From contig NW_002060970.1 in assembly GCF_000150275.1 (NCBI RefSeq), positions 146,197 to 210,196 on the forward strand: a stretch of DNA of 64,000 bases, written 5' to 3'. The notes below the pieces were generated by a model that was not told where the DNA came from, searched no databases, and saw only the letters and a list, made by a program, of their open reading frames with translations. The first letter of the stretch is position 1; each line of letters starts with the position of its first letter. The DNA comes from Trichoplax adhaerens (Eukaryota > Animalia > Placozoa). Positions 1-64,000 of the stretch are shown here, piece after piece. The translations under genes were made by a program, and so were the position numbers.

Positions 1-22
1 TCAGCACTTGCATAAACACGGT

Positions 23-674
23 TGTGATATATACCGATCACGAAATTCCAAATTTTAGAAAAATAAGGGCTTTATTGAATCTTATACAAAGATTAACTGC
101 ACACAGCTCTACTCTAGCCGAATACTACTTCTAAAGACTTCTAGAACGAACTAACAGAATAATCTAAAGTTGCATGCTTTTATACTTTTCGTAGTATTCG
201 CAGCTACAATCTGCATGGCAACCTTTTACCTTATATTACACATAGTTAAATTATTCTTAGTAAGACTATTCTACTGCGGACCATCATTAATCCAATATGG
301 ATACGACTACAGTACTTACGTAGACATTATTCACACCAGCCAAAGTACAATGAATTAACCATATCCTAATGTCTGATTTACAGTTCTATTTTTACCTATA
401 ACCTTATTAGTAACTCAACATCTTACTGTATATAGTCATCTGTACTCTAGCATAGAGTCTCTACCACTACAGTCTATAGTTATAGCTACCAAATATCTCT
501 TAGGATAAATATCTACCGTATATTATACTAAACATGGCTAACAGTCTACAATCACAATACTAGTTACATTACAACAGTATTTATTATGTGAGTGATCAAC
601 TAACTTACGAGCTACTTAGTCACTCCAACTAACTACGGAGAGATACTGTAAGTAAGACTAACAACTTCCTCACA
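23..674 (-). mobile_element. Possible old solo LTR
   Basis: TGTGA...TCACA termini, minus-strand TATAAAA then AATAAA, and composition like the other elements. No TSD found. Confidence 0.35.
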
Positions 675-829
675 TGTATAATAAGCGGCTTGTTGTAAGA
701 TTAGCTTTATGAGTTTTTACTTCTATTCAAACAACGAAAGTATAGTACCTTGTCGTGCACTAGAGAAGTATCAACTTGTAATTTTAGTGGTTAGCAGTTG
801 ATACCCTAATTTAGGATTGCATAGTCTAA

Positions 830-1260
830 AATAGTAATTGCCAACTAGCTAAACTGGATTATATTTATCGCCTCCGAGATGTTAAGGTTCGAAGTACAAC
901 TCCTATGTTTAGAGGAAATATCTTAGTACGATAGATTTATATGTATCTGTTAAACTATTAATAAGCATTGATTATTTTAATACTGTTACAGTAAATTTAA
1001 TAGGATTAGACTGTATCTAATCTGTACGGATAGAATCTCTTTCGGGTATTAATTTGGTTAATCTCTAATGGACGAGGTGACTTGTATAGCTAAACCGGTT
1101 TTAGGTTTGAAACCTATATAAACGAAGAGTTCGCCGACAATAAATTAGATTCTGATTTTCTAGTAAGTCTGGAAGGTCTCCCTGTATTAAACCCTATCTG
1201 ACTTAAAGTACCAATTGTCTGGTATTCCAAAATTAATAGAATTTTACCGGTTATCTAGAA
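830..1260. repeat. Diverged dispersed repeat, homologous to ~48060-48430
   Basis: taaatttaataggattagactgtatctaatctgtac...taaaccggttt (~992-1100) vs taaatttaatagaattaaattgtatctaatccgtac...taaaccagttt (~48213-48324). Boundaries approximate. Confidence 0.65.
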
Positions 1261-2393
1261 TGTAATATCAAGCAAATTATTAGCAGTCACCTTTGAAGTT
1301 CTGTCGGGAAAATCCTCTTGGAAGCTTAAGAAGCTAAGCAATATGCGGATATTAGATGTAAAAATCAAACGATAGATTGGAATGAGTACATGGTATATTT
1401 GCTTGCGAACGATAGCAGAGGATTTAATTAATTTTACTGATACTTATATATTGAATATATTTTAATATAGCAGTTGATATCTTCATGCAATTTTCGGTAT
1501 GGTTAAAACAGTAAGGAAATTTCGGTAAAACTTAAGCGTTTTTATTTCTATTGCTTACATCACATCAGCCATGTTTATTGACTGCAAAATATTAATACTA
1601 AAGAATATTTAATTTACAATAATATTTATACCGAGCTAAAGACATGTACAAATATTTTGATGATATAGTATATGAACTCAATACTATAGAACAACGGACT
1701 GTAGTAACTACATGTACAGCATAAACTTACATTTTGACGATATAATAGCTCAGTATGGCACAAAGTAAATGGCTACGGTGATTAATATAGACATAACAAT
1801 TAGGTGCTGTGCTCAAAATCGTAGTAAGTTTAACGTGTATTTACAGTTATTAAAGTTACTTATAGACGTAATAGCCAATTTTCGAGATGTTATTACAAAA
1901 AAATTGATTTATTATAAATTCATTATACACTAGTCCCGTCTTAACCGAAATAGATACATTATCTAGGTAACTTTATAGTAATATCAAGTCCATAGTTTTT
2001 CCGTGCATTAGCATTACAACGTGAATTATCTCAAGATGGAACAATCGTCAGAAAGTGTTCTATAGATTGGGCTTATAAGGTGACAATTAGGTGTATAGAT
2101 GGTAACGAATAAATACGGCATTAGTATAAGAGTCAACTATTATAGACAACAAAATAATGAAGCAAGGTATTAGTCTTCTCAGTACAATAGTTTGTTATCT
2201 TCTTTCTCCAATGAAAGCTAAATTACCGACAGTGACTTTTCATTAACAATGTCCTTACAAAACTAGGAGTCAATAGCAGCTGAAGTTATAAATTAATAGA
2301 ATATTCATCTAGCTCACAATAATAGATGAATTAGGGTAGATTACACTTGAAAAGCTATCAAGTATGTTCAACAATTTGCTGTACTTATAGAAT

Positions 2394-5300
2394 TCAAGAT
2401 GATAATTTGACATAGAAAGGGCCTTTGCTCCTAGAAGCGGATGTATTAGGATCTTTCATATTCTAGCAGAGAACAAATTAGCATAGGTATCTCAAAATCG
2501 AAGTTATTTGCCCATAATTAATTTGTATTGTATTACTATACTATTATAAATATCTTTCCTCTATTTTTCCAATTATGTTTTAGAAAGATATTCAAAGTTA
2601 CAGTCTTGACAAAAAGATTTTATCACTAAAGCTTACATCGGAGTTTGCTCGGCCGGAGTTCATTTTCTGGCTAGTTACTAATATTGCCTTCCTTCTGGTT
2701 GCTACCCATGCACTTTTAACCTAAAGTAATAGATCAATTTAAAGATTGTACTAAAGTGTTGTTTAAGAAAGAAACTATAACTGTCACAAATCAGAAATAT
2801 AATCCATTCAATGTGCTGAAATTATTTACCAGCTATGTAATATACGCTTTCTTACCTCACGATTTAGAAGGCAGCTAAATATCAAGATGTGAAGACCCTA
2901 GAAAACATTGAAATGCTTATTTAAGATGATTTAATGCTTTTGATAGCTATGATATCGAAACCTATAAAATTATGTATACTACAGCATAATGTTTGCAAAT
3001 CTAAATATGATTTAGTCAGTATTTAAATACTATAATTCCTGGTATATCCATGAAGCGATCTATGAATGTTACTTTATATAAATTAATCGTTAAGCAGCAG
3101 AAATATAGAGTACCTGTAACGAATTGAATATGATAAACAAATAACTGTAAGCGGTAGGGTTGTATCCAATTGGAATTATCCCTAAACACCACGATAATAC
3201 AAGTATTGACCATAAAACGGCTGCAGCCTTAAATTCAGACCTAAATAACAACGTTTCCGAAATTATAAGTTAAACTTATCCGATGAATGGATTCTCATAT
3301 TAAGAATATAAATTATGACAACGTTAAACTACTCTAATAGTAATCTGATGTTGTAAAAGGTGCGGTTCTATGGAATAGAAGCGGGCTAATGCAAACAGAT
3401 TTGATTTAGAAATATCTGTATGCAAGAGCAGAAATACAAATAAAGTGGTGTAAGATATCTTTCTAATTATTTTAATTAGCCTGTTGCTATAAGTAGTCAG
3501 AATGGAGAAATACTCGTATTAGTGAATTTTCCTACAACATCGATATTCCATTAAGGTTACAATTTAAATGGTACGCAATACTGTGATAAATGAAAGCCTA
3601 AACTTAGCACCATCATCGTAAATCTATGAGCTCTAGTAATTAAAATTTTTTCAGCCAAGAGCCTCTAATAGCTATCTTATTTCGATTATCATACTTTTTA
3701 ATGGCAAGACCTAATATTTCGGACTAGTTTTGCTGATATATTAATTATTTATCAACAGCATTTTCAATTAATTACATAGGTAAAAAACTAAGGGTCAACT
3801 AGTAGAAAGCAGCAGTCTTAAATTAAAAAATAGACAAACATACTTGATTTTAATCAGTTTATCATTTTTAGTCACATTTTCCGATGTGATTGAAGCGCGT
3901 TTAATGATTAGCTTCCTTAGCACTACCAGGAAAATGATGCTATTTGCCTATAAGATGCAAATTATGTATTAATACCTTCACAATTACACAAGTTTTGAAC
4001 ATTCAGCAATTTTTAACATTTTCAAGCTAAATGATCATAAATTCATAATAAATACCAAAGTTAAGATCAATATTGGAGTAAAGAGTGCCAAAAACATGCT
4101 ACTATTGTAAGATATCCAGCACCTGAAAAATAAAAATGCCCATAAATGAATGAGATATACTTATTCAAGTATATCGCGTTTAATTAAAATGTTAAGAAAA
4201 TTAAATTGAAAAGTAGAAAATGTTAAATACTACGAAATCTATGCAGATTAAAGTAATAACCCTTCATCCAAGCCATATTGATTAATATGAGTAGCGACGG
4301 TTATTCCTACTATTAGTGTTGGTATACCTTAAATTCATGGTTGATAGAAAAGTACACTTAAGCTTATCATTTAAAGAACAGAACCTACGAAAAGTCGTTA
4401 AATATTCAAACTTGCGTTAAAGACTTACCCCATCCAATTATAAAATAAAACCTCGATTTATTACGTTGATAAATAGCTGCCGTTATCATAAAGTAGAAGT
4501 ATAAGCCTTCGACTGATATCCAAGTTAAGGAAGCCAAATAAAATAGGTGAAACAAGATGGTCGATATCTTGCACAATACCTATTTAATAAAGTTGGATTC
4601 AATTAGCTCCATTGCTTTATAAATATTGAAACTAAATCTGTTACATAAATTATCGTATATTTTGATATTATTTTCCAAAATAGAACTTTATCTTTACAAG
4701 TATTGTGTAGTATCTATACGTTTTAAAATTAATAGCTGCTTACCTGCCCTTTAGATGTACTAATTCCCAAAATTAAGGACATTTGAGCGATTAAAATGGC
4801 TACGATCAGATTCTTTTGAATCAAAGATCTTTCAGTATTTAGACTAAAGATAGATTGGAAAAAATATAACGTTAATATGAAATTTCTTCGGATTTCTATT
4901 TTACAAATGCTTATAATATCTAATCCATATGCTAATCATATTTCAAACCTTAGATATAAATAAGTGACTAAGGTCACTATGAGAATAATGATGGAGGCAC
5001 CAACAAAGACATATGCCAAGATCCGTAAAGCTTTTAATTTTCCACATGGTTCTATTATTTCAGTCTAAAAGATAGTTACTACCTTTAGAACTTATTCAAG
5101 AGCTTTTAAATCACATTCAATTCACTTACTATATACTATAGCTAAACTGTATATTATCAATTAAATACTGCGCAAAACGACTTTATAAAATAATATACCT
5201 TAATATTATGTCGCTGTAAAGCAAAATGGGTCAAATGATTGCAAGAACAAACTGTATAATTTGCGGCTCTTTCAGCCACATGACATCCTTGAGAGGACCA

Positions 5301-8300
5301 TTTACTGCCGAGAAGAAATTTAAATAAAGCATATCAAGATAATTAAACATTTCAGTATTTTTTCATTCATGCTTCCTAAAATTAAATACTCTGCAGTAAA
5401 TAGCACTATTAATCTATTCCAAGCCATGGAATTGTTAGGTTATTATTATATTGAGAACAATATTCAATATACTTCATGAAGGAGAAATCTGTAGCTATCT
5501 GATCGGTATCGCAAGTTTTAAAAAGATTAAAAATTGTAAAATGACTCTAAATCGAACCTAAGTGTTAGATTCCAAAATACGCAAGTAAAATTGGATGATT
5601 CATTCGCTGATTCATGATCAAATCGGTAGCGAAATTCTCTTTCATTTCCGTTAAATGCCGATTTAGGATAGACCGTACATGAAATAATAGCCGATAAATT
5701 TCTGCAGTGTAAAATTAACCAAAATGATAATTTAATGATTAAAAGCTTTTAAATTTGCTAACACTAGATACATAGAAGTTGGTTCAACCCTATTAATTAT
5801 CAAACCTTGTATTGGTGAAAACTTGATTTAATGTTGGCATAAGGCCGACGCTGATTACAACTTTGGAACCTAAAGCAAGCATTAAATGTGAAGCTCTCTA
5901 GTACCTTTTTCAATTTCCAACTATGATTTTAATTTAAACTTTCAGCAAAAGGATACTTCATCTCTGCTATAGTAAGAGTTATTCAAATTGTTAAGAAAAA
6001 TGTAAACATCTGTTGCTAGACTGCCTTACCTGTGCTTATTGACCTATTCGATAAATTTAAGTTGATGCTTTTGTCCGAAGTATTATTTGCGACCAGTTTT
6101 GCTCTATATCCTTCAAATGTAGAATCAGGCTGAATGGCGGAAATATGCAATTCTAATTGAATCAAGATATTTTTATAAGAGAATTAAAATTCTGAAAATG
6201 GGTAAAAATTAAAAATAAATATACTGCTATTTGAATTAACAGTAATTGCCTATTATTTCCGATTTAATCACGATTTCTTGTCCAACTCGAAGAGTTTTCG
6301 CTATTTTAGCTTGCAAATCATCTGAAGCTGTAACTGCTGTTGTAAACAGCTGATTCTTAATCGTTGGATCCTATCAAATTAGTACAATAACATTCATAGT
6401 TAATACTACCTCTACATTTAGCACTTTTTAAAATAGATAACAATTATTAAGTGAGCTATATTGATAAATTTAATAGTAAATTTTTAAATTAATTTTAATT
6501 TATTTCAACGAACCGGTATACTTGCAACTTTAAGAGAAATTTTCCCTAATTCTCGATAATAAACCTTTAGAAAGGTAATAATAAAATATGAACATTTAAT
6601 AAAACTCGCTCGACATAATAATGTCTTACTTGGTGAACTCTATGCATGTTCGTTAAATTGTGCTTACTAACGCAGTACCGGCACATGTAAATAAATTAGA
6701 CTGATTTTTTAATGCATGAGTACGAATAGAGAATCTTGAAGGCGTTTAGTAAGATTTACCTTAATTCAATCTGATGTTAGAATACTAACAGATGATACTC
6801 CAATTATTCAGTACAGTAGACAAATGAAACTATATTCTCAAAATATATTGCAATTGAAGAGTATTCCTAGCTTTTAACACCTTCATGTTTATATTAGCTT
6901 ACTTCTGTAAATTTAGTTTTGTAGGCTAAAGATGTGTTCTGAATTTGAGTTCTGGCTAAAATTTCTTCCAGATGGTTCATTTCCTGACTCAGAACAGCTG
7001 GATTATCGCTTATGGTGTTTTGTTGCAATAAGATGATTCCCGTTTGAACAGAAATTGTGTTCTAAAGTGTATAATGGAAAGAATAGCTCTATTAAGAAAT
7101 GTATTTTTCCTTCCCTCAAAAAAGTTAATGTTATGACTTCGATTTTAGTAAATGTATCTGTACTATAGAGAGTTCTGGATTTTCGATGACAATATTTGCA
7201 AGTTATTAAAGCTTATATTGACTAAAATAGCACAATAAAAAGTTTGTCGTTAAATATATTACTGTATCTCCCTAACCATCATTAATTCTAAATCTTTGGC
7301 TTTCTACAAGGGCTGGTACTAACGAGAAAGCATACAATTAGAAACTCGTTACTTGACTTACATTTCCTGTCAAGATAGCTGAGGGAATACTTGTTCCTGT
7401 TAAGATTGTAAGTGATCATTTAAAATCAGTAGATCTTAATCTACTCTACGTTGGGCGTAGGATATTAGATTAATAGTTACTAAAAATAGAAGTTGTAAGT
7501 AACCTTACCGTTTACGATCGAAAAAGTCACTGGCTTGCTGGGGGTACACGCTAAAAATCGATTTATAAGGTTAGAATGTGATCGTGACATTAAAGCAAAG
7601 TTGGACTTTGCTATATTATATATCGTATATGCCATAAATACTACAGCTAATAGTGATATTTCGGTTTATTTTCGTAACTTAGATGTTGCATGATACTATT
7701 TCAGTCTATACCTCCAATATTAAAAGTCATAGAGCTATTGTCGGGATTATCGAGCCGGAAACCCCAGATTGATTTTTGACCAAAATTACCCTTGAAACGA
7801 TCTATTCGGAGCATGGTAGTTGATCGTGCGTATGGAATTTCGTAAAAGTAAGGCGCTACTCCAAAAGAATAGCCACAAGCTGGTCTCCTAATACTAACTT
7901 TATACCATAGCATACCGCCAATTTTATACAGGAAAAATCCAAATAGATTAACTCCATTGGATATAAGAATTAGCTGAAATGTGTTCGTCTACATAAGTAA
8001 AGAAATGATTTTAAATTGGATTTACAGTTTTAAAATGGTAGAATATCGCCATTGATAGTCCTGATAGATATTGATTATTGCCTTCGTACCGTTCTCAGAT
8101 TAACGTAATAATTATAGGGCGCTGGTAGCAAGTCTTGCCATGTAATGATAACCACCTGGCTAACGTTAAAGCTATCAACAGTCCTGTTAAACAATCCATA
8201 ATTTGTTGAACTAGGATTAGCACGCATATAATCTTGTAAAGCAGCAACATCGTTGGCAGCTCTTTTAAATATTCCTTTAGCTAATGCTGATTGATCTTTA

Positions 8301-10616
8301 AGAGTATATTCGTGCATAAGGATGCCAGATGTCTTATATCCTCGAGCATCAGCATCAGAATAAAACGGAGCTATTATGGGGATATTTTTAGGAGAAGGAA
8401 AGGTTAACGGATAAGGATTTTCATATTTCTTGCCAAAGCTGACATATCCATTGACCGATATCTAAGATCATTGATGTAAAATGAAAATCGATAAATAATC
8501 ACTCGAAAACACTCAATCTAGAGTTAGTACGATTTCATTACACCGAAAAATTGAAACCTACGTAGAGATTTTTATAACATGACCCTTCGATTGGGATTTC
8601 ATCCTTTAATGGTAAGCTTACAACATCATCTCTTCCGCTACCGTGTACGGTCTCCTCGTAAATAATAGTATAGAAATCTACAAACCATAAGAAAGTAAGG
8701 ATAGGTTAAGGCTTTAATCAATCCTCGAATCGATGTCGATGTGACTATTTTGAAGCGTTGTTCATTCTAACCTTCGCAGTAAGTACCATTGCCGTGGTAG
8801 CCTTCCCTACACTGGCATCGAAATGAACCAGGTACGTTTGTACAGCTAGCATCTGCTGAGCAAGAACTGGTAATTTTGCATTCATCAATATCTATTATAA
8901 GAAGATTTAGAAAGAAAATATTATGTCGGACTTATGCAACTTGGAGATACTAGTCTATAGACATGGAAAGAATTTGCCACTCATTCCAATTATTCGAAAT
9001 ATTTAACCGATTTAAGATGGCACAAACCGGTATCGCAGTTTTTTCCAGTCCATCCAGGATTGCAATTACATGAATATTCCTCTTTAGTCTTATTACATTT
9101 ACCGTGTATACACGGATTAGGCAAGCAAATATTATTTTCTATAAATTGAATTAATATTTTGAATTCGTTCCGTTCTCAATTATTTTAGCATCATTTAATA
9201 AATAATAATTTCAATATTCGATCATGACTAAGGCAGGATTTTATGCAGTAATGAAATTTATTTGAAAACTACCTTCACAAGTACAATTAGAATTATTTGG
9301 TATTGGAACACAAGAACTACCAGTACATGCGTTGCTTAAGCACTCGTCGATATCTACAGAAATTAAAAAAAATTGATAAGTGATTCAGCAATTTCTAACT
9401 ATCCATTAAATAGTCATACACACAAAATATCTAAGTAGAGAAAATACTTTTCAAACCTCCATTTGTAAAATAAGATGAATTAGTTAACGAGTTATCTAAT
9501 CGAAAGGCCCAAGTCGATTTTAGGCCAAAGTTTCCATTATAGCGATCAATCCTTAACATTGTGGTCGATCGAGAATAGCTGATTTCATGATAGTAAGGTG
9601 TAACACCAAAGGAGTAACCGCTAGTAGGACGTTGAATACTCACTCTATACCATAACATTTTACCAATATCGAAGTGAAATATTGAGAATAAATTAACACC
9701 ATTGGAAATTAATATCAGTTGAAAGGTATTGGTCTAAAGTGGCAGAAAAGTTTGAGGATGTTTTAGTTAAAATTCTTTAATTAAGGGCAAAGCTGCATTA
9801 TACCTATACTAATATAATACTAATTGTAGCATGGCGGAACTTGAATATTAGTATTACTATCGCATTATGCTTATTCAAGTAAATCTAATTGCATCAAGTT
9901 TGCATTCGGTGTTTAAAGTAATTGTTTCTTTTAATAGCTTAAAATAGAACATTTACCGTATTAGCTGCAACATAATAGGTATAAGGAGAAGGTAATAAAC
10001 CATGCCAAGTAATGACTATAACATGGTTTGCTTGAAATCGATTGACGATATTATTGAATACACCATACGTGTTGCTGCTTGGATTATTTTTGACATACGT
10101 TTGAAAGTGAGCTATATCGTTGGTTGCCCTTTGTAAGACTTTATTTGTTTGTGTAGAATTTTCCAGTAAGAGATACTCTTGCATGTAAATTCCGGAGGAC
10201 TTATAACCACGAGCATCCGCGTCAGCAAAGAATGGAGCTATGATCGGAATATCTTTCGGTGAAGGAAATACTGACGGATAGATGGTTTTATACTTTTTTC
10301 CCAGGCAAACATAGCCATTGACAGAGACCTAAATTTTAGCAGTAAAATTTTTTTAGAACATAAACAATAGATATCCAAGACGGAAATTGTTTACTATGGA
10401 CCTATCTACAGGAACATCTTCATTATTTTCTAATACTTATGATGAATTTATATAAAATAGCAATAATTATTGAAATGTTGCATCTTACATATAACTGTTT
10501 AAAGCATGAATTGATGAAATTGATATTCTTCTTTAAAGGAAAGGCAGCAAGTTCATCATCTGCATTTCCAAAAAAAGCATCTCCAGCTTGTAAGCCATAG
10601 GGATAAGGTGTAAAAG
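2394..10616 (-). CDS. Adhesion GPCR gene 1, multi-exon: NIDO-EGF-EGF-cbEGF-NIDO-GAIN/GPS-7TM; signal-peptide exon not located
   Basis: Exons splice in frame. NIDO exons ([40 protein letters not shown]). EGF exons (DIDEC...). GAIN exon 5558-5701 ([10 protein letters not shown]...CVFWN). GPS exon 5199-5304 (KWSSQGC...CSCNHL|THFAL). TM1 4949-5064, TM2 4744-4843, TM3 4429-4579 ([11 protein letters not shown]...IGWG), TM4 4261-4327, CW+TM5 4056-4122, TM6-7 3114-3240 (...FNSLQ), 2856-2897 ([14 protein letters not shown]). Tail exons end at TGA ~2394; the terminal exon is less certain. Confidence 0.9.
7712..8677 (-). other. NIDO domain 2 of gene 1 (3 exons: 8562-8677, 8090-8461, 7712-7988)
   Basis: [10 protein letters not shown]...[13 protein letters not shown] and [12 protein letters not shown]...WGFRLDN. 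Two exons have the same lengths as in NIDO1 (372 and 277 nt). Confidence 0.85.
8772..9353 (-). other. Three EGF-like exons of gene 1 (9273-9353 truncated with 5 Cys; 9028-9138; 8772-8891 calcium-binding EGF)
   Basis: Translations [63 protein letters not shown] and [40 protein letters not shown]. All three are phase 1-1 exons. Confidence 0.9.
9457..10616 (-). other. NIDO domain 1 of gene 1 (3 exons: 10489-10616, 9957-10328, 9457-9733)
   Basis: Motifs [20 protein letters not shown]...FPSP...[31 protein letters not shown]...GNFG...WAFRLD match the nidogen/tectorin/MUC4-type NIDO pattern. Confidence 0.85.
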
Positions 10617-11369
10617 CTATCATTTTTAATACCAAGATAGTATTGAAAAGCATTATTACGTACCGTACCACATCAGAAATAGAATTAATTATTTTTAGAA
10701 TATCCTCCTATTAGATTATGGCACATCATGTAAATGGTTCTCAAACCGAATTGCAATTAAATTCACCAACTATATTATAGTAATATGCAGGATTACCTAT
10801 TAGTAAAATCTTATGCAGTCATTAAATGTTGGTAAAAGTGAAGCAAACAGCTGATCAGTACTAAAACTTTTAGCACTATGGAATGAAAGGTATGCTTTGA
10901 TCCCTTAATTTAATGCATACGATTCAAAGGGTTAATTTTGATTGTAATTTATTGTTTTCATTTGTCAACTGACGATATGCCAATCGATGAATCATGCTAT
11001 TTACAAAGCCCATTATAAAAATCGCCTTTATACGAGAAACTCATAGTCTGAAGTCAATATTATTTAATTATCGACATTACTTCATCACACAGGAAGAGAT
11101 TCTACTGGCAGCTTTTCGTAATAATTAGAAACGTATTTCCTTCGATCTTTTATGCAATATCTACGTCCTATTCATAGTATTTGTGACGAATTAGTAGATT
11201 TGCTTCCTACACATTTTTAAGGATTCGGAAATTTCTAACCACTTGCAGAAAATTTTAATTTATATTTTAGAAATGATCGAGCACAGTCTACCCTATCGGT
11301 TGACTATTTGCAACTGCTAATTTTAAGCTTCATAACTGTTCATGTACACCAGCTCACGGATTTCCAATA

Positions 11370-12145
11370 AAACTACTCTAAACATGAATACACTATATAC
11401 AAAAATGAACGCTGTAGTAGGGTCTAGCTAGATATTACTAGATTTTGATTTGTTCAAATTATAAAGTGATAACTATATAATGAAGAAAGCAGCAATACAG
11501 TTACAAGCAGTAACAGGTTTCTGACAAAGCTACTCCAATCATGAATATATCCCAAAAGAAGCATGTAGTAGGTTCTAGATGTTACTATATCTTTTGATGC
11601 TCAAATCAAATAACAAACAACAATAGTTTTGTAATAAATTACTAAACCGCTCTATAGTTTACCGCCGTCTGTAAATTTGCATTGAATAGCATGACACGTC
11701 GATTCTTATAAAGCTACTCTAATTACGAACATGTGCCAAAATGTACTTTATAGAAGGCTCGAGATATTACTCCGTCTTGTTATATTCAAACCAAACAAAT
11801 CAATAGCTTTGTAATTAGACACTAAACTGCGCTATAGATTAACGTCATTAGTAAATTTACATTGAATATTATGGCGCTTAGGTTCTGACAAAGTTACTCC
11901 AATCATGAATACGAGTGCGTACCGAAATGAACTCTTTAGTAGGCTCCAGATATTACTGTATTTTGTTATGCTCAAATTAAAAAATACTAGCTACGTAATA
12001 AGCGACTAAATTGGACTATAGTTTACCGCCATTAGTAAATTTACATTGAATTGCATGCCATGTAGGTTCTGACTAAGCTACTCCAATCACGAATACATAC
12101 CAGACTGAATTCTGTTGAAGATTTAGGATATTACTGTATCTTGAC
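11370..12145. repeat. Degenerate ~180-bp tandem repeat, ~5 units
   Basis: The block aagctactccaatcatgaata...gtaggttctagatattact...ctcaaat recurs at ~11371, 11528, 11711, 11891 and 12075. Confidence 0.85.
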
Positions 12146-13775
12146 ATGAGTAGGTTCTAGCTATTAAGTAATCGCTTTGTATTAAACTATTAAAAAGCCC
12201 TAAAGCTACTGCCAGCTGGATAATCATACAAAGCTTCTTCTGTCATGAAATAGAAGATAGAAAATTAGATGAGTTAAATAACAGTAGAGTGCTTTCATGA
12301 TTTCAGCTAGATGCTAATAGTTTTCATTTCTTTTGAAGCTGTCCATGCTGGAGGTTTGTGCAGGTAATCTATTCAATTACATTGTACAGTCCATTGCATT
12401 TAGAATTGCAACAATTGTAGTTTTCAGGTCGTTTTGTATTTGGTTGATAATAAAAAATAATCGTCTAAAAGCTTTGATTCAAGTTGATAACGACAAAATG
12501 GAGCCGACGCATACTTTTATTCTTAATTATCAATCCTTCAACGGGTTACTAAGTAACCATTCTGTGATACTTCAAATTTTTGAGACAAAACTAACAAAAG
12601 CGAGATAAGCACAAGTTTCATGGGAAGAATGTTACTGTCTAGCTCGCCTGTAGTAAGGTAATGACATGGTTGTTGAGCTATTTTACTGGCTATGATGGTA
12701 CTTCATGAATTTGAAAGGATCTATAGATCAATTATTCTTTCTTGAATGTCTTCACTTCGTAACGAAGTTTAATTAATATATTCTATACAATTTAATGTAG
12801 GAAAATCATCAGCTAAAGTGAATAAAGTTGATGAATTAACTTTTAATTTTTTTCTATTTTATCTCTCACTTTTTTACGAATCCCTTCATTCCAAAGTGCC
12901 GTAATAATACTTATACCTTATAGCAAAATACTCTAAAATAGACATTATTTTATCTCTGCAAGGCGCTCCTAATTCTAGGTGTAAAATGATGACAGTTGTG
13001 ATTTGTGTCCTTGTACTATTTGAAAATGAATTTATGGGAAGATTTAATTTGATTTTCTCTTAGGTACATCCGTTAATTAAATTTAATTTTAAGCCGAGTT
13101 AAGATTGAAGTGCAAAGATACTAGGGCTAATTGTTTGCTCCACTAAATTGAAAGATATCCTAAAATAGAAAATCACAGAATCGAAACTTGTTCTAGAAAT
13201 AAATTGAAAATATAAAATATCACTTGTTGAATGCTTGAAAGCACTCTTGCATCCATTAAACAACTATACAATTATCTATCAAATATCTTATACAACTAGA
13301 ATTGTAATAATATCATCAAAGCTGTAATATCATAGTGAATGTTAATGCTACCATTGATATATAGCGTAGATGCCATAGCAATTGATATTAGAAGACTGCA
13401 ATAAAGTTATAATCAGGATTATCACAATTGGTGTTGGTCAAATATTTTACATGTCAGGTTGTAATAACTTTAATTTTAAATGTCAACTCATTTGAGTTAT
13501 GCAAAGAATGCAATACAGGCAATAACTTACAGTTCGAAGCAGAAATGAGCCGGTGACAAGAACCAAGGTAAAATATAAATATCTGTATGTGTATTAGAAT
13601 TAGTATTAATTGTTAATCAATTTGGAATAGGCAATGCAAAGACATGAAAATATGCACGTAAAATTTTTTATGCCGGTCAATTGATGGCCTATAAACTTCT
13701 TTAAAGTAAAACCAGTATAATTCGAATACTTGATTATCGTGCGTAAATAGATTATTTTGAAGCTGAATTTGCTAA

Positions 13776-14326
13776 TGCTACGGTGTTGCCTTGTCATTAG
13801 GATAGTTTAATAAGTACAGTAGGAGCAAGTATGAAGAATATCCATATTTGTAGTGCTAGCTAAGATAAGTAATGCCTTAACGTGGATGTGGTTTGTAAAA
13901 TTTCATACATAATTGATATTGATTGTTATTGTGTGATAGATAGCAGTAAGATGATTCAAGTTCTAGTTGATGATAACTGAATTAGACAACCTACGAGCTT
14001 AGATTAAGATTAAGTATGAGTAAGAGATTCAAAATATTTACTGATAGAAAAGCTATGTAACGAATATCTCAGTTTGAGATGTTTCTTCTAGTAAGGTATA
14101 ATAATAATACTGTTGTTGTTTGCAAATTAGACGGTTCCTATATAAACGGGAACATTTGAGTTGAGTGGTATAGTAAAAAGTTGTAGATGTATCTTTGCTA
14201 ATAAAAGTTTTATCTTTACAGTATTTTGCTGTGTGTGTTAAACGTTAAGTAAAAGGAAGTTTAAGTCAGCAGCAACTTATAGACTTTTACTGTACGTTAC
14301 CTAGTCGCAGAAGTGAAATTGTGACA
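13776..14326 (+). mobile_element. Solo-LTR-like element, family A, 551 bp
   Basis: TG...CA termini, perfect 5-bp TSD GCTAA, TATATAAA (~14139) then AATAAA (~14200). Near-identical inverted copy at 17147-19514. Confidence 0.85.
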
Positions 14327-15318
14327 GCTAATGATTACTTTGTAACTTACCCAAAAGTGTAGGAAATTATAGCGATAGAAACGTCGAGTCATGATTTTTT
14401 TCAACTTTGTAAAATGTTGTAAGAAAATCAATATCAAGAACTTACTATTGCAGTAAACTAATTCTAGATGTATACGTGCATACATATATATATATATACT
14501 GTAATGTTGGAACTATGAATAGCCAAATGATTGCTTTTTGTCGCCTATTTACTCAAACAGGAGTTGCGTAAATCACAATACAGGCAACTGTGTGTTTAAT
14601 CAAAATATTTCTGAGATGAAGCACGTGATAATTACAATGCTTACATCTATAAATGTATAGAAGTAATTATAATATGTTAATTACTATTGATTAATTTTAA
14701 TTAAGCAAATAATTTACACTATAAATAAGAATAAAATTAAGAATAAACACCTTTCAGCCTTATAATACAAACGCATGAATGATTCATAATAAATAATACC
14801 AAAATAATGCATAATGTGCAGGATATTGTAAAACGATTGAAGCTTGGTAGTTTCAGTGATAAAGGCCATTTTGAAAGTACTATTCCGGTAATACACTTTT
14901 AATAAGATTTGAAGGAGTTGACCAAAGATGTTACTTAGTAACTATTTTCAAGCGGATCTAATAGAAAGTTTGTACTAATCCAATTTGATAATCATTCATA
15001 GAAGGTCTAATAATTAATTATATAATTATTATGCATGTAACTCAATTTTATGGCCGTGATAGTAGTTACTAACCATAAAATTTAGAAAGTTGCCTGTAAG
15101 AATTTATAATTTACAAGGAAAAAAATATTTTACTATTTTAATTTTAAATTAGAATACCTCGTAATTGTTACAAATTAAACACATAATATGATTTCATAGT
15201 TAATCTAATAATCTTTGATTTTACTATTGGAAATTAAAATTTCATAAGCTAACGATATTATTAAATCTTAATTGTAAAGAAAGGCATATGACATTATATC
15301 TAATAAAGATTATCTCAT

Positions 15319-15770
15319 TGTTACAAAACAGCATTGCAATAAGATAACGTAATCCACAATCAATCAGTCGATTCCCTGAACTACGTATCAGGGAGCAGTA
15401 TCTACTCTTTCAGGAACACTTTTCTTATACTAGTAGACTACAAAAAGACTTAGACGCCTCGTATCTTACGTTAAACACTAATCATAAGAGCCAACTTTAT
15501 TACACTATTTATCGCATTTATATACTCCTTTACAATAGCAAAGACATCCTAGTTAGTAATATTAACGTTGAAACCTGATAATGAATCAAAAGCAAATTTT
15601 ATCTACTGCTACCTAATGAAGCCAACAGTATTTACGAACATAGCCATCAAATGACTAGTACAAAATTATCAGCTTACAATATATTCTAAATTAGAAACTC
15701 TTCATATAAGGGTAAATCAACAAAATTATCCCAACGTAGATAATTCTACTGTAATCTCGATATTACCGTG
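15319..15770 (-). mobile_element. Diverged or truncated solo-LTR-like element related to family B
   Basis: Starts tgttacaaaacagcattgcaataagataacg... and aligns by eye with 43869 onward, including cttagacgcctcgtatcttacgttaaacactaa. The far terminus and TSD are not clear. Confidence 0.65.
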
Positions 15771-17452
15771 TGTAAATAATAAACAATAATATTTAGCCGT
15801 TTATATTACGTATTGCTTTGCTCCAAATAGCAAACTTTGTCAACATCGCCCATTTCGTAAAGAAAGAAGGCTTAGAAACAAATGGGTAAATTATCTTGTA
15901 AACTAGTCTTGTAGCTGTTATAGGGTAATTTTAATAAGTAAAATTAATTATCCTATAAAGTTGGTCAAATAATTTAAAGTTTCTTAGTCGTTATACCCGA
16001 TGTAGACTAAATGGATATTTCATTGCGAATGAAATATATGATTGTAACGATTCCTTTACGAATGGAATAGCATTCTCCTATTTTAATTGCATTAGTAAAA
16101 GCCATGCAAGGGTGTTTGATTTTACTCTTAGATATTTACAGCTTGCAGTTACAATAACATTATATTCCGATCAGAATCTAATCCTAAAAATGATGAATCA
16201 GCTTATAAATTAAATACATCATTATAATTTAAAAATTGGTAACAATACCAAAATATCTTGATGAATAATATCACGGTAGTTACTAGAGTTTAAAAAGCTA
16301 TATTTAAGTTGGATTGATTTTATTTTTATTACATATACCAAATTCCATAAGTTAATATTAAATTTGAGGAGTAATTCTAATTAGATCCGAGAATAATCAA
16401 ATGTAAAATTTCACTTTACTTGTACCCGTATACTGTACTTGCTTTACAGTTAACGTATCTACGTGTAAGTGTTGTGTTTAAAGGAATATTCTTTCTTGTT
16501 TTTGAAATATGAGGGTGTAATCTATGCATGAAAATAATAAGACAGCCTATATACGTGCATATTATTGTAATCAACCTAATTTGCCAATTAATATGCTTTC
16601 ACTGCTATCATCAGGTGAATATGTCACGCTGAAATTGTCAATCAAAATTATTTCAAATCATAACTTACCTATGGTAATAATAAAGTACAGCAACAAAGTA
16701 TCATTGTTTTGTTTGTGCTAAATTTCTGCAGTAACTTTCAAATTTACCTTAATATTGTACTAACGTTAGCATAATAAATGTAGCTTCTTAATTAATTATG
16801 TCTACTATAATTGTAGCATGATTAACGGCAACCGTATCTCTTCATGATATCGATTATATTTTAGTAATTTGAGTAATAGGTCTGTCTGTTGGGGCAGGAG
16901 ACTATATGATAAATGTAATATAGCTTTAAGTATAATATTTATCTTTAAAGTTTATTTGCACACAAAATTGTATAATTTAAATCCAGTACACGTATAACTA
17001 TAAGCACGTGATATCAATGGAATGGTATGTATATCGGTTGCGATTATCGCCCAGCTGTTAATTAATTGCTGAAATAATCCTTAGTGAATAGGGCTATCAA
17101 GACCGAGGTTGTGATATGAGGAGAAAATATAAAATAGGTATCCTTCTGTCACAATTTCACTTCTGCGACTAGGTAACGTACAGTAAAAGTCTATAAGTAG
17201 CTGCTGACTTAAACTTCCTTTTACTTAACGTTAAACACATACAGCAAAATACTGTAAAGATGAAACTTTTATTAGCAAAGATACATCTACAACTTTTTAC
17301 CACATCACTCAACTCGAATGTTCCCGTTTATATAGGAACCGTCTAATTTGTAAACAACAACAGTATTATTATACCTTACTAGAAGAAACATCTCAAACTG
17401 AGATATTCATTACATAGTTTTTCTATCAGTAAATATTTTGAATCTCTTACTC

Positions 17453-17870
17453 TGTTGTGACTCAGTTTGATCTTTACGAATTTACGGAAGCGCGCGGAAT
17501 TTCTGCTGAGCCAACTACAAATAAATTTCTTTTCTTTTCTATCGGTGGTTGAAATCGACCTTTATTAACTACAACTAACCAACTTACTAAGTCACACTCG
17601 AACCGACTCCCCAAGATAGTAAAAGCGCCTCATTTATATACTCTAACATTGGCATGAATATGCATAACCTCTCTAACATTGCGATAACATTCTTGAGATA
17701 TCATTTTTCAGTATAACACTATTGACTAATAAACATACTTGTACTGTACAACATTAATTTATCATTTACCGGTACAGCAATACAAGATAACGGTAACAAC
17801 TATGCATAGTTAAGGATATTAATCCTTAAGAACAATATTATCTAGCGATGCTAGTCTAGCAGTCGCGACA
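17453..17870 (-). mobile_element. Nested solo-LTR-like insertion 1, 418 bp
   Basis: Termini TGTTGTGACT...AGTCGCGACA, TSD TACTC/TACAC (one mismatch). Absent from the homologous site in copy 13776-14326. Confidence 0.8.
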
Positions 17871-17910
17871 TACACATACTTAATCTTAATCTAAGCTCGT
17901 AGGTTGTCTA

Positions 17911-19302
17911 TGTAATGAAATGAAAAGTGTAGAGATCAAGCTACAAAACTTCAACAAACTTTGATTCTACTTTCGTTCCACTCCGGTCGACTTAGCAAAA
18001 CTTTGACACCAAATAAAATTTGGGGAAATAACCGAACAACAATTTATTACAAAACAAACATGGAGAGAAGTATGAACCGAACAACCTTACAAATACTTAG
18101 CTTTAAGTATTATTAATATAAATGACAGACTTAAAAACTGCCAACGAACAAACAACCTTTCAAAAAGAAGAACGTTTTAACTTACGACAATTCGACCCCG
18201 AAGGCCTTTCAAATTCAACAAGTTCTTCAAATAAAATCTTCTTCTACTCTCTCTCTAAATTTTCTAATTGCACTATCATTTATAGGCTTCGTAGAGCCGT
18301 CTGAGGTATTTCAAACTAAACATTTGCTAACCAATCGCTCTTAAGATCCGTTTTAGAAAACTACTTTGCACCATTTAAGAAAACAAAAAATTATTCAAAG
18401 TTCAGACACAATTTAACCTACGATTCCCTTACAAAACACTATAAAACTAACAAGCTAACTATAAAAATACATCAAACTTCATTTCTAACATAATTTCTAT
18501 CATTAATACACTATAAAAGTCTAAAAATCAACCTTTAAACATCAAGATTTAGTCATAAAATCAACGTTCTAACTACATAGCAATCAACACAACCTCTGCC
18601 AATTTCCATCTTATTTTCTATTTTCCTCACTAAATCTCCTAATGTGACTTCAAGTCACGTCATAAAATTCCAAAGTTTCAAATTCATAACAAAATGTCCA
18701 AATCTCAAAAATCAACTCTTACGATATTTTTCACGAATAAAAGTCCAAAAATTAAAACAGAAAATTATAATTAGGACATAAATTAAAACAGGAAAATTAT
18801 ATCGGACATAAATCAGACCGGTTCCGAAATCCGAATCCGAAAAATTCGGTTTTTATAAAGATCACAGTAATCGCTTATCAAAAAAATTTATATGACTATC
18901 ACGACTACTTTTCTGACATTAGTATGGCTGAGTATTGACAGTTGATGTTTTAGCGTCAGATTGTACGGTAACTGTACGATTATAGACTACATTACAGTAC
19001 TTTATCGTCATGTTATAAATCCCCTTTCTCTAAGGATAGGGTTTTGCTACAAAGTCAAATTCCTTTACAATTTGAATAGACGATCAAACGCCCTTTCTTT
19101 AGATTAGGCAATTGCTCTCGGGCTATTTCTATATTAATCTATATAATACCTTGTAAAATAATGAAGAAGAAAAGATGGCGACATGATGATTTGGCAGGGT
19201 AAAACTTAAAGACACTATCGCTTTCTAGGTATTTTCTATAGTAAAATAGTACTAGTTACATACTAAAAGCTATAAAGGACTCTACTTTTAGTCCTTTACT
19301 AC
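17911..19302 (-). mobile_element. Nested insertion 2, ~1.39 kb, LTR-like, non-coding
   Basis: Flanked by duplicated GTCTA; starts TGTAATG and ends ...TTTACTAC. Absent from the empty site in the other copy. Internal ~30-bp direct repeat at ~18750-18812. Confidence 0.75.
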
Positions 19303-21368
19303 GTCTAATTCAATTATCATCAACTAGACCTTGAATCATCTTGCTGCTATCTATCACACAATAACAATCAATATCAATTATGTATGAACTTTTACAAACC
19401 ACATCCACGTTAAGGCATTAGTTATCTTAGCTAGCTTTACAAATATGGATATTCTCCATACTAGCTACTACTGTACTTATTAAACTATCCTAATGACACT
19501 GTAACACCGTAACACCTTCTCCATCGTCGATCCAGTAAATCTATATCGTATCTTAATATTAAGTAGGATTTACCTACAAATATTATTTCTGTACTGATAT
19601 AATCATAGAACATAGGGGATACGCGTATTTTATAGTGTGCCTAACTATAGGATATTTTAGCTCAATTCAGTACTACTCAACCACTTTTTCTTTCTTCATT
19701 CATTATTATTAATGTATCGATGCAAAAAGATATGATTCTTTTACTTGATTAAATAACAAAAACTCTACGCCTTGAGTTTGCTATCGTCACTACGATGATA
19801 AATATTATAATACTTTACGTCTCAAGCATCCCTAGATGGCTGTTACAATTCAGTCTTTGTGGCATGGAAACGCAAAATAAAAGTCTTTACGTAGCTCGCT
19901 GGCATGAACGTCTTTTACCTCTCAAATAGGTGCTCAACTAAAGGTAGTAACAACAAGGCTTTCATGAGCACTTTTTTAATTGCTCGAACGATTAATATCT
20001 ATATAGTAACCATCTTGCTTGTAAATAACTCTAATCCAATTATTAAGCTTTACCAAAGTATGTTTCTTCGAATACATTATCCCAACATAGCTGTTGTATT
20101 AGTAAACAATCTTAACATACTGCTCATACGTAATCCTAATTCAAGCAAGAATGCTGTCTAATTCAACTACCCTGGACCAGGATTTAATCATCTTATTACT
20201 TTCTAAACATAAAATAATCGATATCTAATATATAAGTTCAGATCTTAAATTTTGATTATAATAATTGGTAGAAGCCAGCTCGCTATCATTCACATAGTGT
20301 GTGCATTTGTAATTTTTACTTTACATGATTTGCGAGAAGGCATTAACTATCACGTCTAGACTTACAATTATAGACTTTGCTATTTCATCTTCGACTACAA
20401 AACTACTCGACGGGTAAGACAGTACCTTAGCACCAAATCGCAATTCTATATCATTGTAATAGCAACGCAGAATTTGTCTATTGCGGATACGTTGTGTAGC
20501 TGTATCTCATCTCCTAAATTATATAGTTGAAACCATAGATCAACTCCGGTTACTTGATGCTTCTAATTTTACTAATGCACTCTTTTAAACAAATAAAATT
20601 TCTTATCAATGTATTCAAGTCGCTTATGATTATATAAATCAATTAGTAAATTTTCCAGATTCGCAAATGATTAGCTTATAAAATTCCACGAATGACGCTA
20701 TGATCGATAATAATAGACGAAATCAAAAAGTCCCACTTAATGGAAACCTTGCTATATCACCGCTAGCAACAGAAGTACATATATGCACATGTTTGAACCC
20801 TAATTGAAAATTCTATCAATCTGCACACAATAGCTCTTTGTCTCATATTTATTGTTATCTTTCTGTTCCGCAAATATTTGCGTATTTTTAAACTGTTACG
20901 ACTTAATCCTGAATTTTAGGTTCAAATGACAAAAAAGGCACTAATTATGGATATATATATAACAACTATTGGGTGCCTTATGTTACAAAATCAACTCCAG
21001 CAATACACAAAAATTAAAAATTAATCACCATTACTTCTTTTCAAGGGCAAATGGCAGCTATTTTCTACACAATAAATTGCTTATTCGTAATCGGTTACCA
21101 TAAGTGTTATAGGTATGAAATCGAAATCAAAGTTGCCTATTGCTTAAAGCGGACATTAATATTTTGTATATAATAGTAAATTTATTAACAGAACCAAAAG
21201 CCGCTACACAGTAGCGTGTAGTGATATATTTAATGTGGATAATTTCAGAATAACTGAATAGATTTTCGAAAAGTAGTAAAAATGAAAGTTGGTATCATTG
21301 CCTTAAGAAATTAAGCCGGGATGAAAATTTAGATTAAAATACATACTTATACATTGTTATATTAGCAA

Positions 21369-24300
21369 TTAAATGTTATTAAAAATTGATAGTCGCAATG
21401 TATCTATAGTAGCTAGCACTTTATTTGTGTCTGATACTTTGTCTAAAAGAATGCCTAAGTGATTTTCTAGGCACATATGAACCTATAATATGGGAAAATA
21501 GACAGCAGTTATTCAAATAGTCAAAACGAAAAAATATGTAAGTATATATATAAACCTTAGTAGCTGACACTCCACGTCTAAAATGCTTACTTGTATCGAA
21601 CTTTGATCCACTAACTTGATTCTGACTGTCTTCATCCATATCTCTCCGTCGAAAAGATCGCTAAAGATGATACAAGATTGTAACAGTTACTTAACTGTTG
21701 AAATATCTTAGTAAAGAGTCAGAATATTGCTACATACAGCTGTTGACTTAGGCTACATTGCGTATTCAAATTAAATATCAATGAATATCCGGTTATTTAG
21801 CATTATAGCTAACGTAATTACCATAATTCCGTACTTCTGACAAACCATATAACTGACATACGGACAGTTTAGTTACAAATAATAGAAGTCATTGCTTGCC
21901 AATATTAGATATGTTCGCTACTGATAACAACTTATTAAGTATTGCATGTGGACTGGTATGAGTTATGTATCCTAGATGTGAACTGCATAATACTATACCG
22001 GGTTAGACATTGATGGAAAAAGTAATTATATCTTAGCTCTGCTATTCTCGAAAACGGCAGTAAAGTTTTTTATTTTATTTTCTGTAGATTTAAAATTATT
22101 TTCGGAGAATTTAATTTAATTTCTTTTAGATTATATATTACAGTTAAATAGGTTTATAAAAGTATATGGAGTGTACCCGTACCAAATAAGTTTTGCCTTT
22201 TCTGTTGCTAATGGTGGATGTAACTACAAACTTTCGTCTCATGGTTGAAGATAAGGCGTGTCTAACCTAAGGTTAGTTTACAAATTCGTAAGAAACGAAA
22301 TGAAATTCAGTAACGAAGGGAATGAAGCAGAAAACTAGATATAAAATATGATTTATATTGTCGTACGCACTCTACATAAATCTGCAAGATTTTCGCAGAC
22401 TATGTTTAATACAGTATTCCGCCATACGCACATTTACGAATACGCAATTTATGATTGTATTCTAACCTCCGAATTTAGTAGGCAATGAAACAGAAGGATG
22501 AAAAGGCCCTAATTAGAAAATAAATTTTTAATATTAACGAATCAATGCTCATCCGATGGACTTGAAAGACTTTCGCTGTCCAGTAATTCTGGTATTCTAA
22601 CTACAGAAAAATTTGTAGGCCGGAACCACTATTTGTTGAGCGATTAATGCTTTAATTATATGTGTTTATAATTTCTAAATACGTAGTGCTTTTGAATTAT
22701 TTCTATTCTGTTGCAGCAGCTTAAGATGCTTTCAAATGACATACTATCTTAAAATGAATATAGACCTGTATGTAACCCATATTCACCTGAAAACTATTGA
22801 ATATAACAAATAAGTATGCAAAGATAATGGTTTCTTCTGTCAGCGGTATCAAACCAAAGACCCATGTCAAACCAAGAATGGGCAATAAAATTGCGGTAGC
22901 TTTTACAATTGATCTTTGAAAGAAATTAGAATAAACTAGTTATCTAACTTAATGATTGAATTTGCCTGGCAAGTACTTCACAGTCAAATTATATTAAAGC
23001 AAAAAAAGCACTTATAAAAGATCTACTCTTACTTGACTTTTAGTAGAGTGGTGTTTTTTGTCACATTTTCGCCAGCAACGGATCCACTTTTAGCAACTGA
23101 TATTTGTATCACCGCTACCATGATGACTGCATTCGCCTTTTGAAGATTAGAAATAAGATAATTGATTCATACCTTATGGTAGTCTAACGTCTGATCCAAA
23201 GGAAATTACTGTTTTACGAATACTAAAAGTCTTAGTAATATTGAACAATACTACAATGTCTTAAATTCAGTTAGCTTCACTAACCGCTAATACTCCAATG
23301 ATTGGGCCAAGGAAAGACCAGATCATGCCATCTGCGTAGGAAAGCCAACACCTATTACATACGTATAAATGCAATCAATTGGTTGGATGCAAAGTGCGAT
23401 TATCATTACTTTACGATATGTACGTGCAAGACGCAATAAAATGAGGGTCATGTTAGTTTATTTGCTAGGGTATCCAAAAGAAGTATGAATTCATTGAGCT
23501 GACTATATTAATATAGTACAGTATGGTATCTATGATTTATATGCAAAATTTACCCTTGAATAAAACTTACCTAGCGTCTTTGCCGTAGCCATCCCATCTT
23601 ATAATTGCAGTTGAAGTAACAATAACACATGGTATACCTGAATTAAGAAGTGTCTGAGGATGAATTTTAGGCACTAATATGTATATATATATACGTGTAT
23701 CTGAATATTAATGAGCATATCTTTATCTTAAATAAATGAATTATTTATCAATCTGATACAAAATTTTAGTTCAACATACCCCATCCAATACACAGGTATA
23801 GCTTAATTTTACTTTTGTGATTAAAGACAGCAATGATAACAAAGTACAAGTGCAATCCCTCGACAAACATCCAAGTAAATGACGCCAAGTAAGAAAGATG
23901 TAGCAAGAGAGCTGATATCTTGCATAATATCTAGATCGTAGTATCATTAAGGATAAAGTGGTTAATTATAACAGAAGAACAATAACTAAGTTGAATTACT
24001 TCGCAAATTTTGATACACGGTTATTATGATATGATATCAATTCTATCAATTCAGCTTTAAACAAACTATTATCAGAGTAAACTTATTATATCTATAATTA
24101 GATACTACCTCTGTACGTGTATTCCTTTAAAACTACAAGCATTTGATAATATTTTTAAGAAAGTCAGAAATATATTATATTGAAAGATATTGAATTCTCT
24201 ACATAACTTTTATGGTATTAGCAAGTATAAAGTCAAACCTTGATTTCTGCGGCGTTCATCGTTATGATTAACATTATTTGAGCGAGTATTAGCGCAAGAA

Positions 24301-27300
24301 TAAAATTTTTATGAACGAAAAATCGTTCAGTATTAAGCCTGAAAGCGTGCCATAAGCGAATAATTAGCGGTAGAAAAATGATTCATAAATATGCAAGTCC
24401 ATACGTTATACCTTTCCTATAAGACTGTAAATTGCATTTTCAGTTATCTGAATTAAAAGTAATATTACTTCCTCATGTACCTTAAAAATGTATAACAAAA
24501 AATTGTGATTGCCATGGATATAATGGAGAATCCAATTCCAATGTATGTTATGAACTGTAAAATCTCCAGGTCCCGATCAAATTTTGTTAAATTCACCTTC
24601 AAAAGAATCAAGAAATTCAATACATATAGGAATGTGGTACTAAAGTTTAGACTGATAGAGATGACGTTCATAACGTATAAAGAGAAACTGTAGGCAAATT
24701 TGCAAATGTAAGATATAAATCAGACATTAAACATAAAATTTCTAAATACCTCTGTTATTTGCAACATAATGGCAAAATGTGTTAAGTGATTACAGGAACA
24801 AACGGTATAAGTCTCAGATTGATTCACGATCAAACAGCCATTTTTCGACCATTTCCTATTTGCATTTCAAAAAAAACAATATTTAAACCGATTTGAGCAT
24901 TTCTATACACAGATTTGGTATCAACCAGCAAATTCTGAAGCCATTGCATTAACATTTAAGCACGCTAAAGTAATCAATGTGTACGTATTTATTAGTATTT
25001 ACCAAAAATGCAATCATAAGGTTAATACAATAGGGAAAAATAAAACTAGATCGAAAGTAAATCGCTCCTTTGCAAAGCATTCGGGTGACTACAGTAAATA
25101 CTGTTTTAATAGAATACCTAAGCGTAGTATTCCAAAATACGCAAGTGGTTTTAAGCTTTTTGCCTTTAGGTTCATAATCATAACGATAAATGAAAGGTCT
25201 TTTGTATCCGTGAAAAGCCGATTTGGGATAGACGGTGCAAGATACGATAGAAGACAAGTTGGTTCTTGAATCACTAAAGAAAAATAGTTATGTATCTTAT
25301 TAGGCGTAATTAGGTATTTAATTACTACAATAAACACCATATCAAGTAACCTATACGTTTTTTTTATTCTTATTTATTGTGTTACAGTATAATTACTTGA
25401 AATATCCAAATATTTCATTAGGAGCTTTTAGAACGCCAACACTGACACTGACAATTGCACCTAAAAATTACGATCACATACTTTAAGCTTAGCAATAACG
25501 CCTCATTTTTGTTGATCTAAAACTATCGCTTTCGCATTACCAATACTTTAGGCGTAATAAGAATTGAAAGCAACTAATTTACATCTATCCTAAAAGTTTC
25601 CATTGCTACTAATTATATTGAATATTCCTATTAATTATCATTACCTGGATCAAGTGATTCTCTAGAAATATAAACTGATACCGAACGTTCACTACCCTGA
25701 TTAATTGGAAAAGATGCATAATAGTCGTCTACAGTATGGTTGGTATTGTTGACATCGCCAACTACGTAAGCTGTTGCAATCAAAATAGTTAAGGAATTAC
25801 CATAAGATTACACTCTTGGACGCTAGCGAAAAACACTTGTAATTAAGCGTTATCTTGAGATATTATATGGTACATGATAATGTAGCTTCAAATCCTTACC
25901 AGTTTTGCTGTTAGTAACATTAATTTTATCTCCATTATTTAATGTAGGCGATAACTTGTCACCTAATTTATCCATGGAGACAACAGATTGAGTCGCCAGT
26001 GCTCCATGAGTGTGACCATTCTGCAATGATTTATTGTTGCATTATTATTTTTGAAAGCAATTTGTCATAATAGCGATATTTCGCTCTCCTCTATTTCCGT
26101 AAAGCTGTTATTACTGTATCAAGCTCCAACATACCGAATGGCCGGCGGCATAAGCGGATACTTTGTCAAATCGGTCAATGTAAGCCTGTCATTAGAGAAA
26201 GGCGTTAATAATTAAGATAATTTACAGGACCATTGCGGTCATACTTTTCATTAATAATAATGGCTGCAATCGTTGAGGAAAATGCATTTATTTTTATAAC
26301 TGAAACGATTAAAAATTGGCGACCATTCTAGCTATTGGACGAAAATCTGCAATTGTTATTCATACTGACTTCATAGCAAAACAACAGTAAATTTTGCAGT
26401 AAAGATAAGACGTAGTAAGCGGTCAGTAGTTTGAGCAACATTGATACTTACTGAGGCAAATTGAGTTTTATCACGATGACTGGCATTCTTTAAGATGGCT
26501 TCCACAACGAGCGATTGCATTTGATAATATTGTATCATAGGATCTGAATAACCTTGTGCAGAATTACCTAAAGCCAGTGGTATATGTAATATTGTGGTCA
26601 CATTCTGTACTGGTTTAGTATTGGGAACCTAGCGATTGATATTTCATGTCGAGTTAGTTTATAGACCGGTATATCAGGTCAAATTGTTTCTAATGCACAA
26701 GAGTACATAAATGTCAATAGCAAACCGGGTTTTGGAAAGGTACTTTCGTCGTTGCTGAACCTGTAGCACTACTTGTACTTGCTGCTGCTATATCAGAAGA
26801 AATGGAATGATTGCGATTTAAATAAGCATGACTTGCGATTTCCTATCGATATTTTTACACTATCATTATGACACAGTCTACAATAGGTACTGCGGGTAGC
26901 CTTCAAATCATTTTATGAGGTATGCAGTACACTGTCGCTACCGAAGAGCTTAACATATCATTTATGCTGACGTTGCAATACAACTTTATGCGCATATAAA
27001 CCGATCAACTTCCAAATGGAAATTCTAATCAAGTTTTAGTTGATAAATGTAATTTAATCAGATGAAGAAGTTTTAATATCCGATTATAAATTTGGGTTTG
27101 GCAGATATTCGTAGAACTGGCTATCATGATGAGCTAATGTATGTTAATACACAGCTTTCATTAGTACGCATACCGCTAGTGGTGGCCATTGGAGTAGTCA
27201 CTGGCGCGTTAGTGGAGGGGATACTTGTGCTTGATGGTGCAGTATTGGAGCTAGTTACAGTAGTCATGGCTGTAGATGGCGTTGTCGATGGTGCTGTAGT

Positions 27301-30300
27301 TGGCAAAGTAGTAACTTTAGTAGTCGATTTACTGGTTACTTCGCTCGTTGTTCCAGCCAAAACTGTAGTTGTTGCCTTAGTGGTTAAATCGGTTGTTGCT
27401 TTGTTGGTGGTTGGCACAGTTATGGTAGGAGATGTTGAATCTGTAGTAGCGGCTGTTGTTGATCTTGTAGAGGGCTGTGTCGTTTTTGGAGTAGAGACTT
27501 GAGATAGGCTTGCATTTTGAGTAACCTCAGTAGTAATAACACTTTCACTTGCAGTGGTTGTTTCCATGGCAGCCAGTGAGGTGGCTTCAGAAGTCATCTC
27601 TGTAGTCGCTTCTGTTGTTCCATTGGTAGTCTCCTCCAAGGTGCTTTCCGTAGTTGTTTCTGCTGTTAAATCTGTAGTATTTCCATCAGTTGTACCTGTA
27701 CTCCAATCGGTAGTTGCTTGCATAGCAAAATTGCTGCCTGTGGTAACTTCATTACCGTCGTCTGTAGCAGCTTGGCTAGTAGCCGCTATGGCTGCCACAG
27801 TGTTCTCAATTCCTGTGCTTGTTTCTGTAAATGCTTCTGTTGTTGCATTTGACGATGCTCTAGTTACGTCAGCCGTTACTCCAGTCGTTGCTTCAGTCGT
27901 TGATGGTGTCGTCGCTTCCGTAGTTGCTTCACTTGTTGATTCGGAGGTCGCTTCCGCAGTTACTTTAGTCGTCGCTTCGGCAGTGACCACGGCAGAGGTA
28001 GTTTCAGTAGCTGCTTCAGTCACGACCTCAGTTGCCTCGCTAGTACCGTTAGTGGTTGTTTCAGTCGTTGCTTCAGTCGTCGCTTCAGTCGTCGCTTCAG
28101 TCGTCGCTTCAGTCGTCGCTTCAGTCGTTGCTTCAGTGGTTGTTTCAGAGGTTGCTTCAGTCGTTGCTTCAGTCGTTGCTTCAGTCGTGGCTTCAGTCGT
28201 CGCTTCAGTCGTTGCTTCGGTCGTTGCTTCAGTCGTTGCTTCAGTCGTTGCTTCAGTCGTTGCTTCAGTCGTTGCTTCAGTCGTTGCTTCAGTCGTTGCT
28301 TCAGTCGTTGCTTCAGTCGTTGCTTCAGTCGTTGCTTCAGTCGTTGCTTCAGTCGTTGCTTCAGTCGTTGCTTCAGTCGTTACTTCAGTTGTTGCTTCAG
28401 TTGTCGCTTCAGTGCTCGCTTCAGTCGTTGCTTCAGTGCTCGATTCAGTCGTTGCTTCAGTTGTTGCTTCAGTCGTTGCTTCAGTCGTTGCTTCCGTGGT
28501 TACTTCCGTTGTTGCTTCAGTCGTCGCTTCAGTTGTCGCTTCAGTTGTCGCTTCCGTCGTTGCTTCCGTCGTTGCTTCCGTCGTTGCTTCAGTTGTTGCT
28601 TCAGTTGTTGCTTCGGTCGTCGCCTCAGTTGTCGCTTCAGTCGTTGCTTCAGTCGTTGCTTCAGTCGTCGCTTCAGTTGTTGCTTCAGTTGTTGCTACAG
28701 TTGTTGCTATTGTAGTCGCTTCAGTCGTTGGAACAGTGGCGTCTTGTCACAAGTACGTAATAAAATGTGTATCAGCGATATACAGTATAAAATGAAATAA
28801 AATGAATTCTAGTGTACTTATTTTACGATGTAATATGAATTAAGAGAGAGAATCGTTATCCAACTGAATATTGCAATTTTCTACTGCTCTAATGGAGCCG
28901 TTTAATGCATCGATTTNNNNNNNNNNNNNNNNNNNNNNNNNNNNNNNNNNNNNNNNNNNNNNNNNNTTTTGAGTACCTCAGTAGTAATAACACTTTCACT
29001 TGCAGTGGTTGTTTCCATGGCAGCCAGTGAGGTGGCTTCAGAAGTCATCTCTGTAGTCGCTTCTGTTGTTCCATTGGTAGTCTCCTCCAAGGTGCTTTCC
29101 GTAGTTGTTTCTGCCGTTAAATCTGTAGTATTTCCATCAGTTGTACCTGTACTCCAATCGGTAGTTGCTTGCATAGCAAAATTGCTGCCTGTGGTAACTT
29201 CATTACCGTCGTCTGTAGCAGCTTGGCTAGTAGCCGCTATGGCTGCCACAGTGTTCTCAATTTCTGTGCTTGTTTCGGTAAATGCTTCTGTTGTTGCGTT
29301 TGACGATGCTCTAGTTACGTCAGCCGTTACTCCAGTCGTTGCTTCAGTCGTTGATGGTGTCGTCGCTTCCGTAGTTGCTTCACTTGTTGATTCGGAGGTC
29401 GCTTCCGCAGTTACTTTAGTTGTCGCTTCGGCAGTGACCTCGGCAGAGGTAGTTTCAGTAGCTGCTTCAGTCACGACCTCAGTTGCCTCGCTAGTACCGT
29501 TAGTGGTTGTTTCAGTCGTTGCTTCAGCCGTCGCTTCAGTCGTCGCTTCAGTCGTCGCTTCAGTGGTTGTTTCAGTGGTTGTTTCAGTGGTTATTTCAGA
29601 GGTTGCTTCAGTCGTTGCTTCAGTCGTTGCTTCAGTCGTCGCTTCAGTCGTTGCTTCGGTCGTTGCTTCAGTCGTTGCTTCAGTCGTCGCTTCAGTCGTC
29701 GCTTCAGTCGTCGCTTCAGTCGTCGCTTCAGTTGTCGCTTCAGTCGTTGCTTCAGTCGTTGCTTCAGTCGTTGCTTCAGTCGTTGCTTCAGTCGTTGCTT
29801 CAGTCGTTGCTTCAGTTGTTGCTTCAGTCGTTGCTTCAGTCGTTGCTTCAGTCGTCGCTTCAGTTGTTGCTTCAGTTGTTGCTACAGTTGTTGCTATTGT
29901 AGTCGCTTCAGTCGTCGCTTCAGTCGTCGCTTCAGTCGTCGCTTCAGTTGTTGCTTCAGTTGTTGCTACAGTTGTTGCTATTGTAGTCGCTTCAGTCGTT
30001 GGAACAGTGGCGTCTTGTCACAAGTACGTAATAAAATGTGTATCAGCGATATACAGTATAAAATGAAATAAAATGAATTCTAGTGTACTTATTTTACGAT
30101 GTAATATGAATTAAGAGAGAGAATCGTTATCCAACTGAATATTGCAATTTTCTACTGCTCTAATGGAGCCGTTTAATGCATCGATTATAACTTACTGTAT
30201 TCGCATATATACCGAATCGAAAAACCTTCACATTGGGCTTCATTCCATTTCCAATCGCTACTGACATAAGTATAGTGGGCACATTGAAAAAATGCGCTCA

Positions 30301-30801
30301 TTCTAGTAGAGAACTGCCAGTCACTAAATCCATAATCAGCTATTGATTTTAAAGTCTGAATCCAGATGCGATCAGCATCGTTTTCAAAGCCTGGGAGACC
30401 GTTAGTATGGAAACTTCCTAACCAGTATTTATCTACACTATTTGTCAGCAGATTGGCTTTGATAAAATTATTTTTGGCTACGCTATCTACGTAGACTAGT
30501 TTAGAGCCAGTTCGAAGGCTTTCACATTCAGTAATAGCCTCGGAGTATTTTTTTAAAAGCGATCCAACTTTTAAGCAACTACTGCCATAATTCTGCCATC
30601 CCGAATCGCATTGACCTGTAATAAAATGGTTGATAACAGTAATGGAACAGTATCAAAATGAATGCAATAGGAAGATGAGCCTAGAACAGAGTACTAGAAT
30701 GGACGGAAACGATCTTGCATACGAGAATTAATGTATAATGAGTACCCTACGATCATAATCACATATGTATTGGATATTATTCCAAGTATTGCACTTTTCA
30801 T
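21369..30801 (-). CDS. Adhesion GPCR gene 2, multi-exon: putative signal peptide, C-type lectin domain, (TTEA)n mucin stalk, GAIN/GPS, 7TM
   Basis: Putative first exon 30723-30801 (MKSAILGIISNTYVIMIVGYS...). CTL exon 30196-30615. Mucin exon(s) 27174-28742 / 28967-30013. GAIN exon 25118-25264 (SSIVSCTVYP...CVFWN). GPS exon 24750-24855 (KWSKNGC...CSCNHL|THFAIML). 7TM exons: LNTERFFVHKN, LASFTWMFVEGLHLY...IGWG, CWLSY...WSFLGP, KATAILLPILGLTW...FNSFQ, GLFILLFHCLLNSE. The stop position (~21369) is tentative. Confidence 0.9.
28052..28730 (-). repeat. 12-bp coding tandem repeat (ACGACTGAAGCA-like, encoding TTEA), ~55 units, copy A
   Basis: Directly visible (tgcttcagtcgt)n. In frame with the minus-strand T/E/A-rich mucin exon. 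Confidence 0.95.
28917..28966. other. Assembly gap (50 N) between two near-identical copies of the mucin exon plus adjacent intron (~27514-28915 and 28967-30186)
   Basis: A run of N; the sequence on both sides is duplicated with a few SNPs. Confidence 0.97.
29503..30001 (-). repeat. 12-bp coding tandem repeat (TTEA), ~40 units, copy B
   Basis: Same unit as copy A. The flanking anchors show it is 180 bp (15 units) shorter. Confidence 0.95.
30196..30615 (-). other. C-type lectin-like domain exon of gene 2 (missed by the ORF track)
   Basis: QCDSGWQNYGSSCLK...YSEAITECESLRTGSKLVYVDSVAKNNFI...YWLG...IWIQT...DW...CAHY...WKWNEAQCEG..RYICEY. A single phase 1-1 exon. Confidence 0.9.
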
Positions 30802-33800
30802 TGTTGTAGACGCAACTTACACGTTTATGGTAGAGTGTTAAAATATTGAAAAATAGATAGTTTGGGAGATTATTTAAAATCCTCTTTCAATTTCGTTACC
30901 ACTCTTAACAAAGGGTAGTACGATACTAATTAGTTCTAAATTTTGATCGATAATTCATCTTTAGGCGATAGGTTTATTTACTCATTGGATCATAATTACC
31001 GGGTAAAGCAATTGATTTCGATATTATAATTTGTATTTAGAGTGTAATTAATGAAACAGCAAAATAGAAACTACGATGTCATCATGCTATAAAAACAAGG
31101 AAAGCACTATAAAATGCACTGCATTTCATTAGGATAGAAATGAAAGTAGACTTTTGCACTTGAAAAATTACATGTTGTACATTAGGGTAGGATGCGCTTT
31201 ATCCTAGCCACTCAATACACTAATCAGAAGATAACCTTTTCCGACTAGTTCAATTGTTTGTGTCTGATTTTGGATGGCCATAGCCAGAAATACTCGTATT
31301 CCATTCAATGAACAAAAATAAATTGGGGAATCTAAAATCGTTCTCTCTTGTATTCTAAATATAATTGGTGATATCATAAAAACAAAGTATTTATTGACAA
31401 ATTCCCTCTTGCTGTTATAACATGATGTCATCTCTTTGAATACGTAAGTAATAAAAGTCATTATTTATGGAAAAAAATAGTTAAAAAATTTTTCAATGTA
31501 TGAATTGGATACAGTTCAGTTACGTTCAAAGAAAAATAATTATTTCTCCCGCTGGTGTATCGCTTGTATTCTCCTATTTCGCAACCTTTGTATTTTGTAT
31601 TGTGTCATTATTTTAAACGTTTATCCTAGTCATAATAACAATCCTCCTGGAAAATATCAAATTATTTTTTGAGTCGTTAATTATTTACTAAAAAATAAAA
31701 ACTTTTGACAGTTTATTACCGGTTCCTATTACCATCATTGAAAACAATTTCATCTAAAGCTATCTAGATAATTTCAAGCGTTAAATCTAGTTAAAGTCTA
31801 GTTTGATATTATTGGATACCCTAAGAAAACTGTAACCCTTTATTGTATGCTCAATTGGATGAGTTTTCATTATCAACCCTGAAAAACTAATTATATCGTG
31901 CCGGTATCCATAGAAGGGGCAACAAATAAATACAAAAGCTACTGTCTTTATAATAATGTTGACTGGTTTTTTCATGCACAGAAGATTAGCGGAAGACTAA
32001 TTTGTTTATATGCATCATTCACAGAGATATTCTACAATGCATCAATATACAGTAAACTTATACCCTCGGCTTAGCCCATGTTTATCGGCAATACCTAGCA
32101 TTTCTACACTGAATAGCAATATCATATTAACATATTGCAATGCAGGCGATATAAAGTTATCATGTATTATTCAGGATTATGAAATAATATTTAATTTCAT
32201 TATTTAACTGTCTCACGTTTTCACGGCTTTCATATCATTAGCCCCATACACGGAACCTAATACAGTTTCGATTAAATCAACTTCACTGTAACTTAGGTAG
32301 CTAACTTAGTATACTAAATGTATCAACTATTTCAGAAACTGCAACTAACAATTTCCTTTTGTATTCGGCCAAGGATTTGCTAATATCCGTTAGAACGGCT
32401 TTTGACACCAGTAAACAGCCCATACAAGAACAATTTAGTAGAAGCTACACGAACGGTATTATAGTACTGTATATCTGCTAAAATCTGGTAAAGTACGGGC
32501 ATATCAAAATTTAGGTTATTATTTTCAGCTACCGATATCTAATCTACCAGTCTCAAATAGTCCGGTAATTATTATGAAATCTTTCAAAAATTTTTCGGAA
32601 ATAATAGATATAGCAGGAAATTATAATTAATACTCATTTAATAGAGAAACTGCGAGTAATGTAATTTATAGTAGACTATTGCATAATGGGTGCAGGATTT
32701 GTTGCAAACTTTCACTTTTCAGCAATTAGCAAAAACGGATAAGTATTTTAGAAATTGAGTCAAGAGATTTGTCAGTAATCGGTGAATTTTTCAAGTGATA
32801 CTGCGTCAATGCAGCATGTCCCGAAAGTTTTACAGTCCTTTAACTATGTTGTATTTACAGTAATGCATTACGTTTATGCGGCACTATTACTATATCACTA
32901 ACGCTGTGCGTTACATATAGCTTAAATATAGATATTGCTGGTTTCTAAGGCAGAAGTAAAGTAATGACTTGCAGGTTTGCTATCGGGAAGTATAAGTTAG
33001 ATAGTTTAACTAACTTAGGTCCACGAGTAAGATCCGCTTTTTAGGTTGTTTTTTTTAATTTAAGAAAGAGCCGCAAAAAAATATCAAGTGCTAAAATTTG
33101 TAGTTTGTTAAGCACAGAATCACTTACCGTAAGTCTACTAAATAAGGATTGTTTTACGATTATGACTAGCACTATATCGTATCTTAGGTGCATCTACTTT
33201 CCAAAAATGAAACGAAAGATGTAATTTTTCCGTACCAATTTTAGTTACTTTATAAAATCTTTGTAACTGCGTTACTGACTAACTTTTGCGCAACTGCTAT
33301 AACAAAATTTTTATAAGATAACTTATCTAGGAATATGTTGATGATAATAGATCTGGGGCGTTATACACACTTTTAATAGACAACTGTATAGTTTTATAAC
33401 ACTATCAATATATTGGTAATGAATGTATAAGTATATTTACTATAAATTGACAGATCTTTTCAATAAAGTTTGTGTTCAGTTCAGTCTGACGATGGAGATC
33501 GTCAGTATTTAGAGTCGTTCTGTAGCAGATGTTGGGGAAAATAAACCTGACAGTAGACTTGAATTTTTGGTTTCCTGTAGTACAGTAGTCTATTTTATCA
33601 TTGCTCCAAATTTCGATTTGTAACAGACTGATAACAAATACGAAAAGGACGATTGTTCTTAAATATGGACATTTAAATTGCTACCATTAATGTATCAAAG
33701 TATGGTAGTTTCTTGAGAGGCTAGAGTGGTTTAATTTTAGCTAGATCAAGAATATTATGGGCAAACTGAGACTCTAAAATATGACATTAATCAATATTTT

Positions 33801-36800
33801 AGAGTTGATAGCCTATTTCATTAACAGTTTTTAAAGTTTAAAATTACTGCAATTTGGCTAGAACGTCATAAGTAGCAAGTTTATAATAATGACGAAAAAC
33901 TTGTTATACTTTTAAGCCCGGTTAAAGTTTTCCCTGCTGGATAATACTCAGCCTTGTGTCATTAATAAAGATATTTCATTTTGGTAGCGAGCTAAGATAG
34001 TCTTTTGATAGATATCTGGCTGAGATAAAATATTGGCAATGATAGGAAAAGGCTAAAACTCTTCATGCAAGATTTTATATTAGAAATACTTTTTAATTCC
34101 AAAAGTTCTAACGCATACAGGCTTACAAGAATAATGCATGTAATTATCTATGACATGTTTTATAATTATAGTGACTATTTCGCGTGTAAACTTACCGAAA
34201 GTCACCGAGGCCATTGAGATCAATTCATAAATAAAGATAATGACCTACATGAAATCTTCTAATTAGTATTTGATGTGATATATAAATGCTACTCAGATAT
34301 TTTTAAAGTTAAATGCTAATCAATAGTTTTTAACAAGACTTCACTTATAAAGTTATAAAGAATTTAATATACAGTAGCATAGCAATCCATATTGATACGA
34401 TCTAGCTTTATGGTACAATACTAAAAAGGAATCATAAGCCGGGCATTACGAAGAAATTAGCCTTACTTGTAGTTTAACCTTCAATTTCATTTCGTGCAGT
34501 AAAAGATGTCTCTGATATTGTTATAACTTTTAGGCGATATGGAGTCTTGATGATTCTATTCTAGTCAGCAATTTAGATAAAATGATTGCTGATGGCGGCA
34601 ATAAACAAGGAATAACAGCAAAATCTAGATTACGAACTTGAAATGGTTGATCGTCTCTAAATAATATATTTCTATATTTTCAATTATTCCACCGTTAAAT
34701 TTGAAAACGATGTGAATGACCTCTGTGTTTAGTTAAATTGCGATTAGAGTATGATGAATCTGATAATAAGTGTAAATGAGATAAACGTTTCATTAGTATT
34801 AGCATAGAAATCAAAATCGTTGATCTCTATATGAGGCAGAATGATCAATGAAGACATTAAAGAAGAAGTCATTGTACTAAGGCGAGAAATTTAGTCGTGT
34901 GATGAAGAAATAATTGCAATTAATCATGATTGTTATTGATATCATTATTTAGCTAATTATTGCAAATCAGTATTGTTAGAAAATTGAATGGTAATGCGAT
35001 CAAGTATGTAAAGTAATAAGGTATTGCAATACACAATTGAAAAGTTCACCAAATCAATAAAATAGATGTATTGACCTAGGATTGAATTTTTGTCGACTTT
35101 TCGAATGCAGCCTACCTAATATTTAATTTCATACCTATTGTTGTGTTCAGCACTATTAAAACTATTAATTGTTGCACCTGTGCAAATTTTCTATAATTAA
35201 TATCATGTTTCCGTTATATAATAGAGCTATTAATGTCAACAATATGCCATCTACTTCATCGTGCATCCACGATAATACTAAATAGTTTCTCGCCTCCGCG
35301 TCGATCATGCTGTCATGTTCTAATGTTTATACAAACAGTAACATAACTATAGCATCATGGTGAACATATCTATCTATATTGTTCTTTCATATCATACCAT
35401 CATTGCAGTAAAATAAAGATTAAGTTCTTCTCAATACCAAAATTATAATTAGCAGTTAGGACAGCTCTTTGTACAAGACGCTATCAATTCTATCACAATA
35501 GAATTGTCTAGATAAACCTTTAAATGTTGTATTTTAGGCTCAATCAAGGATCTTATTTATAATAAATAAACGACCTAGCCTATCCGATATTGTGTTTTGA
35601 TAGAATATTGGAGAAAGTTATAGTTAGTTCAAACTTGTCGAAAAATAATAATAATAGACAATGAAGTCGTAGCAAGCATTTCAATGCGTATTTTAATATA
35701 TTAAAGTTCAAATTTTTCACTCCATAGTATTAAATATTCAAATTTGACTGATGTATTCATTAGCAATCAGCCGAATGGATGAAAACTGGTACTGCCCTCA
35801 ACCTATATTAATACTGTTTAAACAGTGACAACGTCATCTTCACGCGTTCATGTCTGTTTCCGATCTGGCGGAAAAATATAAAATAATTTGAATAACAATT
35901 TTAAAATTGCATAAAAACAAGTACCGTATGTAATCTCATATTTTAAATCTTTGATCACGTTGAAGATATTTTAGATTTTAATGGTTTACGGCGTCGTTCT
36001 ATAGATATAATTTAGGGAAATAAATATTAATTGCTCCGTATTTGTAGGTCAACACAGAGCGGCAGAAATTTTATAACCGTAATAATTGCGATATCTTTAA
36101 ATTAACTTACGGTAAAAGTTGAGTAAAATCCTTCATTTTCATACCGTAAGAGCATCAGTATACCATAGCGGTAGTTAAAAATATATATTTGAATATTTGT
36201 TAGAAAAGATTAATCTAACATTATTGCATACATCTTTTGAAATAAATAAACAAGATGTAAAATTGTTATCAAGATGATTGTTGCACGAAGATAAAAACCA
36301 CTTCTGCAATGAAAAGGATCATGTTGTTTAAGTAGTCATATCTTGTTAATTGCATCATCGGAGTGCCAAAATTAGAAAGCTGACTGGTTATGAAAGCAAT
36401 ATTAAATATACTGATTGCCTATTAGCGTTTTACTGGTCAGTTAAAGAGGCTAAGATAAAATGTGATTATTTTATTTGATAAAAAAACCAAAATTTACAGT
36501 CATCATCGAGTACCTTCCTAAATAGAGGGTTTCTTTAATGATAAAGAGTCATACCTTATACGTAAAAGAGGTGATAGTTTGCTTTGCAATAAATGTACGA
36601 TATTATTTTAGGTTAAGGGCAATACGCGTAAGCCATAAAAACAATGCTCTTCGAGCAAAATAAATAACATGAATAGGCTATTATCTGCCAACAGACTTTA
36701 CAGAAATATCATATAATAGATCCTCGAACAATTTGATATTAGATATGAATAATTTTGATAACTATACTAGTTAACACTTTAATAATTTATATCTGAAAGT

Positions 36801-39800
36801 TTATTACCATTCCTGGTACAAAGGTTTCTTCCATTAATGCAGAGACGATACTGAACCGATACTGTTACTGATTTCATCTAGATAGATATATGAAATAATG
36901 AATCATTTGTGCGATTTCCTCGAATTTCGTTGAATCAACTTATAATCTCAATAGATTACTACATAGGCCGAAAAAATCTAAATTAAATTAGAATCGAAGT
37001 TTTTACTATTTGAAATAGAAGAAATAGACAATTATTTTATCAACTTTGCAGGCCAAACTATATATGGCAATATTGAAGACAAAGTGAAAGTATCTTGAAT
37101 TGCTCTGTAAATTATTACAATGTTATTAAAATCAAGAGCATTGAATTTCGTAAGTGGAGCCATAATTCATTTACACTGTTTTCATCCGTTGTGCATACTG
37201 TAACTAAGCGTTTTCGTAGTTTAAATACAAAACTAGTCAAACCTAATGAACTAAAATATACCAATTATAGCCTTATAAAATTGAAATTATGTATTAAATA
37301 GCAATGAATTATGGTCAATAAACTTTCACTTGACTACTCAAGTCGATATATCTTAATTTACTTCACTTGTCAATAAATTATTATTTATTTATTCATACCT
37401 TTTTTAATTAGGATTCATCGAGCATATTCGGTACTTATGGCGGCTAGATTATGCTCAAAATTCCATTACTTGTTCATTAATCTATTTTTAGGTTATGGGG
37501 CAATAAATTTAATATTGTAACATAGACTTTATTGTGAATATTTTAACTACATCTTGAGAAAAGATTCTGTAAGTCAATAGTAAAATGCAGTCTTATACTA
37601 CTCTGTTAAGCCATAGAAAAAATTTATGATTCTTAATGTTATATTACCTAGATAGTCTAAATTCTGCCTATGTATGTGAAGACTTTTATTGGATTCGATC
37701 ATGATAGAATTACTCTTAGTATTTGCATTGTATGAATGTCTGTTTACCGTTAGAATAATACTAATTTTATGCTTCTATATTTTGTTTTATACTATTTTAA
37801 TTTTACAATTTAACGTTTTCAAACGATTCTTTTTAACTTATTACTTTGATCAAAATATTGATAACGTTACCTTCACTACTGTGTTTTTAAATTGTTTCTA
37901 GATTTGTCGTTATTTTAATAAATGGATCGTACAATTAACAAATAATTTAGTGTGAATTTATGTATATTAAAGCCTCACTACAGTTTAGTTGCCAAACGAA
38001 TAGGTCTAAAATTGCTTATTCCAGAAAAGAAAATATTTATTAAATTTGTCTAAATTATACGATAGAAAACATTATGAATTAGAAAACTAAAACTATTTCC
38101 TTAAAAATGAGATACGTATATGCAATAATTTTGTAAATTAGATACTGTACGGTAAATTATTTCTTATATCATCATAACGATCTATTCATTTTTTAATGGA
38201 CCAATTTGTCATTATTTCTTTAATACGTATTATAAACATAAAATTAATACCTCAAACTAATTGAAAGCAATGAGCTCTTAACTGCAAATCTTTCATATCT
38301 TGGAGATATAAATGTAAAATCAGTACTTCTTTAGTTGTGGATCCATTATATAATTATCATTTATACCAAATCTATCAGCTTTAGCTTATTGCTGCTACTG
38401 CATGCTATGAAGATCTATTAAAATTTTTCTATCCAATAGTCTTATGAAACAAGAAATTGGCTATGTCAAAATTTTTAACTTTATAACGTATTATTTGCAA
38501 TATAGGTTGAGAGCACCAATTTATACTTTCTTCCTGAAAATTTGATTGAAAGACGGCAGTTTAAATTCTTACAAATATAATAGGCAGTATTCAGTTTCAT
38601 GAAACGAAATGCAATATTTTAAAGATCTCTGCCTTGAAATAGATACAGAAAATAAAGTTTTTTCCAGATCTATGATCAAATGCGAGGAAAAAATTCCGAA
38701 ACGTACAATAGATACCCCATAATTTCTAACAGCTGGAGAACATAATTAATTGATGCTAAAAAAAGTTTTCATAAGATCTCTCTATCTTTGAGGCAAAAGT
38801 GAGTGCTATAACAATTAATTTTTGTAATCTTCTAAACTCATACTAATGATAAATTTAAATTATTTGAAACCTCTTTGAAAATAACATCTAGCTTAATTGA
38901 TAAGTTATTTAATAATTTAAAATTTGATATCTTCCAGCATTTTGTTACCTCATCCATTTTGCATGAAGGTTATGACTGCGCCATATCGCTAGGTCAAAAT
39001 CTTGACCTAGATCGGCCAACATAAAGGTCGAGATAAAATTTTAAATACCATCACTGTAAAAAACTTGGAAAACGTCAGGGCTAAAAATATCCACTTAAAA
39101 TTCGAGTGGTAATTGAAACTTAGTACTAATACATGTATAATGGAATTTAAAATAGTTATGAAAGTAACTATCTCCAATTTTGAGCCAGACTGACTTTTCG
39201 AACGAACTATTGATAAATTTTTCGAAAAATTTCAAATTTACTTACTTATAAGGTCAGGACAGACTTGGATTAACAATACTGATCCAACACACTACTGCAG
39301 CTGGATAGTAGTTTTAGAAACGTCATTAAAGTTACTTTAATGCTTATCTATACCTGATCGCGTATAGTTTTAACTTTGGCGCGCGGAAGGAGATTTTATG
39401 CAAGTTTTAAGTACGTAAATAATTTTTAATTTAGTATAATATTGCTTCTTTATATCATTTTCAGAACTGCATTATACAACTTTTAGATTCTTATGCTCGT
39501 ATAAGAAACCTAACGATATGATAGTGAAGTCAATTTTTTAGTTTTTACTCTCAAACATTTGTATGTGGAATGAAGAAAAGATAATAATCTTATTTGACTG
39601 ATCAAATGGAAGCGATAGCGTGTTCAGTACCTTTTAAATTTAGAAGTTTGTTGATATGTTAATCTTTAAATTAACTTAATGTATAACATATATATATATT
39701 TGTGTACTCGTATAATAGAAAAAAACAAGCTTGACAATAAATTTCTCTATCGTGTCACTAATACTACTGTTTTTCTACCTTAATATTTATAATTAAAAAG

Positions 39801-40556
39801 ATTTGATTATTGATTGATCGCATAACTAGTTGACACGAACTGTGCTCTAGAAAAGGTATCAGTATCTCTATTATAAGACCTCAATTTTCTAATGCGCGAA
39901 ATAATAATACTTATTTTAAGAGAATGATCTTGAGTATTTTAGAATTGCAGTTGAATGAGGTCTTCTTTAATCTATTACCGAGAAAATATTGACCTGATAG
40001 ATCGTAAATTTGGTAACTTATTGACCATTGCTATCTTACACATTCTCGCGTAAATTAGTTACTGCAGTAGTTTCAAGTAATTACGGTAAATGGATTTTAA
40101 ATCCTAAAAGTATGACTTTCTTACGTCTGACCTAACTAATGCATGTCCTACTCATGGAAATGTGATATATTTTCCGAACTGTATTTATTCACGCAATCAT
40201 AGAATAACATCTTGACACAGTTTGATCTCTCTTTTATTATATTTCATTTCGTTGGTAGCTAAGAATGAAATTCTGGCTATGCAATATCTAATGTAGCTAA
40301 TTAGTATGGTTATTAATCGGAGTTAAAGTATAGTCTTCTACATATCATCACTATTAGAGAGCGATGGAAGTTAAGATTAGCCACTAATTACATGGAATAA
40401 GTTCGAGATCTGAATTTACATATCTATGAAATAGAATCGTATAATCATTTTAATTAGATTAAAATTTTGCCCATAAACTCAATTTAAATAACCCTGAATT
40501 CTTATGCACAGACTATTAAAGTACTAGTAAGAGAAAAGCAACTTGCAAATGAGTTG

Positions 40557-41185
40557 TGTTACAGTGTTATATACTATATTACAGTAGAAATATCTATGTT
40601 AGGATAATTCTATTAGACTATCCTTATTTAGTTAACTTCTAATTTGGAAATACTGTGTTTTAATATAGTACTGACTTTTTATGACAGTGACACTTATACA
40701 CATACTGAAATTAATAGTTATAATAGGGAATGCAAATCATCTACTTATAGTTCGAATCATTGTGATTGTAATTTACTTATGCTAGATTGTAAGTTATCAT
40801 GAAATGTTCCGTGATAGGACATATCGTAATCTGACTATTCTGTATTAGTCATTACATGTCTATGTTTGTAAATACTGTTGTCTGCATTAAGGGAGCAGTA
40901 GCTAAAATTAATATCTAGTTCAGTAAATGATTCTAATGTTAATTGTATTAACTATGACTCATGAACTATTGAGAAGTAGTATATAAATGCAGTATATCGT
41001 GTAATAAAGTAATTTCTCCAACTTAGTGTTTAACGTAAAATACGAGGCGTTTAAGTCTTTGTGTAGTCTGCTAGTAGAGCAAAAGTGTTTGTGATAGTGC
41101 AGATATCGTTCCTTGATACGTGGATCAAGGAATTGACTTATTGATCGTATATTGCGTTATCTTGTTGCAAAGCTGTTTTGTGACA
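40557..41185 (+). mobile_element. Solo-LTR-like element, family B, ~630 bp
   Basis: TGTTACA...GTGACA termini, TATATAAA ~40980 and AATAAA ~41003. Near-identical inverted copy at 43869-44499. TSD imperfect. Confidence 0.82.
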
Positions 41186-42838
41186 GTTAGTAAAGGCACT
41201 TTAAGAGATGGTATAGTTATAAACGCTTTACTTGAAGAATTTGTTTCCTAAGTGAAAGATATGACTTTAGAACGCAAACATTCTTTAAGCAGGTCAGCTA
41301 TTAGAAATATGTGCATATTCTAGTTTAAAATTTATATTTAGACTTTAATTTTAAAGATAGCTTTAATAAAAAATGTTATTGTAACTGCATCCTATCTGAC
41401 CAAATTTTGTTGGTATAAATAGAAAGATCAATCATTTCCAGAATACTGTCACTGTTTGGCATTTCCGATGGATAGCCCTTTATTACCTATGTGCAGATAT
41501 AATACAACATCAATTACCAAACAATATAACTTGTGGTAATAATAAGTATTGAACTATTTCTTGATCAACTGTATATAAATTATTACAAGTGTTCTTGCTC
41601 TACATTATCTATTTTAAGATTAAATATTGTTACTAGAACAATCTGAATATATTCAGATGCATGGAACAATTCCTGAAAGATAACATACTTCCAGAAATTC
41701 CGAAATTCCGTCATAAATCGCCTATTTTATTTGATAAAAGATCAAAGTTATTGTAACAAGAACAAGAATTATATTTAAAATATGGAATTGCTCAGAAATG
41801 TCAAATAAGTTGTTCAGAAAAAAAATTTAGAGTTATATTTACAGCTGAAAAAAGTTATTTATCGATTGCAGCAGTTATGTACGAATATACTCGTAATGAT
41901 ACAAATTACATACCCGTACTAATAGTTTATAATATTTTCGAAAATAAATTAATTTGCCTAGAAAGGAGTCTTATCACCAGTAAATTTTAGATCATAATTA
42001 AATTTTTAAAATTTCGTAAGTTAATTGATGATTTGATGTATTACAGTAGGATAATTAGCTTAAAATTAAAGCTATGGGATAAAATGAAAATAGTCCAGGT
42101 TTGTATGTTTGATTGGAAGATTTCGCAAATATCAATTTCTAGATGGCAATTACGGTACGTTTTTATGGTGACAGTTTTTACAGCAATTATTGGATTAGGA
42201 TATTGATTACAGGAAGTAAATTAGTAATGAAAGGCATCTGCCATAGCGCTTATATTATGGGAATGTAGTTATAAATAGGTCATGCAGTAGCAAATTCATT
42301 TTTAATCTTGCCATATAATTATCAGGATTGTTTCTCTAAGAATAATCCCGTAACTAATTTTTTTAAGAGGTAATTAGATTGACTGATGGATTTAGTCTTT
42401 GGTATTTATTAGATGAATAAAATTTATACAGAAAGTTGCAACCTCACAAGAAATTGTAGTACTTATTGTAATACTGCAAAGACTGCCTTAACTATCCTTG
42501 TACAACAGGAACTAACTCGGTACTTATAGCAAATTTACTTCAATTTGTAAGACTACTACCCCAGCCTTCGTTAACCAGGATCTTTACAAAGTGTACTCTA
42601 ATACTGTACATACAACATAGTATGAGATGTTTTACCCTTTTTATTGATCATTATCGCACTTATATATTCTATTTATTGTAATATACACATTTACTACGCT
42701 AGATATATTTTTTTAATAAATTATCAAGCTTAAGTTATCATAGATAGGTATTTGAGATGACCAATCTCATCCATAACTTTTCTCAACTACAAGCTTTGTC
42801 AAAGCTCCTATATTTTAAATACATAATTGGGATATAAT

Positions 42839-43280
42839 TGTCATAAACCAGCTTCGTGACAAGGATAACGTTAAACAAATTTCTAAATTACTATAGTCTC
42901 CGGGATTCAGTATTCCTTAACTACCTCACAAGAATTTAGACGCCTTTGATTCTACGTTAAACTCAACTAGACAATTGAGAACTGCTTTATTCAACTATCT
43001 GACGGGCTTATATACCCTTCTACAGCAGCTAACATTTACAAGTTATCTTATAAAAATACTTAAGTGAGAACATCTACTAACTAGTTTTTCACAGTCGGAC
43101 TGCAATATGTCCATTCACAGAATCATTTCAGTGCACATTACAGCACAGCATTAAATTTACTGTAACACATTTATAATTAGAGTAATTCCTATTGTAAGGC
43201 ACTAGATGTAATATATTATCACTATATTATATTAACCAAATTTAGATATCTATTTCTTCACGGTAGTTCGTACCGTAACA
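42839..43280 (-). mobile_element. Solo-LTR-like element, family C, ~440 bp
   Basis: TGTCATA...CCGTAACA termini. Near-identical inverted copy at 46195-46631. TSD not clean. Confidence 0.8.
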
Positions 43281-43868
43281 ATTACTATCCTATGATAGTT
43301 TCCTTGTGTAATACTGCCCCAAATATAGACTAGACTGCAACCCAAGATTTACCAGAAATATCCTGATTGCAGTTCGATTGTCTTTGTTAGTTGTAAGATG
43401 AACGTAATCGTATGTAATAAAAAGAAATTTATAAGAAACTGTAGTTCTTGTTATATTTTTGAAAAGACACTTTATCACATCTTGTTAACATCCTAAAGCA
43501 GCCGTTTATACTTATAACAGGTTCAAAAAATATTATCTTGATAAATATGAAAACACTAAATCTACATGCACAATTATAATTAAGAAATTATATCCAATAT
43601 ATCGATAGTATCGTACTAGTACATAGTTTTGCTATATGTTCAGTAAAACAAGGCCTACAAAATAAGCGGCCAGCTCATTGTACCAGTTATTGACCGCGTC
43701 TTATCCTTTTTTCACTTGTCGAGTAGCCCTTACCCGTAGCAATATAATTGTTGATATAGTATGATACTTTGGGAAATTGCATTCCTGAAACATATTGCAA
43801 TATTATTTATGCATGGATTACAAAAAGTAAAATAGGAAAACATTTAGTCTAAGACTATTGTAGATGAC

Positions 43869-44499
43869 TGCCACAAAACAGCTTTGCAACAAGATAACGC
43901 AATATACGATCAATAAGTCAATTCCTTGAACCACGTATCAAGGAACGATATCTGCACTATCACAAACACTTTTGCTCTACTAGCAGACTACACAAAGACT
44001 TAAACGCCTCCTATTTTACGTTAAACACTAAGTTGGAGAAATTCTCTTTATTTCACGATATACTGCGTTTATATACTATTCCTCAATACTTCATGATTCA
44101 TAGTTAATACAATTAACATTAGAATCATTTACTGAATTAGATATTAATTTTAGCTACTGCTCCCTTAATGCAGACAACAGTATTTACAAAAATAGACATG
44201 TAATGACTAATACAGAATAGTCAGATTACGATATGTCCTATCACGGAACATTTCCATGATAATTTACAATCTAGCATAAGTAAATTACAATCACAATGAT
44301 TGGAACTGTAAGTAGATGATTTGCATTCCCTATTATAACTATTAATTTCAGTATGTGTATAAGTGTCACTGTGATAAAAAGTCAGTGCTATATTAAAACA
44401 CAGTATATCCAAATTAGAAGTTAACTAAATAAGGATAGTCTAATAGAATTATCCTAACATAGATATTTCTACTGTAATACAGTATATAACACTGTAACA
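43869..44499 (-). mobile_element. Solo-LTR-like element, family B
   Basis: TG...CA termini with perfect TSD ATGAC. Reverse complement of 40557-41185. Confidence 0.85.
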
Positions 44500-46194
44500 A
44501 TGACATTGTAATGATTCAAGGTAAGATGACGGCAGCAGTCTATAGCAGATGAGTGATATTAAAGATATTCAATTTATGCTTTAAAATAATCAGGTGCTAC
44601 TAGAGAGCAATTGAAAATGTTAGCTAACTCTGTAGGTGGTATCAAAATACATCAGTAAGTGAAGAATGATTGGCTCAGAGTGAGGGATAATAGTCATGCC
44701 TAGATTGGAGTCTCTCACTTGAAAAAACCACTTGAAAAAAGTAGAAAGCTGTGTAAGAAAATCTACTGTAGAATATATTAGATTAAGCTCGAAGATAAAC
44801 TGCAAAATATGTTTACAAATATGTTGTCATAGAGGATACAAAAGACTCACTGCTATAAGAGGGAATTCAGTGTGAATCTAGCTGCATATTGATTATATGT
44901 CTAAGTTTCACTTCTAGCGTATTTGACAATAATTAAATAATAAACTTTTTTATCCGCTAACATTGGGAGATGATAATTGCTTGACTGTTCCATAGGAAGA
45001 ATAGAAATAGTCAACACTACACTTGACTATTATTTGACAACTATCTACGTAAAACGAAACCATAAGAAATAGTTATAATAATAGTAATTTGAAGTAGGAA
45101 ATTAATTTATTTAGGGACGACTTACTATGAATGCCATATTAGTACAAAGGATATTGCTTTGAGGTATACTGTCTGACTGCAAAATATCATATACCGATAC
45201 TAATATACTTTTTAAAGTGGTAGTAAGAAGCAACATTAACCACATATTAATGACAATAATTTGTATTCGCAATATAACAAAATTCTCAATTGCTCCTAAT
45301 CAAGCTCTCTATTTTATTTAAGAGAATTGCAGTCTAAAAGATCCGCTGCAAAGTTAAAGAGGATTTCTTTAATTAAAGAATAAAATGAGCCCCTAAAATG
45401 GCAAAACAACTATGATTTTATCATGTTTTATGGTGCTATCACAAATCCTAAGAATAAGTCATTTCCTATTATGATTGATAAAGTATTACAAACAGCAAAA
45501 AATCTGTTTTAATTTCTTTTAACAAACGCTTCTTTCTAGTCCATTCTAATTGCTACTGTTAGTATATAAGGGTATTGAACTTGGAATGAACAAATTGTGT
45601 TTTCATATATTTTTAAATGTTTATTATTATAGGTTTTTAAGGGAAATCTCTATCTATCAATAATGTGGAATGCCGCAAATTTCTAACCATCGATTATATT
45701 TCATAATTTGGCTTCAACTGCTATACGAGGAAACTGCATTTTATTTAATTAGCACTACGGTATTTTCCTGATAAGAATTTTAGGGTTATACACAATTTTT
45801 TCAATATCTACAGCATAGATTAGTTCAAAGATTTTCTAGTTTAAATTTTATTCACAATTTTTGGCGATAAGTGTTGGTAAGCGCTTAGAGGGTAGTCTGC
45901 AAGTATAGCAACGGACAGTGAGTTCAGTACTGTCAGATTCAATCATTGTAACTTTCCTCAAAATGTTTAAATTTCCTAAATTGTTTCTGTTAGTACCGAA
46001 TGCTTAAAAATCACGATTGAATAAAGCAATTATGGAGGCAAAATAAATCTATAGACTAGGGGAAAATAAAATGCTTATTAAATATTCTAAGATGCATTGA
46101 TGAACTCTTAATCCTCCTTTCAAGGATTAAATTATAGGTAAGAAAATAGAGGCCGTTTCTTTTGTTAAATGTAGATTTTCCAACATTATTCGAC

Positions 46195-46631
46195 TGTCAC
46201 GGTACGAACTACCGTGAAGAAATAGATATCTAAATTTGGTTAATATAATATAGTGATACTATATTACAACTAGTTACTTACAATAGGAATTACTCTAATT
46301 ATAAATGTGTTTCAGTAAATTTAATGCTGTGCTGTAATGTGCACTGAAATGATTCTGTGAATGGACATATTGTAGTCCGACTGTGAAAAATTAGTTAGGT
46401 AGATGTTCTCACCTAAGTATTTTTATAAGATAACTCGTGAATGTTAGCTGCTGTAGAAAGGTATATAAGCCCGTCAGATAGTTGAATAAAGTAGTTCTCA
46501 ATTGTCTAGTTGAGTTTAACGTAGAATCAAAGGCGTCTAAATTCTTGTGAGTAGGGATACTAAATCCCGGAGACTATAGTAATTTAGAGATTTGTTTAAC
46601 GTTATCCTTGTCACGAAGCTGGTTTGTGACG
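46195..46631 (+). mobile_element. Solo-LTR-like element, family C
   Basis: TGTCAC...GTGACG (CA mutated to CG) with perfect TSD TCGAC. TATATAA ~46462 and AATAAA ~46485. Confidence 0.85.
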
Positions 46632-48059
46632 TCGACTCAGTTCTAAAAGTTACAATTTGACAGCTCTAAAGATAATAAAAGCTAACTAAAGCTCTAAATT
46701 AAAGATAATTGAGGTACAATTCATAATGGATGATACCGTAAGAATGAATAAATGACAAAGATGGGCGTTAAATAATTCGTCGATATTTATGACTATGATA
46801 ATTTAATACAGTTGTTAATTAATTGACGCAATTAACCTGAAGCTAGAGAATGCTTACAAATTAAGCAATTTTCGGTGTTAAATTTTATTTACTTCTACGT
46901 TAGCAATACCACTTCCGCAAATAAATTGAATTTCCTATCGAATTTAAAATTGCAATTTGAAACGATGGGATACGACATAATCATGACATTCGTTACTGAT
47001 ATCAGTGCTTCTTAATTTTAGGCTATAATATCTGCAATATTATAGTTATAATAGGTACAAAAATGGAAAAGGAACGATGGAATTAAGCATTGAGTGAATA
47101 TTAAATACATCAGGGAGAATTCTCTTGGAATTCTGTTTTTCCATTTCATCGTTATTCTAAATAGAGTTTAAGAAAGGTTCTAAAACACAGTATGATAAAC
47201 TTGTACGTATGTTTGTAAGTAATTACAGATGGTATCTTGAATTTCCAATCAATTAGTTTGTCATTTAGTCTCAATTTTTACTGGTCGTTAAAGCGTATAT
47301 ATCAGCATTACACGCTAAATGAGAAATTTTATAATAGAATACTTTACTTAAGACTATAATATCAGAAGCAATAAACGCAATCAGATAGCTATCAATATTT
47401 TTTTAGCGATAACAATGTTAAATTTTAAGTTTAAGTTCAATTATGAAATATTAAATAGCTACGCGGACATCTGTTTAATCAATTTCAGCGATGTCAATAT
47501 TACAGCCATCCACCATTTATATTCAACCTTGTTCTGCTTCATTAACCATGTTAATTAATACTGTTGACGGTAATCCAATTCGTTGTAAAGCAATAAAACT
47601 GTTTATCACTAATGAGGTAGTAGAGTTACTTATAGTATTCTTATCATCCAGTTGAACACTAACACTTGGGTAAAGCATTCGCTTCTTCAGTAACCAGATG
47701 GTACTGATTTCAGCTAATTACAAAGCTGTAGTAACAAGAAAAAAAGAGTAATTATACTCTTCTAATATAGCTATACCCGGTATTTACAATATTACTAGTT
47801 GAATACCGGACACTTTCATGCTAAAGCCAGGATTGGCCTTTTTTAAGTTAATTAGATATCAACCTTTATCGTTAGAGCATTATGCGGAGATGTAAAACGT
47901 ATGTCAATCTGGTTCAGGCAAAGTCAAATCATCGACTCATTTTTAAACTACAAGAAAATATAATTTGAAAGCAATAATCTACTATATAGTTATTTATTAC
48001 CAAAGTAAATTATCATGACATGTACAATATAAGTTATAAATTAGAACTGGGTATATTAA

Positions 48060-48430
48060 AAGAGCAATTACTAACTAGTTTAGTCAGTTTGTATTTATCA
48101 CCTCGAATGAACCTATGATTGAAAGTGTAGCTTCTGAGTTAAGATGAAATATCTTAACCTAATACATTGGTTAAAATATGATCGATAATTGATTAATCCA
48201 ATACTAACATACTAAATTTAATAGAATTAAATTGTATCTAATCCGTACAAATAGATACTTTCTTCCGCATTTATTTTTGATTAATTGCTAAAATGTGAGC
48301 TAATTCGTATATTTAAACCAGTTTCAAGTACTTAAGCTTTTAGTATTGTATCTATGATTTCTAAGAAAGACCTATCCCTATATTATATCTCCCATTTTCT
48401 CTTAAGATTGTCTAGATTTTCACCAGCATG
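48060..48430. repeat. Diverged dispersed repeat, homologous to ~830-1260 in the same orientation
   Basis: See the partner copy. Alignment by eye only. Confidence 0.65.
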
Positions 48431-50018
48431 GCAGATTAACAATTATAGTTTATGATTACCTATTGAATGTATAATATCGTAATCGAAGCGAATATATTAA
48501 TCAGGGCTAAAATACAATAAGGCGTGATCAGTAAAATGCATTTATATTTCGTATTCATCATCATGTTTCTCTTAATTGCTCGTAAATCTATATAACTCGT
48601 ATAAAGATACATGGAGCTATGTAATTCTTCATGTTGATAGATTAACCAAATATATGTAATAAAAGTAATGCTTTAAAAGAAGTCACAGTTCTTTCTTCAA
48701 TATTTTGAAGACACTATATGATACAACCAATCATAAATGTATTCGAAATTCTATAATAATGAACTGTGCTATGATATACTGTAGATCTCACATATTTAAG
48801 CAGCGCTAGGAGATCCTAATATTTTTTTTATGACTTTTCTGATACTGAAAAGTCATTAAAACACATTCTACAACTACATCTCGCTTTAATTTGTGATTAA
48901 AGTCTTCACAAGAATAAATATGGTAATACGGATGTAGACTTTTAGATGTCACAAAATTACGTAAATTGTCCGTATGATTCCTCATTAAATGAGGGTTATC
49001 TGCACGGAAAATAATATAATTTTACAATTTAATTTTCAAGCATGAACAGGTTTAGGATTAATCAATATTATATTACATTGCTTCTAATTAGCTTTTAAAA
49101 CTCTTTTTTAATAAAATTCTAGTTGCACATCCTATTTCAGTAATCTCATTAGAAAGAAAATGTGTATATTTTCGAGTCTACGTCCTGTAGATGCAGTTCG
49201 CTGAACCTTCTGTGAGATTGTGCCGGTACTTTTTGTTATTAATGCACTTATTGCAGAGCATAATGCTAACTTTAAACATCTTTATGTATACAATACGTGT
49301 CAGCCAATTACTTCAGTTGAGATAAATCGAAATAAATCTTAGAAATAATTACTCGATTATAAAAATCTTCTTTAATGTAGTTATTCTTTGTGATCCTTAT
49401 TATTGTTTTTTTATTTAGCTAATATAAGGCATTAAAACATATAATTAAACAAAGTGGTAAGTTTCTTTGAGTTTGCCATAGAAAGCATGTAGTACGCACG
49501 GAAAAGCCTTGCTAACTTCTACATATTATTCATCAATTAATTTCTGATAGCTAGCCATGACTTGAAATAAACAGATTATTAGCACTTTAAGTATCTGAAA
49601 GTTTCAATTTCCAAAACACTCTGTTAAACACTAAATAAAATCACTTTTTTCAAAATGTACCAAGTGCCTACATGTCAAATTTGAAACTTTTAAATATTAT
49701 AAGTTCAATACAAAAACATACCAATGACCTTTTAATAGCTCGATAGCTGCTTGCATCAAATCATAAGTCATTAATCATGATAGCAAAATATTAATTAATG
49801 AAGCATGTAAACTATACATTAGTTATGATTGCAAGATATCAATTAACGAAGCACATAAACTATAGCATTTAAAATATCTCTACTTCGTGATTTAAAATGT
49901 AATATCTAACAAATACATTTAACCGTACATGTCATATATAGTATGACATGTATTAAGATATTGAAAGGGTGTCATGAAAACTCAAAGTAATGCATAGCAA
50001 GTCTACGCTAAAAGATCT

Positions 50019-53000
50019 TCATAAACAAGGAACGTGAGATTCCCACGTGGTGGAATCCGGTACGTCAAAACCCTAGTTTAAAAATGCAATAAAAAGGAAT
50101 AAAATCCTATATTTCTTTAAAAACATCAAAATTCATTATTCTAGAACATAATTCATTCTATATTAATTTTAGATAATTAAAGACAATTAGTTCTTATGGC
50201 AAAAATGAGCGACTAAGAGTTCAATCTTAGGATCCTATCAACTTCCCGAATTATGCCCGGCTACGTAAATTTTTGATTACTAAAGTAAGCCAGACAAACT
50301 CCATCAAAGTGATCTCGTTTGCAGGCAAAAGAGAATTTATCATACTTACCTTAAATTTTTGGACATTTTCAATTGTGTAGCTACCTATATAACGAAAGTC
50401 GCAACATGATTTTAGAATTAGTTCTTATGGCAATGTTTTAAGTTGTATTACATGCCCCATTAATCGCATAATTTTTTTGCAAAGAATCTTTAACAGATCG
50501 TATCAAAATGATTAAAACCTACCGTCCACTTCATCCAATTTCTTATTAATGTCATCTCTATGTATTTTTCTTCCTTTAGATGGTTTAGATGGATAAGGTG
50601 ACGAATTATAATTATCGGGACCATGCTATAAAATATTTAGGAAATGATTCAATCGGCTTGTAAAGGCAACTAAAGATTGATACTATATCTATCACAATCA
50701 AACTCTTTCCAACACGATTATTCTAATATAGCTATTTACTGCAGTACATTAATTTTGCTAAAAAACAAAAGGCCACAAGATTCTATAAATGAAATACACC
50801 TTCAGTTTCAATGAAAATCACCATTAGCATTTTATTCTATAGTAAATCTGTCTATGCGGAAGATTTCGAATATCATTTTACCTGTAAACTAGTCAGGATA
50901 TTTTTTCGCCTTAGGACAACTTTAAATACTGATTTCACCTAAATTATAAATTAGAAAATTGTAAATGCATATTAATCAAATAACTGCTTTAACACTAAAA
51001 ATGGCAGCTTGCAAAATTTAACTCGTTGCATAATTTGGCAGCAAGTGTTTATTAAAGACTTGATTATATTTAATATAGCTTTATCCTTATTAATAAATAT
51101 TAATATACTTAGCTGTACCTCAGAATTCAGAACACAGTGAAATATGAATATAAAAACACCCTATAGAATGCAGAGTAAACAGAAGAATAGATAAATATGT
51201 ATCTAGATATGCATTCAGAAATTAAGTATTAAATGAAAAGGTCTTCGCATCTTAAGGAAAATACGTCAACCTCTGAAGTACTTATATGCGATATATTTAT
51301 TTACTGTATATTTTATCACTGTGACTAACTATAAACATTATATAGTATAATCTGAATTAATTTACCTGTAAGGAATTGAGTACAACAAATATATACGAAA
51401 AGATGATCGTGTCAGGAGATACTGGAATTAGTCCAAATACCCAAGTAACACCTAGGATTGGAAACAGGATTGCAGTAGCCTTGACTATTGATCTGCATCC
51501 CAGACAATATAATCAACTATTATCAGTATTAAGTAAAGTAATAATCATTAATATCCAATAATTGGACCAAATATAATTCAGACAAATTAACATTTCCTTA
51601 CTTGGCCTTAATGTAGCTACACTTTTTAACCTTTTCACCTGCAACAGACGTGCTAGAATTGACAGTTATTCTAATAACCAGTGCCATAGTAATCAGATTG
51701 ATCTAGAAAATATCGAAAGAATAGCCTTATGAACTATATTTTAACGTTATAATTTTACTTTTGAATGATGATACAGCTTCTATGAATATTGAAATATTGT
51801 ATTCATGGGTCTATATTTTCAAATTTAAGGTATCGTAGAAATGTTTTACTTGTAACTGCAAAGGCGCTCATAGATCCATTAGGGCAATAAATAACGAAAT
51901 TTAAAGATTCTTTTAATACTAGCTATTTCAATGTCTATTGCAACCTAATCATAACTCATATTTTCACATCGATACTGCAAACAGCTGTTTCATACAAAAT
52001 ATTATAGGCTATTGCTTAATTACAACTTAGCCACAACGATAATTACCTTTGGTAGCTAATTTTAGATATTTATTGTATTACTTCTATTTTATTTAAACTC
52101 AGCACTTAGAGATTTCTAATCATGTCATTAGGGTATTAAACTTTAAACGATAACGCTACAACTGAACTGTTAGAGCTGTCCCTGTCCAAATATATCGTCT
52201 ATCGCTACAAGCGCAAATACTTTATTAATACTTATACAATTGCACGAAATCTTGCTATAGTGCACATACAATAAAGATAACTCCAATAGGTGTTATAAAT
52301 GACCAAATCATGCCATGATTATAAGATAACCAGCATCTAAAATATAGTAAATCATAAAATTAGAATACTTGAAATTGAAAGGTGAATTATTGAGTCCAAA
52401 TATCTTCGTATATCATTTTTATACCGATTATTGATCCCATAGTCTTCAAATCTTATCATAGATGTGACCCCCACAATCAGCAGAGGTAGTCCTTTAAAGT
52501 ATTAAAGACACATTTTTTAATGCTTCATATCAATAGTTAAATCCATCAAATTTAAATTAGGTAAATATCTTTAATATTGTTTCTATCTCAATTCTAAAGA
52601 CTGTACAAGTCTTTAGATATAATTATTTGACCATGAATTTTAGTTCTTATTTATTATAGACAAAATTCTCACTTTGTTTTACAAATTCTACTAAAATAAA
52701 TGCCATTAGCAATCTCTTACCCCAGCCCAGTGACAAATAAAATTTCATTTTACTTCTTTGGTTAAAAACAGCAATGATCACAAAATATAAATGAATTCCT
52801 TCTACCATCATCCAAGAAAATGCAGCCAAATAAAAGAAATGTAGTAAAATGCTGGTAATCTTGCAAGCAGCCTGTAAATAAAGAGCAAAGAAAATGTTAC
52901 AGTAGCTTTCAAGTTTAGCAGTGCATCAAAGAAATCATAAAAATGCTATTATTACAATCTTACTGCAACGTTAATTAATCTATCTCTAAGGCTTTATAAT

Positions 53001-56000
53001 TTAATAGATCACCTACCTGATATTTCGTTACATTCATGGCCAACATCAACGTACCTTGAGCCAAAAGAAGTGCAACCAACAAGTTTTTGTGTACCACAAA
53101 CCTTTCAGAATTCAATCTTAAGATACGCAAGAATAGTTTGAATAACCGTTTAATGACCAGCATAGCAATATAAATTATTGATTGTGCATACCTTAATAAG
53201 GTATAAACGGCTAATGTTAAAAAGATGAAAAATATAGAGCATCCCATCCCAATGACAGTAATAAGATCCAAATTTTCTAGATAAGTTCGTGTGTTGTTAT
53301 AATCTTTTGTGCTTTGCTATTGGCAAAATAAAAGATTAAAAGAGCTCTTTCTTAAAGCCTATAAATATTTAATGAATAATCTAGGCTTACTTTTATTGGT
53401 TGAACCATTAGGGCAAAATGGGTTAAATGATTGCATTGACAGACTGTATAAGTTCTGCTTCTGGCTACCGCGACACAGCCGCGCTGGGACCAGGCACTGT
53501 AAAAATGGAATTAAGTTAAACACACATAAAGTTTTAATTCCTCTACTTTGATACAATATTAAAAGGCTACAAGAAAATAGTTTAACGGTTTAAAAATAAG
53601 TAATCTACAATTATTAGGGTTTTAAAAACTCGTTTACGGTATTTAAGACTAGATAAAAATTCATTCATTCATTACGATTGATCGTATCGTAGTGCCATAC
53701 CGAGATGGAATTTCAAATTTAATGGTATAAATATAAATATACTACTTGTGAAGTAAATAGTTAGGATCCATAATTTCTCTCGTACGTACTGCGATTTTGT
53801 ATCCCAAAATACACAGACAACTTCTTGAAGAGATGATTCAATCTAAAACATTAAAGCCGATTTTTGGTGTTAGAATGCATGATATTTCTTGGCTCCTATA
53901 ATATGACCTTAAATATCAGATTAAACATAGCACTGCTGTAAGTTAAAATATGATATTTATATGTGACATTTCATGTTTACGAATAGCTCGATCTTGTCTA
54001 CATCTTGAATACCCACAGAAACATATTCTTATAACTGGGATAGTGAAAACGACTTAATATAAACATATACAATATTTTATGATTGCGATTAGCTCGATTA
54101 TTTCTACCCGTACAAAAATACTCTCATGACTAGGTTACTGGAAATAACATAATTTTAGTCAATATTTTATGCTTATGATTAACTGGATCCTTTTTAAATT
54201 TCTAGTCCCTAATTGATCATTATCCAAAGTATAGTAGATACGGAAAAAAAGGGGTCATGCAATCTATAATTTAAATATAATAAATGCTTAATGTTCTGAC
54301 TGTTCACTGCTTGCTTCACTACTCTGACAAGGAATTTTCTAGAATAGCAATCATATATTTCTTCTATTTCTAAATATTTAATAACCCTATTTATGAAATA
54401 GTAATAGAGTAAGAAATTAGCTCACCGCTTTATGGCTTAAATTATAAACAAAGTTTTGATCGGCTTCAAATCTTGGTGTCGGATTTATTGTACATAATAG
54501 AATCGCTGATAGAATTTCTTTAGAGCTGCAAAAAAAATATTTAGCTGCAATTATCTACAATGCTCCCGAAGCAATTTCAACTAAAAAAAATCAACAAAAC
54601 GTCCAGGAAAGCTTATACCCGTTGACGGTTACATTTCCAAAGTAACTTTCAAATCGTAGTATTCCAGAAACAATTACTAACTTTTCATTGACTATAATGG
54701 GAATATTTATAATTTAGGAAGTTTGTCTGAATATTTTTTGGCCAATATCATACTTGAGCAGAAAGCATGAAACAGTTACCGTCAAAAGAATTGGCTAGTT
54801 TGGGTATATTAAGCGAAGCTGCCACATTTAGTGACGTCGAAATTATGCTTTTAGTAAACTGATGATTATTGTGATATCGTGCAGGTTCGACAATAACTTC
54901 CATATCTGAAAAAGATCGCAAAATGAGTAAAGAGCTTTTACAATTATCCTTTTCAGATTAATAAAGCTAAAAGCTAAATGATTTTTGATATAGAAATCGA
55001 TGGTATAGTAGATAATTTCTTCATCAATACTTAATCATAAAGTGTCTTACCAATATCTGTCTCTTGGATGAATAACGATTGGCTTATATTGCATGCTTGA
55101 GTCAATGCTAACCCTAACGCATCTATATTACTTGCTGATTGTGAAATTACAGCCATTTGCTCACTCTGCAAAAAACAATGATAAGCGTTATTTTATCGCC
55201 AATCTGTCTTTTCTACTGGATGGATAATCTCTCAATATCTTGATATAAGCTCTTGATACTAACCCTTTCTTTATCGGTGAATAATTTTGGGCTGTTTTAA
55301 TCATCTGAAAATAATTCTAATGAAGATTGCGAGAAAAATAATTTTATAGCTCATGGTATCTAAGAATATGTTTTACTTATAGCGCATGTTGGACATTACT
55401 TTTATTTTTTAGTTGAACTAAATTTCAAAAATCTTACTTTTATTAGTCGAGTTTGACCAGTATTCTGACCACATATTAATTCGGTTTTTGTAATCATAGC
55501 GCTTACTAAATCTAATGCATTCACCAAAGCTTGACAAGAAATGTTGTTATTGACCTGGACAGATCTCTGAAAAGATATCAGCACTTCGTTGCCGTAGCTA
55601 GAATTAACGGTTTGATTACTTTCCTTTAGCTACCATATAATGAGAAGAAATGAAGAAATCGAGAAAATTTTATCCAATATGAAAAATTCTTGTAAGAATA
55701 GGAAACAATATTTCTAGATAGTTTGATCATTTTCAGCACAAATACCTGATATAAAGCAGTTTCGAACAGAACAAAACTTATGTTTTTCTTACTTCCAGAT
55801 ATAGTTGCGGGAAATAAAGTAGATTCATCTATCAATAAGTGAGTGGCATTATACATTAAACAATATTTTTTATACTTATTTAAATTAATGCTGCGACTCT
55901 TCTACAGATTAAATGATCGCATTTTAAAATGCTAAGCTCTACGGCTTAGTTGTCTTGATCTGTTCTTTAGCGGTATAACAGCTAACAGCAATTTGCGAAA

Positions 56001-58140
56001 TCAAGATGCTTTGCAAGATCAAAATTAATCTTATAAGCATGAATAGAATACAACGTGCATCAAGTTTCTAGAAAGATTTATACTCTAAAATTTAACGGAT
56101 TGATAAAGCGATTTATAATGTACGTAAAAGAATACATTTGTGATGCTTGTACAACTGCAATTCATCAAATTCTTGCCTGAGCCTAATACGTTGGCATGTT
56201 TAAAGGCCATGATAGACTTATGTAAGAATAACAGCATTGATCAACTTACTCTTTTGTGGACTTTCTGAATAATTTAAATTTGGAGAAGTCGCTTTCTCCG
56301 TAGTTATTGAATTGGCTGTGCTGTCTATTGCCGGTCTCACTGTTGCTGTCGTTTGGTCAACATAGCTGGTTGCTGCATCAGTAATCGGAATAATTCCAGT
56401 TGAGCATTTCTGAGAATCAGAGCAATCACTAACTGTGGCTATTTCTGTCCTTTTTGAAGGTGTTATGCTATTAGAATCAGTTCGAAAGATGGTCTGGACT
56501 GTTGGTACAGATGTTATTTTAGCTGTCATTTCTTCCGTTATTACAGATGAATTAAAGCTATCAGTAGTTTCTTCTATTTTGATCGCTGTAGTAGAATTAG
56601 CCAATTCACTACTTACGGCTGTAGCATTATTCTCATCTTTAAAATCTGCAGGAATCTCGGTAGGATCAATTATAGTAGTTGCATTATCAACTTCTTCATC
56701 CGTAGGGAAATCAATGGTGATCGTTGCTTCATTGCTATAGTTGGAGTTACTCCATTGCTCAGTGGTAAAGTTATCAGAAACTTGTGGATTGTCTGTAGAG
56801 TCGATCTGAGTAATATTTGTTTCTGTAGTGGTTGATAAAGATGTCGTTGTCTCAGTTTCGTTACTATTCAAGGGATCTATAGTCCCAATAACACCGTTTG
56901 TCGATTGATCGCCACTTCCACTTATAGATTCCGAAAAATTGAATGCTGCTCCTGTTGCTGTTAAGGTTGTGTTTACTGTTGTATTTGTTACTACTTCTAT
57001 ATCTTCTGTTGCCGTTTCTGTCACTTGTGCAGTCGTTTCCGTTGTTATTTCTGTTGAAGTTTCGATTAAAGCTTGTGTTGTAGTTTCATTCACTGCTGTT
57101 ATATTTTTATTTGTTGCTTCTGACACAGTTTCAGTAGTTGCTTCTGTCGTAGGTTTGCTAGTTGCTACTGGTGTAATTTCACTGGCAATTTCTGTTGTGG
57201 CTGCTGTAGTGGCATCAGTGATAGTTAAGGCATAAGCTATTGGAATAAGTAACAAGAACAATTAAAAATAGATCAGAAATGCAATATAGTCTTTGCAGTA
57301 GTTACAAAATAGCATTGATTATAAGACTTTAGCCATCGCAACAAATCCATTGGGCAACAGTTATCAAACACTACGCTTAAGAAGATAATTTAAGTAATTG
57401 ATAAAGTTTCAAAAGCTCAATTAAGCAACAAACATCAATTTAATTTTCTAATCAAATGAATACTACTGGGCCAAGTAAAGTACTAATACTAACAGGATAT
57501 TCTACTCGTGATATTTCATGTACATGGACAGCAATAATGCTATAAATTTTTACAAATGTGCATTATTATATGCTGCTATTTTGTCGCCCATCTAAACCAA
57601 ACACGATACTCCGATACTGTTCTTCGTGATTCTTTAGGTAAATTACATCACAAGAATTAAATTGATGTCAATTTCAACATCGTTTATTGGCAAAGATTGC
57701 CATCGAGAATGCCTTACCGATATCACAAATAAACGGATATTTTACTGCACAATCTATATCGCGCCATCTCCAAGTAGCACCCGAAGTTCGGCGGTAGGAA
57801 ACGCATTTTCTTGACTTCCAATATGGCGCACCGTAATACCAATTATCATAGCCATAATAAGCGATACTTTTGCCTGTTTGGATCCAAATGTGGCTAGAAT
57901 CTGTGTCAGCACCCGTCATGTCTTTCAAGCCAATGTAAATAAAATCGCTGGTTTGTCCAGTCAAGAAAGTAGTTTTGATAAAATTGGAAACAGATGCACT
58001 ATCAACATAAGTCAACTGAGCGCCTGGATATAGGTTTTTACACGCAGTATTGGCATTATCAAAGGTTTCATAGGAGCTTGTAGCATTTACTAATTTAAAA
58101 CAACGATCTTCATGGGATTTCCAGCCGGTTGGACAACAAT
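50019..58140 (-). CDS. Adhesion GPCR gene 3, multi-exon: C-type lectin domain, S/T-rich stalk, GAIN/GPS, 7TM; signal-peptide exon not located
   Basis: CTL exon 57718-58140. Stalk exon 56250-57236. GAIN exons ~53789-55625 (LSAILLCTINP; VVCVFWD). GPS exon 53391-53496 (WSQRGC...CQCNHL|THFALMV). 7TM: LNSERFVVHKN, LAAFSWMMVEGIHLY...LGWG, CWLSYNHGMIWSFITP, KATAILFPILGVTW...LNSLQ, GVFIFIFHCVLNSE. Tail ends ...HVPCL* at ~50019 (tentative). Confidence 0.9.
56250..57236 (-). other. Mucin-like Ser/Thr-rich stalk exon of gene 3
   Basis: ORF-track 56218-57261 trimmed to AG/GT boundaries. Rich in T/S/E with many N-x-S/T sequons. Confidence 0.85.
57718..58140 (-). other. C-type lectin-like domain exon of gene 3
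   Basis: CCPTGWKSHEDRCFK...TFDNANTACK...AQLTYVDS...YIGLKD...IWIQT...NW...KCVSY...WRWRDIDCAVKYPFICD. Confidence 0.92.
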
Positions 58141-61100
58141 CTGTAAAGCAAAGTAATGCAATGAATTAAGAATATTAAATTTACCAAAAGCATGCGGCGA
58201 GTTTCACACTGACGTAATTATTAGGACCTTTGCATGCGCCCATGTAGGCGATCTTACTGTTGTTCAGCAATCTTTAAATGATAAATCACCTTAAATTCTA
58301 AATCTTTATATAATTCATTGCCTCGTGAACAACTTATCAGTTTATAGGGGCGTGAGTGTGTAACATAGTCTGATATTATGGCAGAAAAAGATGATTATAG
58401 GCAATGATACAGTCCAATTCTTGACTTTTACGACAGCTACGTTGATAAGAATATGTTTAAAGCAACCTATCTGCGAAATCTATGAATTAGATTACTTTCA
58501 GATGGAATTAAGTTTCTTGTATCTGAATTTTACTATTTCGTGAAATTTTGCCATTTGGATAATTTCAATTTAATATTACAAATACTGTACGATGTAATTC
58601 AATATCTTGAATCATGGATGGTAGCAGTATAATTAATGTATTGAAGGCACTGTTTTAGTGTGATAAACACTTTAGGATTACAAGCAAGACCTAAGTTACA
58701 CGATTAATTATTCAACGTATTATAACTACCTTATAATAGTACTAGTAACTAATATGGTATCTTTTATAAGATTTTCTCTGTAGTGTAATCTAAATTCAGC
58801 GAAAATCACTGTACTCCATTTTTCCAAATTTGCTTGTGCTAGTTCGATAGCGACTATAACGAAAAATATGCCTGATAATGATAAGCTACCGCCTCTTTCT
58901 AGAATAGAATTAACCAAAATACAAAATATCTCAGTTTAATTACCGTATTTTATTAATTATCGTTATTTGCTACTAATTATTAGATTTAAGGAATTATTAA
59001 AATGATGCGCTATCCATTTACTGGGAGCTAAATTTAGGCTGTAAACATTACACTAATAATCCAAGAAAGATTTTGCATTTATTTTTCCGGCTGTTTATAG
59101 AACTTTGTAGCACTATAAAATTAATAAATAGGTCCAAAGTATACTATACACTAATTAGATCAGATACAAGTAGTAACATTATAAAATAAACAAAGACACT
59201 GTAAATATAGCGATTTTTAATGATCTGAACTTCTAAATTTATATTAGAGCATATTCTAGTTAATTCCGATCCATTGCAAACTATAGAAATTTTCAAATCG
59301 AAAATTGAATTAAATTTTGTATTTAATACTGCAGTTTATCCAATTAATGTTTTATACAGTAGATATCCATCTAAGCTATAAAAATGTAAAATTTTTCTTA
59401 ACAGATAATAAAAGTAAATCGTAAATGTCAAACAGAATCGTTTTCTAAGCATGTAAATGAAGACTCCGTTGATAGAGGAATTAATGTTGATATGCCAAGA
59501 TTAAGTTTGTTAACATTTAAACTCTCAATAATGTAAACTAACTTCGTAATTTACATGTATTTAGTAGATAACGTATCTAATACGTATTTAGTAAAATCAA
59601 GTTCCTATTCCACGCCTATAATCAGTAGCCAATAATCTTATCAGCTTAATTACTAGCGCATCAAATGTCACAAATAAAAACTTGATGATTTTAGGTGCAG
59701 TACCTAGCCTTATATCATAGCAAATTTGTTTATTGTAATCTGCGCTGAACGCCACGAGAAAACTTCGTTAAAGATACTGTATTCATCTTTCAATTTCTGT
59801 CACACCTTTTATTTTTAATGCTAATGTAGGTTCGAGAATATAAATTTTCGGCAACTAGATTATTGCCATTTGGTAACCATAAGATTTGTTACAAGCACAG
59901 ATATTGTATTTGCTACTATCGTTTTTCGTCCTATTATGAATTCTATGTACTTCCACGAATATAACTTTCGCTCCACTACTTGCTTGCATCCCTAGAATTA
60001 TTTAAATTTGAATGAATATAATACTGTCTAATATAGCAGTGGCTAATCTAAGGACTCTTGCTCATGATGGAAACAAAATTATAGGCTCCAAATAAAACTT
60101 TAATGTTTTATATAGGCAGATATAAAAATTAACATAGCAAAGCAAACTCTGCAATTTCTCGCCATGTATTAACAATCTAGTAGCTTCGTATAGAATAAAT
60201 TATGGTACTTACCGCTCTGTTGAAGGTAGAAGATTATCTGAAATATTCGCAATAAAGAGAAAAAATTGATAATTAATGCCAGTTTTCTTTTTCGTAACCT
60301 CTCCTATCATGTCTAAACTAAAGTAACTGCCTCCATTATTATTCGACAAATTGCCATATAGTATATTAATTCTATCATCTTGAAATACATTAGTAATGTA
60401 AAATACTACAAAAACTTATAGTTAGTATCCTCCAAAAGTTAGATAAAGATTAGCCTTAACTAACATTTTGGCTTTTAATCGGAACAGAATATGTTCATAC
60501 TTACTTCATTGACTATCCTACCGAATCGGAAACTGAATACTAGATAAATCAATTGCCGGACCAGTCTACGGTCATATTTATGATGGTACTCGGTAAAGTG
60601 TTTGTTTTAAAAAATTGATATTTTTCCGAAATTGTATCATAAAAAGGAACTACAGAACCGATTGGATTGTTATAAAGTAAAGAAATATATTAATATCTTC
60701 TAGTATCAATAACTATTGCCCTTATATTAATATATTAACCATTCAGGAAAGAGAATTAAAAATAAATTAAAGGTGTTGCTAGAACTCAAATTTAAGATAG
60801 GTATGATTCTAGAACGATCTTATTTCTATACGCTACCGATTCTAAACTTTCACTTAGTCTGTTATCTTACTTTACGCATATTTAGTAGCGTAATTACAGT
60901 TAGATTACTATTGTTCATAAATTTATTATTTTACTTCCTACTAACGCGTACAAGCAATAATAATGAAATTATGTTAAAATTTAATATTAAATTCTTGTCG
61001 TCTTTCATTTTTTACATTAAGAAACGAATTATCTAATTTATTCTATTACTTAAAGATTTTCTTACCAGAGCAAGGATAACTATTTGATTAACCAGCATCA

Positions 61101-62323
61101 TTAAGATATCGATGAAAATTTTTGTTGCCTGATGATTTATAAAGTTAGAATAGTAAACCATAAACTGAGAAAAGTTTAAACCATCTGAAAACTGCCAGTC
61201 AGTGATAAATTTATTAAGTGGCCAGGAGAAATTGGATAAATATAATAAAAGAATGCCTTTCGATAAGTAACCTCTTCATATACGTAAATGTGAACTTGAT
61301 TCAGTTGCATTTCACACGCCAAGTATTGAACAGAAAAGGCTACTAATCATGTAAGATTAAAGTCGAGCCGAAGATTCTTTGCTTTAAAATGGTAAATAAT
61401 CTAAATGAAAGGAGACAGTGATTAATAAAGCAGCCCAGCAATGCAACCGGAAAATTTGACTCTATGGGACAATAGTGGAAGCCCATCAGTCTTAATTATG
61501 ATATTAATAATAAAACATTTTGTACCAAAGTCAAATTAATAATCAGAATATTTTCTAATGTTTAATTTTATTGTTTGGTGATCAAATATTAAATTCTAAA
61601 AGTAAGAAACATTTCAACGCTCATATATTTGTATTGGATAGAATTATTTAGAACTTATGTAGCGTTCAAGTAAAGAACTTAGCTATCTTATCTATTATCT
61701 ATTTCATACAATATTCCTAATCATCATTATATCATGAACTAATAGCGGTTTAAATTGCCTTAGTTTCTTATGATACTACCTTGATAATTACTGTACGCAA
61801 GAGAAAGAAGGATCAGCGATATCAGTAAATTCGAATTTATCCAAGTAATCTTTTTTGGCATTTGTGCTATATTTCTTACGGAGTATCGACTAAACAAATT
61901 AACGGATATAAAAATTTATGGCTGCATTTGTTATAACGCTGAAGAATCTAGATCTACAAAATGAGTAATTATACGTTGAATCGATACATCCGCCCCTGTT
62001 TTTGTTTGCTATCGTCTATGACGTAGGACATGAAATGATATATTAATAATTAATAAATCTGTTGTATCAAATTTACGCTGTTGTCAAGTTGTGTAAATTT
62101 AAATTTAATTTACTAAGCTGATGCAAGGAATAAACTTCCTAGAATGTCATTTAAAAAATAGTTTGTTACACAAATTTTCTCACGCAACTAAACTTTACAT
62201 ACAGTCACATATTTTTATCAATATGTAGTAGCATATGGCAACACGATATTAATATTATGCATTAGATGACTGCATACAAAGTTTATTAATAAAGCGGTTG
62301 TTAATAGCTACTTTATATAGTTC

Positions 62324-62809
62324 TGTGATGTTTACGAAGGTTGAAAGTTGGCATTAGTCGCAATAAAATACATCAGAATAGTTCAGGGAACGGTAACCTT
62401 TATTGAGCTAGTGTAAGAGAATAATCTTGTAAGATTATCGTGCAGGTTACGATGTGGCTAGTCGAATAACTATAGTAGTGTAGAATAGGTAAAGCGTGCA
62501 AGCTTACCGTGTTACTACCAGAACTAACTAACGAGATAGGCGAAAGAAGATAGCTTTTATAATGTTAGGAGCAAAGCATGAGGAAATTACTTATAGGCGC
62601 AAATGATTCATGAAAATAGGTTACTTCTATGTTAAGCTAGTGCTACGGTATAAGTTGGCTAGAGTACAAGATATTACACGGAGTCAATTGTTAAATATAG
62701 ATCATACATATTTAGATTATGCTACAGCCTTAGAGTTATGCTACAGTCTGGTGAAAACTAACACTTTTACTAAAAATAGACAATACCGTATTTAGAAGTA
62801 AACACTACA
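62324..62809 (-). mobile_element. Solo-LTR-like element, 486 bp, single copy in this window
   Basis: TGTGATG...CACTACA termini with perfect 5-bp TSD AGTTC. Minus-strand TATAAAA then AATAAA. Confidence 0.7.
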
Positions 62810-64000
62810 AGTTCAAATATTTTTCCCGAATTATTTCAAACCTGCTTATGACCTTTCTTAGTGGGCAAACATTGTAATCTGATTGGATTTAAAATATTCA
62901 GTAGCTAACGAAACCAGTTAATAAATAAATTACCTTGCCAATGTAATATTTATAGCTAATAAGTTAAAATTTTATTTTCTTTCTAATTTTTAATTTTTAG
63001 AAATTATTTGGACATAGTAATGAGCATATAATGTAATTTTCTGCCATTTCATGCAAAATATAAATTTTTGTAACTATTCATCAACACATTAATGTCAAAT
63101 TAACATTTCGGCGTTTTGGCCGAATAGTCGCCTAGCTAAATTCTATAATAATAATTTTTACTTGCAGCGGAACTACTATATCATACTGCATATAGCACAA
63201 TACTAGACTATATGTGTACATGGTGAAGTTTCTAACTCCAGAGTACTCTCTGCTATATGGCACGGTACGCATTTTTGTTACCAATTATTGACTATATTAA
63301 TCTCAATTTTATAAAGAGATGTCCTATTTATTTGCATATCGTCAAGAGATCATCTAAATATAGCTTATAGATACTACCAGTCAATAACATGTTTTAAAAT
63401 AATATCTACCTATATAATAATTATTTATACGCGAATGTTAATACTGTAAAAAATATGCAAAATATTAATACTATTTCTAAAATATATCTATGCCATATTT
63501 ATTAGCTTTCGAATCTGTTGTAAATTAGATTTATAATTTTTTTGGAAGGATTTTCTTATGTCTAATGTGCCGCTACAATTTTAACTAGTTTGGCCTAAAA
63601 GCAACATCAAATTATATGAAATGCGAATAAATTTTTGAAATTAATCCTGCTGAAATCAACTCAAAAAATTTTTAATTTATTTAATGAAAAAACAAATAAG
63701 ACAATACTATAAAAGTTCAAACTGATTTAGCGCATGTTCTAGAAGAAATTCCGACTAATACATCTTACCAAATTCAATACCGTTACTATCTTCACAATCT
63801 AACTCTTTATAACTACTCTACTATTTTAACCATAAAAGTTGTTATTTTAATTAAAGCAATTTCTGATAGAATTTCTTGAAATGTCTGCATTTAAAAGTTT
63901 CTATATAAGTACACAGCTTTCCACGCATACGTAGAAACAAAGTTCTGCAACATTTGACTGAAAATATTCTTACTAATAGAGAATTCTCATCCTTGGTCAG

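Follow-up and report, generated by a model that had tools for sequence, protein, structure and literature searches.

Receptors in which a C-type lectin domain (CTLD) is combined with a Secretin/Adhesion-type seven-helix domain have been described in placozoans as 'scavenger-receptor-like' proteins. A total of 28 CTLD plus 7tm_2 receptors were counted in Trichoplax sp. H2 (Kamm, Schierwater & DeSalle 2019, BMC Genomics 20:5, PMC6321704), and the runs of consecutive locus tags in that list mirror the tandem clustering reported here. This lectin-headed GPCR family is already published, and the three genes of the window (i.e. the whole 64,000-nucleotide stretch of Trichoplax adhaerens DNA that was analysed) belong to it: genes 2 and 3 share its C-type lectin and 7tm_2 domains, and gene 3 corresponds in T. 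adhaerens to the annotated H2 protein RDD37702.1. We propose, with a probability of roughly 0.8, that the locus as a whole is best explained by a placozoan-specific tandem family of adhesion GPCRs in which the head of gene 1 was replaced by a MUC4/SUSD2-like cassette.

The three adhesion GPCR genes all lie on the minus strand (Table 1). Pfam, run on single exons, identified the GPS motif and the 7tm_2 domain in gene 1 (5e-12 and 3e-11), gene 2 (1e-12 and 1e-8) and gene 3 (9e-12 and 2e-8). The GPS (106 nt), TM2 (100 nt), TM3 (151 nt), TM4 (67 nt), TM5 (67 nt), TM6-7 (127 nt) and TM7 (42 nt) exons are of one size in all three genes; those of TM1 (116, 116 and 125 nt in genes 1, 2 and 3) and loop 3 (104, 104 and 101 nt) vary slightly. 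Intron phases, from the intron preceding the GPS exon to TM7, are 2,0,2,0,1,2,0,2,0 in each gene; all modelled exons are open and all introns GT-AG. The first-pass annotation had described such a same-strand trio with homologous GPS/7TM exons and matching phases, and the domain calls, exon sizes and phases agree with it. Its use of the phases as a mark of this trio does not hold: the same 7TM pattern, with the same exon break points, occurs in 30 of the 30 loci examined genome-wide and is thus uninformative on this trio specifically. The heads differ as had been stated (NIDO-EGF3-NIDO in gene 1, a C-type-lectin fold on a Thr-rich stalk in genes 2 and 3), and in the exon models the ectodomain modules are indeed bounded by phase 1, which applies to the NIDO modules and all three EGF exons of gene 1 and to the lectin and mucin exons of genes 2 and 3.

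A 17-residue GAIN exon reported for genes 1 and 2 was recovered (51 nt, phase 0-0, at 6564-6514 and 26185-26135). A 40-residue GAIN exon stands in gene 2 (121 nt) but not in gene 1, which has no AG at the expected start of a 121-nt exon and where the canonical acceptor gives 100 nt. The [10 protein letters not shown]...CVFWN exons of genes 1 and 2 share identical motifs but are not near-identical as claimed (54.5% overall), and gene 3 departs from both in this exon, where it has an extra intron. Farther upstream than the last GAIN exons, the models come from splice-site and codon-bias prediction and are to be taken as tentative; of nine conserved exons in one test paralogue, the predictor left out or misplaced about two.

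Table 1. Features of the three receptor genes, in positions of the window.
Feature	Position	Strand	Remarks
Gene 1	2394..10653	-	Adhesion GPCR, NIDO-EGF-EGF-EGF_CA-NIDO head; whole-span model; Pfam on exons, splice chain without internal stops
NIDO module 1	9457..10653	-	Exons 10653-10489, 10328-9957, 9733-9457; internal introns phase 0, phase-1 exit; NIDO halves E 7.5e-11, 3.6e-9
EGF exons	8772..9353	-	9353-9273 (truncated, 5 Cys), 9138-9028 (111 nt), 8891-8772 (EGF_CA, 120 nt); each phase 1-1
NIDO module 2	7712..8677	-	Exons 8677-8562, 8461-8090, 7988-7712; phase 1 in and out; NIDO E 2.6e-8, 9e-10
Stalk/GAIN exons	5558..7550	-	Predicted; tentative except last exon 5701-5558 ([10 protein letters not shown]...CVFWN), 54.5% identical to that of gene 2
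GPS exon	5199..5304	-	CNHL|THFALQ cleavage motif; Pfam GPS 5e-12; acceptor directly read
7TM exons, TM1 to TM7	2856..5064	-	Pfam 7tm_2; exons and phases homologous
Gene 2	about 22144-30801	-	C-type-lectin fold and Thr-rich stalk head; GPS, 7tm_2
Candidate first exon	30723..30801	-	Met and hydrophobic leader, phase-1 donor; from ATG, hydrophobicity and donor scan, unverified
C-type-lectin-like exon	30196..30615	-	Phase 1-1
Copy B, redundant	28967..30186	-	Intron 30018-30186 and 5' part of mucin exon, 41.7 TTEA units; cut by gap
Assembly gap	28917..28966	.	Exactly at junction of both redundant copies
Copy A	27174..28916	-	Intron tail 28747-28916 and complete mucin exon, 56.7 TTEA units, phase 1-1
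GAIN exons	25118..26567	-	Tentative; last 25273-25118, homologous to that of gene 1
GPS and 7TM	22144..24855	-	GPS 24855-24750 (CNHL|THFAIM), 7TM 24596-22467, tentative last exon 22266-22144
Gene 3	about 50022-58243	-	C-type lectin and Thr-rich stalk head; GPS, 7tm_2
First exon per public H2 model	58228..58243	-	MGACK, phase-1 donor; true 5' end doubtful
C-type lectin exon	57718..58140	-	Phase 1-1; Pfam Lectin_C; acceptor directly read
Mucin-like exon	56250..57236	-	24% Thr, 11% Ser, not tandem-repetitive, phase 1-1; RDD37702.1 residues 142-477
GAIN exons	53790..55671	-	55671-55429, 55316-55266, 55168-55052, three within 54905-54426, 53842-53790; H2 model mapping and prediction
GPS, 7TM, C-terminus	50022..53496	-	GPS 53496-53391 (CNHL|THFALM), 7TM 53316-51119, C-terminal exons to 50022

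The cluster extends beyond the window. Genome-wide, a TM3-exon profile found 53 loci. Nine of these lie on this scaffold, so that the supposed cluster of three reflects the limits of the window and at least nine such genes, flanking paralogues included, are present. In a tree of the GPS-7TM exons, the nine scaffold loci group in one clade with a locus on another scaffold, C1382 (SH-like 1.0, UFBoot 83), and the 7TM regions of the three genes do not fall in distant adhesion GPCR clades. An exclusive grouping of genes 1, 2 and 3 was rejected (AU p=0.013): the sister of gene 3 is L035, the next gene past the end of the window (UFBoot 99), and gene 1, on a long branch, is weakly placed within the ten-gene clade (SH-like 0.32). 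Paralogue DNA is alignable solely within conserved exons (67-77%) and the introns no longer align, indicating that the duplicates are old. The data bear out the earlier proposal that these adhesion GPCRs are lineage-specific and locally duplicated, with varied heads on a conserved GAIN/7TM core.

In gene 3 (Lectin_C, 1.2e-12), a public model joins the head to the core. RDD37702.1 (1118 aa; Lectin_C 30-145, GPS 732-770, 7tm_2 790-1026), an evidence-based public H2 model that runs through lectin, stalk, GAIN and 7TM, maps onto gene 3 exon by exon, and H2 is 99.0% identical to the window DNA over 12 kb. For this gene, the model thus supports the splicing of ectodomain exons to the GAIN-7TM exons on which the first-pass annotation turned. 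In the AlphaFold model of RDD37702.1, a disordered stalk connects a lectin fold to a helical-plus-beta GAIN domain and a 7TM bundle, and this model matches the GAIN-7TM of CD97 (E 2e-22) and the GAIN crystals of BAI2/BAI3 (E about 3e-13). Pfam GAIN matched no single exon of genes 1-3, nor the RDD37702.1 sequence; the GAIN fold is thereby seen for gene 3 alone, as a structure predicted with moderate confidence (pLDDT about 60-78). A signal peptide was found neither in gene 3 nor in RDD37702.1, which makes the 5' end of the first exon doubtful. For genes 1 and 2, our searches found no transcript or public gene model.

The head exon of gene 2 lies below the Pfam Lectin_C threshold; it is 32% identical to the lectin exon of gene 3 (E 2e-25), its family profile matches solved C-type lectin domains and, in an AlphaFold model (pLDDT 89), it aligns structurally with the Dectin-2 CRD (TM 0.81). 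By strand, collinearity, phase compatibility and analogy, this head is probably joined to the gene 2 core. The stretch in between is interrupted by an assembly gap, on either side of which the same sequence occurs (27515-28915 and 28967-30186): the first base of the duplicate directly follows the gap and its last base directly precedes it, so the two sides of the gap are not continuous. Copy A holds a complete mucin exon including the acceptor (open frame from 28746, predicted acceptor 28718, corresponding to 29989 in copy B, end 27174), and the frame of copy B meets a stop four codons past the gap. Most likely, the gap separates redundant copies of one mucin exon, either an unmerged overlap or an allele. 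A true genomic tandem duplication is an improbable reading. Four substitutions, one indel and a difference of 15 units in the 12-nt (TTEA) repeat do set the copies apart, so they are not identical reads assembled twice. However, unmerged overlapping contigs or two alleles would give ends that coincide exactly with the gap edges, which a real duplication would be very unlikely to do. Over the 169 nt of the intron part, the copies are 100% identical, in keeping with redundancy, and the difference of about 1% (98.7% identity over 386 nt of non-repetitive exon) is compatible with the polymorphism described in Trichoplax genome papers (PMC6057997).

Gene 1 carries a different head. Pfam detected two NIDO domains, each as two halves (E 4e-9 to 8e-11, individual exons up to 2.6e-8), EGF (2e-7) and EGF_CA (7e-11). 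The model starts at a candidate Met (10653) with a short hydrophobic leader, unconvincing as a signal peptide (14 residues), and stops at 2394. Among genomic NIDO exons, that of gene 1 most resembles C1378:333870 (60% identity), followed by its own second copy (57%), with at most 46% for all others. Module 2 shares 62.6% identity with the NIDO of a MUC4-like gene on C1378 (Ig-EGFx9-NIDO-AMOP-VWD-C8-3_MUC4-...-TM). In that gene, the EGF (111 nt, 1-1), EGF_CA (120 nt, 1-1) and NIDO (128|372|516 nt) exons correspond to exons of 111, 120 and 116|372|277 nt in gene 1, with equal phases and a 372-nt middle exon in both. The EGF-EGF_CA-NIDO cassette is shared exon for exon between the two scaffolds, which is direct evidence that a cassette was transferred; since NIDO-AMOP-VWD is the wider and ancient context, it probably moved from the MUC4-like gene to gene 1.

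Could gene 1 be a decaying or non-signalling copy, a decoy or pure adhesion molecule with no working tethered agonist? It is the most divergent member, on the longest branch of its clade (36-49% identity to fellow members, against 46-66% among most others and 87% for L033/L034), the family profile misses the exon for its third loop and needs a relaxed threshold to find the TM5 exon, and its post-cleavage peptide reads THFALQRH where other members have hydrophobic residues. Yet all its exons are open, with canonical splice sites and sizes conserved to the base, and the HL|T site and GPS cysteines are retained. These features argue against a pseudogene, though not against altered signalling, and we regard the idea as improbable.

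Slightly less credible still is the view that the NIDO/EGF exons (7712-10653) form a separate secreted matrix-type gene, leaving a headless or otherwise-headed receptor that starts below 7700. The searches linked these exons to GAIN-7TM by no transcript or public model, a stop lies three codons beyond the proposed donor at 7712, so that this exon could be terminal, and from 7550 to 5800 prediction yields short exons with low scores. But at 31% GC, introns can be expected to have in-frame stops shortly past donors, the stretch between 7700 and 5750 shows no Met with a signal-like start, the exons are collinear on the same strand at a family-typical 6.2 kb from TM3, a phase-compatible, stop-free chain leads from them into the core, and 9/9 other clade members have a head upstream. 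Strand, collinearity, phase and analogy thus point to a NIDO/EGF head joined to the GAIN-7TM core of gene 1.

A lectin head is the rule and, with its stalk, the probable ancestral state of the clade, and gene 1 alone has swapped it. Of 38 lectin exons, 29 lie 5-13 kb upstream of a TM3 exon on the same strand, serving 25 of the 53 receptor loci where about 0.1 would be expected by chance, and every scaffold receptor but gene 1 has one upstream. The earlier notion of swapped ectodomains accordingly applies to gene 1 and not to genes 2 and 3. That lectin heads were joined to GAIN-7TM cores repeatedly and independently is very improbable: paralogue lectin domains are merely 21-48% identical, but all are single phase 1-1 exons in the same place upstream of the stalk, and their similarity tracks the 7TM tree where readable (the gene 3 lectin exon is nearest that of its 7TM sister L035, 44-48%). 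Because the EPN/QPD motif is absent and the WND motif degenerate, sugar binding is not implied. Recognition of microbes, food, substrate or self, as put forward in the first-pass annotation, is a hypothetical role.

We thus favour a tandem family whose products would carry an extracellular head on a stalk, followed by a GAIN domain and a class-B2 seven-helix core nearest to human ADGRD1. The ancestral head would have been a C-type-lectin-like domain and a Thr-rich, presumably O-glycosylated stalk, each in one phase 1-1 exon, and tandem duplication of whole genes would have expanded the family, genes 2 and 3 retaining this head. In gene 1, a phase-1-bounded block (EGF, EGF_CA, three-exon NIDO) of the kind found in the MUC4/SUSD2-like gene would have replaced it, the NIDO module subsequently doubling. 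The GAIN domain would cut itself at HL|T, leaving a tethered agonist (THFA...), and binding or pull on the head would be expected to expose this agonist and switch on G-protein signalling.

Compared with known systems, the 2019 study (PMC6321704) gives domain counts only; the present analysis adds the exon and phase anatomy, a scaffold-wide tree and one member with a replaced head, describes a mucin stalk whose TTEA repeat varies in length and notes that sugar-binding motifs are lacking. The lectin-headed combination is not unique to placozoans, contrary to that study: hemichordate and other invertebrate models (e.g. Saccoglossus XP_006817911.1 and Glandiceps XP_077992799.1) are likewise predicted to combine Lectin_C, GAIN/GPS and 7tm_2, although they fall apart from the Trichoplax clade in the tree and some have HYR or other extra domains. 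With human ADGRD1 (GPR133) and class B2, these genes have in common the GPS motif with HL|T, a GAIN fold immediately before TM1 and a tethered-agonist-like THFA(L/I)M, and in the 7TM the gene 3 model can be superposed on ADGRD1 (TM 0.84-0.86, 37-38% identity). However, their heads are lectin-like on a mucin stalk or NIDO/EGF rather than laminin-G/pentraxin, and there is no one-to-one orthology, the Trichoplax clade being placozoan-specific in the tree. Finally, the EGF-EGF_CA-NIDO block of gene 1 is 55-69% identical to that in the Trichoplax MUC4-like gene (C1378:~333 kb), of the MUC4/SUSD2 type (NIDO-AMOP-VWD), with exon sizes and phases in common; unlike that gene, gene 1 ends its NIDO at a new phase-1 donor within one longer exon, lacks AMOP, VWD and the single-pass TM, and runs on into the GAIN-7TM.

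Adhesion GPCRs are thought to diversify by the shuffling of ectodomain modules onto a constant GAIN-7TM core, and we know of few clear cases in which a single genome shows the recipient clade, the ancestral head and a donor-type gene together. The array in Trichoplax adhaerens, an animal among the simplest, offers one. The window (G000:C1387:146197-210196) has a GC content of about 31% and is thus AT-rich; its Rfam and tRNA scans were empty, and its three receptor genes all lie on the minus strand. In Pfam searches of single exons each gene matched 7tm_2 and, directly before TM1, GPS (E 1e-12 to 9e-12); a family profile covers TM1 to TM7 exon after exon, and a predicted cleavage site HL/T (CNHL, then THFA) is present in genes 1, 2 and 3. 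By their 7tm_2 and GPS matches the three genes would thus be classed as adhesion GPCRs (class B2).

Coordinates of the receptor genes, their relatives and associated features
Feature	Location	Strand	Remark
Gene 1	window ~2394-10653	-	NIDO/EGF head
Gene 2	window ~22144-30801	-	lectin-like exon and Thr-rich stalk exon
Gene 3	window ~50022-58243	-	lectin-like exon and Thr-rich stalk exon
Assembly gap	window 28917-28966		within the gene 2 stalk
Copy A of the gene 2 mucin exon region	window 27515-28915		left of gap
Copy B of the gene 2 mucin exon region	window 28967-30186		right of gap
Short open piece	window 53850-53894	-	resembles first half of last GAIN exon
Inverted repeats	window 13776-19514 and 40557-46398		arms 200-300 nt
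75% repeat pair	window 15314-15614 and 40890-41190
Intergenic stretch	window 18001-20000		GC skew -0.24
L033, receptor paralogue	G000:C1387:81700-91699
L034, receptor paralogue	G000:C1387:106900-116899
L035, receptor paralogue	G000:C1387:216500-226499	-	next gene beyond window end
L038-L040, MUC4/SUSD2-like gene	G000:C1378:328001-358000	+	nearest relative of gene 1 head cassette
Further tandem array	C1401:12-119 kb		six genes
Further tandem array	C1411:7.04-7.14 Mb		at least three genes

Homologous exons were located by translated comparison and their junctions set at frame-keeping GT-AG sites; further junctions came from a small exon-chaining predictor trained on the junctions so derived, which on a paralogue placed most, not all, of the conserved exons correctly. 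For genes 1 and 2 each exon served as a separate query, exon chains being translated only as a phase check; in both, the exon calls downstream of the head and before the last GAIN exons are predictions only. Intron phases are those of models made without transcripts, save for the H2-supported junctions of gene 3. From the GPS exon to TM7, exon sizes are equal in genes 1, 2 and 3 except for TM1 (116, 116 and 125 nt) and the loop-3 exon (104, 104 and 101 nt), and the phases, counted from the intron before the GPS exon (2,0,2,0,1,2,0,2,0), are common to the three. The first-pass annotation had read the matching 7TM phases as the mark of a special local chassis; the exons of every one of the 30 loci examined break at these points, and the match is therefore a family trait. 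It had also called a 10-letter motif running on to CVFWN near-identical in genes 1 and 2; both motifs, which lie in the last GAIN exon, are identical in the two genes. A 40-aa exon of gene 1 proposed there lacks the required AG, the canonical site giving 33 codons. The shared motif might suggest that gene 1 and gene 2 underwent gene conversion recently; this was rejected, DNA identity in the last GAIN exon being 69% and the introns unalignable. In gene 3 and in its sister L035, the next gene beyond the window end, an extra intron divides this exon. A short open piece just upstream of the gene 3 CVFWD exon, in a different frame (ISCILTPKIGFN), is 58% identical to the gene 1 motif and may be left over from an ancestral exon not yet split, or else from a partial duplication.

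The joining of head to core is supported for gene 3 as far as the evidence-based annotation of Trichoplax sp. H2 goes. The corresponding H2 protein, RDD37702.1 (1118 aa; Lectin_C 30-145, GPS 732-770, 7tm_2 790-1026), maps exon by exon from window position 58243 to 50022 through lectin, mucin, GAIN and 7TM exons; the H2 contig is 99.0% identical to the window over 12 kb, introns included, and H2 genes were annotated with the aid of RNA-seq (PMC6057997). The two genomes being 99% identical, dN/dS between them was uninformative for gene 3. Pfam gave no GAIN match on single exons. RDD37702.1 was folded with 27 relatives; its model has a lectin domain, a stalk that is disordered, a predicted GAIN fold of five helices (492-609) and a beta sandwich (615-773; pLDDT 60-78), and seven helices. 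By Foldseek, this model matches the GAIN-7TM region of inactive CD97 (E 2e-22), the GAIN crystals of BAI2/BAI3 (E about 3e-13, TM 0.60-0.63) and ADGRD1/ADGRL 7TM structures (for ADGRD1, TM 0.84-0.86 and 37-38% identity). The N-terminus of RDD37702.1 (window 58228-58243) reads MGACK and passes directly into the lectin domain with no signal peptide, so the 5' end of gene 3 is probably incomplete; a better first exon was not found within 1.5 kb. Hydrophobic stretches before the lectin exons were discarded as signal peptides, being translated polypyrimidine tracts that end in the acceptor AG. Database searches returned no public model matching gene 1 or gene 2, and none of the gene 2 stalk; both genes appear to be missing from public annotation. 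From collinearity, phase compatibility and analogy with the family, we infer that their heads are likewise joined to their cores.

The three genes are a slice of a larger family. Across the assembly (105.6 Mb, 1414 contigs) a TM3-exon profile found 53 loci, nine of them on the scaffold of the window, C1387, at about 38, 63, 89, 114, 151, 170, 199, 219 and 250 kb; the flanking scaffold thus does carry more paralogues, and no extra 7TM exons were found between the window genes. For the tree, profile-anchored GPS-7TM exons were aligned exon-wise to profiles, concatenated and analysed with FastTree and, for 19 taxa, IQ-TREE. The outgroups came from a representative-library search with the TM3-exon profile, in which none of the 150 best proteins was encoded in the window. 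Genes 1-3 do not fall in distant clades, in agreement with the first-pass annotation: all lie within a clade of ten loci, the nine of C1387 and one on C1382 (SH-like 1.0, UFBoot 83). The sister of gene 3 is L035 (SH-like 0.998, UFBoot 99); the grouping of gene 2 with the 250-kb gene is weak, and gene 1 sits on a long branch and is weakly placed. The first-pass picture of a cluster of three genes is not upheld. A tree forced to keep genes 1, 2 and 3 in a clade of their own is worse by 24.6 log-likelihood units, and the AU test rejects it (p=0.013). Paralogue DNA can be aligned only within conserved exons, at 67-77%, and the duplications behind these genes are old. L033 and L034 are 87% identical over GPS-7TM, far above any other pair, and therefore the array has also duplicated recently. 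Several long inverted repeats in the window (arms 93-97% complementary and 2.8-5.3 kb apart, with one 75% pair joining the two regions) are probably transposon remnants occupying the space between receptor genes. An intergenic stretch has a strongly negative GC skew and many short low-complexity open frames on the plus strand.

A search with the gene 3 lectin exon found 38 lectin exons in the genome, 29 of which have a same-strand TM3 exon 5-13 kb downstream of them. These 29 serve 25 of the 53 TM3 loci (chance expectation, about 0.1 pairs), and on C1387 a lectin exon precedes every receptor except gene 1. The lectin head is thus ancestral in the clade. In the further tandem arrays on C1401 and C1411, each TM3 exon is preceded at 6-10 kb by a lectin exon on its own strand.

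The heads of genes 2 and 3 have a C-type lectin-like fold. The gene 3 exon matches Lectin_C in Pfam (1e-12); that of gene 2 falls below the threshold and is 32% identical to the gene 3 exon (E 2e-25). A profile built from eight paralogous lectin exons matches solved CTLDs (PLA2R at 8e-69 over five repeats, single domains at about 1e-19), and the AlphaFold model of the gene 2 exon (pLDDT 89.3) superposes on the Dectin-2 CRD with a TM of 0.81. The paralogue alignment has six invariant Cys, the EPN/QPD triplet is absent from it, only the Pro of that position recurring, and the WND motif is degenerate (WNE in gene 2, WRD in gene 3). To judge from these residues, the heads are lectin-like folds without a canonical sugar site and are not demonstrated lectins; they would be predicted not to bind sugars in a Ca2+-dependent manner. 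A decayed second lectin exon, considered upstream of gene 2 at 30731-30886, was dropped (profile-profile probability 1.9%). The lectin exons (420 nt in gene 2, 423 nt in gene 3) are phase-1 bounded, and so is the single long Thr-rich exon that follows each of them; Thr-rich stalk exons also occur in several paralogues. The gene 2 stalk is built on a 12-nt repeat encoding TTEA in 42-57 copies, while that of gene 3 is non-repetitive (24% Thr, 11% Ser) and has a pLDDT below 50 at residues 150-492 of the H2 model. Both can be described as mucin-like, being long and Thr-rich and, in gene 3, predicted to be disordered. L035 carries a 479-codon stalk exon (gene-strand 1226-2662) with the TTEA repeat of gene 2, yet its 7TM is sister to that of gene 3.

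The length of the gene 2 stalk varies at an assembly gap. The two sides of the gap carry the same sequence: copies A and B are 100% identical over 169 nt of intron and 98.7% over 386 nt of the non-repetitive part of the exon, and the TTEA-encoding repeat numbers 56.7 units in copy A and 41.7 in copy B. Since the two sides are copies of one stretch, the sequence across the gap is not continuous; read on the minus strand, the interior of the mucin exon enters the gap, and a stop ends the frame four codons beyond it. The simplest reading is one locus present twice, as overlapping contigs or as alleles, which the scaffolder left unmerged. The same pair of copies could also be a true tandem duplication in the genome, but this is unlikely: the duplicate starts on the very base that follows the gap and stops on the one that precedes it, and both ends of a genuine duplication would have to coincide with the gap edges. 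Copy A holds an intron tail, an acceptor and a complete 524-codon exon, and under either reading the path of gene 2, from lectin exon to copy-A mucin exon, is intact.

Gene 1 is the exception in the clade. Its exons, every one of which is intact, match in single-exon Pfam searches NIDO (twice, each time as two halves on consecutive exons covering profile positions 5-88 and 100-186 of 186), EGF, EGF_CA, GPS and 7tm_2. The three EGF exons and both NIDO modules are phase-1 bounded, each NIDO module consisting of three exons with internal introns of phase 0; this agrees with the phase-1 boundaries of the ectodomain modules reported at first pass. The two NIDO modules are 59.7% identical to each other; as single exons, the closest relatives in the genome are the gene's own second copy (57%) and C1378:333870 (60%), all others reaching at most 46%. 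The C1378 match belongs to a gene with, in order, Ig, nine phase 1-1 EGF exons, NIDO, AMOP, VWD, C8-3_MUC4, further EGF and a single TM helix, whose product is a MUC4/SUSD2-like protein. EGF, EGF_CA and NIDO follow in the same order and phases in both genes, with exons of 111, 120 and 128, 372 and 516 nt in the C1378 gene and 111, 120 and 116, 372 and 277 nt in gene 1. They differ in the last NIDO exon, which in gene 1 ends at a phase-1 donor, whereas the MUC4-like exon continues into AMOP. In its modelled exons gene 1 shows both marks of Patthy-type exon shuffling, modules set between phase-1 introns and a homologous counterpart, built of like exons, in a gene unrelated to it.

A block of MUC4-like-type exons may thus have replaced the lectin-plus-stalk head of gene 1, the NIDO module having doubled afterwards. 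We read the direction in this way because gene 1 lies within a clade whose nine other members are lectin-headed and because the NIDO-AMOP-VWD context is an ancient arrangement; no lectin relic was found upstream of gene 1. The core of gene 1 is the most divergent in the clade, and its post-cleavage peptide is polar. It is tempting to speculate that gene 1 is a head replacement caught in the act, with an identifiable MUC4/SUSD2-like donor lineage, and that its 7TM core and tethered-agonist peptide changed faster from then on; we hold this tentatively, at a probability of about 0.4. If true, C1387 would show, as a natural experiment, how the core of an adhesion GPCR is re-tuned once its ectodomain has been exchanged. 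We found no published description of a NIDO-headed GPCR.

The sequence observation of the first-pass annotation is confirmed, and its interpretation was of the right kind, though the scope was too narrow and the claims on novelty and function too bold; of the swapped heads it proposed, one is real, that of gene 1, but the other nine members of the clade are lectin-headed. The novelty is modest: one member with a NIDO/EGF head whose donor lineage can still be read, the anatomy of exons and phases, a stalk of variable length where the assembly has a gap, and two apparently unannotated genes. Otherwise the window genes represent a known receptor family, a known type of tandem array and a known mechanism of diversification. 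The trio belongs to a family of some 25 receptors with lectin heads, which had been put forward before as candidate pattern-recognition GPCRs, and the missing sugar-binding motifs are relevant to tests of the proposed immune or scavenger role. In Trichoplax sp. H2, Kamm, Schierwater and DeSalle (2019) counted 28 Secretin/Adhesion GPCRs among 36 CTLD receptors, whose locus tags form tandem runs (PMC6321704). Gene 3 is a member of this placozoan CTLD-7tm_2 family as RDD37702.1, and gene 2 is placed in it by position only. The combination of CTLD and GPCR was called unique in 2019 save for one amphioxus receptor (PMC6321704); public models with Lectin_C, GPS and 7tm_2 are now present in hemichordate, echinoderm, mollusc and cnidarian.
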